Program-made: the position numbers and the translations under genes
Assembly (NCBI GenBank): GCA_963796685.1
Contig: CAWCMR010000025.1
Location: forward strand, 384,001 to 448,000
Direction of reading: 5' to 3'
DNA length: 64,000 nt
DNA from: an uncultured delta proteobacterium
GTDB taxonomy: Bacteria; Myxococcota_A; Polyangia; Fen-1088
Shown: piece after piece, positions 1 to 64,000 of the stretch
Numbering within the stretch: the stretch's first letter is position 1
How the letters are laid out: each line of letters starts with the position of its first letter
The notes under the pieces: generated by a model
The model's input: the letters and a program-made list of their open reading frames with translations, nothing else
The model's database searches: none
What the model was told of the DNA's origin: nothing

Positions 1-249
1 CTTGCGCCGGTGTCTCCGTCGGCTATGGCCAAACGTGGCTTCATTCTGAGGTCCGCTCCTGTACTCACGCCCCGAGCTCACGAAACCTTACGAGTGCGGT
101 GTCCGGAAAATGGTCGCGTTGTTTCTCGCATAACTTCGACAGGATTAGGGAGCAGCCTCCGGTGACCCGAGCCCCGCGTTTCACTATTTGCCATGAGCTC
201 GAGCGCATGGTGCTATTGTGCGACCCCTACCGAGGAGAGCATTGGACCA

Positions 250-1287
250 TGTGCAGTTTGGGTTCTCGCGAGCTGACAGACCTGTTGAAAATCTCAGTCA
301 TTGGCGCCCTGCTTGGCGGAGGCTCGGCCTGCACGACGGCTCTTTACAACGGCCCCTCCAGGCCCCCGTCGCAAGTTGCCTCCATTGGAACGCGAAGCGG
401 AGCCGAGATCTTGGCCATCGACGAGACAGATGTGAATGGAGGCGCCTTCGCCAGGTACGAGGTCCTGCCTGGGCGCCACCTGATCACCTTGGTGGGGAAA
501 AAGTCGCAAGCGGGTTTCTTCGTGACCACGACCTTCACGTCGCGGGAGCAGGAACTGTGTCTCGACGCCGCTCCCGAGCACGACTACGACGTCGGTGCAC
601 GTATCGGCAGTCGCGGTTGGGAGATAGAGGTCATTGACGAATCGAGCAAGGAAGACGTCCAGGGATGCGATGACGCTCCCCCGGGTCCGGGCTCTGCGGG
701 TGTGCCGCGATCGTCCGCTGCGGTTCTTCTCCATGACCCCAAGCCCGGAAACGGCTTCTTGTTCCTCATGAGTGGCGACTTTGGAGGCGAGAACCTCGTC
801 CGGGCGACCATGTCGAATGGAAACACGCAGACGCTATCCGGGGGCACGGGGATTCTCTTTGGGTTGGGCGCCGCGTACACGCCTCTGTGGATCGGCGATA
901 CGATGGGACTCGGCGCGGACGCGCGCATCGGGATCAAATACGATTCCATCGATGCATCGAATGCCAGCATCAGCAAGCTGAGCTATCCATTCTCGGCCGG
1001 GATTCACGATTACCTGAAGGTGAGCCGGCGTTGGTACTTCACCTTGGCGGGGGGGAACGCACAAGGAGCTCGGCGCCGGACTTTCGGGTAGCGGCGACGC
1101 CACCGGGAGCGTCAGCTTCGGCTCGCCCTGGGGATGGTATGGCGAAGGCGGCTTTCTATTCGCGGAAACATGGCACTCCGCCATTGCTTTCACGGTTCGC
1201 TACACGAACATGAAACTGACCTACGCCGGGCAAGACATCGGGGCGAGCAACGTCGGCATCGGGTTGACAGTGCAGATCAATCCGTAG
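250..1287 (+). CDS. Lipoprotein with a C-terminal outer-membrane beta-barrel-like domain; +1 frameshift in a G7 run at 1049-1055
   Basis: Lipobox-like GGSAC; SD gaggag upstream of ATG 250. Removing one G continues amphipathic strands (WGWYGEGGFLF...IGLTVQINP) to TAG 1287. Confidence 0.6.
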
Positions 1288-1346
1288 CGAGCTGGTCCGC
1301 CCAACCGCGCACTCCTCATGATCGTCTCCAACATGACCGAGGTAGC

Positions 1347-2636
1347 CTATCCGATTCCCCGGACGATCGCGCGCCAGTAGGAAGCTGGGAGCCCGTATTT
1401 GAACATCCACCACGTCGGCCTGTTTGCGCTCCATAGGCCCGCCCATCTCAACCAGGGATAGCGAGGTTTGTTGCTCCTATCGAAGAGCACCAGCATCGCC
1501 TTGCCTATCCCGGAAGGGACCATGCAACCCGTCGTTCCTCGATACTCCTCACGCAACTCCTTGCCCTGTAAGTAGCGAAGCACGTTATCGATCAATGGCC
1601 GCGTCCTGAAATGGACCGCGGCGCCGGTCTTGAATATCGGGGGCTCTGCGATCGTATCACCGTTCGGCCACACGCTTGGATATTGGGGATGTTGCCCATA
1701 CGGATTCGCAGGAACAAAACCACGAAAGCCATCCTTTGCCGCGATGGGATTTTGGTCCAGCCACGGCGAGGGCTTCATCGGCGGCACCATGTGGCTCATG
1801 GCGTATTCGATCTCTTCCGTCCCGCCCGTGTCCAGGTTGGCGAAGACAAGGGCTTTTCTGATGTGATCGACTCGAATGAGATTTCGATTGCAGAACACTT
1901 CGATTCCGTTGGATTTCAGAATGCCTTCCAGCCTGGCTTGGTAATCAGGCACAGGGAAGAGGATTGAATTGCCGAGGTAGATCTTGATATTGACGTTGTG
2001 TCTTGCTTTTCTGGCGCGCAGAACACTGTCGATCATATTGGCAATCTTGAAGATGGCCCCGGCACATTTGAACATGACGTTGGGCCGAACAAATACGTAA
2101 TTGCCTGAAACTGGCCTCTCGAGCATCGCCCGAATTCTGCCCAGTGTTTTCGGCTCGTAGACGCTGCTGAGGCTATCATCGTCACGCATGGCTGCCGCCA
2201 ACCCATCGATTTGGACGTAATCCGGGTGGATGCCCGAAGCTGGGATCAGGATGTCATAGGACAACTTCTCACCCCCTGCCAGCCTCACCGATTTGCAAAT
2301 CGGATCGACATCGACGACGCTGTCCCTCAATAGTGCAGCCTTGCGGGGGATTAGACTTTGGGTGGGACGGGTAATCTTTGCTTCCCCCAATTGCCCCACC
2401 GCACACAATGGCAGAGCTGCTTGAAGCATGTGATCCAGGCGCGGCTCGACAATCGTCACACGACTGTCGGGTGCCCTCCGCAAAGCAGTGTGCGCCGACA
2501 TCAACCCAGCCATTCCGGCCCCGATGACGACGACGTGGGGTTGGCCGCCGTTGGACCTTGGCAACGACGTGCGACTGATTTTCGTTGACCCCTCTAGAGT
2601 GTAGTCGGGTCGGTGCGTAGGTATTTGAAGCGCCAT
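1347..2636 (-). CDS. Divergent sulfide:quinone oxidoreductase-like FAD-dependent oxidoreductase
   Basis: VVVIGAGMAG FAD motif, KCAGA (cf. type II SQR KCAGAPQK), second Cys in GTTGCMVP, C-terminal amphipathic helix. Confidence 0.75.
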   Translation of the reverse strand: MALQIPTHRPDYTLEGSTKISRTSLPRSNGGQPHVVVIGAGMAGLMSAHTALRRAPDSRVTIVEPRLDHMLQAALPLCAVGQLGEAKITRPTQSLIPRKAALLRDSVVDVDPICKSVRLAGGEKLSYDILIPASGIHPDYVQIDGLAAAMRDDDSLSSVYEPKTLGRIRAMLERPVSGNYVFVRPNVMFKCAGAIFKIANMIDSVLRARKARHNVNIKIYLGNSILFPVPDYQARLEGILKSNGIEVFCNRNLIRVDHIRKALVFANLDTGGTEEIEYAMSHMVPPMKPSPWLDQNPIAAKDGFRGFVPANPYGQHPQYPSVWPNGDTIAEPPIFKTGAAVHFRTRPLIDNVLRYLQGKELREEYRGTTGCMVPSGIGKAMLVLFDRSNKPRYPWLRWAGLWSANRPTWWMFKYGLPASYWRAIVRGIG

Positions 2637-3229
2637 TTTCCTTCAGCTGTAAATTGTCAGGCCCATTTAGGAATGTCCCCATTCCTGCCAAGTGGAAATG
2701 TCCCCTTGGTCGGTCCTCGCAGACCATACCACCGTAAGGCCTGAAAAGGGCGTAAACCGGTCCTGCAGGCCTGCTGGCCGAAACCGCCCCTCCCGGCGAG
2801 AAAGCGACGCCGGACCAGATGCTAATGAAGGGACACGGGGGCCGCAGACAGCCCCTGCCGCGGGGCCGCGGTCTACCCATCGGTCGCCTTCCCACCCAGG
2901 TCTGGCCGTCGCCTCCACTCCAACCCTCCTCTTTCCAAGCAGCAGGCTCCCTCGAGCGCGCCTTTCAGCGCACACATCAGACTGTCGCCGCAGTCCACAA
3001 GGGTCGGAAGGTTGCATCGAATCGGCGACGCCCCAGCTGCTGAATGCCTGAGCCCGGATAGCCGGAACACGCCTCTATGGCCTGTTCACCGGGGCCATCG
3101 CTGGCGGCTGCGTCGACCTTCACGGCATTGTCGGCAAGGGACTTGGGAGTAAGTGAACCCCCGCAAATGCCTACATCGATTGACGTCTCCGTTCTGCGAT
3201 ACGATGGTGGCGAGAAAACGAGGTTTACC

Positions 3230-4891
3230 ATGCGTATCGTCGGCTTTTCGTCGCTCGGTCTTGTGGGCATCACGCTGCTGTCGGTGGCCTGCGGGTCGAA
3301 GAAGACGACCGATATTGTCTATGATGTCCCTCCGCAGCCCTGGCCCGCGGCGGCATGTGCCGCTGTGGCGAACGGCGGCACGAAGACAGTCGCTGCATCG
3401 GTGCTCGTCAAACAATTGATCGACACGGCGTCGCCCTACAGGTGGATGGAAGCCTGGCTTGGTGCCGCGTCGGTCGTCGATCTCGACGGCGACGGCGTCA
3501 AGGAGATCATCGTGCCTCGCGGGTCGACGGTGGAAGCCTGGCACCTCGATGGCACGGTGGCTTGGCACTTCGACACCACGCAAGACCGCATCTGGGCGAG
3601 CCCGGTCATCGCGGACTTCAACGGCGATGGCAAGCTCGAAGTCGCCGTGGCGGCTCGCCAAAAGGTCTACTTGCTCGATGGCACCGGCAAGGTCATGCGA
3701 GGGTTCCCGGTCACCTGGTCGATGGCGGGCGAAATACGCACGATCGCCGCGGGCGACCTCGATGGCGACGGCGTTCCCGAGATCATCGTGAGCCCCGCGA
3801 ACGGAAACTCGGTCACCACTTCGATCGGCGACGTCGACGACACCGTCATGGCGTGGAAGGGCGATGGCACCGTGTTCCCGCACTTTCCGCCGATTGCGGG
3901 CGGCGTGAGCGGATGCACCGACGAAAACGGCAGCTCGCCTTGCTACACGTACTGGGAATACGACCAAAACCTCGCCGTCGGCGACCTCGATGGCGATGGC
4001 AAAGCTGATTTGGTCGTGGGCCACGACGACGCGTACATCTCGATCTATCACTCGAACGGCGTGATGTGGGATTCGAACCCGGAGTTTCCGAACAAGAAGG
4101 TCGCGGGCGTGCGCATGCTGCTCGATCAGGCTCTCGCCATCCAAGGCTACGGGCCTGATAATGCCCTGCAAGCCCACTTCACCAACACTCCGCCCGCGAT
4201 CGCCGACATCGATGGCGATGGCGTTCCCGAAGTCATTTATCTGTCGAGCGTGCAGAACATCGCGCAAGACAATCGGCTTTTGGGGGTCGCGCTTTGGGTC
4301 CTGCACCCCGATGCCAGCAGGCTTGCAGGGTGGGAGACACCGTTCTACGTTGCCCCGTATTTGGCGGGTCTATGGGACTACGATGGCACCAACGTCGTCG
4401 CCGCCACGAACCAAGTGACCGTCGCCGAGATCGACCCGATAAAGGCCGGCCCAGAGATGATCTTCGCGGGCTTCGACGGCTACATCCACGCTGTCGCCGC
4501 GGACAAGACCGAGTTGTGGGCGACGCAATATACGAAATCGGACCAAGTGCTCACGGGCGGCGTCGTCGTTGCCGATCTCTCGGGCGATGGCGTGCCGGAG
4601 ATCGTGTTCAATACGTACTCGACACAGCAGAATGCGAGTTTCTTGTTCGTCCTCGATGCGACGGGCACGATCGTGCAGCAGGTGTCGCTATCGGGGCGTG
4701 GCGCGATGCCGGTGCCCACGATTGCGGATGTCGACGGCGACGGGCAGCTCGAGATCATCGTGTCGCTCAAGGACGCCGTGGAAGGTGTCGAGAGCGTCGA
4801 CGTCTTCACCGTGCCAGGGTCGGCGACCAACTGCATGCCGTGGCCCACCGGACGAGCGAATGATTTGCGCAATGGCTACGTGAGGCCGTGA
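3230..4891 (+). CDS. FG-GAP/VCBS repeat lipoprotein (beta-propeller)
   Basis: Lipobox LSVAC; about 7 DxDGDG repeats (DLDGDG, DFNGDG, DIDGDG, DVDGDG). Confidence 0.85.
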   Translation: MRIVGFSSLGLVGITLLSVACGSKKTTDIVYDVPPQPWPAAACAAVANGGTKTVAASVLVKQLIDTASPYRWMEAWLGAASVVDLDGDGVKEIIVPRGSTVEAWHLDGTVAWHFDTTQDRIWASPVIADFNGDGKLEVAVAARQKVYLLDGTGKVMRGFPVTWSMAGEIRTIAAGDLDGDGVPEIIVSPANGNSVTTSIGDVDDTVMAWKGDGTVFPHFPPIAGGVSGCTDENGSSPCYTYWEYDQNLAVGDLDGDGKADLVVGHDDAYISIYHSNGVMWDSNPEFPNKKVAGVRMLLDQALAIQGYGPDNALQAHFTNTPPAIADIDGDGVPEVIYLSSVQNIAQDNRLLGVALWVLHPDASRLAGWETPFYVAPYLAGLWDYDGTNVVAATNQVTVAEIDPIKAGPEMIFAGFDGYIHAVAADKTELWATQYTKSDQVLTGGVVVADLSGDGVPEIVFNTYSTQQNASFLFVLDATGTIVQQVSLSGRGAMPVPTIADVDGDGQLEIIVSLKDAVEGVESVDVFTVPGSATNCMPWPTGRANDLRNGYVRP

Positions 4892-4930
4892 CGCGCAATG
4901 CAATGTCGACGACGTCTTCAAGCGTGTCGC

Positions 4931-5173
4931 TCATGCCTGGCGTCCCGCGAACACGCGCCGAGCAACCTCGGCACCATAAAGACGCTCGGCAAGCTTCTGG
5001 CGAACCTCGTCGTCCGAGAGAAGACGGTTGGGATGCGCCCGTTTGATGCCGGCGATGGCAAGCTCTCGCGTGGCTTGCGACAAGCCGAGGCAGATCGCGA
5101 GTCGTCTTTCGGGCCCTGCTTGGCGCAAGAGCTCGAAGTATCTGGCGTTTGCTTTGGGCGAGGTATCGCGCAC
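4931..5173 (-). CDS. Small helical hypothetical protein (DTSP...ERRL...RLYG type)
   Basis: Recognisable DTSP/ERRL/AGI.RAHP/LYG pattern; extended -10 TGgTAGATT 7 nt before GTG 5173. Confidence 0.65.
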   Translation of the reverse strand: MRDTSPKANARYFELLRQAGPERRLAICLGLSQATRELAIAGIKRAHPNRLLSDDEVRQKLAERLYGAEVARRVFAGRQA

Positions 5174-5351
5174 GAAGGTCAATCTACCACGCGCGACGCT
5201 GCTTGCGCGGCGGTCAACGAACCCATCCAAGCGCAAATCGGGGATCTCTTGCTCCGTCCTCGCCACGCCGGATCGCGCCAGTTGGTCCCTGTGCACCTTT
5301 TGCGGCTTGTCTTAAGTCGACGCAGGCCTCGCGACGGCGGTATCGTGGGGC

Positions 5352-6132
5352 ATGGCCGAAGGGTTTGCTTATCGAGAGATTCTTGGAAAGTCCGTGCACC
5401 GCTACGGGCTCTCTGCCTCCTATGGGCTGGATGAGGCTGGCGTGCGCGAGGCGCTCGAAGCTCGGGGCGAACTACATCTTCTGGAGCCCCGCCAAGAAGT
5501 TCCTCAAGACCGTCATCAAGGACGTCGTCATGAAGGATCGCGATCGTTTTATGCTGGCCACCGGGCCCATTCTCGGCTACTTCGCCGGCTCCGTGCGGCG
5601 CGCGACCGAGAAGGCGTTGCGCGCGAGCGGCAGCGACTACCTCGACGTGGTGCAGGTGTTTTGGGCCGGCAGGATGTCGGCGCTCACCCGCTCCGTGATC
5701 GACGAGCTGGTGAAGCTGCGGCAAGAGGGAAAGGCCCGCACCATCGGCGTGTCGATCCACGACCGCAAGCGTGCGGCGAAGCTCGCAGCGCAGGGGCCGC
5801 TCGATTTCTTCATGATTCGCTACAACGCCGCTCATCCCGGTGCCGAGGTCGACATCTTTCCCCATCTGCCGGCGAAGAAGCCCATCATCGCCGCCTACAC
5901 AGCCACCTCTTGGACCAAGCTGCTGCGGCCACCCAAGGGATGGACCGGTCCCGCCGCGACCGCGGGAGACTGCTATCGCTTCTGCCTGAGCAATCCCAAT
6001 GTCGACCTCGTAGTCTCGGCACCCAAGACTGCGGCGCAGATGCGTGAGAACATGCAAGCCCTCGCACGGGGACCGCTGTCCGACGAAGAGATGGCGCACA
6101 TGCGGGCGCTCGGTAAGGCGGTTCACGGCTGA
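5352..6132 (+). CDS. Aldo/keto reductase, frameshifted near 5465
   Basis: N-terminus in ORF 5352 (GLSASYG), remainder in ORF 5149 (NYIFW, DYLD, IGVSIH, RYNAAH, CYRFCLSNP). Confidence 0.85.
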
Positions 6133-6312
6133 GCGGCGAACAGAGTCTGTTGAGCTCTCAAAATGAAGCTGCAGTTCCCAAGGCACTGCGAGGGAGGGAT
6201 GGGAAATGGTGACGGCGGCGCTGACCGGAACGTCGTCGTTCGCAGATCCGGTTTCTATTCCGAGAAGGGCACGTCGTGTGGCGCGTCGCCGTCGATAACA
6301 GGCAGCATGGGA

Positions 6313-6591
6313 TTAGAAAATCAAAACGGCGAAAACAACCAACGCTACCGCAACCAGCGCAAGCCATGTGGCGAGTCCGTGCTTGCGACGGTTGGGGGCA
6401 CAGACCTCTACCACCTCGTCCCAGTAGTTCTCAACAGGGGGTGGAGTGGACAGCTCGTCCCCTTCTTTGAAGAACTGGGTATCCACCGTGTCGAAAGCGC
6501 GGTGGGGGGACGGGCGGGTGCTGCTGCTTTGCACTCCCGCAGCAGGGGCGCCGAGCGAGCGAGAGGGCGGGATGGATGATGAGGAGTCCAA
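6313..6591 (-). CDS. Small protein with a C-terminal transmembrane helix (start uncertain)
   Basis: Acidic FFKEGDE segment followed by RRKH and a hydrophobic tail; gagg upstream of TTG 6591. Confidence 0.5.
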   Translation of the reverse strand: MDSSSSIPPSRSLGAPAAGVQSSSTRPSPHRAFDTVDTQFFKEGDELSTPPPVENYWDEVVEVCAPNRRKHGLATWLALVAVALVVFAVLIF

Positions 6592-6786
6592 GCAAACCTC
6601 GATGCTCCCATGATGAAGCAATCCCCGTGCCGAGCAGCAGGCCCGCCAACCACCAGCAAACACGCCATGTCCTCCACTGAGCCTTCACCACAGTCATCAA
6701 ATAGCTGAACGCTAGCGGAACAGAGCGGACAATGTTGTCGCGGGTTCGTTGGAACCACAGCTGTACGACAACGACCTACCTGGCCT

Positions 6787-7701
6787 ATGCTCCTCCGAGA
6801 ATCGATTGACCGAGGGCACTACACGGACAGCGCCACCCTTTCGCAGTACTTCCGCGCCATGATCTGGCTCGGGACGATAGACTTTCGCCTCATCGAGACC
6901 CAATCCAATGACTCGCAGATTTTTCATCGCCCCCAGTTCGAGGCCATGGTTGCGCTGTTCGACCTCTTCGACGGCGGCTTGCTCGACAATTGGAATACCC
7001 TGCACGCGACGATCTCGACCTTCGTCGGCCAGGATGACTCGATGACCCCGGCCGAGGTGCCCGCGCTGGAGCAGGTCTTGGGCGTGCAAAGCTCCGCCGG
7101 GCTAGCCACGCTGGACGACGCGGCCATCGCCCAGGCCGTTGCGACCGGGCGCTTCGGCACGCAACGCATCGACAGCTACATCCTGATTGCCGACCCACAC
7201 GCCGGCACCTTGCCACTCAACAGCTCATTCCTGGTCTTCGGGCAGCGATTCACGGTGGACTCGTTTGTGCTGTCAAATGTGGTCTACGATCGGGTGAACC
7301 ACCCGGATTATCCGCCGCGCATGATGCCGAAACCCCTGGACGCGGCCTTTGCCGCCATGGGCAACGGCGACGCACTCCCGTTCCTGGCCGGCGACCTCGC
7401 AACATATGGCTGGTACCCGCAACTGATCGCCGGCGTCTCCCCGGTCGCCCACAAGCCGACCATCGCCGACATCTTCATGGATCCCGACACCGGCACGGTT
7501 CTCGAGGTGGGCACCGGCGACGTCAACCCGATGGTGGTCGTGGTCGAGACCTGCGTGGGTCCGCGTGCGTTCGCGGGCTTGAGCTTGTCCTACTACGAGA
7601 CCACCGCGAGCAACTTCAAGCCCCTGACGGACAACGATTGGGTGGGCATGCTCGCGACTGCGGCGCGGCCGGACTGGCTTGCGCCGGTGCTGGTGCCGTA
7701 G
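6787..7701 (+). pseudogene. DUF3160-family fragment lacking the N-terminus and an internal block
   Basis: RGHYT, YFRAMIWLG, FGQRFTVDS, PTIAD...VLEVGTG and SYYE...LTDNDW motifs; no signal peptide; the LRHD-type segment I expect in this family is absent. Confidence 0.65.
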
Positions 7702-7817
7702 CTTCGACGGGGCGGCGGAGTATCCATAGAGAGTCAGCGACGCAGGCGCCGACGACCGGGCCCCCCCTGGTGACACCACCACCGCTACTTGTCCGGGCGT
7801 TGGTATTGCAAAGGCAG

Positions 7818-9467
7818 TCACTCGAACCCCTGGCCAGCCCTGGCATCTTGCGAGTCGTACCCGGCACCCGCATCGCCCCCACACTGCGAGGACAGCACGC
7901 TGACCCACGAGCTGTTTCCCGTGAGTAAATCAGGGTAGCCGTCGCCATTGAAGTCGCCGGCCGCAACGCCCGAAGGCATGTTGTCCGCATATAGGATGGG
8001 CTGTGAGAACCCGCCTCTGCCGTCTCCCATCAGGACCGCCACCTCTTCGACGACGTCGCCACCATCCGGCGAGAGCCGTAGCCCCGTGGCGATGTCGAGC
8101 TTGCCGTCGCCATTGAAGTCGGTTGCGACCAGGGAGCCGGGGCGTCCGCCTGCATCGATCGTGGCCGGTGTGCCGAACACGCCGTTGCCGGGATTGGCAT
8201 AAAGAAACAAGTGATCGCCGGTGGTGTCGCCCACGATCAAGTCGGTGTGACCGGTGCCCTCGAAGTCGCCGGACACGATGGAGGTCGCGGTAGCAAGCCC
8301 GCTCGATGAAATCGGCCCGAAGTTGTAGGTGGCGCCTGCCGTGAGCGCGCCGGTGCCGTCGTTGAAGAACGTCTCGATCGAGGACGGCTGAAACGAACGC
8401 AACCCCACGACGACGTCGAGTGCCCCGTCGCCATCGAGGTCCGCGAGGGCTATCGTGTCGGGATTGCTGGTCGGATACGCAACGGGGGCAGCGAACGTGC
8501 CGTCGCCGCGATTGAGGAGCACCGCCAACGTATTGGCGTTGTAGTTGGTTACGACGAAGTCGGGATGGCCATCGCCGTTCAAGTCGCCCACCGCGAGACC
8601 GGAGGCAAAGTTTCCGCCCGAGTCGTAGTAGGCGGGGCTGGCGAAGGTGCCGTCGCCGTGGTTGATGAGGACCGCCACTTCGCCGTCGCACCCGTTGCTG
8701 CAACACTGCCCGCCGCAACTCGGTCGACCATCCGCGACCGCGATGTCCACATAGCCGTCGCCATTGAAGTCGCCCGTGGCGACTTGATTCGCCCAGGGCG
8801 TGCCCGCGTACATGACTTGCGGGGCGAACCCGCCATCGCCGTTGTTGATGAAGACGCTCACCGTTTCGTTCTGGTCGGTGGCCGCGAAATCGAGATGCCC
8901 GTCGTGATTGAAGTCGCCCGCCGCCACACGGGTCGGGTGCATCGACGAAGGCGAGCCCTCCGCGTAGGTTTCCAATGCGGAGAGCCCGCCCCACGCGCAC
9001 GCGCGGGCCCGGGCGTCGATGGCGTCCGCATCGGGCATCGCATCTCGGGCGGCCTCGAGTGCCCTATCCGGCGTTGCACGTGCGTCGGCGTCAGGCGAGT
9101 TGTCCGCGGCGAGATCTCCGCGGGCATCGGGCGCGATGTCGCGGGCGCGGTCTTGGCCGAGATCGGGCGCGATGTCGCGGGCGCGGTCTTGGCCGAGATC
9201 GGGTGCGGCATCGCGGGCGCGGTCTTGGCCGAGATCGGGCGCGGCATCGCGGGCGCGGTCTTGGCCGAGATCGGGTGCGGTGTCGCGGGCCGTTTCAACG
9301 GGTTCGATCTGTGCGGCGTCGCGTGTGGGCAGGGAATGGAGAGGCGTGCGTCCGCACCCGAGGGCAAGCAGCATCCACACGAGGCTGGCAGAAGAAAAGC
9401 GTATCGTCTCCCCCGGATCAGGAACCTGCGACATCACGACGCTCGACGAATACGTTCGGCAGCACAT
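7818..9467 (-). CDS. FG-GAP repeat lipoprotein with a repeat-containing linker (true start probably a little downstream)
   Basis: Lipobox LALGC; repeated GDFNGDG..D motifs and NxGDGTF turns. Confidence 0.85.
   Translation of the reverse strand: MCCRTYSSSVVMSQVPDPGETIRFSSASLVWMLLALGCGRTPLHSLPTRDAAQIEPVETARDTAPDLGQDRARDAAPDLGQDRARDAAPDLGQDRARDIAPDLGQDRARDIAPDARGDLAADNSPDADARATPDRALEAARDAMPDADAIDARARACAWGGLSALETYAEGSPSSMHPTRVAAGDFNHDGHLDFAATDQNETVSVFINNGDGGFAPQVMYAGTPWANQVATGDFNGDGYVDIAVADGRPSCGGQCCSNGCDGEVAVLINHGDGTFASPAYYDSGGNFASGLAVGDLNGDGHPDFVVTNYNANTLAVLLNRGDGTFAAPVAYPTSNPDTIALADLDGDGALDVVVGLRSFQPSSIETFFNDGTGALTAGATYNFGPISSSGLATATSIVSGDFEGTGHTDLIVGDTTGDHLFLYANPGNGVFGTPATIDAGGRPGSLVATDFNGDGKLDIATGLRLSPDGGDVVEEVAVLMGDGRGGFSQPILYADNMPSGVAAGDFNGDGYPDLLTGNSSWVSVLSSQCGGDAGAGYDSQDARAGQGFE
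9126..9290. repeat. 36-bp coding tandem repeat, about 4.6 copies (RDxAPDLGQDRA)
   Basis: Units start at 9126, 9162, 9198, 9234 and 9270. Confidence 0.95.
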
Positions 9468-9475
9468 CGACGCCT

Positions 9476-9700
9476 CTACCGCCGTTTCGAATCGGGATAA
9501 TCGAAGGCGAGGCCATCCGATTTGTACTCGCCCCAGCCGAGGAAGTCGTTGCGCTTTTGAAGCGCCTCTTCATACGTCTGCGCCTCGACGAGGCAGATAA
9601 CCCTGGCATCGCCATCCTTGAGGTGCTCTGCCGACTTGTCGCCCTCGTGGAGAAGGGTGTACGAGCATTCGGAATCTGAGTACCAGAGCTGATATTTCAT
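9476..9700 (-). CDS. Small hypothetical protein (74 aa)
   Basis: SD ggggag before ATG and TAGAAT -10 upstream; protein-like sequence ending FLGWGEYK... Confidence 0.7.
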   Translation of the reverse strand: MKYQLWYSDSECSYTLLHEGDKSAEHLKDGDARVICLVEAQTYEEALQKRNDFLGWGEYKSDGLAFDYPDSKRR

Positions 9701-10039
9701 GTGCTCCCCTTGTCTGCCCCGCATTCTACGCCGAAAGCTCCAGGTTTTATTCGGCTGTCAGGGCATGATGCCGCCGGTGTGCATTCCCTAGTCGCCGACG
9801 AGGCTGCCCTAACGCGGCGCTAGGCCGCAAAATTCTCAAGAAATGCGAAGTCCCTCCGTGCGCTGACGCATCCATCGCCCGCGCCGCAACTGGGGCTTTG
9901 GAACCCGCGTCTTTGGCGGCGTCGCTGAAACGGAACTCCCAGGCTTCTGCCACTGCAGATGACGATGGGATCGCTAGAAACGAATTCGTGCGCGGCTTCG
10001 GTCGCGCCGGTCAATGGAACCAGTCATGAAAAGGCAAAG

Positions 10040-11708
10040 ATGCACAAATTGGGAGGGATTTCCCGCGCCATTCTTCTCTCGGTGCTGTGTGTAGCCGCCT
10101 CTGCCCTCTTTGCTCCGAGCACGTCGGCAAGCACCAATCAGTTCAAAGGTGTCAACTGGGCCGATTCGCGGGACAACTTCCAGGCTGGTGTCCTATACGT
10201 TTCTGGCCTCTCCTCGTCCGACACCTACGCGTCGGCGTTGGCCACGGGAAACAGCGTCATGGACCAGTTCGTGTCGAAGCTTGGCGCGAACGCCGTCCGA
10301 ATGCCCATCAACGAGGCGACCGTTTCGACCTTCTGGAGCACGTACACGGGCGCGATTGACGCGGTCCTTGCCAAGGGCGCGGTCGTGCTCTGCTACTGGG
10401 ACAGCGCCAAGAGCAACAAGCCCCCGGACATGAACGCATTCTGGAGCATGTGGAAGACCGTGGTCGACAAGTACGGCAGCAACGACAATGCCTACTTCGA
10501 AATCTTCAACGAGCCGAACATGTACAGCAAGACCGATTCTGGCTGCGCTCTACACGAGCTGGTTGACCCAATTCTCGACCGTGCCCAAGGCCAGGGTCAT
10601 TCTCGACGGAACCGGCAACGCGCAGAACGTTCCCGATATCGGCTCGGTCGCTTCGCTGGACGGCTGCCTGCTGGCCGTGCACGACTACAGCTTCTTTGGT
10701 TCGGATACTTGGACCACCGAATCGCAATGGGTCAGTCAATTCAAGGGCGAAGTCGGCACCTATTCCGACCGGACCGTGTGCACGGAATGGGGCGGCCCCA
10801 TGAGCCCGGGCAGCAAGAACGGGATCAGCTACGGATCTTTGGACTATAGCCAGTCTCCCACGAACTACTTCGAGGCCTACCTCCGCGGCATGAGCAGCCA
10901 GCTGCGCGCATGGGACATGGGAAGCTTCTACTGGCCCGGCCTCCGCGACGGCGACTGGTACAGCATGACGACCCGGAGCGGAACCGGCGCCAACCTGCAA
11001 CTTACGGTTTCGAATCAGTCCGGGTTGGCGCAGCTACAGAATGCGTGGACGGGCCCACCGCCAGGGACTGGCGGCACTTCCGGCAGCGGCGGCCGTGGCG
11101 GATCCGACGCAGGCTCCGGCGGAACCACCACAGTCGGCTCCGGCGGGACAACGACTACCGCCGCAGGAGGGAGCTCGGGCGCGGGCGGTACGTCGTCGGG
11201 AGGCACAGGCGGCGCCGCGGGGGCATCCGCCAGCTCCGGAGGAGCCGGCGGCGCCAGCGCTCGAGGCGGTGCAGATGCGGGCAGCGGCGGAGCGGCGGGC
11301 ACGACGGCCGGCGGAACCGGGGGTGTGCTTGGCACGGGTGGGACGACCGCGACGGGCGGCGTGACGACCGGCTCCGGCGGCACGATTGCCGCTACCGGTG
11401 GCAGCTTCGGGAGTGGAAGCTCCGGCAGAAGCGGCAGCGGCGGCGCCGGACAGGGTGGACTCAGCTCTGCCGGAACCTCGCCGGCAGCGGGGGGGAGCGG
11501 CTCGGGGTGCACGTGCAACATCGGGCTCGCGTCGCCTGTGAGCCTCGGCCGCCTGCCCTTGATGCTTGGCTTGCTCGGCCTGGTAACCTTACGACGTTTG
11601 CGGCGGCGCGGCCGCGCCTTACCGCGCGGCTGGCGGCGTTGGGGCTTGGCTCGCGGTTCTTCGCCCGCTGGTTTCTCACCTGGGCAGGGTAGTCGGTTGG
11701 TACCATAA
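10040..11708 (+). CDS. GH5-type glycoside hydrolase with a Gly-rich linker and MYXO-CTERM-like anchor; frameshift near 10537
   Basis: Signal peptide, FKGVNWAD, EIFNEP acid/base, CTEWG nucleophile; tail GCTC...hydrophobic...RRLRRR. Removing one T joins ORFs 9959 and 10488. Confidence 0.85.
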
Positions 11709-11720
11709 GGAAGCACCACC

Positions 11721-13265
11721 ATGAAAAAGCTACTCGCCGTCCTCTCTCTCGCCCTGTTCGCCATTGTGACCGTGGGTTGCGCCGGCAGTACGTCGGCCCC
11801 CGAGCCACGACAGAGCGGCGGTGCCACGGGCAGCGGCGGGTCCAGCCAAAGCGCGGGCGGAAGCCAAGGCAAGGGGGGCGGCTCCGGCTCGGGTGGCTCG
11901 GCCACGGGCGGCGTCACGGCGACCGGTGGCGGCGCCGGCAACGGCGGGGGCGTCGGCTCGGGCGGCACCAGCGCCGCGGGCGGAACGGCCGGCAGCGGTG
12001 GCAGCGCGGGCTCCGGGGGCACCAGCGCCTCCGGTGGACAGACCTCGGGAGGTGCCGGTGGCGGCGGTAGCAGCACGACCGGCGGTTCCGATGCCGGCAC
12101 CGGCCGCGATGGCTCGACCGCGTCGGGCGGGCGAGCCACGGGGGGCACGACGGGCGCCGGCGGCACGACGGGCACCGGCGGCACGACGAGCACCGGCGGC
12201 GCGACGAGCACCGGCGGCACGACCGGCCAGCTCACGCCCCAGGACGCGGTTAAGCTCATGTCGCCCGGCTGGAACCTCGGCAACTCGTTCGACGCGACCC
12301 CCAACGAGACGAGCTGGGGCAACCCCACGCCCAGTCAGACGCTGATCAAGGCGGTGCACGCGGCGGGGTTCAAGCTGCTGCGACTGCCTGTGGGCTGGAC
12401 CGACCACATCGGCGCCGGGCCCTCCTACACCATCGACTCGGCGTGGATGAACAAGGTCAAGCAGACCGCACAGTGGGCGGTCGACGACGGGATGTACGTC
12501 TTCCTCAACACGCACCACGATTCGGACGGCGGCAACGGCGGCTGGGTTTCGTTCCCCTCGACGACCTCGGCCGCACAGACGGTGGCGACCGAGGTCACGG
12601 CGGTGTGGACCCAGATCGCCAACGCCTTCAAACCCTTCGATGGCAAGCTGATGTTCGAGTGCTTCAACGAGCCCAACTACACGGCCGGCCGGAGCACCCA
12701 GGCGGAGATCGACCTCAACCTGTACCTCGAGGCGTGCTTCAAGGCGATCCGCGACACCGGCGGCGCCAACAGTACCCGCATCGTCATGATCCAGCCCATC
12801 GGCGCCAGCCCCATCCAGGCCGGGATCCAGAACATTCAAAAGGTCAGCTTCATCAATGACCCGAACCTGGTCATCTCGCTGCACACCTACTACCCGACCA
12901 ATTTCGGATTGAGCACGACGCCCTACGCGTGGGGTAGCGCGGCCGACTACACCGACATGAAGAATTCGCTCGCCCAGCAGATCCGCGTTTGGCTGCCCAC
13001 GCAGGTGATCTTCATCGGCGAATGGGGCTCGATGAACGCGCAGGCGGCCGCCACCCGGGCCGCACACGCCCAGGCCTATGGGCAGGACACGACGACCGCC
13101 AACGTCGTTCCCATCTGGTGGGACAACGGCGGCTCGGGCAGCGAATCCTTCGCGCTCTTCGATCGCAACAGCGCTGCCGTGACCCAGTCGGCGATCGTCG
13201 ATGGCCTGATGACGGGCGTAAAGAACGGCCTGGCGTCGCCCAACAACTGGGCGACCGGCCCGTAA
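11721..13265 (+). CDS. GH5 (GH5_4-like) endoglucanase lipoprotein
   Basis: Lipobox TVGC, Gly/Thr linker, GWNLGN, RLPVGW, NTHHD, NEP, HTY, GEWG, WWDNG. Confidence 0.92.
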   Translation: MKKLLAVLSLALFAIVTVGCAGSTSAPEPRQSGGATGSGGSSQSAGGSQGKGGGSGSGGSATGGVTATGGGAGNGGGVGSGGTSAAGGTAGSGGSAGSGGTSASGGQTSGGAGGGGSSTTGGSDAGTGRDGSTASGGRATGGTTGAGGTTGTGGTTSTGGATSTGGTTGQLTPQDAVKLMSPGWNLGNSFDATPNETSWGNPTPSQTLIKAVHAAGFKLLRLPVGWTDHIGAGPSYTIDSAWMNKVKQTAQWAVDDGMYVFLNTHHDSDGGNGGWVSFPSTTSAAQTVATEVTAVWTQIANAFKPFDGKLMFECFNEPNYTAGRSTQAEIDLNLYLEACFKAIRDTGGANSTRIVMIQPIGASPIQAGIQNIQKVSFINDPNLVISLHTYYPTNFGLSTTPYAWGSAADYTDMKNSLAQQIRVWLPTQVIFIGEWGSMNAQAAATRAAHAQAYGQDTTTANVVPIWWDNGGSGSESFALFDRNSAAVTQSAIVDGLMTGVKNGLASPNNWATGP

Positions 13266-13313
13266 CCGATGCGCATGGAAGCCAGTAATTTTCTCCGACG
13301 GAAGAGAGAGCCC

Positions 13314-14966
13314 ATGAATCCGTGGATGCTCACATCCATGCTGATGGCCGCGATGGCAATTGCGGGCGACGGTTGTTCTAGCAACTCGACACGTGCGAGC
13401 GGTGGATCCGGCGGTACGTCGAGCTCAGGTGGAATGAGCGACAGCGGTGGCTCGCCAGGCTCTGGAGGAAACACGAGCTCAGGGGGCCAACCACAAGCTG
13501 GCACGATGGGGCGAGGTGGGGCCGTGTCGGGAGGCCAGTCAGGAACGGCGGGAGCAAGCTCGACCGGGGGGCTGAGCTCCTCGGGGGGCCTCACCGGCTC
13601 GGGCGGAGCGAGCTCCGACGGCGGGAGTGGCGGCAAAGACGGCGGCAGCGGAAGCGGCGGGACCGACGCACGCAGCGGCACCGGCGGGTCAGCTATGGGC
13701 GGTGGAACGGGCACGGGTGGCGGTGCTAGAACTGGGACCGGCGCCGGGGGAAACATCGGCGGCACAACCGGCACGTCCCCCGCCAGCGGGGGCGTACCCG
13801 GCGCCGGCGGAACCGGTGCGGGTGGCACCACCGCCAGCTCTTCAGGGCCGCCCATGGGTTGGGCGTCGTGGAATAGCTTTGCCGCCACGATCACCTACAA
13901 CGTCATAAAGACGCAAGCGGACGCCATGGCATCAAGCGGGCTCGAGGCGGCCGGGTACCAATATGTCAACATCGACGAGGGTTGGTGGCAGGGCACGCGT
14001 GACAGCTCTGGCAAAATCACGGTCGACACGTCCGTTTGGCCGGGCGGGATGCAGGCCATCGCCGACTACATCCACGGGCTCGGACTCAAGGCGGGAATCT
14101 ATACCGACGCCGGGAAAGATGGCTGTGGCTACTACTACCCAACCGGGCGCCCAGCCGCGCCGGGATCCGGCAGCGAAGGTCACTACGACCAGGACTTTCT
14201 GCAGTTCTCGCAGTGGGGCTTCGACTTCGTCAAAGTGGACTGGTGCGGCGGTTCTTCGGAGGGCCTCGACCCGAAGACCGCGTACCAGGCGATCAGCAAC
14301 TCCATCGCCAAGGCTACCGCGCAGACGGGACGCCCCATGGTGCTCTCGGTCTGCGACTGGGGCAACGGGAGCCCCTGGAATTGGGCACCCAGCATGTCCA
14401 CGATGTGGCGCACGAGTCAGGACATCATCTACTACGGCAATGCGCCCGACATGGCCAAAGTCCTCTCCAACTTCGACTCTGCTCAACATCCGACCGCGCA
14501 AAGCCCGGGTCACTACAACGATCCGGACATGCTCATCGTCGGCATGTCGGGTTTCTCCCTGGCACAAAACCGAACCCACATGGCCTTGTGGGCAATCTCG
14601 GGCGCTCCCTTGTTGGCAGGCAACAAGCTGGACAGCATGAGCGCCGACACGAAGAGCGTCCTGACGAACGGCGATGTGATTGCGATCGACCAGGACCCAC
14701 TGGCCAAGCAGGGCTCCAAGGTCTCGGACAGCGGGGGACTACAGGTCTACAGCAAGCAGCTCTCGGGGACCGGACGTCGCGCCGTGCTTCTGCTCAACCG
14801 AACCACGTCGACAGCGACCATCACCGTGCACTTTTCCGATATCGGTCTAGGGGCGACCGCATCGGTGCGGGATGTCTGGGCGGGGACAGACTTGGGGAGC
14901 AAGACGACGAGCTATGCCGCCAGCGTTGCGTCCAACGACTCCGTGCTACTGATCCTATCGGAGTGA
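13314..14966 (+). CDS. GH27 alpha-galactosidase-family lipoprotein
   Basis: PPMGWASWN, NIDEGW, FVKVDWC, WRTSQD, NDPDML, AIDQDPL; C-terminal beta-sandwich. Confidence 0.92.
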   Translation: MNPWMLTSMLMAAMAIAGDGCSSNSTRASGGSGGTSSSGGMSDSGGSPGSGGNTSSGGQPQAGTMGRGGAVSGGQSGTAGASSTGGLSSSGGLTGSGGASSDGGSGGKDGGSGSGGTDARSGTGGSAMGGGTGTGGGARTGTGAGGNIGGTTGTSPASGGVPGAGGTGAGGTTASSSGPPMGWASWNSFAATITYNVIKTQADAMASSGLEAAGYQYVNIDEGWWQGTRDSSGKITVDTSVWPGGMQAIADYIHGLGLKAGIYTDAGKDGCGYYYPTGRPAAPGSGSEGHYDQDFLQFSQWGFDFVKVDWCGGSSEGLDPKTAYQAISNSIAKATAQTGRPMVLSVCDWGNGSPWNWAPSMSTMWRTSQDIIYYGNAPDMAKVLSNFDSAQHPTAQSPGHYNDPDMLIVGMSGFSLAQNRTHMALWAISGAPLLAGNKLDSMSADTKSVLTNGDVIAIDQDPLAKQGSKVSDSGGLQVYSKQLSGTGRRAVLLLNRTTSTATITVHFSDIGLGATASVRDVWAGTDLGSKTTSYAASVASNDSVLLILSE

Positions 14967-15091
14967 TTGGTGCTTCTGGGTTTCTGAACGCCATGCGGTG
15001 TCACGGTTTCTCCACGACCAGAGGGCGCTCGCCCCGATGCAAAAACGGCACCCATACGATTGCTTCGTGCGCGTGCTACTCTGCGCCGGTC

Positions 15092-16354
15092 GTGAACCCC
15101 ACGCTCGTGCCCTCTCGCCGTCTTCTTTCCACGCCTGTTGGCCTGGTAACGCTGGCCTTGCTCGCCTTCGCCTGCTCGACTGGTTCCGAGCCCGGGACGT
15201 CTCCACGTACGGGTGGCAGCGGTGGTACGGGTGGGAGCGCTGCCGGTGGTACGGGCGGCGCGCCGACTTCGTGCACGGGCTGCTTTTCAGGACCGCGGCT
15301 GACGGGGGTGAACTGGTTTGGGTTCGAGACCAGCAACTTCTCGCCCCACGGCTTGTGGGCACGCGACTACCGATCGATGTTGCGGCAGATCAAAGAGCTC
15401 GGCTTCAACAGCATCCGCCTGCCCTGGTGCAACGACATGCTGACCGCCAGCCCGAGCGGAATGCAGATCAATGCCTACGGCACCGACCCCTACACCGGGG
15501 AGCTGGGGCTCAACCTCGATCTCGATGGCCTGTCGTCCCTCGAGGTGATGGACAAGATCTTGGACGAGTGCAACCGCATCGGCTTGAAGGTCATCCTGGA
15601 CAATCACTCGCGCGCCCACGACGACTACATGAACGAGACGCTGTGGTACAAGGACGGCTACACCGAGGACGCCTGGATCGCGGACTGGGTCTCGCTGATC
15701 GACCGCTACAAGAACAATCCTGCGGTGGTGGCCGCGGATCTCAAGAACGAGCCCCACGGCAACACCACCACGGGCATGAAGCCGCCCGCCACCTGGGGCT
15801 ACGACGCGCAAGGCTACGGCAACACCGACTGGCGCAAGGCCGCCGCCAAGTGCGGGCAAGCCATCGTCGCGGCCAATCCGTCCATCACCGTCATCGTCGA
15901 GGGCGTCGAGAACTACCAAGGCGACAATTATTGGTGGGGCGGCAATCTGGAGGGCGTGGCCGACGCCCCCATCACCGAGATCCCGTCGGGCAACCTGTGG
16001 TACTCGGCGCACGAGTATGGCCCCGAGGTTTACAACCAGCCGTGGTTCCAGACGGCCGACTTTCCAAACAACCTGCAAGGCATTTGGGACAGCAAATTCT
16101 GGTTCGTGCAGAAGCAGAAGATCGCGCCGGTGTTCATCGGCGAATTCGGTATCAAGGAGGCCTCCGCCGCGGACCCCAGCTCGGTCCCGTACCAATGGCT
16201 GACCACCTTCATGCGAACAATCGGTGGCCAGGCCAGCTGGACCTTTTGGAGCATGAACCCGAACTCCGGCGACACCGAGGGCATTCTCAAGGACGATTGG
16301 GTATCGGTGAACGAGGCCAAGTACAACCTCATCAAGCCCTACCTGGCGCCGTAG
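15092..16354 (+). CDS. GH5_1 (E1-like) endoglucanase lipoprotein
   Basis: Lipobox AFAC, GVNWFGFET, PHGLW, GFNSIRLP, DLKNEPH, WWGGNL, YSAHEYG, IGEFG, NPNSGDT. Confidence 0.92.
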   Translation: MNPTLVPSRRLLSTPVGLVTLALLAFACSTGSEPGTSPRTGGSGGTGGSAAGGTGGAPTSCTGCFSGPRLTGVNWFGFETSNFSPHGLWARDYRSMLRQIKELGFNSIRLPWCNDMLTASPSGMQINAYGTDPYTGELGLNLDLDGLSSLEVMDKILDECNRIGLKVILDNHSRAHDDYMNETLWYKDGYTEDAWIADWVSLIDRYKNNPAVVAADLKNEPHGNTTTGMKPPATWGYDAQGYGNTDWRKAAAKCGQAIVAANPSITVIVEGVENYQGDNYWWGGNLEGVADAPITEIPSGNLWYSAHEYGPEVYNQPWFQTADFPNNLQGIWDSKFWFVQKQKIAPVFIGEFGIKEASAADPSSVPYQWLTTFMRTIGGQASWTFWSMNPNSGDTEGILKDDWVSVNEAKYNLIKPYLAP

Positions 16355-16408
16355 CTCGCGACCGACGCCAAGCCCGTGCGGCGGCATCGACCTCGAGTGG
16401 CGTCCCGC

Positions 16409-18283
<1,875 letters not shown>

Positions 18284-18341
18284 GCCCCTTCTATCGGCAC
18301 AACCTTTGCCGATCTGGAGGAGGCGAGCCGCCCGGCTCGCT

Positions 18342-20087
18342 CTACTGCGGATCGCGCGTTTGGAAGTGGGGCTCGTTGGCGAGATTCACGAACGCATCCA
18401 AAAGGCCGATTTTTCCCGATTGCAAGTCGGAAACCGAGCTCGCGCCCAGGCAGGATTGCGCCGTGCCGAAGGCGTAGGTGGCCAGGTAGTTGGCCACGCA
18501 TTGGTTGGCCTCCGGCACCTGGGCCAGATCCTTCGCCAAGTCTTCCTGTCCCGAAAAGGAGAAGGACTGAGCCCCCGCGATGGCCGGCGTGTACGTGCCC
18601 GAGGCGTCGATGGCAAGGCCACTCTCGGTTTCGCGGTATTGGCCGGCTTCGTTGAAATGCTCGAACCCGAAGCCCAGCGGGTCGAAGAGCTTGTGGCAGC
18701 TCTTGCAGGGCTCGACGCTTGCGTGACTGATTTCGTAGCGCTGGCGGGTCGTCTGCACGCCGGGCGCCGGCGGGGGAATGGGCGGAACGCCCGGGGGCGG
18801 GCTCGGCTTCGTCAGACAGAAGAGACGCGAGTAGGGAAACAACCCACGCTTGGTCGGCGACGACCCGTCCGACGCCGCGTGCACGGACAGGAAGGCCCCT
18901 TGCGCCAGAAGCCCGATTCCCCGCCCGGCCGGGCGGGTCACCGAATCGAAATCCGCCGTAGGCGTCGGAAAGCCGTAGAAGGTCGCCAGCGCCTTGGACG
19001 GGTTGGTGGTGGGCGCGGTCAGCAGGTCTTTGAGGCCGCCCTTGTTCTGGAAGACGACGTCGTCGATGAAGTGACGCGTTTCCTCGACCATGTCCGTGCT
19101 CAGCGCCGGGAAGTTCGACACATTGGTCTTCTGGATGGAGGTGACGTTGCTGTAATCGAAATAGGCGGCGAAGAACCGCTGAAGCGTCTCCTCGCCCGCG
19201 GAGGTCGCCATCATCGCCGCAGCCACCTTGGCCGGCGGATCCATCGACCCGCTCTCGGCCTTGGTCAGAAGATCGTCGGTTGGCGTGGTCCCCGTGTAGG
19301 TGTAGGCGAGCTCGGTCGCCACCTCGACCGGGGTGAGCTTGCGAACGTTTCCTTGGACCGCGCCAATCTCGCTGCGATAGATGGCGTTCGGGCTCTGGAT
19401 GAGCCCCACGGTCATCCATTTGAGGGCGGTCTTGAAGTCGGACTTCGCCAATGACTGGTCGAAGAACGCGAGGTAGCGATCGTGCTCGGATGACGTGAGC
19501 GTACGGCGGAACAAGCGGCGGCCGTACTTGTTCAGAAAGGACTCGGCGCAGGCGTGGTCGGCCGTGCTCGCCGAGCAGGGCAACAGTTGGGCCAGGGGTG
19601 TTCCGACCAGCGCCGTGGCCAACGATTGCGCGGTATCGAGAAGCCCGCTGACCAGTTGGGCGCCGACCGTCGCCTGCGCATCGTTGTCGAAACCGTAACT
19701 GGAGACACCGTTGGCCGGAAGCGACGCGGTCCACTGCCCCTTCACCTCGGGGAAGATGTCGTCGAGAGTATTCTGCAGCTCCCCGTTGGTGAGAAGGCGC
19801 AGCACAGGTGAGCCGTTCGCTGGCTGGGCACAACTTTGCGCATCTGACGACGACGTCGTACCGCCGCTGCCGAGGTCTCCCCCCGCACCCGACCCGACGG
19901 TGGATCCAGCGCTCCCACCTGCGCCCGACCCGACCAGGGATCCGCCGTTGCCGCCCGCGCCGCCCCCATGGACGCCTGCTCCACCGCTCCCGCCCGCTCC
20001 GCCGCTCCCGCCCGCGCGGATGACGGCGCTGGCCCGACACCCGACCAAGGCGCCCAGCAAGGCCAGTCCGAGCCCTATCCGCCTCAC
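18342..20087 (-). CDS. DUF1587/1595/1592/1588-type lipoprotein with a CxxCH heme-binding motif
   Basis: Lipobox LVGC, LRLLTNGELQNT, YGFDN, SPTKRG, TTRQR, CKSCH...DPLGFGFEHF. GTG start overlaps the upstream TGA. Confidence 0.88.
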   Translation of the reverse strand: MRRIGLGLALLGALVGCRASAVIRAGGSGGAGGSGGAGVHGGGAGGNGGSLVGSGAGGSAGSTVGSGAGGDLGSGGTTSSSDAQSCAQPANGSPVLRLLTNGELQNTLDDIFPEVKGQWTASLPANGVSSYGFDNDAQATVGAQLVSGLLDTAQSLATALVGTPLAQLLPCSASTADHACAESFLNKYGRRLFRRTLTSSEHDRYLAFFDQSLAKSDFKTALKWMTVGLIQSPNAIYRSEIGAVQGNVRKLTPVEVATELAYTYTGTTPTDDLLTKAESGSMDPPAKVAAAMMATSAGEETLQRFFAAYFDYSNVTSIQKTNVSNFPALSTDMVEETRHFIDDVVFQNKGGLKDLLTAPTTNPSKALATFYGFPTPTADFDSVTRPAGRGIGLLAQGAFLSVHAASDGSSPTKRGLFPYSRLFCLTKPSPPPGVPPIPPPAPGVQTTRQRYEISHASVEPCKSCHKLFDPLGFGFEHFNEAGQYRETESGLAIDASGTYTPAIAGAQSFSFSGQEDLAKDLAQVPEANQCVANYLATYAFGTAQSCLGASSVSDLQSGKIGLLDAFVNLANEPHFQTRDPQ

Positions 20088-21572
20088 GAAAGAGCCTCCG
20101 CGATCACTCCCGTGGTGTCGGGAAAGGAAACCGTTCCGGCCCCCATGGCCTTGGCCAGGGTCAGGTAAATGTCCGTGGCCGGACGGTTGTTGGTGGCCGC
20201 GGTATCGGGGCTCGTGGTCTGCGAGCGCACCACCTGCCCCGTCTTGAGCGCGCCCCCGCACTTGCCGATGGTCACCAGGGGAAGGTTGGTCGGCACCTGC
20301 GGGTATTCAATCTCGCTCAAGCGGGTGTGGTTTTGCCCGTCGCCGATCTCGCTCATCCAATAGATCACGGTGTTGTCGAGCACCTTGCTTCCCGGCGCGG
20401 TGGGATCGTCCGTGGTCGCCAGCACACTGACCACGTTGTCGACCAGTTGCTGCGCGAACCAGCGTTGCGCAGTGGCAAAGGCTTTGCGCGGGGCGGGATC
20501 GTAGTTGTCGATACTGACCGGCGAGTTGTACTGGGCGGTGGACACCGCTTGCGGCGAGGTGTGCGAAAGGCCGCTGTGGTGCGATCCCGGCGCGCCCGCG
20601 AAGCCGAAGTCGAAGTCGCACGTGGCGAACATGGGCATGAGCCCGATGATCTGGGCCGCGTTGCAGATGAGCGCCTGGGCCACCAGCTCCAGCTGGGCCT
20701 GCAAGATCGTCGGAAAATTCTTCTCTTGGTAGAAATAGTCGTTGCCGCCGCTCGGATCGACGACCAGACCCGCGCTGGCGGCCCGAACCTTCTCTACCGT
20801 GGGCAAGGTCGGGCGGGTGGTGCAGGTCGATTGGCCCGAGCCATTTCCGCTTCCCGAAAGCACGCCCTGGACGGCGTCGAGGTGCGCTTGCAGCTTCGTC
20901 TGTTCAGAGGTCAACCCCGCAAGGCTCGACTGCAAGGTTTGGATTTCCGAAGCCGTCAGCTTCAGGAGATCCTGCCTCAGCCTGCACATCGGCATTGACC
21001 ACCGAAGCTCCGCCAAAGAGCGTGTCCGCGACCTTCACCGGATTCTTCTGGGGATCGATATACGACCCGTTCCAAAACAGCTTGCCGTTGGTGTCGATGC
21101 CGTACGGCAAGTGTGAACAGGCGCCAAGGATCAAGGGATTGATCTTGAGCGCGCTCCCAATCACCTGCTCGAACGTCGTGCGCTGGGTGGTGTCGTCGAC
21201 GATCTGCAGGCCGGAGAGGCAGTTGACGATGCCTGAATGGCTTGCCGCCGCTCCCCGGTACTGAAAACCCTCGTAGACGTTGACATAGGATTTGTACTGC
21301 TGAAGCGGCCCCAGGATGCTGACGTTCGACTTGTCGAGATCGAAGCTCGTCAGGTCGGAGCCCGCGACTCTCGGGTTGTAGTGCTCGGGCGCAACGCCGT
21401 GGGGCATGAAAAACACGAAGAGACGCTTGGCGGGGGTCGTGGGCGCCGCCACCGCGACGCGCGCCAACCGGCCTGCTGCGGCGAGGGTGAGCCCCGCGCC
21501 CATCGCCTTCAAGAACATGCGACGTTCCACGCCACGGCTGGCGCGCAGCATTCTTGGGGATTCTTTGGGCAT
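20084..21572 (-). CDS. DUF1552-family Tat-exported protein; frameshift near 20981
   Basis: ERRMFLK Tat motif, KRLFVFFMPHG, KLQAHLDAV, HHSGLSH, VLDNTVIYWMSEIGDG..H. One extra base splits ORFs 21572 and 21016. Confidence 0.88.
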
Positions 21573-21818
21573 GGGATGGCTTTCTTCGACGGCCCACCCG
21601 AAGAAGCCAAGGCTCGCCCCGCGAGATCACGCGATCAGAGAACCCGGGGTAGAGATTCCAAAACGACTTCTCAGGACGCCGCCAACCGGGGACCAAGCGA
21701 GTACAAGGGAGACCTTGGGATGCACGAAGGCGGCTAAAGGTAACCGCAATTCGCGTGGCCCCATGGGCACCGGTCCAGTAGGTTCCACTCCCACCTGCCC
21801 CTGGCACCGCGATCGAAG

Positions 21819-22985
21819 CTAAGGCCCACAGCCAATGGGCGTGGTGGAGAGCGCCACATCGTCGATCCACAAATCGGTTTCCACGTTGCTGAAGCTCTGC
21901 CAGCCGAACACGGCTTGCACGAACTTGCCGCTGAGGAAGGTAGCCCCTGCGGCCTGGTGCTCCCATTGGTCCGGCGCGGTGACGGAGAAGACCAGGGTAC
22001 CGTTGGCATAGGCCAAAACCTGGTGCTGAGGCAGATCGCCGAGAAACGCGACCTCGACGCAAACCCAATCGTTGGCGGGGATGACCTGGCCCTTGCCCCA
22101 TTGGGTGTCCACGGGGGAAATGTCGTCGGTGGGGACTTCGTTGACCCCGAGGGTGCCCTTGATCTCCCCGAAGCGCACCTCGTTGTCCGCGCCGCTTGGA
22201 TTCTTGCGCAGCACGAACAGGCTTTCGTGGTTGGACGTGTTCGGGTCGTGCATGCCGAGCGGCCGGGTCATGTACACGAAGGCGCGCATGTAGAGGCGCG
22301 TAAGGCCCGTGGGCAAGGTCTTGCCGATCTGCGCGGGCGACGATCCGCCGTGCACGTGGACGGACTTCTTTCCGCTGTGTGCGCGGGTCTCGTCCACCAA
22401 CGCCAGGGTCGTACCGCTGGGGTTCTGTCCATTGAGGTTGTAGGCGATGAACGCGTCGAAACCACCGGGGACGCTGCCCGTGGTATCTGCTTCGAAATCA
22501 TCGCTGAAGAACGGGGTCGGGCTGGCGCCGCCCGAGCCGCCGGCGCTCGATGCACCGCCAACGCCCGCCGCACCGCCGCTGCCCGCCGCGCCACCGCTGC
22601 TCGGTGTTCCGCCAGTGTCCGTCGCGCCGGTGCTCGTGCCAGCCACACCTCCATCGCCCATTACACCGCCAGTGTCGGTCGTACCGCCAGCGCTCGTCGC
22701 GCCGCCAGTGCCAGTCACACGACCAGCGCTCGTCGCGCCGCCAGTGCCAGTCACGCCACCAGCGCTCGTCGCACCGCCGGTGCCGGCCACGCCGCCCGTG
22801 ACCATCGCGCCGCCGGTGCTCGTTGCCCCGCCGGCGCTCGTCGCGCCGCCAGCCACGATTTGGCCACCTGTCCCCGACAGGCCGGCATCGCGCTTGGAAG
22901 AGCTCGATTGGCAATCGGCTGCCAACGCCAAGCCGAGCAGCAACGAGGCTCCGCCGTAGAACCTTGCGCTTCGTGAGCTTGCCAT
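21819..22985 (-). CDS. Lipoprotein with a Gly/Thr linker and a Cip1-like beta-jelly-roll domain
   Basis: DDFE, RAHSGKKSV, LYMRAFV, NHE, EVRFGE, WVCVE, LWIDDVALSTTPIGC. Confidence 0.7.
   Translation of the reverse strand: MASSRSARFYGGASLLLGLALAADCQSSSSKRDAGLSGTGGQIVAGGATSAGGATSTGGAMVTGGVAGTGGATSAGGVTGTGGATSAGRVTGTGGATSAGGTTDTGGVMGDGGVAGTSTGATDTGGTPSSGGAAGSGGAAGVGGASSAGGSGGASPTPFFSDDFEADTTGSVPGGFDAFIAYNLNGQNPSGTTLALVDETRAHSGKKSVHVHGGSSPAQIGKTLPTGLTRLYMRAFVYMTRPLGMHDPNTSNHESLFVLRKNPSGADNEVRFGEIKGTLGVNEVPTDDISPVDTQWGKGQVIPANDWVCVEVAFLGDLPQHQVLAYANGTLVFSVTAPDQWEHQAAGATFLSGKFVQAVFGWQSFSNVETDLWIDDVALSTTPIGCGP
22666..22845. repeat. Imperfect 18/36-bp tandem repeat encoding a GGATSA/GGVTGT linker
   Basis: Recurrent ccgccagtg...agcgctcgtcgcg units. 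Confidence 0.85.
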
Positions 22986-23102
22986 CGCGAAAGCATAAGC
23001 GGCGCCGACGAGGTGCCAAACGGAAAATCGGACCTTGTCGGGTCGATTTAACGCCGCACGACTGCTAAACCAACCACTTCGGAGTGTCCTTGGGAGGATT
23101 CG

Positions 23103-24173
23103 ATGACATGCGCTTCCCTGCCTTCGCTTCCAAATGAGTCTCGGTGGAGGCCGCGCCTGGCGCGCTGCCTGGCAACAGCCGCGTTCGCCGCCTCGCTGGC
23201 AGCGTGCAGCAGCAGCCAACGTTCGGGAGGCACAGGCGGTGCAAACGAATCGGGCGGCGTGACCGGCACCGGCGGCTCGACGAGCAACGGCGGCACCTCG
23301 AGTACCGGAGCAAAAGACGGGATGGGCGGGATGACCAACACCGGAGGTTCGTCCAGCGCCGGCGGCTCGACCAATACCGGCGGCTCGACCGGCACCGGCG
23401 GCACGACCAGCACCGGCGGCACGACCGGCACCGGCGGCACGACCAGCACCGGCGGCACGACCAGCGCCGGCGGCACGACCAGCACCGGCGGCACCTCGGA
23501 CACCGGTGGAAACAGTGGATCCACCAGCAATGGCGCATGTCCCCCGGATGCCTTCTTCTGCTCTGGGTTCGAGGACGCGACCCTGCCCACGGCAGCCACC
23601 TATGTCTCCAATCTTTCGACCCCGGTCGAGGTCGTGATCGACTCGACCGTTCACAACACCGGAACCCAATCCGTGAAGGTCAACCCAGGCACGAGCTACG
23701 TGTACCGCATGCTGTCCGTTCCGGCCGCGAAGTCCTTCTGGTTCCGCGCGTACATGATGACCGACGTACCCATCGATCAGAAAGCGACGGTGCACGAGAG
23801 TTTCATGGGCGCCAACTGGGGCCAGGACAAGGGCGTCGACATCGTGCAGGAACAGTGCGAGGTGGCCGTCAACATCAACGACAATCCCGTGCTCGGATCC
23901 AACGGCCAGAACCCTCCCATCACCTGTCCCGCGGACGGCCAAAAGATCGCCGCCAACACCTGGTACTGCTTCGAAGGTTCTTTCGACGGCAGCACGGGCG
24001 ATTTGGAAATCTTCGTCGACGGCGCATCCATCATCAAGGCCAGCGCAGTTCCGCAAGCCAAGCAGTCGTTCACCAATTTCCGGTTCGGCTACGTGGAATA
24101 CAATGGGACGAACCGCACGGTGTGGTACGACGATGTAGCCACGGCGCCAACCCGCATCGGCTGCCTGAAGTAG
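23103..24173 (+). CDS. Second Cip1-like/jelly-roll lipoprotein with a Gly/Thr linker
   Basis: Lipobox LAAC, FCSGFE, VHNTGTQSV, FWFRAY, HE, WYCFE, VWYDDVATAPTRIGC. Confidence 0.7.
   Translation: MTCASLPSLPNESRWRPRLARCLATAAFAASLAACSSSQRSGGTGGANESGGVTGTGGSTSNGGTSSTGAKDGMGGMTNTGGSSSAGGSTNTGGSTGTGGTTSTGGTTGTGGTTSTGGTTSAGGTTSTGGTSDTGGNSGSTSNGACPPDAFFCSGFEDATLPTAATYVSNLSTPVEVVIDSTVHNTGTQSVKVNPGTSYVYRMLSVPAAKSFWFRAYMMTDVPIDQKATVHESFMGANWGQDKGVDIVQEQCEVAVNINDNPVLGSNGQNPPITCPADGQKIAANTWYCFEGSFDGSTGDLEIFVDGASIIKASAVPQAKQSFTNFRFGYVEYNGTNRTVWYDDVATAPTRIGCLK
23343..23504. repeat. 18-bp tandem repeat, about 9 copies (GGTTST-type)
   Basis: ggcggcacgaccagcacc-type units spaced 18 bp apart. Confidence 0.92.
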
Positions 24174-24208
24174 CACGCGCCTTCACATCATCATGCAATA
24201 ATCGGTCT

Positions 24209-25327
24209 GTGCTCGCTTTGCTCGTCCTGCCGTGGCTGCTCGCCGTGAACACGGCGACGATGGAAAAGAGCGTGTGGCTCCTTCAAGGCACGGGTTGGGA
24301 ACGCGAAGAGACCGCCCTGCTCTATGCGCTGCGTATCTACACGCGCGATCTGAAGGTCCCCATCACCATCAGCGTGATTCCCTCGCAAGGCGAAACGCGC
24401 GACGACCAGCAGAAGGGCGCGAAGAGCCGCTGCGCCCTGGATGCATCCCTCGTGGCCTGGTTCACCAGCGACCAGGCCACCCCCCAGCTCTCGGTCCTGC
24501 GCTGCGCTTCGGGCGAAGAATACCGGCTGCCCCTGGTGCCCGCGCACGATCGCGAGCTTGCAGCCCAGACCCTGGCGCTCAAGATACGCGGCCTATTGAC
24601 GGAGGTCACAGCCAGCGAGACGGCCGAAGCTGAGCTGCCGCCGGGCTCCGGCCAGACTTCCCAGATGAAGCCCAGCCCCTGGAAGGATGACGCCGGGACG
24701 GGGCGCCTCGGCGACAATCCTGGCCGCCCGAGCCCCGCAAGGGCTCTTCCGTCGTCCGTGAGAATCGGTCGAAGCGAGGAAGAGGGACCGGCTGCCGGCG
24801 CGCGAACGCAACGGCCCCAGGCTTTGGAGGGCGGCCTCGACTGGCTCTACGGAGCGACCAATTCTTTCGCCAGGACTCGCCAGGGGCTGCTCTTGAGGCT
24901 GGCCATCGTATCGAAACGGCTGCCGCTGGCCGTAGAGCTGGACGGCGCGGTCGTCACGTCCGTCGCGAACGAGGTAGGCGGCTATCAGCTCACGGTCTCG
25001 GAGAGCCCCATCATCGGGGTCGCGCTGTCGGCGAGGTTGGCCGGCCCTTCGTGGACGCTCTCCATCGGGCCGCGAATCAGTCTGCATCGTATTTCGGCGG
25101 AAGGGCTCAGCCCCGACGGGCGCACAGGCTCGACCACGACCGCTGCCGTCGGGTTCGGGGCCCTCGAGCGTATCCTTTTCAAGGCTTCCGATAGCATGAG
25201 CCTCGGGCTCTCGCTCAGCAACGAAGCGCTCGTGCCACGTCAGCGATTCACCCTGGACGGGCGAACCCGATTCGACGTGGGACGCTTCCAGTGGGCCTTG
25301 TCGGCCGGCGTCGTCGTGCACCCATGA
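24209..25327 (+). CDS. Exported protein with a C-terminal beta-barrel-like region; first gene of the ECF operon
   Basis: Hydrophobic N-terminus, AAQTLALKIRGLL helix, Pro linker, alternating strands; ATGA overlap with the sigma gene. Confidence 0.6.
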   Translation: MLALLVLPWLLAVNTATMEKSVWLLQGTGWEREETALLYALRIYTRDLKVPITISVIPSQGETRDDQQKGAKSRCALDASLVAWFTSDQATPQLSVLRCASGEEYRLPLVPAHDRELAAQTLALKIRGLLTEVTASETAEAELPPGSGQTSQMKPSPWKDDAGTGRLGDNPGRPSPARALPSSVRIGRSEEEGPAAGARTQRPQALEGGLDWLYGATNSFARTRQGLLLRLAIVSKRLPLAVELDGAVVTSVANEVGGYQLTVSESPIIGVALSARLAGPSWTLSIGPRISLHRISAEGLSPDGRTGSTTTAAVGFGALERILFKASDSMSLGLSLSNEALVPRQRFTLDGRTRFDVGRFQWALSAGVVVHP

Positions 25328-26025
25328 ATAGGCTGAACAGCAACCCATTCAACGTTTTGCCACCTGGTGGTACTAATAAGAATGTGAGGGCCGAGAGAGA
25401 TCCCCATGCGTGGACGGCCTCAGGTACGGGCGAAAGGCCGTCCTGGGTCGCGGGCTGCTGCGCGCACGAGCCGGCGGCGATCGCGGCGATGTTCAGGGAG
25501 CACTGCGACACGGTCGAGCGGATGATCCTGAGGCTCGTCGGACCCACACCGGATCTCGAAGATTTGGTCCAGACGACCTTCGTCGAGGTGATACGAACGA
25601 TCAACCGCTACCGGGGAGAGGCCAGCTTCAAGACCTGGATCACCAGCGTTGCGGTGCACGTCGCCCAGCACCACCTGCGTGCAGGACGCTTGCGACGTCA
25701 CGCGCCTTTGGAGATGGTCCCGGAGGAGCGCTTTGCGTCGCCCGCACCCGATATCGAGGCGCAACTCGACGAGCGGCGGCTGTCTGAACGGCTCTACTCC
25801 CTGCTCGACAGGATACCGTCGCGCCAACGGGTCGCCCTCGTGCTCTTCACCATCGATGGGCGGCCCGTGGAAGAGGTCGCGGCCCTGACCGGAGCGAGTC
25901 AGGTGACCACGCGGTCGCGCGTCTTCCTCGGGCGCAGGGCCCTGCGCGCCCTCATCGACGCCGATCCGGATCTGTCCCAGATGGCCGAATCCATGCTGGG
26001 CGGCGGACGGGAGAAGCGGGCATGA
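25324..26025 (+). CDS. ECF sigma-70 factor
   Basis: EDLVQTTF, YRGEASFKTWI (region 2); RVALVL...EEVA...TTRSRV (region 4). Confidence 0.92.
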   Translation: MNRLNSNPFNVLPPGGTNKNVRAERDPHAWTASGTGERPSWVAGCCAHEPAAIAAMFREHCDTVERMILRLVGPTPDLEDLVQTTFVEVIRTINRYRGEASFKTWITSVAVHVAQHHLRAGRLRRHAPLEMVPEERFASPAPDIEAQLDERRLSERLYSLLDRIPSRQRVALVLFTIDGRPVEEVAALTGASQVTTRSRVFLGRRALRALIDADPDLSQMAESMLGGGREKRA

Positions 26026-27431
26026 CCTCCTGTCGCCGAATGCGGGCCGCCATCATCGCTGTGGTGCGACGGCAAGCCAGCGAGGCGGAGCGGCTTTGCC
26101 TCGAGAAGCACCTGACGACGTGCCGGTCCTGTCGAGCGGAGAAGGCCCGTTGGCTCCTCATGGAGAGACTCGAGCAGCCGGACCCACCCAGGCTCTCGCA
26201 GGATGCCAGGGCGCGAATCCTGTGCCACGTGACCGACCTGCCCGAGCCCGAGGTCGTGGAGGAGCGAAAAGCCCGGCGCCTCATGCCGGCGCTGGCAGGT
26301 GGCACGCTGGCGGTCGCGCTCGCGGTCGCATTGCTGGTGGTGCTGCCCGGCGGCCGTCGCTCTGCCGCCAGGCTGGCTGGCCACGGCGGCAACGACCGTG
26401 CCCAGCCAGCGTCTCCCGCCATGGAGCGGACGATCGCCATTCGAGCGAAGACAGCCGGCACCCTCGATGCGGGCCGAGCGCATATCCTCTATGAAGCCGG
26501 AGCCGATCTGTGCGTGCAGCCCGGTGGCCGCGAGGTCGAGCTCTTTGCCGGCGAGATCGATGTCGAGGTCGCGCCCGGCGGGCCACGATTCCGCGTTCTT
26601 ACCCCGCGCTTCACCGTCGAGGTCCTCGGCACACGTTTCATCGTCAGGCTCGATCGCGTCCAGACCATCCACGGGGTGGTGCGCGTGGCCGAGCCGGACG
26701 CGGCCGGTGCACGGCAGCTCGCCCTGGTGCGAGCCGGCCAAGTCTGGATCTGTCCGGATGCGTTGCCGGGCGCCGAGCTCGCTTCGCCGACCGCGCTCGA
26801 CCCCAGCCGCGGGGGGGCGCCTGCGCCCCGGCCGAACACCGATTTCCAGGCTTCCACCGCGATCCGCGATCAGGGCCGAGGCCAAGACCTGCCCGCAGGG
26901 GTCTTGCTGGCCAGCGAAGCCTCGCCTGCCACGGAGTCGATGCGGGCAGTACATGCGCCACCCTCCGAATCGGGTGTAGCGGCCGAGGGTGCGCACCCAT
27001 CCGAAAAGGCGATGCTCGCCAGGCGAGAGATCTCGGCAGGCCCGCGCGCCCGTTCCGTCGACGAGCTTCTGTCGGACGCGCGCGCAGCCCTTGCCGCCGG
27101 GAACATCGGTCACGCGCGCGAGTGCGTCGCTTCTGCCCTGCGGGCAAGACCCAGGCCTCGGCAGCGGGCCATGGCCGAGTTGCTATCGGCCGACACCATG
27201 CTGGTCGAAAGCCGATACGACGACGCCTTGACTGCCTACCGCAGCATGATGGACCGGTTCGCCAGCTACCCCGAAGGTGAAACAGCGGCGTTCGCGCTCG
27301 CCCAGCTTCTGTCCGAACGGGGTCCGCAAGATCGGGCGCAACAGGCCCTGGAACGCTATCTGGAGCGCTACCCTGCGGGGCGTTTTGCCGCAGAGGTCGA
27401 AAAGAAGCTGGCCAATACGACTCCCCAATGA
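26022..27431 (+). CDS. Anti-sigma factor: zinc-binding ZAS motif, TM helix, FecR-like domain, C-terminal TPR
   Basis: HLTTCRSC, one TM helix, FTVEVLGTRFIV, YLERYPAGRF. Confidence 0.85.
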   Translation: MTSCRRMRAAIIAVVRRQASEAERLCLEKHLTTCRSCRAEKARWLLMERLEQPDPPRLSQDARARILCHVTDLPEPEVVEERKARRLMPALAGGTLAVALAVALLVVLPGGRRSAARLAGHGGNDRAQPASPAMERTIAIRAKTAGTLDAGRAHILYEAGADLCVQPGGREVELFAGEIDVEVAPGGPRFRVLTPRFTVEVLGTRFIVRLDRVQTIHGVVRVAEPDAAGARQLALVRAGQVWICPDALPGAELASPTALDPSRGGAPAPRPNTDFQASTAIRDQGRGQDLPAGVLLASEASPATESMRAVHAPPSESGVAAEGAHPSEKAMLARREISAGPRARSVDELLSDARAALAAGNIGHARECVASALRARPRPRQRAMAELLSADTMLVESRYDDALTAYRSMMDRFASYPEGETAAFALAQLLSERGPQDRAQQALERYLERYPAGRFAAEVEKKLANTTPQ

Positions 27432-28378
27432 CCCGCACGCTGCTGGTCCTGTGTTTGCTGGTGGGCTGCACGGAATCGACGGAGCTGTTCCAACAACACA
27501 AAGACGCGTCCTCGGCTGACGGTGCCGCAAGGCCGGAGCACGACTTCTGTCCCACCCGAATCGACGTGTACGGGGGGATCAACATGCAGCTGGCAGGTTG
27601 TGGCGGTGCCGCGCCGACGGACGCGACCCGCGAGAAGGGTTACTTCTCCCCCGGAGCACCCGACTATGACAGCACGGTGGCCGGCCGCTTGCTCGCGCGC
27701 CTGACCGATGACCCGGATCTGGTACCGATCTTCGGCTCGACCTGGAGCGTCCGCTCGTGCGCCGGCCCAGGCCAGACGCTGTCGCAACTGACCCCGCCTC
27801 TTTCCGAAGACGATTGCGCGGTCGATGGGGGCACCGAGGGAGGCACCTGGCAGACGAGCTGTGTCGGCGATCCCGCGCCCGTGTTGTTGTTCTCGGCCGG
27901 GATGCTCGACGATCTTTGTCACGGTGGCGGACCGGATTCGAGCGCCAAGGACGATCCGGCAACCTACGTTCGCCATTACGCGCAGCGAATGGCGTCCTTT
28001 CTGGCCAGCCGCAAGCCGGGGTTGGCCATGGTGGGTCCCCTCACGGAATGGACCGAAGCGCCCCCCTACACCGACAGCACGCCGGCGACATGCGACTGGC
28101 CGCGACCGCAGTGGGACGAGCAAGGCCTGCAGGCCTGGGTCGAATCCGCATCCGGCGCGCAGGGTGTCGCCGTCGATGTAGAGATCGTCCCTGACCTTCA
28201 CGCCGAGTTTCGCGACCACGGCAAGTGCTGCCAGATCCTCGACGGTTCCTGCTCCACCAACTGGTTCAGCCACGATAGCCAAGAGGTCGCGAGCTGCGAC
28301 GGCGCCCAGGCCATCGTGGATTTCTGGTACGCCCGACTCAAGGCCGCGCTGCTGGCACGGGACTTCGTTTGTCCATGA
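27428..28378 (+). CDS. Cys-rich lipoprotein, possibly SGNH-like fold
   Basis: Lipobox LVGC; ATGA-coupled to the anti-sigma gene; degenerate IDVYGG / SAGMLDD blocks. Confidence 0.6.
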   Translation: MTRTLLVLCLLVGCTESTELFQQHKDASSADGAARPEHDFCPTRIDVYGGINMQLAGCGGAAPTDATREKGYFSPGAPDYDSTVAGRLLARLTDDPDLVPIFGSTWSVRSCAGPGQTLSQLTPPLSEDDCAVDGGTEGGTWQTSCVGDPAPVLLFSAGMLDDLCHGGGPDSSAKDDPATYVRHYAQRMASFLASRKPGLAMVGPLTEWTEAPPYTDSTPATCDWPRPQWDEQGLQAWVESASGAQGVAVDVEIVPDLHAEFRDHGKCCQILDGSCSTNWFSHDSQEVASCDGAQAIVDFWYARLKAALLARDFVCP

Positions 28379-28476
28379 GGTGTTGACGTCCAGAACGAGA
28401 CCGAAAAATACGCGCCCAGCGTTCAACGCCCGGGCCGCAAGAGGCACCAATAGGACAGCAGCATTGAGGTCGACGA

Positions 28477-29298
28477 ATGGGAAGCGAGCCCATGGCCAAT
28501 CAAGTCCCCACGGTGAGCGCGGGTTTCTCCGAGCCCGGGCTTGACCATGCCGACGCGGCAAACTCGGCGTCGGAAGGCGCCGTCTGCGCGGCGCGGTCGG
28601 CTCCCACGAACGCGGATCACGGCGGTGACGAAGCGTGGCGCCTGTGCGTCGATGACGAGGTCACCGCGGTGGTGCCGAGAGGCTTCCCCGGACGCTTCTA
28701 CGGGCACAGGCACGCGTGGCTTCGGGCCATGACCCTGGTCGGAATCGCGGCCCTTGGTTTCGTTGGGATGGGAATTGCCAACGCCGTGAAGGCGCGCCAC
28801 CGGGTGTCCCCGAATGTCGTCACTGTCCGCGCTCCGACCCCGCCTGCGAAAGTCGCCGACAAGCCGGCTGCGACGGCAGACGGGCCGTCCGTCGCCAAGC
28901 TCGGCGGCGAGGCCCCGATCCTGGCCGCCGTCCTGCCGCCACCTGTGCGCAACAAGACAGACCTTGCCCTGTGCCAGGCGGCGCTGACGAAGAGGCGCAC
29001 GACTGCGATCGAGCGGAGCTGCGAGCACGCTCTCGAGGCCGACCCATCCCTGGCTACGCCGATCCTCGCGTGGGCGATGCGGGAGCTCGATCGGGGCAAC
29101 CTGCCCCTTGCGGCGGCCTGGGCCCGCCGCGTGCTGGATGCCGACGATGAGCTGGCGGATGCATACCTCATCGTCGGACTCGCCGAGCAGGAGGCGAGAC
29201 ACGTATCGACGGCCAAGTCCGCCTACCGACGGTACCTCGAGCTGGCGCCGAGGGGCCGGTATGCGCACGACGTGCGTTCGAGCATGGTGGCGCTTTGA
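28477..29298 (+). CDS. Membrane-anchored TPR protein
   Basis: TM segment; C-terminal ADAYLIVG...AYRRYLELAPRGRYA. Confidence 0.7.
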   Translation: MGSEPMANQVPTVSAGFSEPGLDHADAANSASEGAVCAARSAPTNADHGGDEAWRLCVDDEVTAVVPRGFPGRFYGHRHAWLRAMTLVGIAALGFVGMGIANAVKARHRVSPNVVTVRAPTPPAKVADKPAATADGPSVAKLGGEAPILAAVLPPPVRNKTDLALCQAALTKRRTTAIERSCEHALEADPSLATPILAWAMRELDRGNLPLAAAWARRVLDADDELADAYLIVGLAEQEARHVSTAKSAYRRYLELAPRGRYAHDVRSSMVAL

Positions 29299-29346
29299 GC
29301 AGTGGAGGTTGAATCTTCCCCTTTTTCTCCCCTCGCAGGAGCTTAG

Positions 29347-30418
29347 ATGTCCGATCGCAAAGCCGGTTCACGTATCATCCTTTCCGCGGCATCGCTCGCG
29401 TGCCTCGCCGGCTGCCAGGGTAACGGCGCGGTGGGCGGCCTTTCCGACGCGGGCCAAGGCGCGCTGCCGGATTCGTCCATCGTCCTTCCTCTCGATGCGG
29501 GATCGGAGGATGCGCCACCCTGCACGCCCAGCACGAGCTGCACGTGGGGCCAGTGGCAGTACTGCGGCGACATCGGCGACCGCTGCGACGGCACGCTCCA
29601 TTGCGGCGCCTGTCCCGCCGGGCTTTCCTGTGTCGCCGTCGCGCAGCCCGTTCCCCGCGACCGCGAATTGGAGCCTTGCCGGCTCCCCGCAGGAGGTTCA
29701 GGAGACACGCTACTACCCCGGGCCCGGAGGCGACCAGGCCATTCCCCCTCCGGTGATTGCCGAGGTCAACGCCGGCTTTGCGAAAGGCGCGGGCTTCGCC
29801 GAGTGGCTGCTCGACATCGGGGCAGCTACCCAGACCGGCGGGGTCACGACGATTCCCATCCACAATGTCGCGCACGTCGCTGACAGCGTGATACCAGGGA
29901 CAGACGCGGCTCCCATCAGCCAACTGTGGCTCAGCTCGCCGCTGGCCTGGCGGCAGTTTGCCGGCACGACGGCTGTCGATTGCACCACCAGTCCGGAATC
30001 CAACGCGAGCTGTATCCAGCAGCAGTTTGCGCACGAGCTCAGCTTCAACACCCCTGTCGGCTCGCCCGTCGATCAGCAGTGCGGCCGGGTCGTCTTCAGC
30101 GGTTTCCACGTGAACCAGCCCGCCACCGGCACGACCCCGGAATACTGCACGGGTCCGATGACGGCTCAAGAGAAGGTGCTCGAGTTCATGATGCTCGACC
30201 TGGCCTCGTGCATCGGCACGGGCACGCCTCCGCCCGTGATTCCGCCGCCAGCGACACCGCCGCCGCCTCCTCCGCCGGCACCGCCGAGCCCATCGCCGCC
30301 GCCGCCGGTCACCACGCCGCCCGTAGCGCCGCCCTCGGCCGTTCCTCCCCCGCCTCCGCCGCCTCCCGCGGTGATCCCGCCGCCACCCCCGCCGCCACCC
30401 CCGCCGCCGATTCCGTAG
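29347..30418 (+). pseudogene. Cys-rich lipoprotein with a poly-Pro tail; frame break and probable internal deletion near 29645
   Basis: SD aggag, lipobox LAGC and Cys repeats in one frame; FPATANW, SFNTPV, QCGRVVFS, QEKVLEFMM and the Pro tail in another. Confidence 0.65.
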
Positions 30419-30497
30419 CCGGGCCGCGCGCAGTGCCCCGCGGCCCACGTGGTGCGGGATCTGCTCCCGGCGCATCAGATCCCGACATGGCTCGACC

Positions 30498-30719
30498 TTA
30501 TCGGTGGAGGAGCCCGAACCGCCGCAACAGGAGCCCGGCCGCGATCAGCAGCAGGACCACGGTGACGACGTTGCCCAGCACGCGCCGGGTGCGCGAGGCA
30601 GGGCGGGCGGGCTCCTTCCCGGCCATGCCATGGGCGATGGAGCGGAACCCGCCGCGCAGCGAGGTCAGGGATCCGCCGCTGCTCTTGCCGGTACGCCGGC
30701 GACGTCGCTTGCGTTCCAC
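30498..30719 (-). CDS. Small basic membrane protein
   Basis: TGcTAAAAT 7 nt before GTG; C-terminal TM helix. Confidence 0.65.
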   Translation of the reverse strand: MERKRRRRRTGKSSGGSLTSLRGGFRSIAHGMAGKEPARPASRTRRVLGNVVTVVLLLIAAGLLLRRFGLLHR

Positions 30720-30782
30720 AGCCGAGATTTTAGCACCAACGCCTGGTGAGGAGACCGGCGAGTTGAGGCCACGGGCCGACGA

Positions 30783-32108
30783 TCAGTCAGAGCGCAGCCG
30801 AGCGAGATACCTGTTCAGCTCTTCTTCCAAGTAGTTGGTGACGCCGCGGATCTCGGGTGGAGCCGCTTCGTTGTAGGAGATGACCGCATCTCTCCACAGT
30901 GTACCAAGCTCATGCTTCGGATCCGCCGCGCGGGCAGCCTTGAGCAACTCATCGCGATGATAGGCGGACAGATCCGAGAGGATCACTCTCGCTCGGCGTT
31001 TCGCCCGCTCGTGCCCATCGATCGCCGGTTGCGCCGGTTGCGCCGGTTGCGCCGTTGGTGGCGGTGGTGATTGCCCGAGCCCGGCCGGCCCCGGTGTGCC
31101 TGCGCCCAGCCTCACGACGGTGGCGAGCATCGCCAGCGGCGCCGTCACCACCTCGGCGTGAGACTCAGCCGGCAGCGCCGTCCTGCTAAACGTCCTCGGT
31201 GCCGGCGTGGCGGCCTTCGCTGCAACCTGGGAAGCTGCCATCGGGGCAACGCTTGGGGGAGCCGTCGAAGCGGCGATGGCTTTCGCCGTGGTGATAGGCG
31301 CGGGCGTGACCGGCCTGGCCGCGGGAGCTGTCGAAGCGGCGATGGCTTTCGCCGTGGTGATGGGCGCGGGCGTGACCTGCCTGGCTGCGGAAGCCGTCGA
31401 AGCGGCGATGGCTTTCGCCGTGGTGATGGGCGCGGGCGTAACCGGCCTGGCTGTGGCCGGGGACGCGGCCGACGGGACTGCCTTGATCGGGGCCGCGCGG
31501 AGCTGCATCTCGATTTCGGCCCGCAGCTTCGTTTCGATCTGCGCCCGCAGCTCCTCCTCCAGCTTCTTGCGCAAGACACGCTCGTTCTCGGCGCTTTGTC
31601 TCTCGTGCTCCGCTCAATCTCGTCGCTCGATGTCCTCCCGCAGCTCCTTCTCCAACGCCGCGCGCCTGTCCGCAGTCTCATTGGCCTGCGCCGCGCGCAA
31701 CTCCGCCTCGATTTGCGCCCTCAGATCCCGCTCGGTCTCATGGGGTGGGTTCCTCCCCAGCGCGCGGAGCGCCTCGTCCACGGCCGCCTTCTGCGCCACG
31801 AGCCGCTCCGAGGCGGTGAGCCCTTCCTCTTCCATCGCATCGAGCATCTGCGTGCATCCGCACTCGGGACACCTCCTGCGTACGAGGCCTATCCAGGCCA
31901 ACACCGAGGCCAGCGCCAGAGAACCAAGACTCGCGCTCCAACCGAGGGCCGGGCTCCAGTGGGGCAAGGCGTTCGAGGGCTCCTGACCGAGGGTGAGGTT
32001 GAAAAGCCCCCAGATGCTGCCGGCGATCGCCACGGCGGCGGGGATCACCGGCGGCACAGCCGGCTTCCCGATTCCTGGGATTTCCTTATGACATCGTCTG
32101 CAACGCAT
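30783..32108 (-). CDS. Membrane protein with CxxC pairs, a coiled coil and Ala/Pro repeats; interrupted by an in-frame TGA at 31614-31616
   Basis: ORFs 31614..32108 and 30783..31574 share a frame and the coiled-coil pattern continues across the stop; C-terminal AKRRARVILSDL domain. Confidence 0.65.
31258..31452. repeat. 66-bp coding tandem repeat, 3 copies (ARPVTPAPITTAKAIAASTAxA)
   Basis: Units at 31261, 31327 and 31393. Confidence 0.95.
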
Positions 32109-32257
32109 TCGTCACCGCTCTAGGTTCTCCTGGTTGTCTCGCGACAAGCCAACTTCGAGGCTGTCACCACGGATGGACTTAACCTTCCTACTATCGGCGA
32201 GAAAGGGCAACCCGGTCTGCAGACCTGTCCTCTCGAGCCCGTCCACCGCCTTCCCGT

Positions 32258-32666
32258 GGATGGCGAAGAACTCGGGCGCCATGTAGCGAAGCACGCGTTC
32301 GCTGGTGCGGGCGAGGGCAATGCGCTTTTTCTGCTCGTGCTTTCGAGCAAGTGGCGCCGGGTTGAGTGCCTCCCAGCTGAGCAGGCTATACGCCGCGGGA
32401 TCGGCCGCCAGCAGACGATGCAGGAACGTGGTGCCGGTACGCTGCAGGCCGGTGATCACAATCGGCGGCTTCAACTCTTGTTCGAGGATGTCCGGGTGTT
32501 TGCGGAAAAGGGCCTCGGCGCGCAATCGATTCTGCAACAACCCCAGCAGTCTTTGTTTGGTGAGGAGTCGCCGAAACGCTGGCCGCCAGGTCTCGTCTCC
32601 GAAATCCCGCAGGCCGCTTCTCCTGACAGCGGCATCAATGAGGGCGCCTTCCTCCAGTTTACGCAT
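32258..32666 (-). pseudogene. Sulfotransferase-family fragment
   Basis: GLRDFGD, LQNRL, PIVITGLQRTGTTFLHRLL PAPS loop; similarity ends at EFFAIH. Confidence 0.75.
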
Positions 32667-32899
32667 ACGAGCCGGCCGAGATAGCGATAACCTTCTGCCT
32701 GGTTGAAGGCGTCTTTGGGCGAACCAGGGAAAAGCATCGCCGCACCCGCAGCCTTAATGGTATCGCAGTACTCTTCCCACGCCTTGCCCGTCAGGATGCG
32801 GGCCTCATGCACGTCCTGCATGGTCTTGCCCTGCAGCTTCAGTTTCCACAGATTGAGCTTGCGGAAGAGGCCGAGCAGGAGAAGGAAGACTTTCTTCAT
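32667..32899 (-). pseudogene. N-terminal fragment of a DUF1214-like protein that typically accompanies this sulfotransferase type
   Basis: AWEEYCDTIKAAG...QAEGYRYLGRL, then an abrupt junction with the sulfotransferase fragment. Confidence 0.6.
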
Positions 32900-33125
32900 T
32901 GCAAAGCAGTATCCGTCGAGTCCTGGCGGGCTCAAACACCTTTGGGGAGCCGGCTGTCCGACCCATACCAGGGCTGACACTGAGCGCCCATGTCACGCGC
33001 CAGCCTGGAGCGCAGAATGCCGGCGATCTTGCATGATTTGGCCACGAGTTCTGGCAGCGGCGAGGCCCTTCACGGATCCATCGAGCGACTTGTAGCGACC
33101 AGCCAACCCCTACTCCCTTCACTTC

Positions 33126-33141
33126 TGGCCTGCCGTTTGCT
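33126..33141 (+). promoter_or_regulatory. Candidate sigma-54 promoter for the AI-2E gene
   Basis: TGGCCT-GCCGT-TTGCT (GG-N10-GC). Confidence 0.5.
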
Positions 33142-33158
33142 GTTGCTATGCCAAGCAC

Positions 33159-34397
33159 ATGAGTCGCAGCTCGACGCAGGATAGCAGCCCCGACCGGCAC
33201 GAGAATCCGGCAGAACAGCCTGCTCCATCGGCCTCGGTGGCCAGAGACTCGCCAACCAAGGTCTCCCTGGCAGGCGCGGAGTTTCGCCGCGCCCGAGACA
33301 CTTTCAAGACTGCCGCGGTAGCGGCAGGCGCCATCCTGGCCGTTGCCCTCGGTGTCTGGATCCTGGCGACAGCGCGCTTCGCCGTTGCGTTGACGGTCCT
33401 GTCGTTTCTCGTAGCCGTCGCCATGGATCGAGGCGTAAAGGTCTTCGAGCATCGGGGACTTCCGCGCCGCGTGGCCATTGCATTGGTCGTCTTGGCCATT
33501 CTTGGTGTGCTGACCGCACTGGCATTGCTTATTGTCCCAACGGCTGCCGAACAAGCAACCAACCTGATCAAATCGACTCCTCAGCTCATTGCCGAAGTGC
33601 GCCACTCGCGAGCCGTGGCCGTGCTCGATCGCGTCTTCCACATCAGGTCGGAGCTCGACAATCCGACGCGAAAGCTCGCCCACCTCGCAGAGAGTGAGCT
33701 CACACCCTTGTTGTCCCTGGTGGGCGGCGTGCTCACAGCCATCTCCGGGACCGTCGTCATCATCTTTCTTGCCATCTTCATGCTGGTCTTCGGCGGCCCG
33801 CTCATCGACCGCATGGTCGCAGAGGCCAGGCTCGAACGCCAGCCAACGTACAGACACGTGATTCAGAAGGTTCATCACGCGATAGGCGGTTATGTCACCG
33901 GGTTGATCGTGATTTGTTCGGTCAATGCGACGCTGACGACCATCTTTCTTGCCATCGACGACATACCGTTCTTTCTACCGCTCGGCCTGTTGAGCGGCCT
34001 GTCGAGCCTGGTCCCGTATGCGGGCCCGTTCATCGCGGGCGTCACCATCTCGGCCATTGCACTTGGCGCAGGCGGCATAGGTCATGGCATTGCTGCGGTG
34101 GCCTACTTCGTCGCATACGGGCAGCTCGAGGGAAATGTCTTGGCCCCCCTGATTTTCCGACGCACGGTGAATACCAACCCCCTCCTGGTAACCCTCTCCA
34201 TTCTGTTTTTCGCCCAAGTCGCGGGCATCCTCGGAGCAGTTGCTGCCGTCCCTCTGCTGGCTATCCTTCAGATCGTCATAGGCGAAATCTTGCGCCTCCG
34301 CCGCGCAGGATGGATGGAGCAACGAGCCTCCTCCGGGGCAAGTCGCGGAAAGGAAGAGGAACGTTACGGTGCTGACCCGGAAGCTTCGAGACGGTAA
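33159..34397 (+). CDS. AI-2E family transporter
   Basis: Multiple TM helices; IGGYVTG, VPYAGP, QLEGNVLAP, GILGAVAAVP. Confidence 0.92.
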   Translation: MSRSSTQDSSPDRHENPAEQPAPSASVARDSPTKVSLAGAEFRRARDTFKTAAVAAGAILAVALGVWILATARFAVALTVLSFLVAVAMDRGVKVFEHRGLPRRVAIALVVLAILGVLTALALLIVPTAAEQATNLIKSTPQLIAEVRHSRAVAVLDRVFHIRSELDNPTRKLAHLAESELTPLLSLVGGVLTAISGTVVIIFLAIFMLVFGGPLIDRMVAEARLERQPTYRHVIQKVHHAIGGYVTGLIVICSVNATLTTIFLAIDDIPFFLPLGLLSGLSSLVPYAGPFIAGVTISAIALGAGGIGHGIAAVAYFVAYGQLEGNVLAPLIFRRTVNTNPLLVTLSILFFAQVAGILGAVAAVPLLAILQIVIGEILRLRRAGWMEQRASSGASRGKEEERYGADPEASRR

Positions 34398-34471
34398 CGC
34401 TCGCGCGGTCGGCTGGTGCGGATAACTGAAGATGTGTCCAGAAATCGGCGATCAGGGCTCGCGTCCCACGA

Positions 34472-34487
34472 TGGCACGCCTCTTGAT
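34472..34487 (+). promoter_or_regulatory. Candidate sigma-54 promoter for glgX (GA instead of GC at -12)
   Basis: TGGCACG-CCTC-TTGAT. Confidence 0.4.
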
Positions 34488-34592
34488 GTGCTGAATTCCC
34501 TCACCGGGGTTGCAACGCGCAAGCCCTGTGAGGCGCCGAGCTATGCGTGCTCGGCCTTTGACCGCCCACCCAGCACCGGAGGATCGTAGCCC

Positions 34593-36815
34593 ATGCCCAA
34601 ACCAGCCCGCATCGACCCCGGACCCGATCCTAGATTTGCCGTTTTGCCCGGCACCCCCTTCCCACTCGGCGCAACGGTGGTGGAAGGAGGCACCAACTTC
34701 GCACTGTTTTCCGAGCACGCGCAGCACGTCTACGTCTGCCTCTTCGAGGAAGGTGCTCCCGGCAAGGAAGTCGGTCGCTACGAGCTGCGCGAAAGGACCG
34801 CCCATGTCTTCCACGGCATGCTTCCCGAGATCGGCGTCGGGGCACTTTATGGATTCAGGGTCGAAGGGCCCTTTGCCCCTTCCAAAGGACACCGCTTCAA
34901 CGTCAACAAGCTTCTTATCGACCCCTATGCGCGCGCCCTCCACGGCGACCTCGATTTCAAGGGCCCCATTTACGGCTATCCCCAGGGTGCAAAGGAAGGC
35001 GACCTCGGCTTCTCAAACGAGGACGACGCTTGGGCGAAGCCCAAGTCGGTGGTTCTGAGCGACGCTTTCGATTGGGGCGACGACCGAAGACCACGGGTTC
35101 CCTGGAACGATACCGTCATCTACGAGGCGCACGTACGAGGTTTGACCATGCGCCACCCGGACGTGCCCGAAGGCCTGCGCGGCACGTACGAGGCGGTCAC
35201 TCATCCCGCCATCATCTGGCATCTCAAGCAACTCGGAGTCACTGCCATCGAGCTTCTGCCCGTGCACGCCAAGCTGGTGGACGGATACCTCGTCGAGCGC
35301 GGCCTCACCAATTACTGGGGCTACAGCACCATGGGCTATTTCGCTCCCGAGCAGAAGTACGCTCGGGCCACAACCGTCCCGGGATCACAGGTCGCGGAAT
35401 TCAAGACCATGGTCAAGAACCTGCATGCGGCAGGCATCGAGGTAATTCTGGATGTCGTCTACAACCACACCGGGGAGGGCAACCAAGGCGGTCCGACCCT
35501 GTCTTTCCGCGGAATCGACAACTTGCTCTTCTACCATCACAGTCCCAAAGACGCGCGCTTCAACATGGATTTCACCGGGTGCGGTAACAGCCTGAACCTG
35601 GGCGCCCTCTATGTCATGAAGACCGTGCTCGACAGCCTCCGTTATTGGGCCGACGTCATGCATGTCGATGGGTTTCGGTTCGACGAGGCGACGACCCTTG
35701 GTCGCATGTGGCCCACCTTCGCCTTCGACCGCAACGCGGCCTTCTTTCAAGCCGTGCACCAAGACCCGATCCTTTCCCAGCTGAAGTTGATCGCGGAGCC
35801 CTGGGACACCGGCGAGGGAGGCCAGCAGCTGGGCCACTTCCCCGTCCTGTGGTCGGAATGGAACGTCTCCTATCGCGACACCGTCCGCTCCTTCTGGAAG
35901 GGCGATGAGAACCAGGCCAGCTCCCTCGGCCATCGCATGACCGGCTCAGCCGACATCTTCTTGCCCGGAGGCCGTCGGCCGCATGCCAGCATCAATTTCG
36001 TCACCAGCCACGACGGCTTTACGCTGCATGACCTCGTGACCTACGAGAAGAAACACAATGAGGCCAACAAGGAGGACAATCACGATGGGCTGGATGACAA
36101 CCGTGCGTGGAATCACGGCACCGAGGGAGAAACCGAGGACCAAGGCATCAACGTGCTCCGCGACCGCACCAAGCGCAACATCCTGACCACGCTCTTCATC
36201 TCCCGCGGCGTTCCCATGCTGACGGCAGGCGATGAGATGGGACGCACCCAAGAAGGCAACAACAACGCCTATTGCCAAGACAACGCAATCTCATGGGTGG
36301 ACTGGAGCTTGGACGAACGACGGCAGGCGCTTCTGGATTTCGTGAAACGGCTGTCGCGATTGCGTCACGGCGAGGGAGTGCTCCGTGAAGACTACTTCTT
36401 TCGCGGCGACCGCATCTGGGACTCTCCCCTAAAGGACCTTGCGTTCTTTCGTCCCGACGGAACCGAGACGACTCCCGACGATTGGAAGGCGCACCACGTT
36501 CGCTCCTTCGCTTGCCTCCTCGGGGGAGAAACCCTAGTGGTACCCGACAAGGCCGGACGCCGTCCCCTCGGCAACACCTTGCTGATGCTGCTCAACGCCC
36601 ACCACGAAGCTGTCGACTTCACGCTCCCGGGCTTGATCCGGGGACTCGGATGGGAGGTCGTTGTGGACACGTCACGTGGCACGCCTTCCGGCTCATCCAG
36701 ACTGGTAAACGAAGCCAAGGTCCACGTCCCCGAGCGCTCGATGATGGTCTTGCGCCAAACGCCCTCGCAACCTGGCACCCGTGACGTTCCCGAAGCCCCC
36801 AGCAAAACCTACTGA
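34593..36815 (+). CDS. glgX: Glycogen debranching enzyme (GH13)
   Basis: PLGAT, GTNFALFS, LIDPYA, NYWGY, DVVYNHT, DGFRFD, IAEPWD, HDGFTL, GNNNAYCQDN. Confidence 0.96.
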   Translation: MPKPARIDPGPDPRFAVLPGTPFPLGATVVEGGTNFALFSEHAQHVYVCLFEEGAPGKEVGRYELRERTAHVFHGMLPEIGVGALYGFRVEGPFAPSKGHRFNVNKLLIDPYARALHGDLDFKGPIYGYPQGAKEGDLGFSNEDDAWAKPKSVVLSDAFDWGDDRRPRVPWNDTVIYEAHVRGLTMRHPDVPEGLRGTYEAVTHPAIIWHLKQLGVTAIELLPVHAKLVDGYLVERGLTNYWGYSTMGYFAPEQKYARATTVPGSQVAEFKTMVKNLHAAGIEVILDVVYNHTGEGNQGGPTLSFRGIDNLLFYHHSPKDARFNMDFTGCGNSLNLGALYVMKTVLDSLRYWADVMHVDGFRFDEATTLGRMWPTFAFDRNAAFFQAVHQDPILSQLKLIAEPWDTGEGGQQLGHFPVLWSEWNVSYRDTVRSFWKGDENQASSLGHRMTGSADIFLPGGRRPHASINFVTSHDGFTLHDLVTYEKKHNEANKEDNHDGLDDNRAWNHGTEGETEDQGINVLRDRTKRNILTTLFISRGVPMLTAGDEMGRTQEGNNNAYCQDNAISWVDWSLDERRQALLDFVKRLSRLRHGEGVLREDYFFRGDRIWDSPLKDLAFFRPDGTETTPDDWKAHHVRSFACLLGGETLVVPDKAGRRPLGNTLLMLLNAHHEAVDFTLPGLIRGLGWEVVVDTSRGTPSGSSRLVNEAKVHVPERSMMVLRQTPSQPGTRDVPEAPSKTY

Positions 36816-36961
36816 ATGAGCTTTCGTCCACCGATGAGACGCACGAGCACGACCACAATGGCAAGAACCAGTAGAATGTGAATATACCCGCCCATGGTGT
36901 AAGAGCTTATGAGGCCGAGTAGCCACAGGACCACCAGCACGATTGAAATAGTCCAAAGCAT
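36809..36961 (-). CDS. lmo0937-family small membrane protein
   Basis: MLWTI..VLVVLWLLG...GGYIHILLVLAIVV; SD upstream. Confidence 0.9.
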   Translation of the reverse strand: MLWTISIVLVVLWLLGLISSYTMGGYIHILLVLAIVVVLVRLIGGRKLIQ

Positions 36962-37028
36962 GAGTATTGCCTTTCCTTGGAGAATGTCTTTCGCCAAACG
37001 TCGCGGTTCGGTTCCTGATCAAGGAGCA

Positions 37029-37044
37029 TGCCAAGCAAATGCCA
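37029..37044 (-). promoter_or_regulatory. Candidate sigma-54 promoter for the lmo0937-family gene
   Basis: Minus strand TGGCAT-TTGCT-TGGCA (GG-N10-GC). Confidence 0.55.
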
Positions 37045-37109
37045 AACCACTCGGTCACGACATTTCACGAGTGACGCTTCGCCGAACATCCTGCCGACGT
37101 CGGCACTCG

Positions 37110-37155
37110 GTCACGCCTATGTAACCCATCTGCCTTCTTGTCACGTACGCGTAAC
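37110..37155. promoter_or_regulatory. Two tandem GTCAC-N6-GTAAC dyads 30 bp apart (candidate activator binding sites)
   Basis: GTCACgcctatGTAAC at 37110-37125 and GTCACgtacgcGTAAC at 37140-37155. Confidence 0.6.
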
Positions 37156-37272
37156 TCCATCAAGCGAGTTGTTCACTTCCCAATTGAACCCTCTTCGTTC
37201 TCTGCTAGATGCTGTCATCACACGCAACTGGCTGGCGAATAAAGTAACCTCTTGCTCAGGTCTTGTGCCCAA

Positions 37273-38691
<1,419 letters not shown>

Positions 38692-38701
38692 CGTGGCGTC
38701 T

Positions 38702-39268
38702 TCAACCGGGAAACTCCTTCAAGTCATTTGCACCGTCGCTGATGACCATCTCTGCTTCGGCTCGCGCCGGATTCTCGACGTGGGTGTCGGAACCATCAGT
38801 CGCGACATCTGAAACCGGCGTGACGCCGCCACGAGACGTCGCATCCCCTGTTCGCCATGCGAGAATGTCTCGAATCGCCTCCAGCGTACACGCCTCTGGC
38901 GCACGGAGCAGAATGTCGTTCAGCCCGATGATGCCCTCGAGACGCTCGTCATCGCCAAGGACCAATAGCTGGGCGACGCCTTCCCTGCTCATGATCTCGA
39001 CAGCACGTTGCACTGGGCAGTCGGGCGGAACGAATTCACCCGGGCTCGACATGATGTCATCCACCCTCGTCAAGTCGGCAACACGTCCCTTGGCGACCAC
39101 CCGCATGACGAGATCCCTGACAGTGACAACTCCCAGCACATGAGCGTCCGGGCCGCAAATCGGCAGCAGGTCCACGCGATGCATGGCCATCAGCCTGGCA
39201 GCCTGACTCACAGAGCACGCGTCAGGAATCCATTGCACCTCTTTCCTCATGATGTCTCTACAAAACAT
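38702..39268 (-). CDS. CBS-domain protein
   Basis: CRDIM, AARLM, GVVTVRD, VDDIMS, GIIGLND. Confidence 0.9.
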   Translation of the reverse strand: MFCRDIMRKEVQWIPDACSVSQAARLMAMHRVDLLPICGPDAHVLGVVTVRDLVMRVVAKGRVADLTRVDDIMSSPGEFVPPDCPVQRAVEIMSREGVAQLLVLGDDERLEGIIGLNDILLRAPEACTLEAIRDILAWRTGDATSRGGVTPVSDVATDGSDTHVENPARAEAEMVISDGANDLKEFPG

Positions 39269-39305
39269 GGTTCAACTCCTTCCCTCTTCTTCAAAAAGAG
39301 ATTCA

Positions 39306-39321
39306 GGCAAGAAGTGTTCCG
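39306..39321 (-). promoter_or_regulatory. Weak candidate sigma-54 promoter for the CBS gene
   Basis: Minus strand CGGAAC-ACTTC-TTGCC. Confidence 0.4.
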
Positions 39322-39364
39322 TTCGACACCACGTAACTCTGTGCAATAGCGATCACTGCGCTAT

Positions 39365-39380
39365 TGGCCCAAAACATGCA
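39365..39380 (+). promoter_or_regulatory. Candidate sigma-54 promoter for the general-stress membrane protein
   Basis: TGGCCC-AAAAC-ATGCA (GG-N10-GC). Confidence 0.5.
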
Positions 39381-39418
39381 TTGGATTGTGTGTATGTTGC
39401 ACGTGAACGCAGGGCAAA

Positions 39419-39955
39419 ATGTCAGGTAGAACGTCAGTATTCGGAATTCTGACGACACTTCCCCAGCTGAAAGAGGTCGTCGCCAACTTGAGATCTGCCG
39501 GCTTCCGGTACGACGACATTTCGGTGCTCTTCGCGGACAGGAGCGGCTCCAGAAATCTGTCGTTGGAAAAGCACACCAAAGCACCCGAGGGTGCAGCCGC
39601 GGGGGCGGGCACCGGCGCTGTCCTTGGTGGAGCCTTGGGATGGCTGGTCGGCATCGGGGCGCTCGCTATACCGGGGCTCGGGCCCTTCATCGCCGCAGGC
39701 CCGATCATGGCCGCGCTGGCAGGAGCCGGGGCAGGTGGCGCGTTCCTGGGATTGACGGGTGCCATGGTGGGGCTGGGCATTCCGGAGTTCGAGGCCAAGC
39801 GCTACGAGGGCATGGTGACGAGTGGTGGAATACTCATCTCCGTACATGCGGACGGCTCCGAATGGGCGCAGCGCGCGGAAGCAATTCTCTCGCGTGGCAA
39901 CGCTACAAGTGTGTCACGCGCAAACGAGGCACCTGGCGAGATGATAGGGGCCTGA
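39419..39955 (+). CDS. General stress protein (17M/DUF3341-like) with a glycine-zipper membrane hairpin
   Basis: GF..DDISVL, TKAPEGA, IPGLGPFIAAGP, GIPEFEAKRYE. Confidence 0.85.
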   Translation: MSGRTSVFGILTTLPQLKEVVANLRSAGFRYDDISVLFADRSGSRNLSLEKHTKAPEGAAAGAGTGAVLGGALGWLVGIGALAIPGLGPFIAAGPIMAALAGAGAGGAFLGLTGAMVGLGIPEFEAKRYEGMVTSGGILISVHADGSEWAQRAEAILSRGNATSVSRANEAPGEMIGA

Positions 39956-39975
39956 TGATTTTGCCGGCTGTCTGC

Positions 39976-41443
39976 TCATTGCCCGAGCGGCCCCGTCTTC
40001 GACTGGCGCGGGGCACGGATACCGAAGGTTCGGCGCAAGACCAATAGTGCGGCATTGTATCCGCACATTCCGTGGACGCCCCCTCCAGGTGGGGTCGAGC
40101 CTCGAGCACAGGTAGATCCCTGGCGTTGGTGTCGCATAGGGAGACCAGCGCAGGGTCGGTCGCATGAGCATTTGACCGATATCGTTGGCTCCCCCTGTGA
40201 TGTCTCCTCCCTCGTAGTTCTGGTTGTAGAGGCTGAGCTCTGCGGCTGTCATGGTGTGACGTGCCAGAATGCAGTCGCGAAAGCCCGGCGCGAATCGTTC
40301 GACTTGTCGTTCTACGGCCAAGGTCATATTCTTCGTCGATCCGTTGGGGACGTGACAATAGGCCCAGCCCGTGTGCTTCCCTGCCGGTGCTCGACTCGGG
40401 TCGAAGAGGCTCTGCTGCGCGACCAAAACATAGGGACGCTCCGGGTGATAGCCTTCGCCAACTTCTCGTTCGGACTGGGCAATCTCTTCCAGGGTACCAC
40501 CCAGGTGCACGGTCCCCGCATGACCACATTCCTTGCTCCTCCACGGAATCGGACCGGCAAGCGCCCAGTCCAGCTTGAACGCGCCAGGGGCCGGGCGAAA
40601 CCGTTCGATGCGCTCCACGTACCTCTTGCGAAGTCGATCTCGACAAATGCGCGCCATCACCCTCGGGCTGGTATCGAATAGCACCGCCCGGGCTTCGGGA
40701 AGCTCGCGCCAATCACGGACCAAGCGGTCGGTTTCGATGATCCCGCCAAGCTCTTTCAGATGGTTCGCGAGCGCAAGAGCGATCGCTCGGGAACCGCCCT
40801 TGACACAGGGCCATCCCTTCACGTGCGCGGCCAAGAGCAGGGTCATTCCGATGGCCGAGCTGGCCGGCGCATCGAGAGGCAGAAACGCATGGGCGGCGCA
40901 ACCTGCCAGCAGTGCACGCGCGAGGGCTGTCGCGAAGGTACCACGAGCGAGGCGCTCGGCGGACTTGAAGGCTGTCCAGCCAAAGCGAGCCACCAGGAAA
41001 GGATGACGAGGCCATCGCAACGGTTTGAGCAATTCTGCAAACAGAAGAGGTGCCTGTGCAAGAAAGGGCTCGACCAGCTTCCGGTACGATTCGGCATCGT
41101 CCTCCAGTCCGTGGGCGGTCTCTTCGACGGAGCGCTTCAGCAGTGCCACGCGACCGTCGTCGAGCGGGTGCGCGAGAGCAACGGGAGGCTCGACCCACGT
41201 GACTTCACGAGTCTCCAGTGCCATGCGCTGAAACGCGGGCGATAGTGCCCCCATGGGGTGAATCGCCGAACAGACATCGTGCGTGAACCCTGGCAGGGTC
41301 AATGCAGCGCTGCGTGTGCCACCTCCGATTTCGCCGCGGGCTTCGAGGACGAGGACCGAAAGCCCCTGCTCGGCGAGCGTCACGGCCGCCGAAAGACCAT
41401 TCGGCCCTGAACCGACGATGATAGCGTCGTAACGTTCCGGCAT
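39976..41443 (-). CDS. Phytoene dehydrogenase-related NAD(P)/FAD oxidoreductase; frameshift near 40100
   Basis: [25 protein letters not shown]. Removing one base restores [13 protein letters not shown] and a stop at 39976. Confidence 0.9.
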
Positions 41444-41476
41444 CCATGAAGTCTATAGCGCTTCGGACCGCCGCGC

Positions 41477-44021
41477 TCACGCCAGCTTGCGCGCACTCTC
41501 GGGGCTAATCGCGCTCATCAAGGCAGACATCTCGACGGGCTTCACCAGGTGCGCGTCGAAGCCCACGGCTCGACTCTGCATAGAATCTCCCTCGCGGCCG
41601 TAGCCGGTCAGCGCGACGAGGCGCGGAGGCGAGCTCGACGGTCGGGCACGCACCCTTCGCGCGAGCTCGAAGCCATCCATCTCGGGCAGCCCGAGATCGA
41701 GGATGGCCACCTCGGCGGGGAAGACCTCGAGCCTGTCCAAGGCCGAGGGCCCGTCATCCGCCACCGCCACCTCATGCCCCAAGTCACGCAGGAGATCCGC
41801 CAACATTTCCCTGGCGTCTTCGTTGTCGTCCACGACGAGGATACGCTTTCCTTCCAGCGACACGAGGGGCGGTGTCTCGGCGTTCGGCACCTTCAAATCG
41901 ACCGAAACAAGGGCGGGGATGCGCACCACGAATTCGCTGCCGCGCCCGGGGCCCTCGCTCGTGGCAGCGACCGTTCCACCGTGCAGAGTGACGAAGCTCT
42001 TCACGAGCGCCAGGCCGAGACCAAGCCCGCCCTCGGAACGGGCAACCGTGCGCATCCCTTGTACGAAGGGCTCGAACACATGGGGAAGAAGGCTGGCTCC
42101 GATGCCTTCGCCATCATCGCGAACGCGGATAACCACCTGGCCATCTTCGAGCGCGGCGCCGAGCCACACGTGCCCGCGCGGCGGCGTGTACTTCGCCGCA
42201 TTGGTCAAGAGGTTGGCCACGACCTGGGCCAGGCGCAAGGGATCGGCGTACATCCACATTCCCGACCTGGGGGTCGACACGGCCAGGTGCTGCTCCCGCT
42301 GTTCAATGAGCGGACTGGCAATTTCGACGGCCTTGGAGAGAACGTCTTGCACTTCGACGTTGACGCGCTCGAGCGACAGAAGTCCTCGGGCCACGCGAGA
42401 CACATCCAGCAAGTCGTCGACCAACCTGCCCAGGTGCACGACCTGGCGCTCGATGACCTCCCGTTCGCGCATGGAGCGTTCGTCGCCGCGTAGTTTCAGG
42501 AGCTGGACAGCCGTGCTGATGGGCGCCAACGGGTTTCGCAGCTCGTGCCCGAGCATGGCCAGAAATTCGTCCTTGGACCGGTTGGCGGATTCCGCGCTGG
42601 CTCGCGCCGCGCGCTCCCCCTCGAAGAGCCTTGCCCTTTCGAAAGCCTGCGAACAGAGGTCGCTGACCGTTCGCAGGATTGACCGGTCGCCATCGGCAAA
42701 CTCACGTGGACTATCGAAACTCAGCGCAAGTGCGCCAACCAACGTGCCGTACGCCACGAGCGGCAAGGCCACGAAGGCTTCGAAGTTGCCGGCGCTTATG
42801 GCGTTGCGAAGCGCTGGGTACAGCTTCCGACAACTTTCGCAGGCTGTCGTAGAAAGCCGCCGTTCGTTCCCGTGCGGCGTCTGTGATCGGCGTGTGCACG
42901 GCGAGAGGAATCGACGTGTAGTTCACGGTCGCAGCCTCCGGGAGGCCACGCTCGCCGAACAGCTCGAGGTCTTTCCCGTCGGAGCCGAGCAGGTAGACGG
43001 CGCATGCTGAAGCACCCAGGGCGGTGACGCACTCATCGAGGACGACCTTCGATACATCCTCGGGTGTGACGGCTTCCGAGAGCGCCGCGGTCAACCGTTG
43101 CAAGCGCCGAAGCTTCTCTTCGCTCGCGCGCAACCGATGTTCGGCCGCTTGGGCCGCCTCGCGCTTTGCACGCTCGACGATGAGCCGGTACTCGACTTCC
43201 TCGGCGTGTCGGCGTTCGGTCAGGTCGCGCGTAATCTTGGCGAACCCGTAAACTTCACCATCTGCATTGCGAAGGACCGTAAGCGAGCCCTGGGCCCAGA
43301 AGCGTGACCCGTCCTTGCGCACCCGCCAGCCCATCACCGCGCGGGTCCCTTCCTTCAGAGCATCGCCAATCAATTGCGCGGGGACGCCAGCAAGGCGGTC
43401 TTCCGACGTAAAGAAGATCTCATAGGGCTGCCCCTGGATCTCCGCCGTCGGCCAACCCGTGATGCGCTCAGCACCCGCGTTCCAGCTGGACACGCGACCG
43501 CCAGCATCGAGCATGAAGATGGCACAATCCCGGACGCCATTGACGAAGAGCTGAAAGCGCTCCTCGCTGAGCCGCAACGCATCTAACATTCTGACGAGCT
43601 CGCCTCGGTCGCGCACGGTCGTGACGAAGATGGGCGTGCTCTCCCGGCAGGCCGCCCCAAAGCACCACTCGATGTCGCGCTCGCCGCCATCGCACATGAG
43701 GCCGGGAAGCTCGACTTGCATGAGGTCGGACGTTGCCGCAATCGGCGGTGCATCCGGCTGCCTCAGCCGCTCGGGAATCAGCATGTCCGTCGAGCGGCCC
43801 GCGAGAGCACCCGGCTCATAACCGAAGATGCTCTCGGCTGGCCTGTTTGCATGAAGAATGCACCGGAATGCATCGAAGGCGATCAGCGCCTCGGAAGCCA
43901 CCCCGAGAATTTCCGCCAGTTGAGCGGGGCGAGCCTCGACTTCAGCCAGTATCTTTCGAAGTGTCTGCTTTATCCCGCGTAGCGCGCCTCGTCCAGGTGG
44001 ACTCTGGGCTTCTTCCTTCAC
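41477..44021 (-). CDS. PAS-PAS-GAF hybrid histidine kinase with a receiver domain; frameshift near 42842
   Basis: SWNAGAE...RKDGSRFW, GAF domain, LGHELRNPL, NLLTNAAKY, GLGLGL, ILVVDDN, LDLGLP. Confidence 0.92.
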
Positions 44022-44118
44022 GACTGCCTCACATCGGTTTTGTTCTGATGCACCTGTCCTTCTTGTGGTTTCGCGTCTCGGTCAATGTGCAGTGTATTCA
44101 GCATGGCCTGGGACCCAG

Positions 44119-44134
44119 GTTACCGTCTCGTGAC
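44119..44134. promoter_or_regulatory. Third copy of the dyad, GTTAC-N6-GTGAC, upstream of the hybrid kinase
   Basis: GTTACcgtctcGTGAC is the reverse complement of the GTCAC-N6-GTAAC pattern. Confidence 0.5.
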
Positions 44135-44181
44135 TGTAAGGGAATGGATGCTACGGGGGCGGAACCGAGCTGGAGCAGTCG

Positions 44182-44784
44182 CTACTCTGCCGCTCTGCTC
44201 CGCGAGCTGGCGGAAGCGGTCTTCAGCTCATCGTTGATGTGGTGCACACCCTTGGTCGTGCGAGCGACCTGCAGTGCCTTCAGGTGCACCGTCTCGGAGG
44301 AGACCGTGCCTGTCAACTTCACCTCTCCCTTTCCATCCGTTTCCACGTGGATGGCGCTGTCCTTGAACTCGCTTCCCGTCGTGTACTGCTCCTTCAGCTT
44401 CGCCGTTATCCACGTGTTCGACACATCCTCTCCGACGGAAGCAACCTCCGAATGGATCTTCGCCTCGGCGCCTCGCGCCTTTGCCTTGCTGCTGTCTGGG
44501 GCCTGTTTTTGGGCCAGCGCGCTGTCGACTGCGATCCTGTTGTCGACCCTCGTGGCGCCCCCCGCCTTGGCCAAGCTTTCTGCTTCATCCCGGTCTGCCG
44601 CAGAGGGCACCTTCCCACTCAGGACGACTACCCGTTCGTATCGCACCTTTACGTCGCGTAGGTCCGTGTGTCCCTTGAGCTTGGCTTCGATGCGAGTTGC
44701 TTCCGAGCTTTGGCCCGCGAACGTGGGCGTCCCAAAACCAAAGACAATACCCAGGGAAACCAGTATTTCCATTAAACGCATCAC
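44182..44784 (-). CDS. Dual BON-domain (OsmY-like) exported protein
   Basis: Signal peptide, VVLSGKV, NTWITAKLK, IHVET..GEVKLTGTV, KGV; SD ggagg. Confidence 0.9.
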   Translation of the reverse strand: MMRLMEILVSLGIVFGFGTPTFAGQSSEATRIEAKLKGHTDLRDVKVRYERVVVLSGKVPSAADRDEAESLAKAGGATRVDNRIAVDSALAQKQAPDSSKAKARGAEAKIHSEVASVGEDVSNTWITAKLKEQYTTGSEFKDSAIHVETDGKGEVKLTGTVSSETVHLKALQVARTTKGVHHINDELKTASASSRSRAAE

Positions 44785-44837
44785 AGTACACCTCCAATAG
44801 TCGATGCAGCTTCAAGGAGCCGCTAGCCATCTGTACA

Positions 44838-44895
44838 TCCAAATAGCGTGCCAGCCATGGTCACCATCGCCCGATTGTGTGGCATGACGATTGCT
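44838..44895. promoter_or_regulatory. Back-to-back candidate sigma-54 promoters
   Basis: Plus strand TGGCATG-ACGA-TTGCT at 44880-44895 (near-consensus); minus strand TGGCACG-CTAT-TTGGA at 44853-44838 (imperfect -12). Confidence 0.65.
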
Positions 44896-44925
44896 CACCT
44901 ATGGAATTGTCGAAAGGAGATGCTC

Positions 44926-45285
44926 ATGCACATAGACCGGCTGGGGCGGCGTGCGATGAGGGCGAAGCTTAGGACATCCGGGTGGCATATGGCCTTTGCC
45001 CTGTTGAGCAAGCTCAGCGGGTGGCATCGCCGCGCCGGGAGTCAGACCGCTTCGCCATTGCAGGCGCCAGGCAAACCCGTCCAGGACGAGGGTGACGAGC
45101 GTAAGGAGCACGAGGAGCGCGAGGAGCGCGAGGAGCGCGAGGAGCGCGAGGAGATTGTCAGCGAGGTTCCTGCGCGCAACAGGACGTCAACCAGTGCGCC
45201 CGTTGTAGACCTCGGTTTGCCGGCTGTCGCCGCACTGGATGAGCTGTTCGAAAAGGCAGGCATTGACGAGGATTTGGGAAGCTGA
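44926..45285 (+). CDS. Small hypothetical protein with an EER repeat
   Basis: SD aaggag and a near-consensus sigma-54 motif upstream. Confidence 0.55.
   Translation: MHIDRLGRRAMRAKLRTSGWHMAFALLSKLSGWHRRAGSQTASPLQAPGKPVQDEGDERKEHEEREEREEREEREEIVSEVPARNRTSTSAPVVDLGLPAVAALDELFEKAGIDEDLGS
45103..45153. repeat. 9-bp tandem repeat (gaggagcgc) x4 plus flanking partial units
   Basis: Directly visible at 45112-45147. Confidence 0.95.
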
Positions 45286-45320
45286 GCGCGAGCTTGACAC
45301 AAGGGTGCAGAAGCGGCAGC

Positions 45321-47959
45321 TCACCATCGGACTACATCGTTCCACGTGCTGCGGCCGGACGAGGGCGTGGCGCGTTCGCGGTTTTCGCCGCTGGCCGTCT
45401 TCTCCCAGGCGATGCTGCCATCGGCGTTCTTGCGATAGTATCTGTATCGGATGCGCCTTCCGGCGGGCAAGCTCAGGCTCGTCTTCCAAACCGAGTAGTC
45501 CATGGCATCGGCAGGAACGCCGAGGTCCGTGTTCCAGTTGCCGAGCGCATCCGCGTCTCCGGTCACATAGAGGTATTGGCCGCCCCTGGTCGTCGCCGTG
45601 GCATTGACGTCGATTTCGATCTCGCCCTCGGCTGGCGGCACAGCACACGTGTGGTAGCGACTGCAGGCGATACGCGGGACGTCGACCACGACCCCGGCGT
45701 GGATGGAGGCGAGCAGGCTGATGTATTCGCCCATCGCCCAATTGAGCGGCGCAATGGATCCGGTCGGCTCACCGGGCAGATACGGGGCCGGCGTTACCAC
45801 GGGCCAATCGGAACCGGTCCTGGTGCGAGTCCAGACTTGCTCGGGTACGAACCCCTCGGGGGTCGAGAATGCCTTCAGTGCAGCCAGGTATGGCTTACCG
45901 CTGGCGCCATCGCCGGTCCTTGCGATTTCGTACATGCCGCGCTCGGCGGTCAGCAGCGGCCAAAGCCGGCCGCGCCCACGTAGCCCGTCGTAGCTGCCGC
46001 CATCGTTGCGTTCGCCGTAGCCGTCGAAGTTGTAACGAAGCCAAGCGGCACCTTTGCCGGCTATCGTTTGCTCCAGGGTCGAGTCGTACTCGAGTAGTGA
46101 GGCGAGGATTACCGGATCGTCCGCGCGCTTGACCCCCAGGCGCACGAGCTCGAGAAAGCCACCGTCGACGATGGCGCGCTGATCGTGACTGCCGCCACCA
46201 TTGCCGATGAGCAAAGTGGTCGGATCGTCGGGGCCCGAAACCGGGTCATACCCATGAAGACCGATGCCAATGGGGCGGCGCTTTGCCGGATTCAGGCGAA
46301 GGAAGTAGTGGTGGTCGCCGAGGGCTCCGTTGGTGGTGAATGTCCAGGCGCCGACGTTCTGTTGCCAATAGTCGGCTGCGGCGAGGTAGTGGGCCGCGCT
46401 CGCGAGGTCGTCGTTCGTCCGGGCCAGCTCGGCTGCCGCCACCAACCCGGCAACTTCCGCTGCGATGGTCGAGGGCGAGTACCCGCTGCTCTCTTCCCAG
46501 CGCTCCTCTTGGGTCCACGGCCCGTTGGCCACGAGGTAATCGGCCGTGGCGCGCATGGTGGGCCACAGCGCCTGCAGCTCGTTCCTGGTGGCCGCGTCGC
46601 CTTTGTCCCACACTCGCCACGCAAGCAACAGCGGCATGGCTTGCTCGTCCATTTGGGTCGCGGTCCAGTACTGGCGGCCATCCACCCACGCATTCTGTGG
46701 AAAGCGCCCTTTACGGGAATATCCTCGCGGGCAGTGGGGTGCGTTGCCTTCGCTGTCGCCACAGTCGGCCTTTTGCTGGAGCACGTCGAACAGGTAGCGC
46801 ACCACGCGGACTCCCGTCGCGAGGTCGCCAGCGGTCACCAGCGCGTTGGCAAATTTGAAGAGGTCGCGTGACCAGACCATGTGGTAACCGGCGGGGTTGC
46901 CATCGCTACTGGATTGCCCCCATGGCGTGCCCATGCCGGCAATCATGGCGCCATTCGACTTGTCCTGAGCGGTCTTGAGGGTCATGGCGGCGAGGTAGTA
47001 TTGCTCGTCCGCCGTGCCGCCCTGACTGTCGAGGCCCGCCACGTAGGCGTGCCAGGCGTCGTCGTAACGGCGCCGCGTGGTTGCCGGGTTGCTCGCCAGT
47101 GTCGCCGCCGCGGTGGCGATGGCCTCGACGTCGGTCGCGCCAAAGCCCAGCGCCACCACGAAGGTGACGGACTTCTTGCGCGCATCCCCCAGGTCGACCC
47201 AGCCCGGCTGGGCGACGTTGCCTCCGGCCGCGAGGTCATACGTCCAGTCCATCCCGTGGTCGGTCTCGAGATCCGCGCGCCCGTCCGAGAGCCCCACGAA
47301 GCCGTTCGAGACCATGGGCCGGCCGCCGACCCGTGTCCACGGCCGCGATATGCCGAGTGCCGAAGCACGAGAGCCCTGCGACGCTACCAGAAAGGTCCGT
47401 CCTCGGTGGAACCGGGTGCTCGAGGTGTCGCCACCGTTCGAATCGTCTATCGACGGGTCGTGAAAGACGAAGAGATGGAAGTCGCCCAGCGTTCGCCCGT
47501 CCAGCGCCTCGAAAGTCGTTTGCACGATGATCGCGCTCCGTTCGGGATCCGCGACGATCTCTTTGCCGATGCGCCAGTGGTGTTCGGTGTTCATGGTAAT
47601 AACGTGCCAGCGCATCGAATGCGGATCCGGGCGCGTGGCCTGGTACTGCTGCTGCCGTTCTTCATCGACGAACGTCTTGGCCTTATCGGCGACGAAGAGC
47701 TGAGATCCACGGCCTGCACGGAATCGAGCGTGGGATAGAAGATCTCGGACAGCGTACCGCGATAGCCTGTGAAATAGACCCGCGAGCGCGTGTCGAGAGC
47801 GGTGCCGACGAACGATTTTCGGGCCGGCGCCCAGGCTCCTGCAACTCCCGGTTCTCCAGGTGCAGGGCCGGCAGCGTCGACGGCATGCGGCGCGAAGACC
47901 AAGGCCAAGGCGAAGGGTGCGAAAGCGGGCCTCATGGTTTGCGTTTGCAACACTGCCAT
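45321..47959 (-). CDS. Secreted GH15 glucoamylase/glucodextranase with a C-terminal CBM20; frameshift near 47702
   Basis: Signal peptide, EIFYPTLD, YHMVWSRD, QMDE, ERWEE, PEQVW, PLNWA; CBM20 YVTGD..LGNW...WE...NR. Confidence 0.9.
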
Positions 47960-48195
47960 TCGTTGTGCAAGTCCCTATCGCCTGCCAGGCCCCACGACCA
48001 CGACCTCCTGCGGCTTGTCGCGGGATTACAGTGGCCGTGGTGCTTGGCCTTTGGTGCGACGAGCCGTCACCCGAGAGGCTCAGCCTTGGAATAGGGCCTT
48101 TACCCCGGCGCCTCGCGACGTCGCCGCGGCTTGTCGCAGGATTGCGGTGGAGTCACGACCTTGAATGACTCGAACGCGATTTGTAAAATTCTGAT

Positions 48196-49717
48196 GTGCG
48201 GTGTCCGCCGTTAAGCAAAGCGCTCCTTGGGAAGCGATACCTGGCGGCTGTCGTGGCCGCCTTGCTCGTATGGAGCCCTGTAGACGTCGCCTCCTCGGCG
48301 GTCCCGGCGCCGGCGCCGTATCGGGCCTCGCCCGAGGAACAGCAATTCCTCGAAACCCTGCAGCACGACACCTTCCGCTTCTTCTGGGAGACGACCCCGG
48401 CGAAAAGCGGTCTTACCCTCGACCGCTTTCCGGCCAACGACCTTGCCAGCGTCGCCGGCGTCGGCTTTGCGCTTACGTCCTATGTCGTTGGCGTGGGCAG
48501 GGGGTGGATCACGCGCGACCAGGCAGCCGAGCGGACCTTGACCACCTTGCGCTTTCTGTGGCGCGCACCGCAAGGGCCCGAGCGAGCCGGCGTGGCCGGA
48601 TACCGAGGCTTCTTCTATCACTTCCTCGATATCCACACGGGCTACCGCGCGCCCGGGGCGGAGCTCTCCACCATGGACACGGCGTTGCTCATGGCCGGGG
48701 TTCTTTCCTCGGCCACGTTCTTCGACGGGAGCGACGCCACCGAACGAAGCATTCGTCAGCCTGGGCCGGCAACTGTACGGGCGGGTGGATTGGACGTGGG
48801 CGTATTCTCGGCGGCATCCCCCGCTGTTGAGCATGGGGTGGACGCCCGAGGATGGGTTCATCGCTGCCGATTGGCAGGGGTACAACGAGGCGATGATCCT
48901 ATACGTGCTCGCGCTGGGCTCCGACACCCACCCCATCAAGGCGCAGGCGTGGAAGGCATGGACGTCCACCTACCGCTGGGAGGGAGGCGACGGTTTTCCA
49001 CGCGTGGCGTTCGACCCGCTGTTCGGCCATCAGTACTCGCACGTGTGGATCGACTTTCGCGGCATCCAAGATGCGTACATGCGGTCAAAGGGCATCGACT
49101 ATTTCATCAATTCGACCCGTGCAACCTACGCCAATCGGGCCTACTGCGTGGCGAACCCGGCGAAGTGGGTCGGCTACGACGCTCAAGTGTGGGGCCTGAG
49201 CGCCTCGGACGGACCGCTCAGGATCGGCGGCGAAAGCGCCGCGACGGACGACCGCTTTCATGCTTACTGGGCGCGCGGCGCAGGACCCGACCGTAGGGAC
49301 GACGGCACCATCGCCGTGACGGCAGCCGGCGGATCGGTTCCGTTTGCGCCCGAGCTGACCATCCCGACGTTACGCTATTTCCGCGCGCACTTCGGCAAAC
49401 AGCTCTATGGCAAGTACGGATTCAAGGACGCTTTCAATCTGTCCTTCCCGAATTCGGGGTCGCACGAGCCGGGTTGGTTTGCCGATCAGTATGTTGCCAT
49501 CGACCAAGGGCCGATTCTGCTGATGATTGAAAATTTCCGCACCGAGCGGGTGTGGACGCTGATGAAGAGCAACCCGTACATCCGCAAGGGTCTGCTGAGG
49601 GCCGGCTTTTCCGGCGGTTGGTTGGACGGCAAGCCCGTGACCTCCTCTGCGACCGAGGTCGCGGCATCTGCGCCAGCGGCAACGCCCCCTTGCCGAACAG
49701 CCCCGGACGGGGGCTAG
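48196..49717 (+). CDS. GH144-like endo-beta-1,2-glucanase (DUF2329 family); frameshift near 48760
   Basis: FRFFWE, RGFFYHF, ELSTMDT, GYNEA, LFGHQYSH, YGFKDAFN, IDQGP...ENFR. Confidence 0.88.
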
Positions 49718-49722
49718 CCCGC

Positions 49723-52083
49723 TCAGTCGCGAATCCCGAGCTCCACGGGGGTGCCGCGCGTGGAATCGTCAGCGACCCACACCTGCAGACGGCTGGGTTC
49801 GGCCCCGAACTTCAGGTCCTCGCCCCAGAATCCGAGCGCGGCTTTGCCCAGGTTGAATTCGACCTCTTTGCTCTCGCTAGGCTCGAGGTAGACGCGCTCG
49901 AATCCCTCGAGCTCGCGCACCGGCCGCGCGACGCTGGTGCCGGTCAGGCGGATGTAGCACTGGGCGATGGCGGTTCCCGCGCGCGCGCCTGTGTTGCGGA
50001 TGGTTGCATGGATTGTGACGCTCGCGCCGCGACGGTTGATGGCCGCTGCGGACAGCGAGTCTCGGTCGGCGGAAGGCGGCCCATAGGAATACGTCGTGTA
50101 GGACAATCCGTAGCCGAAGGGGAACAGGGGCGTATTGCGCTCGTCGATGTAGCGGCTGGTGAAGCGGTCGAGGCCCGCGGGCACACCGGCCAAGGGCCGC
50201 CCGGTGTTGAGCGCATCGTAGTAGAGCGGCTCTTGGCCCACGGTGCGTGGCCAGGTGGCGGTGAGATGCCCGGAGGGATTGATGTCCCCGAAGAGCAGTC
50301 GCACCAGCGCGGGTCCGGCTTGCACGCCGGGAAACCAAGCGGCGACGATGGCTGGGACGTGCGCCGCCGCCCAGGCAATCGTCAGTGGCCGACCGTTGAA
50401 GAGCAACAGAACCATCGGCTTGCCCGTCGCCGCAACCGCCCGGAGCAGATTCTCCTGCTGGCCGCCCAAGCCGAGATAGGCCCGGGAAGCGGCTTCTCCC
50501 GTCAAATCGCCGTGCTCGCCGAGCGCAAGAATGACAAGGTCAGCTCGTCCGGCAATCCGCACCGCCTGGGCAAACCCGGACGTGTCTCCGCCGACGGTGT
50601 CGGCACCTCGGGCATACGACAAGGTCATCCGGTTCGCCGCCGCTCGGTCGGCAAGTGCCGCGCGCAGCGTGACCACGTCGCTCGCACTGCCTTGTGCGCT
50701 CCAAGAGCCAAGCATGTCCTGCGCGCTGTCCGCCAGCGGACCAATCAGCGCGATCTTCAAGCGCGGTTTCGCCCGCAGGGGCAGCAGCGGCGAACCCTTC
50801 ACGGCTTCGTCCTTCAAAAGTACGAACGACTCCTCGGCCGCCTGCCGGGCCAGCGCCCGCGATGCCTCGGGCAGCGGTTCATGACTTGCGCCGCCGGCGG
50901 CGTAGGGATGCTCGAACAGACCCAGGGCAAATTTCGCGCGCAGGACGCGCCTGACGGCATCGTCCACCTTGACGGCAGGCACCTCGCCCGAACGCACGAG
51001 GCGCGGAAGCTCGCGCAGGTAGAGTCCGCTTTCCATATCCACGTCGGCGCCTGCGAGAAAGGCCTTGCGGGCAGCGGTGGCGTCGTCGTTGGCGATGCCG
51101 TGCGCCCGCAGCTCGGCGATGGACGTCCAGTCGCTGACGACCAATCCGGGAAACTTCCATTCTTTGCGCAAGACTTCGGTCAAGGTGAAGGGATTGGCGC
51201 TGGCGGGAATCCCGTCGATGGCGTTGAACGCCGCCATGACGGTGGCCGTGCCGGCATCGACGCTGGCCTGAAACGGTGGCAAGTACACCTGACGAAGCGT
51301 TCGCTCGGAAAGTTCCGTGCTGTTGTAGTCCCGCCCGGCTTCCGCGGCGCCGTAGCCGACGAAATGCTTGGCACACGCGAGAATCGACGTGGGCTCGCCC
51401 AAGTGGGCGCCTTGGTATCCGCGCACATAGGCTTGCGCCAGCACCGCGCCCAGGTACGGATCTTCGCCTGCACCCTCGGCGATACGGCCCCAGCGGGCGT
51501 CGCGGGCGATGTCGACCATGGGCGAGAAGGTCCAGCGGATGCCTTCTGCCGAGGCCTCTTGTGCGGCCAGGCGCGAGACACGTTCGACAAGCACGCTATC
51601 CCAGCTGGCAGCGAGGCCCAGGTTCATGGGGAAGATCGTGCGGAAGCCGTGGATGACGTCCAGTCCGAACAGCAGCGGGATGTGAAGCCGCGATTGCTCG
51701 ACGGCGATGCGCTGAAGAGCGTTCACCTGTTCGGCATTGGTCGCATTGATCAGGCTGCCAATCTGTCCAGCGGCGATCATGCTCTCGTAGGAGCTGCGGT
51801 GGGTGCCGGGCCCGGTAGGCTCACCCACGGAGAACTGATTCAATTGCCCGGTCTTTTCCTCCAGCGTCATTCGGTCGAGCAAGGCGTTTATCCGCTCTTC
51901 CCCCTGCGCTCGTTTGGCCGTGTGATCCAGGCCCGTGAGACGCGGATCCGGCAGTCGGGGCATCGGGTAGGCGCGTAGGGCGAGCGCGACGCCCACAGCG
52001 CCGAGGCCGACCACGATAGCGCCGCTGAGGGCGAGGTGCCGCCCCAGGGGGAAGCCCGGGGTCAGGTGCTCGGTCGGTGCCAT
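49723..52083 (-). CDS. bglX: GH3 beta-glucosidase (BglX-like)
   Basis: MTLEEK, DVIHG, RWGR, GEDP, KHF, VVSDW, FGYGLSYT, C-terminal Fn3-like domain. Confidence 0.93.
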   Translation of the reverse strand: MAPTEHLTPGFPLGRHLALSGAIVVGLGAVGVALALRAYPMPRLPDPRLTGLDHTAKRAQGEERINALLDRMTLEEKTGQLNQFSVGEPTGPGTHRSSYESMIAAGQIGSLINATNAEQVNALQRIAVEQSRLHIPLLFGLDVIHGFRTIFPMNLGLAASWDSVLVERVSRLAAQEASAEGIRWTFSPMVDIARDARWGRIAEGAGEDPYLGAVLAQAYVRGYQGAHLGEPTSILACAKHFVGYGAAEAGRDYNSTELSERTLRQVYLPPFQASVDAGTATVMAAFNAIDGIPASANPFTLTEVLRKEWKFPGLVVSDWTSIAELRAHGIANDDATAARKAFLAGADVDMESGLYLRELPRLVRSGEVPAVKVDDAVRRVLRAKFALGLFEHPYAAGGASHEPLPEASRALARQAAEESFVLLKDEAVKGSPLLPLRAKPRLKIALIGPLADSAQDMLGSWSAQGSASDVVTLRAALADRAAANRMTLSYARGADTVGGDTSGFAQAVRIAGRADLVILALGEHGDLTGEAASRAYLGLGGQQENLLRAVAATGKPMVLLLFNGRPLTIAWAAAHVPAIVAAWFPGVQAGPALVRLLFGDINPSGHLTATWPRTVGQEPLYYDALNTGRPLAGVPAGLDRFTSRYIDERNTPLFPFGYGLSYTTYSYGPPSADRDSLSAAAINRRGASVTIHATIRNTGARAGTAIAQCYIRLTGTSVARPVRELEGFERVYLEPSESKEVEFNLGKAALGFWGEDLKFGAEPSRLQVWVADDSTRGTPVELGIRD

Positions 52084-52370
52084 CGCCGGCTCGAATCTCG
52101 GTCACGCCCGAACCCGCGCCTACCGCATACATGTCTCAAGTATGACCTCGCCCTCGAAACATCGGCCACGGATCCCGGCTTCTATCCCAATGAAGATGGG
52201 CAGATGGGCAAGCTCCGACGCGGACGGCTGCAAGTTTTTGGTTCCTCCTCCTTGCGCGAACGCGGGACGTAAGGAAACTATCCAGAGATTACCGAAAGCC
52301 ATTCTCCGGAGGTGCTTGCATGACCACCCTTGACCATCGTCCAGGCGGCTGACTCGGTTGGAGCGCGGAC

Positions 52371-53705
52371 TTGGCGATCTCCAGAACCCACCGGGTGCTG
52401 CTGGGCGGTTTGTGCTTGGCCATCTCCTTCCGCTGGGCGGAAGGCGCGGGATGCGCGCGCGAAGCACCGTCCGGACCGGGCGCCCAGGGTGAGGAGGGCA
52501 AGCAGGGCGAGCAGAGCAAGCAGGGCAAGGACGAGTCGAAAGCGGAAAATCCCAAGACCGGCAAGCTGGAGCTGGACTTCTTCCCCATCGCCGGTGGCGA
52601 CAGCGACGTCGGCATCGGTGGCGGAGAGCTGAGCAGCGTGGCGCGGCTAAGCAAGGAGGAGCCCGGCCAAGCCACCTTCATCTGGAAGATCGAAGACGCC
52701 GCGTTGCTGACCTTCAAGCTGCGCAACAACAGCCTCATCATCCCCTTCATCGACATCTGGGCGAAGTGGACGGTGCCGCACTTCGGCCCGGACGGACGCT
52801 TCCGCATCGAGGTGCGCCCCTCGTACACCGACGAACGCACCCTGGGCTACTACGGCATCGGCAATGCCAGTCGATATCCCGACAACGTGCCAATCGATAC
52901 TCTTGAGTACCGTCGCACCCATCCCACCCTGGCGGCCAACCTGCGGGTCAAGCTTTTCGACGACTGTTTTGCCAGCATCGGCAGCTCGTTTACCTTCAGC
53001 CGGCTCGCGGTCGGCGCCAACACCCTGCTCGAGCACGACCAAACGAGTGGCTCACCCGAGGTGCGGCAGCTGCTCGGCAACTTCAATTCGCACGCCATCG
53101 GCCTGGCCGAATTTGGTGTCGAGTACGACTCGCGCGATGAAGAGACCGTTCCGCACCACGGCCAGTACCACATGCTGCTGGCCCGCCTGAGCCCGGCCGC
53201 CGGTTCATGGATGCCGTACGACTATCTGCAAATCGAAGCCATCGCGCGCTTCTACACCACGCCGATACCGCGCTGGTTCTCGCTCTCGTTCCGTGCCGTC
53301 GGCGATACCTTCATCGGCACGCCGCCCTTTTACGAGCTGGCGCGCTTCGACGACACCCCGGCCATCGGAGGTGGCAAGGCCATCCGTGGCGTGCCGGCGC
53401 AACGCTACCACGGCAAGGTCAAGCTGTTCGGCAACCTCGAGGCGCGCAGCGACGTGCTGCCGTTCACCCTACGCAACAAGCCCTTCGTGCTCGCGGTGGC
53501 GCTCTTCTTCGACGGGGGCCGCTGCTGGACCGAGATGTTCCACGCCCATCCCGAGCTCGACGGTACCGGTTTCGGACTCAAGTACGGTGTGGGCGGCGGG
53601 CTGCGCTTGCAGGAGGGCAAGGCCTTCGTGGTGCGGGCCGACGTCGCTTGGTCGCCCGATGCTCGTCCGCTTGGGGGATACTTCGACGCAGGGGAGATCT
53701 TTTGA
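52371..53705 (+). CDS. Omp85/BamA-TamA family barrel-only outer-membrane protein
   Basis: YDSRD, IRG...RY loop motif, FFDGGR, GGGLR, terminal Phe; no POTRA domains evident. Confidence 0.8.
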   Translation: MAISRTHRVLLGGLCLAISFRWAEGAGCAREAPSGPGAQGEEGKQGEQSKQGKDESKAENPKTGKLELDFFPIAGGDSDVGIGGGELSSVARLSKEEPGQATFIWKIEDAALLTFKLRNNSLIIPFIDIWAKWTVPHFGPDGRFRIEVRPSYTDERTLGYYGIGNASRYPDNVPIDTLEYRRTHPTLAANLRVKLFDDCFASIGSSFTFSRLAVGANTLLEHDQTSGSPEVRQLLGNFNSHAIGLAEFGVEYDSRDEETVPHHGQYHMLLARLSPAAGSWMPYDYLQIEAIARFYTTPIPRWFSLSFRAVGDTFIGTPPFYELARFDDTPAIGGGKAIRGVPAQRYHGKVKLFGNLEARSDVLPFTLRNKPFVLAVALFFDGGRCWTEMFHAHPELDGTGFGLKYGVGGGLRLQEGKAFVVRADVAWSPDARPLGGYFDAGEIF

Positions 53706-53706
53706 T

Positions 53707-55086
53707 ATGCGGACACAACGCGACTCGATGGGCGAGATGGCGGTTCCGGACGATGCGCTCTACGGCGCCTCCACCCAGCGGGCGGTGCTCAACTTTCCCA
53801 TCAGCGGGCACACCATGCCCGACGCCTTCATCCGGGCGCTGGCCCTGATCAAGCTGGCGTGCGCCCGCGCCCACGAAGATCTGGGCAGATTGTCCGGCGA
53901 AAAATCGCAAGCCATCCAAAGGGCCGCCATGGAGATCGTGGCCGGCGGACTGGCTTCCCAGTTTCCCGTCGACGTCTTTCAAACCGGCTCGGGCACCTCG
54001 ACCAACACCAACATGAACGAGGTCATCGCCAATCGCGCCAGCCGACAGGCGGGCCGGCCGCTCGGATCGAATCTCCCGGTGCACCCCAACGACGACGTCA
54101 ACCTGGGCCAATCCTCGAACGACGTCATTCCCAGCGCGCTGCATGTGAGCGTCGCGGTCGCCCTGCACGGCAAGCTGCGCCCTGCCCTGGCCTTGCTGCA
54201 ACAGGAGCTGGAGGCGAAGGCGCGGCAACTGCAGCCGGTGGTCAAGATCGGCCGCACCCACTTGATGGACGCGACGCCGCTGACCCTCGGGCAAGAATTC
54301 TCGGGCTATGCCATGCAGGCTCAAAAGGCCGTTGAGCGCACCGACCGCGCCATTGCTTGCCTGTACGAGCTCGCCATCGGCGGCACCGCGGTCGGCACCG
54401 GGCTGCACGCCCATCCCGAGCTTGCCGCGCGCGTGTGTGGGATTCTCGCCGCCCATACCGGCCTGCCCTTCGTGGAGGCGCGCAACCACTTCGAGGCACA
54501 AGGCGGACGCGACGATGCGGTCGAAGTGGCCGGTCTGCTGACTGCCATGGCGGCCAGCCTGACCAAGATCGCGAACGACCTGCGGCTGTTATCATCGGGG
54601 CCGCGTTGCGGGCTGGGCGAGATCAATTTGCCCTCGCTGCAGCCGGGCAGCTCGATCATGCCGGGCAAGATCAATCCGGTGATGAGCGAGATGCTGGTAC
54701 AGGTCTGCGCCTATGCCCAGGGCCTGGCCCACACCGTTGTCCTGTGCGGCCGTGACGGCCACCTCGAGCTCAACGTGACCCTTCCGCTCATTGCGTTCTC
54801 GCTGCACGAGGCTATCACGTGCCTCGCCCAGGGCGTGCTCAGCTTCGCCGGGTCCTGCGTGCGCGGCATCGAGCCCAACGCCGAACGCTGCCGCGAGCTG
54901 GTCCAGCGTTCCTTGATGCTGGTGACCGCGCTGACCCCGCACCTGGGTTACGACCGGGCCGCGGAGGTTGCCAAGCAAGCCCTTGCCAGTGGCCGCACCC
55001 TGCGCGAGGTCGTGCTGGAACGCGGCCTGCTCGACGAAGCCACGCTCGACCGCGCGCTCGACCCGATGGGCATGACGGGTGCGTAG
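53707..55086 (+). CDS. fumC: Class II fumarate hydratase
   Basis: RDSMGE, FQTGSGTSTN, HPNDDVN, GRTHLMDA, GSSIMPGKINP. Confidence 0.93.
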   Translation: MRTQRDSMGEMAVPDDALYGASTQRAVLNFPISGHTMPDAFIRALALIKLACARAHEDLGRLSGEKSQAIQRAAMEIVAGGLASQFPVDVFQTGSGTSTNTNMNEVIANRASRQAGRPLGSNLPVHPNDDVNLGQSSNDVIPSALHVSVAVALHGKLRPALALLQQELEAKARQLQPVVKIGRTHLMDATPLTLGQEFSGYAMQAQKAVERTDRAIACLYELAIGGTAVGTGLHAHPELAARVCGILAAHTGLPFVEARNHFEAQGGRDDAVEVAGLLTAMAASLTKIANDLRLLSSGPRCGLGEINLPSLQPGSSIMPGKINPVMSEMLVQVCAYAQGLAHTVVLCGRDGHLELNVTLPLIAFSLHEAITCLAQGVLSFAGSCVRGIEPNAERCRELVQRSLMLVTALTPHLGYDRAAEVAKQALASGRTLREVVLERGLLDEATLDRALDPMGMTGA

Positions 55087-55124
55087 ATCCGAAGTTCCTC
55101 TAGGCTCCGTTCCCTATTGGCGCG

Positions 55125-56900
55125 CTACTTTCCGTATCCCGCAGCGACGATATTGGCCTGGATGGCGTCGTCGGTCGAATCGGGCGGGGCGCCCATCGTC
55201 ATGGCCCCTTCGAACCAGATTCCGACGCCAGTGTTGGAACCGTCGCCTCCCGTCCCCAGGATGATGGCGCCTTGCTTTTTCTGCGGACTGTAGCCGGGCG
55301 GGCGTGCCCCGTAGGTGCTGGTGGTAGCGTTCCACTTGTATGCCATCTTGCCCGACGTGGCGTTGCCGGCCTTGAGCGCGAAACAGCCCGAGCTGGTCAG
55401 GCCCGCGGGGCAGTCCTTTGCCGACAGACCCTTCAGCATGGCGGTGACGTAGGGGAAACCGGTTACGGAGGTGTTGCTCGGTACGTTCGCTGAGCCGTTT
55501 TCGTAGCCATAGTACAACCCATTCTCCAAGTCAGCCCCGACCCATGGACCGCTGCCGCCCCCGGACTGTCCGAACTGCGTGTCGGCCCCCCAGTAGATGG
55601 CCTCCATCGTGGCGTTGCCTTCGTCGATGCCGTCAATCTCCGAGTTGCCATAATCGAAGCAGCACCACTGGCTGGAGGTCTTACCATCGAACACCGAATA
55701 CTCGCCCTCTGCCTCATCACCTGTGGCGATCCCCTTGGTGGTGGCATTCCAGACAACGGTGGCGGAGTTGCTGGTGCCCGAATAGGCAGCTGTCAGCGTC
55801 ACCGTTGCCGAGGCACTTATCGCCGCCGAGGTGAAATAGGTGTGGAAGTTGCAGTTATTGGGCCATGAGTTGGCCGGACAATCTTTGGCGTTGGTGGCGA
55901 ACAAAAGGAACGAGCCCGCCGGTAGGGTCTGCGGGCTCGAGAAGGTCACGGTCGCCGAGCCTTTCGTGATAGCGGCCGTCCCCGACAGCGGTACCCCGGT
56001 TCGATAGGCCACGTTGGTACCGGACTTGATGCCGTAGACAGAGTGTCCCCCCACCGTGATCTTGGCCGCCGTGGCGGTGGCGGGGTTGCCTCCACTCTGC
56101 AACCAATACGCAAACCACGTGACCCGCAGATGATTTCCGTTGGGCGACTGGTCGTAGATGATCGGAATGGTGCACGTCGTGCCGGAGCAGAACGAGTCTT
56201 GGGCGGTGCTGTCAGCGAAGCCCCCGGGGCCGACCAGGATGTCCTTGGTCGTCTTGTCCGAGGCCCGTTGAACCTGGTAAAGGGGGCCGCTGTACGAAGC
56301 ATAGAGTGCGCGAACCGTGCTGTGCGCGGCACCGCAAGGCGTACTTGCGGATTGATAGATGTCGCAGGGTCCGGCCGGGCCGGTGCCGCTCGAGCCGGCG
56401 GTCCCTCCTGTAGCGGTCGTGCCCCCCGAGCCAACGGTCCCTCCTACGCCGATCGTGCCACCCGAGCCAGCGGTTCCGCCCCCGCCGGTCGAGCCCTCCG
56501 AGCCAACGGTCCCTGCCATGCCGCCGTCGGTTCCTCCGGAACCGCCTGCCCCGCCCCTCCCCGTCGTGCCGCCGGTATGGGCACTGCCGCCGCTACCGCC
56601 CTGGGGCGAGCTGCCAGGTTCACCGCCAACTTGGCCGCCGCTACCGCTGCTCCCCCCCGCGCCGGATGAGGTGCTGCCACCTGAGCCCCCTCGGCCGGTT
56701 GCACCGCCCAAGCTTGCGAGCCCGCCGCTTCCAGAACCGCCGAGACCTGCACCACCACTGCCCGTCGGCTGGCTGCCGCCCGCGTTCGTTCCACCGGTCG
56801 ACGAGACGCCGGCCGATCCACTGGCGCTGCAGCCCATGAAGGGTGACGTCGCGGTTGCCGCAAACCCTAGAGCCGCTACCGCGAACCATGTGCTTTTCAT
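55125..56900 (-). CDS. GH54 alpha-L-arabinofuranosidase B lipoprotein with a Gly-rich linker
   Basis: GPCDIY, AAHSTVRALY, IYDQS, CCFDYGN, MEAIY, ADLENG, GAIILGTGGD, QANIVAAGY. Confidence 0.92.
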   Translation of the reverse strand: MKSTWFAVAALGFAATATSPFMGCSASGSAGVSSTGGTNAGGSQPTGSGGAGLGGSGSGGLASLGGATGRGGSGGSTSSGAGGSSGSGGQVGGEPGSSPQGGSGGSAHTGGTTGRGGAGGSGGTDGGMAGTVGSEGSTGGGGTAGSGGTIGVGGTVGSGGTTATGGTAGSSGTGPAGPCDIYQSASTPCGAAHSTVRALYASYSGPLYQVQRASDKTTKDILVGPGGFADSTAQDSFCSGTTCTIPIIYDQSPNGNHLRVTWFAYWLQSGGNPATATAAKITVGGHSVYGIKSGTNVAYRTGVPLSGTAAITKGSATVTFSSPQTLPAGSFLLFATNAKDCPANSWPNNCNFHTYFTSAAISASATVTLTAAYSGTSNSATVVWNATTKGIATGDEAEGEYSVFDGKTSSQWCCFDYGNSEIDGIDEGNATMEAIYWGADTQFGQSGGGSGPWVGADLENGLYYGYENGSANVPSNTSVTGFPYVTAMLKGLSAKDCPAGLTSSGCFALKAGNATSGKMAYKWNATTSTYGARPPGYSPQKKQGAIILGTGGDGSNTGVGIWFEGAMTMGAPPDSTDDAIQANIVAAGYGK

Positions 56901-57012
56901 TGGTGATTCTCCTGTGCCACGGGCCAAATGCTCAGCTGAGCAGTGTCGCGGACAGGCCAAATCCATCTAGACCCTCAGGACGGTGACGACAGCCCGCCCG
57001 GAGCGCGGCCAT

Positions 57013-58494
57013 TCACCCGGTGGATGGCCTGGCGCCAAGGCTCTCCCGGCCCGCGTTGGGAAACGGAGACGAGCCCAGCTCGGCGCGCAGCTTGGGCAGG
57101 CACTGCGGATGATGGCGCTGGAGGTAGGCGATGAGCTTCTCGCGGATGTTGCAGCGCAAGTCCCACGACTTGGACGAGTCCGCGGAGGTGGCCAACACGC
57201 GGATTTGCATGGTGCGTTCGGAGGCCTCGGTCACCTGCAGATTCCAGAAGCGTTTGTCCCACAGCGGATCGTTCTCGACGATCTCCTGCAAGGCCGCGCG
57301 AACCTGGCCAAGCGGCACGCTGTAGTCGACCCACACGAAGACCGAACCGAGCAGCTCGGCGGAGACGCGCGTCCAGTTCTGGAACGGCTTCTCGATGAAG
57401 TGGCTCAAGGGCACCACCAACCGCCGGTCGTCCCAGATGTGCACCACCACGTAGGTCAAGGTGATCTCCTCGATACGCCCCCACTCGCCCTCGACGATGA
57501 CCACGTCGTCCAAACGGATGGGCTGGGTCATCGCGAGCTGGAATCCGGCGAAAAGGTTGGCGATGGTCTTCTGGGCGGCGAACCCGAAGATGATGCCGAC
57601 CACGCCCGCAGACGCCAGGATGCTCGTGCCGAAGCGCTGCACCTCCTTGAACAACATCAGCACCGAGGCCAGGGTGAAGAGCGTGATGGCGAAGTAGAGC
57701 GTCTTGCTGATGACGTGAACCTGGGTATAGGCCTTGCGCGCGCGGAGATTGTCCGCGGCCTTGATATCGTACTCGACCAGAACCGCCTTTTCGCCGAGGC
57801 TCACCATCTGCGACAGGATCAACGCCACCGCCACGATGAGCAGGATGCTGGTTCCCTTGCCGAGAACGTCCGCATACCGATCGGGCAGGTCGAGCAGGGG
57901 CAGGGCCAAGATAACGCCGAGCACGGGCACGACGATGCGCAAGCTCTTGCCCACCAGAGGGGCCAAGAGATTGTCCAGCCTGCTGGAGGTCTTCGCCGAC
58001 CACGTCTCGAGCCAGGCTTCGAGCACGTGCGTGAAGCGGAAGAAGAGCCAAAGCAGGACTCCGAAGACCGCAATGTCGAGGCATTTGTCGAGCACCCCGA
58101 TGACGAATCGCCAGTCTTCTCCCTGCCCTATTCGCAACAGAATCGGTGTTGCGGCCAAGTAGAGGCCATAGACCCAAACCATGAGGTGCACGGGTTTGCT
58201 CACGATGCGGCGGGTGTCGTGGCGCAGTGGTTGGCCTGCTGATGGTCCGGCCGAGGCGTCGGTGTGTCGCCACAACAGGGCGACCAGCAGCGCGTTCAGC
58301 AGCAAGGTCAGGACGAGGAAGAAACCCACCACGCCGAGGTCTCCCCAGGTCACAGAACCGAAGGCCGGGGCGCGCAGAGCGGGCCCACCGATGCGTTCCA
58401 ACCACCCGTGCAGCAGGTGGGAAATCGCCGTGGCAAAGGTTCCTACATAGGCACTTCCCTTCAAGTCGTGGTTCATCGAGATGGCATGTACCAC
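57013..58494 (-). CDS. MscS family mechanosensitive channel (start uncertain)
   Basis: TM helices, GFAAQKTIAN, QPIRLDD, GRIEEI, FQNWTR. Confidence 0.92.
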   Translation of the reverse strand: MVHAISMNHDLKGSAYVGTFATAISHLLHGWLERIGGPALRAPAFGSVTWGDLGVVGFFLVLTLLLNALLVALLWRHTDASAGPSAGQPLRHDTRRIVSKPVHLMVWVYGLYLAATPILLRIGQGEDWRFVIGVLDKCLDIAVFGVLLWLFFRFTHVLEAWLETWSAKTSSRLDNLLAPLVGKSLRIVVPVLGVILALPLLDLPDRYADVLGKGTSILLIVAVALILSQMVSLGEKAVLVEYDIKAADNLRARKAYTQVHVISKTLYFAITLFTLASVLMLFKEVQRFGTSILASAGVVGIIFGFAAQKTIANLFAGFQLAMTQPIRLDDVVIVEGEWGRIEEITLTYVVVHIWDDRRLVVPLSHFIEKPFQNWTRVSAELLGSVFVWVDYSVPLGQVRAALQEIVENDPLWDKRFWNLQVTEASERTMQIRVLATSADSSKSWDLRCNIREKLIAYLQRHHPQCLPKLRAELGSSPFPNAGRESLGARPSTG

Positions 58495-58665
58495 GCACTG
58501 GATTTTTCAAGAGCAAAGCTGCCCGTGCCATGCCGGCTACGGCGGAGGCCGTTGTGACTCGTCGGCGCGGGCCCTCACTGTACACTTGCGCGCGCCCCCC
58601 CTGTTGCGTCAGCCTTGTCGCGGGGAGGACCTATGCGGTCAATGTCCCCTCCCCTCACTGACCCC

Positions 58666-59520
58666 ATGTCTACGCTCGATCGGCTGAACGCACTCGTCCA
58701 CCAACCCTTGGTTCATCTCGCCGGGGGACCGATCACATTGCTCTCCCTGCTCGCCGCGCTGCTCATCGTGGCGGTGTCGTACTTCCTGGCCGGCATCGCC
58801 AGCCGGGCCGTAAGCCGTCTGCTCGCCCGGCGCGAGGTCGCGCATGGGGCGCGCTTTGCGCTGACCAAGATCACGCGCTACCTCGTGGTCCTGGTGGGAG
58901 TCGTGGTCGCCGCCATGTCACTGGGGATCCGCCTTGACGCGGTCCTCGCGGCCTCGACGGTGGTGCTGGTGGGCATCGGATTCGGCTTGCAGAACATCGC
59001 CCAGAACTTCGTCTCGGGACTGATCCTACTGATTGAACGACCGGTCGCGCGCGGGGACTTCGTCCAGATCGGAGCGGTCTGTGGCTCGGTCAGCGACATC
59101 GGCATGCGTGCAACGCGGGTCGTGACCCGCGACGAAGTCACCATCATCGTGCCCAACAGCGAGCTCGTCACCGCGCAAGTGATCAACCATTCCGTGCCCA
59201 CGACGAATCTTCGCATCAGCGTGCAGGTCGGCGTGGCCTACGGGACGGACACCGGTCGCACCCGGGACGTCCTGCTTCAGGTTGCGGCGGCCGAGCCCGA
59301 GCTGCTCCGGGAGCCTCCTCCCGAAGTGCGCTTCGACAATTTCGCCGACTCGAGCCTGAGCTTCTCGCTACTGGTGTGGATTACCAATCCCCGCGAGGAC
59401 CTGCGCGTCGCCTCGCGCCTCCGCTTCGCGATCGATGCGGCCTTCCGCAGCGCCGGCATTCAAATCCCTTTCCCGCAACGCGACGTCCACGTCAAATCGC
59501 TCGCCCCTCCTGGCCCTTAG
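58666..59520 (+). CDS. MscS family mechanosensitive channel
   Basis: GFGLQNI..NFVSG, ERP..GD, IIVPNS, VGVAYG, IPFPQRDVH. Confidence 0.93.
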   Translation: MSTLDRLNALVHQPLVHLAGGPITLLSLLAALLIVAVSYFLAGIASRAVSRLLARREVAHGARFALTKITRYLVVLVGVVVAAMSLGIRLDAVLAASTVVLVGIGFGLQNIAQNFVSGLILLIERPVARGDFVQIGAVCGSVSDIGMRATRVVTRDEVTIIVPNSELVTAQVINHSVPTTNLRISVQVGVAYGTDTGRTRDVLLQVAAAEPELLREPPPEVRFDNFADSSLSFSLLVWITNPREDLRVASRLRFAIDAAFRSAGIQIPFPQRDVHVKSLAPPGP

Positions 59521-59563
59521 CGACACGCGCCCCCCACCTCTCCGAGTGGACGTGGGAAGGCTT

Positions 59564-59579
59564 TGGCAACATCTTTGCT
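59564..59579 (+). promoter_or_regulatory. Candidate sigma-54 promoter for the YtxH-like gene
   Basis: TGGCAA-CATCT-TTGCT. Confidence 0.6.
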
Positions 59580-59604
59580 GGCGCCAATCGCAAAGGAGAC
59601 AATC

Positions 59605-59875
59605 ATGAAGATCAATGACCTCAAAGACCTCGACAAGAACGACATCCTGAAGATTCTGGGCGTCGATACAGGCATTGCGACCACTGGTGTGCTGTGGACA
59701 GTTGGGTTGATTGCCATCAGCGCGATCGCCGGCGCAACAGACTGTTCTGTTGTTGGCACCCAACACCAGAAGCGAGCTGAGAGAGAAGATCGGACGTCGG
59801 TCCAGAGAAACCGCGGACAACATTCTCACGACTGCACGGGCCAAGGTGAACGAAGTCCAGTCGGAGATAGGATAG
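59605..59875 (+). CDS. YtxH-like general stress protein; frameshift near 59740
   Basis: SD aaggag; after removing one base reads AIAGA..VLLLAP.T.SELREKI...EIG-stop. Confidence 0.7.
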
Positions 59876-59945
59876 TACATTGCCACGCAAGCCAGAGGCA
59901 TTCGCCCGCATCGCGCGGGCGTGCCTCTGGCTGCGTGTTCGCGGA

Positions 59946-60467
59946 CTAGCCGATGCTGCTCATCTCGCGCTCCTTCGTGCTCATGAATGGCTTCTCCAGC
60001 CGCTTGGCGCCGTCTTTACCGAGAACCTCTTGTGCCCGGGAGAAGAACTCGCCCTCTTCTTCTGACGCATGTCTCTTCACCAACTTCGTTAGGTGTTGAA
60101 CCTGTCGTTGCCAGTCGGGTGAATCGAAGCTCAGGGCGTCTATTTGGTTGATCGCTCTCTCCAACTCCTCGGCCTCCTCAGCGTGGAGGCGCACGATGTC
60201 CTCGGTTCTCGAATCCCCCCCAAGGGCAGGGTAGACTGTGGTCAGCTCCGCTCGTTCATGCGAGACGAGCTGCTTCTTGATTTCGGTCCAAAGGTCGCGG
60301 CGCTTCTCGGCATCCTCGGCTGCTGCTGCGCGCGACAAAAGCGTGCTTACCTCGTGGTGCTGTTCGGCGAGCGTCACGAAGACGCCGCTCAGACCTTTGG
60401 CCATTGCTTGAGCGGCGCCGGCCTTTCCAGCGCCTTTCGCTGCGATGTTCTTGATCGGATTGGGCAT
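59946..60467 (-). CDS. Hemerythrin/HHE cation-binding domain protein
   Basis: EQHHEV, SHERAE...VYPAL, RHASEEEGEFF; SD aaggag. Confidence 0.9.
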   Translation of the reverse strand: MPNPIKNIAAKGAGKAGAAQAMAKGLSGVFVTLAEQHHEVSTLLSRAAAAEDAEKRRDLWTEIKKQLVSHERAELTTVYPALGGDSRTEDIVRLHAEEAEELERAINQIDALSFDSPDWQRQVQHLTKLVKRHASEEEGEFFSRAQEVLGKDGAKRLEKPFMSTKEREMSSIG

Positions 60468-60508
60468 GGCTGTTCTCCTTTTCTGCAAATCGCTCCCATT
60501 TGAGAGGC

Positions 60509-60524
60509 TGCAAGCCCGGTGCCA
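60509..60524 (-). promoter_or_regulatory. Consensus sigma-54 promoter for the hemerythrin gene
   Basis: Minus strand TGGCAC-CGGGC-TTGCA, an exact TGGCAC-N5-TTGCW match. Confidence 0.75.
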
Positions 60525-60834
60525 GAACAGCCGTCCTTGGTGGACACGTCGAGGCCTTCGGCCGACCTGGCCGCCCACGAGCTTACGGGGGAGAGTCGGG
60601 GCGAGCTTTTTCGACAGCAGCGTTGGACTTTGCGCGGGTCACCCAGAGTGGACGGCCTGGCACGTGGCTGTTCCTGATCGGAAACGACAAACACCGGTCG
60701 TGGTGGTCGGCGCGTCGGCGCGCAACTTTCCTGGACCGATTCGTACGAGCGCATCGTCGGGCCCCCTCCTCCCCTCGGACCGCTCCGTTTTCGGGAGATC
60801 TCTGGTGTGGACGCGAATTTTGCCCGGTGTTAGG

Positions 60835-62094
60835 GTGGAATCCATTTTGTCCAGCCGGTACAAAGCCATCGGCCTCTGCAGCGATGGCCGATTCGATGGC
60901 ACGGCTCTGGGTTGTGTTGCCCTCGCCATGTGGGCGGCGGGATTGGCGGGTTGTAACGGAGGCGACAGCGCCTCGTTCAGTACCAAGGACTCAGGGGTCG
61001 AGTTGGGATTGCGCTCGGATTCGCCGGCGGCCGCTGACCGCGCAGGCGACCCCCAAGGCGAACCAAACAGGGATGCCGGCCGCGACCTCACCCGCAGCTC
61101 CGACGAACAGATGGACAGAGATTCGTCGACGACACCCTTCGGTTCCGATGCGCAGCCTGAGACTGGGAGCAGGGCGGACTCGGGGCTTGCCGTCGGCCCG
61201 AGCGATGGCGGCCGCCTGGACGGCCCAGGCCGGCGAACGGACGCCAGCACGGACATCGGCCCCGACCTACCCGATTCGAACGCGTCGTCGAAAGACGCCA
61301 GCGGTGGCGGCTCGGAAGATGCGGTGCCGGACACCGACCCGTGCGCCGGCGGCACCACGTACGCGGCGAGCACGTCGGCGCGGACCACCACCAGCGGCTA
61401 CGGCTGGGTGCTTCTCACCGCTCCCACGAACAGCAACAACCAAGTGGTTGAATTTCGCACCGTACTCTCGGTGCCGGCCACGCCCCCCGCCAGCGGAACG
61501 CTCTTCCTTTGGCCTGGACTACAACCGATCCACGCGAGCACGAACTTCGACGTCCTGGACAATGGAGTCCTGCAACCGGTCCTGACCTGGGGCCCGACCT
61601 GCGCCCCGGGTTCACCCGCACAATCATACAAGTCGTGGTGGATCTCCGGACAGTACGTAAACACCAATATCACGTCATCCTCGCCCAACTATTCCGCCTA
61701 CCACGACTGCCACGGTGGTCCGGGAATGGCCGTTGCGGTCGGCGACGACCTCGGTCTGGTCTTCGCGCTCCAGGGCACCTCCTGGACTCAAACCATAACC
61801 AACCTTCGCACGTCCCAATCCGTGTCGTATGTCATCGACTTGCTCGGCCAGGGGCAGAACATGGCCGAATTCGTGATCGAAGAGTACAGCTCGACTCCCG
61901 TGTCCGACGTGATCTTCACATCTTCGGTGATCACCTTCGCGTCCCCCGCCATGACTGCGTGCCAGCCGGCCCAACGCGGAGTCGAGGATTACTTCTCGGC
62001 CCCACGCGCTTCTGCCGATGGTCTCCGTTGCTGCATCGACAAAGTCATTCTCCGTGCGGAAGGCGTCGCGGCGACCACCCCGAACTCTCCATGA
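60835..62094 (+). CDS. Lipoprotein with an acidic linker and an uncharacterised beta-rich domain (start uncertain)
   Basis: Lipobox LAGC; LFLWPGLQP, VLQPVLTWG, WWISGQY, FVIE. Confidence 0.7.
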   Translation: MESILSSRYKAIGLCSDGRFDGTALGCVALAMWAAGLAGCNGGDSASFSTKDSGVELGLRSDSPAAADRAGDPQGEPNRDAGRDLTRSSDEQMDRDSSTTPFGSDAQPETGSRADSGLAVGPSDGGRLDGPGRRTDASTDIGPDLPDSNASSKDASGGGSEDAVPDTDPCAGGTTYAASTSARTTTSGYGWVLLTAPTNSNNQVVEFRTVLSVPATPPASGTLFLWPGLQPIHASTNFDVLDNGVLQPVLTWGPTCAPGSPAQSYKSWWISGQYVNTNITSSSPNYSAYHDCHGGPGMAVAVGDDLGLVFALQGTSWTQTITNLRTSQSVSYVIDLLGQGQNMAEFVIEEYSSTPVSDVIFTSSVITFASPAMTACQPAQRGVEDYFSAPRASADGLRCCIDKVILRAEGVAATTPNSP

Positions 62095-62244
62095 CGCCCA
62101 CTGGATCGAAGCGGAGCGAACAGGCGGCACAGGTGTTCTCCCGTTGGGCTCGCTACCGCCAGTTCCATCACGCTCGAGCCCCAGACGACCCGCCCTGGAC
62201 CGACGAGGCAAAGCCGACGTAGCCGGCGGTGCTATCCTTGTGGC

Positions 62245-63105
62245 GTGCCCGAGTTGCCTGACCTCGTCCATGTCGAAGCCGTGCTGGCGCGCACGATCTG
62301 CGGCCTGCGCATCGTCGATGTCCGCGTGGGGGATCCCGTCGTCCTTCGGGTCATGGTTGCGGGACAGCTTCCGGCGTTGCTGCGGGACAAACGCATCACG
62401 GGGGTGAAACGGATCGGCCAGTTTCTGCGGTTCTCGCTCGATGGCGAGTTGGTCCTGGTGGTGAACGCCATGCTGACCGGGTGCTACGCTTTGGTCGGCG
62501 AGGGGAGCCGACGCGCCGGCAAGAACGCCATCCTGGCCGTGCAGTTCGAAAGCGGGCCGGAATTGCACTACAGGGACGAAACGCGCATGGGGAAAATCTA
62601 TGTGGCCCACGCTCACCAGATGTCGGAAATCCCCGGGCTGCGCGATCTCGGTACGGATCTCTTGTCGCCGCAATTCATTCTGGACCGTTTTCGCGTGCTT
62701 GCCACCGGCCGACGCGATCAGGTGCGCCAATTCCTGCTCGACAAGACCGCGCTGGCGTCCATCGGCAACGCCTACGCCGACGAGATTCTGTTTGCGGCCG
62801 GGCTGCACCCCAAGACCTTTTGCAACCGATTGCGCGCCGAGGAGGTGGATCGCCTCTTCGCAGCCATCCGCGACACCTTGGCCTGGGCGATTCGCGAGAT
62901 CCAGACGCGCGATGAGCCCATCGCGATCAAGGTGCGCGATTTTCTCAAGGTGCGCGGCCGGAACGGCCGGCCGTGCCTGGTCTGCGGCACTGTCGTCCGC
63001 CGCGTGCGCGTGGGCCGTGACGATGCCTGCTTCTGCCCCACCTGCCAGCCCACCACGCGCAGGTTGTTCGTGGACTTCAGCAAGCTCCCCGGCCGCCCGG
63101 TCTGA
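62245..63105 (+). CDS. Fpg/Nei family DNA glycosylase
   Basis: N-terminal PELP, IGNAYADEILF H2TH motif, CxxC...CPTCQ zinc finger. Confidence 0.92.
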   Translation: MPELPDLVHVEAVLARTICGLRIVDVRVGDPVVLRVMVAGQLPALLRDKRITGVKRIGQFLRFSLDGELVLVVNAMLTGCYALVGEGSRRAGKNAILAVQFESGPELHYRDETRMGKIYVAHAHQMSEIPGLRDLGTDLLSPQFILDRFRVLATGRRDQVRQFLLDKTALASIGNAYADEILFAAGLHPKTFCNRLRAEEVDRLFAAIRDTLAWAIREIQTRDEPIAIKVRDFLKVRGRNGRPCLVCGTVVRRVRVGRDDACFCPTCQPTTRRLFVDFSKLPGRPV

Positions 63106-63447
63106 GCCACCCCGCCCGCCCGAGGGCGGCAAACCCTAGGTTGCAGTCACGGCATATCACGGAACTGGCTCAGGGGACGCGCTAAGCACCCCAATCCCGC
63201 GATAGCCGCAGGAGGTCGTGGCCGTGGTTGTGGCCGTTCGCGCCCCAAAACCACGCCTCCGCCGGTCATTCCGCCGCCGATTCCGTAGCCGGCATTTCTG
63301 GACGGGCCTGTTCCCCCCACGCTCGCGACCGCAAGTAACCGTTCGCGATCCTCTGCATCAAATCCGAGAGTCGATCTCTTTTGAGTGCTCGGACCGCCGG
63401 CCCTTGGGCTTCGCACGCGGGAATCCCCGGGCGCGAAGGTGAAAGCC

Positions 63448-64000
63448 ATGCTCAAGGTGTTGATCCCCAAAGAACGGGCGGAAGGTGAGGCGCGGGTCGC
63501 GGCAACGCCGGAGACCGTCAAACGCCTGGTGAAGGAGGGGCTCGAGGTCGCCCTCGAGAAGGGGGCGGGCGAAAGCGCGTTCCTGCTCGACGAGCGCTAC
63601 CAGGCCGCAGGGGCACGCCTGATTTCGGACTTGGCGGCCGAGTGGTCCACGGCGGATGCCATCTTCAAGGTCTCGCCGCTCGCCATGAACCCGGCGCTGG
63701 GCAAGGACGAAGCGGCGGCGCTCAAGCCGGGTGCCGTGGTCGTCGGTCTCCTGCATCCCTACCGCAATCTCCCCATGGTGAAGACCTTGGCCGCGGGCAA
63801 GGTCACGGCCCTGGCCATGGAGCTGGTTCCGCGCATCACCCGCGCGCAGTCCATGGACGCGCTCTCCTCGCAGGCCAACATCGCCGGGTACAAGGCCGCG
63901 CTGCTCGCCGCGAGCCGACTCGGCAAGTACTTCCCCATGCTCATGACCGCGGCGGGGACAATCCCGTCGGCGAAGGTCGTGATCATGGGCGCCGGCGTGG
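63448..64000 (+). CDS. pntA: NAD(P) transhydrogenase alpha subunit (partial; runs off the window and is absent from the ORF track)
   Basis: MLKVLIPKE...EARVAATPETV, MELVPRITRAQSMDALSSQANIAGYKA, PMLMTAAGT, VIMGAGV. Confidence 0.93.
   Translation, partial: MLKVLIPKERAEGEARVAATPETVKRLVKEGLEVALEKGAGESAFLLDERYQAAGARLISDLAAEWSTADAIFKVSPLAMNPALGKDEAAALKPGAVVVGLLHPYRNLPMVKTLAAGKVTALAMELVPRITRAQSMDALSSQANIAGYKAALLAASRLGKYFPMLMTAAGTIPSAKVVIMGAGV

Follow-up and report, generated by a model that had tools for sequence, protein, structure and literature searches.

A 64-kb stretch of DNA from an uncultured delta proteobacterium (the window) carries a 28-kb segment in which several small stress-type genes lie around a single activator gene. 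The latter (37252..38691, + strand) encodes an NtrC-class enhancer-binding protein, which consists of a receiver domain (PF00072, E 9e-31), a sigma-54 AAA+ domain (PF00158, E 3e-71) and a Fis-type HTH (PF02954, E 1.4e-13). Its translation contains an intact GAFTGA loop (ERGAFTGA) and intact Walker A (GESGTGKE) and Walker B (LFLDEI) motifs, and the acceptor aspartate was placed by eye in the stretch DVVICDVRLP. The protein is the only one in the window with a Sigma54_activat match, and its best named relatives are Polyangia (Polyangia/Myxococcales) proteins with 68-72% identity; the resident NtrC-type activator proposed in the first-pass annotation is indeed a complete NtrC-class gene within the cluster. 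The only kinase of the window, a PAS-GAF-HisKA-HATPase-receiver hybrid histidine kinase with a C-terminal receiver (41477..44021, - strand), is split by a frameshift in the assembly into two frames, which overlap at 42711-42772; both pieces have Pfam matches, and the junction falls within the GAF domain. Neither an Hpt protein nor an rpoN gene was seen in the 64-kb window, and an Rfam search of it yielded zero RNA families.

Putative promoters were scored against the -24/-12 consensus TGGCACG-N4-TTGCW (12 specified bases; quoted as TGGCACG-4N-TTGC(T/A) in the accessible part of PMC7910581), and a site was counted as being in promoter position if it is intergenic and faces a start codon at most 200 nt away, which applies to 5.5% of all positions. 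All nine motifs that had been claimed were found with the coordinates and orientation assigned to them. The sites of the AI-2E, lmo0937, EER-repeat, YtxH and hemerythrin genes contain the core TGG-N8-TTGC, with GG at -24, GC at -12 and a gap of exactly 10 nt. Together with the glgX and BON sites described below, they make up seven supported sites, which lie 17-105 nt from the start codon, have a strong Shine-Dalgarno sequence at four of the starts and rank between 7 and 58 of 127,958 with a leave-one-out matrix. The EER promoter TGGCATGACGATTGCT (44880..44895, + strand; 1 mismatch, rank 19) is in promoter position, 30 nt from the ATG at 44926, which is preceded by the Shine-Dalgarno sequence AAAGGAG. 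The gene (44926..45285, + strand) encodes a family-less protein of 119 aa with zero Pfam and NCBIfam matches and an equally empty Atlas search; one homologue with 70% identity was found among 401 candidates, and the EER repeat is variable. The hemerythrin promoter TGGCACCGGGCTTGCA (60509..60524, - strand; rank 21), also in promoter position and followed by AAAGGAG, is located 41 nt from the ATG at 60467; it had been described as an exact consensus, but matches 11 of the 12 specified bases (1 mismatch). The corresponding gene (59946..60467, - strand) encodes a hemerythrin HHE-domain protein (PF01814, E 6.6e-13), whose similarity to the PA2171 persister family is weak and below threshold. On the opposite strand, the YtxH promoter TGGCAACATCTTTGCT (59564..59579, + strand; 2 mismatches, rank 18) is in promoter position as well, 25 nt from the ATG at 59605 and again with the Shine-Dalgarno sequence AAAGGAG. 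The YtxH-like gene (59605..59875, + strand) was read by three-frame translation; its first piece has no match and the family is recognisable in the second reading frame alone (PF12732, E 3.4e-5), indicating that the gene is frameshifted near 59725. As several genes of the window are frameshifted, the sequence quality is uncertain.

The gene for the AI-2E (PerM-type) family transporter (33159..34397, + strand; PF01594, E 5e-46) is preceded by the promoter TGGCCTGCCGTTTGCT (33126..33141, + strand; 2 mismatches, rank 7), which is in promoter position, 17 nt from the first ATG at 33159; the leader would comprise only about 7 nt and lacks a Shine-Dalgarno sequence, so the true start may be further downstream. 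Upstream of the gene for an lmo0937-family/DUF5670 membrane peptide of 50 aa (36809..36961, - strand; NF033488, E 3e-16, above the curated cutoff; PF18919, E 1.3e-14), three overlapping candidate registers, TGGTTTGGCATTTGCT, TGGCATTTGCTTGGCA and TGGCATGCTCCTTGAT, are found at 37018..37049 on the - strand, the first of which ranks 56 with the leave-one-out matrix and the other two 33 and 10 with the seven-site matrix.

The -12 GC is near-invariant in sigma-54 promoters, and it is missing from the sites of glgX and BON, where GA and GG, respectively, take its place, as the first-pass annotation had noted. The glgX site TGGCACGCCTCTTGAT (34472..34487, + strand; 1 mismatch, rank 58) has a perfect -24 element and is in promoter position, 105 nt from the ATG of the gene for the glycogen debranching enzyme GlgX (34593..36815, + strand; TIGR02100, 929 bits, above cutoff). 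The BON site TGGCACGCTATTTGGA (44838..44853, - strand; 1 mismatch, rank 14), likewise with a perfect -24 element and in promoter position, is located 53 nt from the start of a gene for an OsmY-like protein with two BON domains (44182..44784, - strand; PF04972, E 7.6e-24, two stretches; OsmY match sub-threshold). This site and the EER promoter are arranged back-to-back, 26 nt apart, and the kinase and a FAD-oxidoreductase gene follow downstream of the BON gene in the same direction. The sites claimed for the YflT-like ("17M") gene (TGGCCCAAAACATGCA, 39365..39380, + strand) and for the CBS gene (CGGAACACTTCTTGCC, 39306..39321, - strand) possess the GG/GC pair, but the rest of the motif is poor. 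With 3 and 4 mismatches, respectively, they are at background level and not supported: the YflT site ranks 140 and the CBS site 1327 with the seven-site matrix, and at their mismatch levels the canonical spacer (10 and 39, respectively) does not exceed the control spacers (5-11 and 33-51). Several of the stress-type genes have a -24/-12 element in promoter position beyond chance, and two of the nine sites are background; the MscS genes lack a site at correct spacing. Of the gene names, AI-2E, GlgX, lmo0937/DUF5670, CBS, BON, hemerythrin and MscS were confirmed, whereas YflT is sub-threshold (24.2 bits compared to a threshold of 26.2) and YtxH is frameshifted.

We lean towards the view that the 28-kb segment is a cluster of genuine sigma-54 promoters, for which the resident NtrC-type protein would be the leading candidate activator. 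The promoters, five to seven of them before small stress-type genes, are, judging by their sequence and placement, probably real and functional. According to the standard sigma-54 mechanism, sigma-54 RNA polymerase would wait at these sites as a closed complex, and firing would need ATP hydrolysis by an AAA+ enhancer-binding protein; the activator encoded at 37252-38691 would be turned on via phosphorylation of its receiver domain. Transcription would be expected to start about 12 nt past the -12 GC, that is, near 44906 for EER, 59590 for YtxH and 33152 for AI-2E, and on the minus strand near 60498 for hemerythrin and 37023 for lmo0937 (first register). The BON promoter may also serve the kinase and oxidoreductase genes following on the same strand. 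At minimum, the activator probably drives the divergent lmo0937 gene, upstream of which the 12-nt repeat CGTGACCGAGTG is present in two exact copies 56 nt apart, accompanied by the 14-nt palindrome TGCCGACGTCGGCA (37092-37105; whole region 37048..37115, - strand, between lmo0937 and the activator gene). Repeats and palindrome are candidate activator-binding sites, a function that we infer.

Which of the other promoters the activator might control is harder to judge. Exact copies of the repeat are found nowhere else in the window, it is missing at the other promoters, and k-mers of 7-10 nt and inverted dyads upstream of the candidate promoters were no better than random controls. Since no common upstream activator site emerged from this search, one regulon for all of the promoters is something that we infer, as is the role of the hybrid kinase as its input. 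We hold it to be plausible, though rather unlikely, that the sigma-54 promoters are real but do not form one regulon, with separate enhancer-binding proteins encoded elsewhere and the resident activator acting at most on lmo0937. The confinement of the 12-nt repeat to the lmo0937 side and the lack of a common upstream motif or dyad are consistent with this, as is the presence of many activators with distinct sites in myxobacterial genomes, as described in the accessible parts of PMC9765219, PMC7910581 and PMC11841059. However, a motif search has limited power when run on nine short sequences, the target genes resemble each other in function, and the seven sites surround one activator gene in a segment of 28 kb. 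All of them lie at or beyond 33000, in a region that holds 46.5% of the promoter-competent positions (p 0.005), and the remaining 33 kb of the window contain zero sites of the supported class in promoter position. An outlying site was noted at 6617-6632; a Pfam search of the neighbouring ORFs gave nothing.

The reading as genuine sigma-54 promoters also has to be weighed against chance resemblance in AT-richer intergenic DNA, in which case the genes would use sigma-70-family promoters, for example those of a general-stress ECF-type sigma factor. Bare GG-N10-GC, the criterion behind the initial claims, is uninformative in this respect: the window contains 1288 occurrences, 54 of them in promoter position, and the canonical gap shows no excess over control gaps (1172-1437 occurrences, 52-78 in promoter position). 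The total counts of the full consensus in the window are also at shuffle expectation with up to three (116 vs 112.5 expected) or two mismatches (16 vs 12.5), but not with up to one mismatch, where 5 sites stand against 0.99 expected, a number reached in 0 of 100 shuffles. The signal lies in the placement. In promoter position are 4 of the 5 sites with up to one mismatch (binomial p 4e-5 against the 5.5% background) and 7 of the 16 with up to two (binomial p 1e-5), compared to 7 of 89 for seven wrong-spacer controls of the same composition (Fisher p 9e-4), although the gene starts at and beyond 33 kb, on which these figures depend, were hand-curated after the sites were known. An annotation-free test, which demanded a Shine-Dalgarno sequence, a start and an ORF of at least 45 codons within 10-120 nt of the site, gave 4/16 for the canonical spacer and 3/89 for the controls (p 0.01), a weaker result than the annotated test. 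The excess of TGG-N8-TTGC (27 vs 9.2 expected) was discounted because other gaps reach 20, irregularly, and when the intergenic DNA was searched de novo for spaced dyads, a 66-nt tandem repeat came out on top and the sigma-54 motif was missed. The seven sites resemble each other in the -24/-12 core alone and so do not represent copies of one repeat element. Chance resemblance would fit the noise-like YflT and CBS sites, the deviant -12 elements of glgX and BON, and the ECF sigma/FecR pair encoded at 25291-27428. However, EcfG-like and SigB-like patterns in promoter position numbered 0 and 0 in a crude test with consensus patterns, a sigma-70-like consensus was not found in 33000-46000 or 57000-62500, and we regard this explanation as improbable. 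That the sigma-54 holoenzyme binds here but chiefly occludes or tunes overlapping sigma-70 promoters without initiation is very improbable indeed: sigma-54 binding in E. coli is reportedly widespread and in a transcriptionally inactive state according to genome-scale mapping (PMC4591121), but the sites described here occupy intergenic DNA in the correct orientation, their spacing to the Shine-Dalgarno sequence and start codon is short and regular, and no overlapping sigma-70-like consensus was found.

YtxH, YflT and OsmY/BON proteins are members of the general stress regulons of SigB, RpoS or EcfG, which are sigma-70-family factors that do not need an ATPase activator. The locus is similar to these regulons in gene content, with lmo0937 and BON above cutoff and YtxH and YflT sub-threshold, but differs from them in its promoter type, which is -24/-12. 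For Listeria, lower lmo0937 levels in a sigB mutant are described in the available text of PMC7690807. It is tempting to speculate that sigma-54, one dedicated activator and the PAS-GAF hybrid kinase together replace SigB, RpoS or EcfG as the master switch of general stress or dormancy, which would cover the YtxH, lmo0937, BON/OsmY, hemerythrin, AI-2E and glycogen breakdown genes; we consider this doubtful. Stress or dormancy would then be the inducing condition, and as sigma-54 promoters are silent until their activator acts, the stress genes would, if this were true, be tightly off until then.

The proposal that such an architecture has not been described is too strong, as control of starvation, stress and dormancy genes by sigma-54 and NtrC-like regulators is documented in Myxococcus xanthus. 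According to the accessible part of PMC11841059, the NtrC-like regulator NmpR acts with sigma-54 and a phosphorelay including a hybrid kinase; the targets of NmpRSTU comprise a regulator-adjacent CBS protein, a universal stress protein and a hemerythrin with intergenic sigma-54 promoters, and its authors liken the system to a hypoxia/dormancy regulon. As far as that text goes, the locus shares with NmpRSTU an NtrC-like regulator, a hybrid kinase and a hemerythrin gene with a probable intergenic sigma-54 promoter, but the window has no protoglobin kinase, cbb3 oxidase or hemN genes, its CBS gene lacks a supported sigma-54 site, and the putative targets are YtxH, lmo0937, BON, AI-2E and the EER protein. 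The NmpR binding site GCGCA-N5-TGCGC, which the same text describes as paired upstream of sigma-54 sites, was not found, with up to 1 mismatch allowed, in the 300 nt before any of the candidate promoters. A second M. xanthus protein, the enhancer-binding response regulator Nla28, activates many sigma-54 promoters upon starvation; in the portions of PMC9765219 and PMC7910581 available, these promoters are mostly intragenic and associated with an 8-bp tandem repeat with the half-site CT(C/G)CG(C/G)AG. By comparison with these portions, the promoters here lie between genes and have short leaders, and the sole repeat, CGTGACCGAGTG, differs and occurs at one promoter. Outside Proteobacteria, the wiring of sigma-54 to stress genes has already been predicted, as a survey of sigma-54 regulons across phyla lists, in its accessible part, predicted sigma-54 promoters before MscS, UspA-type stress proteins and chaperones in Planctomycetia (PMC12316311). 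The MscS genes described here have no correctly spaced site, unlike the Planctomycetia case as presented in that part. Hemerythrin is absent from the main text of the survey, and hemerythrin, YtxH, BON domain, OsmY, COG4980 and COG2823 are absent from the accessible contents of its 8 supplementary files. In the literature outside subscription journals, no report of this gene set under sigma-54 was found. It is already established that genes for starvation, hypoxia and envelope stress can be controlled by an activator together with sigma-54, and no new mechanism is involved; the locus seems to be a further stress gene set under activator control rather than a new type of regulation. If confirmed, it would offer a clear regulatory handle on stress proteins that are small and little understood, namely the YtxH, lmo0937/DUF5670, BON, hemerythrin-like and orphan EER-repeat proteins, in an uncultured soil-type bacterium, and a further case in which a general-stress gene set has been recruited to a different sigma factor.

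None of the 80 loci fetched with the activator as query (best identity 61%) is syntenic with the stress-gene cluster. Matches among them are limited to CBS-like proteins in L053, L008 and L076 and to GlgX in L008; a site between the activator and the CBS gene of L008, TGGCCCGGGGCTTGAA, was too weak to use. Compared to two Archangium loci, the activator shows 42% identity. The nearest named relatives of the fumarase encoded in the window belong to Verrucomicrobia/Opitutaceae.

The region between 33 and 61 kb probably carries five to seven functional sigma-54 promoters in front of small stress-type genes, and the co-located NtrC-type activator is predicted to be a likely regulator of at least some of them. 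The gene map of this region was obtained from Pfam and NCBIfam scans; because it agrees with the gene names of the first-pass annotation, these are essentially correct, with YflT and YtxH matched below threshold only. The map comprises genes for an AI-2E-family transporter (33159-34397, +), GlgX (34593-36815, +), a lmo0937/DUF5670 membrane peptide of 50 amino acids (36809-36961, -), the NtrC-class activator (37252-38691, +), a CBS-pair protein (38702-39268, -), a weakly matching YflT-like protein (39419-39955, +; 24.2 bits, cutoff 26.2), an FAD oxidoreductase (39914-41443, -), a PAS-GAF hybrid histidine kinase in two overlapping frames (41477-44021, -), a two-BON-domain protein (44182-44784, -) and an EER-repeat protein of 119 amino acids and no known family (44926-45285, +), which has one detectable homologue with 70% identity and a shorter EER repeat. 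Glycoside hydrolases, an Omp85-like protein, fumarase C, an arabinofuranosidase and two MscS-family channels are also encoded here, together with a YtxH-like gene readable only across a frameshift (59605-59875, +; partial sub-threshold match, E 3.4e-5) and a hemerythrin-domain gene (59946-60467, -). The SigB regulon includes YtxH and YflT, and the RpoS regulon includes OsmY. In Listeria, lmo0937 is reduced in a sigB mutant (PMC7690807). Several genes are broken between frames, namely those for YtxH (59700-59760), the hybrid kinase (42711-42772, which cuts the GAF domain), a GH15 glucodextranase (about 47590-47620), a DUF1552 protein (20904-21013) and perhaps a PF10091 glycoamylase (possibly 48196-49717); the junctions lack obvious homopolymer runs, and the breaks are either assembly indel errors or true pseudogenes.

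The activator is the only enhancer-binding protein encoded in the window and is intact, with a receiver, an AAA+ domain (Walker A GESGTGKE, Walker B LFLDEI, GAFTGA loop) and a Fis-type helix-turn-helix. Its location amid the seven candidate promoters, those of the EER, hemerythrin, YtxH, AI-2E, lmo0937, glgX and BON genes, is suggestive of a regulatory tie. The hybrid kinase, whose receiver is C-terminal and which is frameshifted in the assembly, is a reasonable partner judged by position and may be co-transcribed with the BON gene; an Hpt protein was not found in the window. The activator may control all these promoters as one regulon and be fed by the kinase, but this is an inference. Of this interpretation, which the first-pass annotation had put forward, the sigma-54 promoters stand, but a shared upstream motif tying them to the activator was not found: the upstream regions have no 7-10-mer or inverted dyad in common beyond the level of random controls. 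CGTGACCGAGTG occurs in two exact copies, 56 nt apart, along with a 14-nt palindrome, and both the pair and the palindrome are confined to the lmo0937/activator intergenic region. The main rival explanation, in which several activators between them drive these promoters, is compatible with this lack of a common motif and sits less easily with a single enhancer-binding protein in the window; we regard it as possible but less likely.

The GG-N10-GC criterion used in the first-pass annotation is uninformative at about 64% G+C, since its 1288 matches in the window, 54 of them in promoter positions, are no excess over other gap lengths between GG and GC (1172-1437 matches, 52-78 in promoter positions). 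Sites were scored against TGGCACG-N4-TTGC(T/A), the published consensus as quoted in PMC7910581. Matches with up to three mismatches (116 observed, 112.5 expected in the window) and up to two (16 observed, 12.5 expected) are at chance level, and the only class exceeding chance is that with at most one mismatch (5 observed, 0.99 expected), a number reached by none of 100 shuffles. An apparent excess of TGG-N8-TTGC (27 against 9.2 expected) was set aside because other gaps also yield up to 20 matches.

The real signal is the location of the good matches, not their total number. Positions were termed promoter-competent when wholly intergenic and aimed at the start of the next gene at most 200 nt away, which holds for 7008 of 127,970 positions (5.5%). 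With the canonical spacer, four of five matches with at most one mismatch (binomial p 4e-5) and seven of 16 with at most two (binomial p 1e-5) are promoter-competent. The same half-sites at control spacers N1-N3 and N5-N8 gave 0/12, 1/11, 1/12, 2/10, 1/11, 1/14 and 1/19, or 7/89 pooled against the canonical 7/16 (Fisher p 9e-4). Because gene starts beyond 33 kb were hand-curated, the comparison was repeated free of annotation, by requiring, within 10-120 nt, a Shine-Dalgarno sequence followed by ATG or GTG and an open reading frame of 45 codons or more; 4/16 sites passed against 3/89 controls and a background of 4.1% (p 0.003 binomial, 0.01 Fisher). The seven sites all fall in the part of the window from 33000 onwards, which holds 46.5% of the competent positions (p 0.005), and under leave-one-out matrices each ranks 7th-58th among 127,958 positions. 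Likeness among the sites stops at the -24/-12 core, and they are therefore not copies of a repeat. Chance resemblance, with which the totals at two and three mismatches would agree, is unlikely, and the sigma-54 promoters are well supported by placement and spacer tests.

All nine motifs reported by the first-pass annotation are found at their positions; seven are supported as a group, whereas those of YflT and CBS are at control-spacer level. Strong sites of the form TGG-N8-TTGC(T/A) precede the genes for EER (44880, TGGCATGACGATTGCT), hemerythrin (60524, -, TGGCACCGGGCTTGCA), YtxH (59564, TGGCAACATCTTTGCT) and AI-2E (33126, TGGCCTGCCGTTTGCT), and the strong lmo0937 site has three overlapping registers (37018-37049, -). 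For EER, YtxH and hemerythrin, 25-41 nt separate the site from the ATG, which is preceded by AAAGGAG. The glgX (34472) and BON (44853) sites, with a perfect TGGCACG and a deviant -12 element (GA or GG for the pair), are plausible but atypical candidates. The YflT site (39365; three mismatches, rank 140 under a matrix built from the seven sites) and the CBS site (39321; four mismatches, rank 1327) are unsupported; with the canonical spacer, 10 of 100 matches with exactly three mismatches are in promoter positions (control spacers 5-11), and 39 of 591 with exactly four (control spacers 33-51). A perfect inverted repeat with 8-nt arms, CAATAGCG-N7-CGCTATTG (39344-39366), is located in the gap separating the divergently oriented CBS and YflT genes, overlaps the -24 element of the unsupported YflT site and is a candidate binding site of some regulator. 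No sigma-54-type site at correct spacing precedes the MscS genes. Just upstream of the larger one, a perfect TGGCACG and TTGCT are separated by N7 instead of N4 (58512-58530, -), an arrangement found twice in the window with 0.77 expected; judged by this spacing, sigma-54 should not use it, and it may represent a decayed or non-functional promoter or a coincidence.

Mechanistically the system is ordinary sigma-54 biology, already published as a means of controlling genes of stress, starvation and dormancy. The first-pass annotation knew of no description of this architecture, but sigma-54 control of stress- or dormancy-type genes is already reported in PMC11841059 and predicted in PMC12316311. 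According to the former, the last component of the NmpRSTU phosphorelay is an NtrC-like regulator, whose intergenic sigma-54 promoters drive a CBS protein gene adjacent to the regulator gene as well as genes for a universal stress protein, a hemerythrin and cbb3 oxidase, and the authors liken the system to the mycobacterial dormancy regulon. The upstream regions of the sites described here lack the NmpR binding consensus, and a protoglobin kinase was not found in the window; by the available tests, this is therefore not an NmpR system. The latter, a survey from 2025, predicts that MscS and UspA genes in Planctomycetia are preceded by sigma-54 promoters; six gene or family terms are all absent from eight of its supplementary files. 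A literature search outside subscription journals found no report of the YtxH, lmo0937, BON and AI-2E set under sigma-54.

A genome scan with the activator as query gave 80 loci, the best of which are from Myxococcota/Polyangia metagenome-assembled genomes (activator identity 50-61%, 69-74% G+C); the stress genes are absent from all 80. Closer activator homologues, 82-84% identical, are present in a metagenome collection, and the fumarase has homologues of 92-95% identity in the closest relatives. In one of the 80 loci, L008, a weak sigma-54-like site, TGGCCCGGGGCTTGAA (11556-11571), lies between the gene for an activator of 50% identity and a downstream CBS-pair gene, with a GlgX homologue about 9 kb off, a layout that hints at an ancient activator-CBS-GlgX association. 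Taxonomic signals in the window conflict: the nearest named homologues of the activator (37252-38691) are from Polyangia/Myxococcales, those of fumarase C (53728-55086) from Verrucomicrobia/Opitutaceae (71-74%). G+C content is 59-62% in the stress-gene stretch (32-40 kb), compared with 64-70% in its flanks, and the cluster may have been acquired horizontally.

The first half of the window has no sigma-54-like site in a promoter position. The sole site with at most one mismatch outside the claimed region, CGGCACGGGGATTGCT (6617-6632, -), falls within 650 nt of DNA in which no gene is recognisable, and the nearby open reading frames are without a Pfam match. Genes for FG-GAP repeat proteins (3077-4888 and 7818-9464) are located upstream of a carbohydrate-degradation block with three GH5 cellulase-family genes and an alpha-galactosidase (9959-16351), which is followed by a Ser/Thr kinase-HDOD fusion and a PSCyt/PSD protein with a DUF1552 partner (16409-21569). 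No open reading frame with a Pfam match was found in a stretch of about 70% G+C (29.3-31.6 kb), within which a 66-nt unit occurs three times with 93% matches (31257-31451), probably encoding a 22-residue protein repeat of an unrecognised gene.
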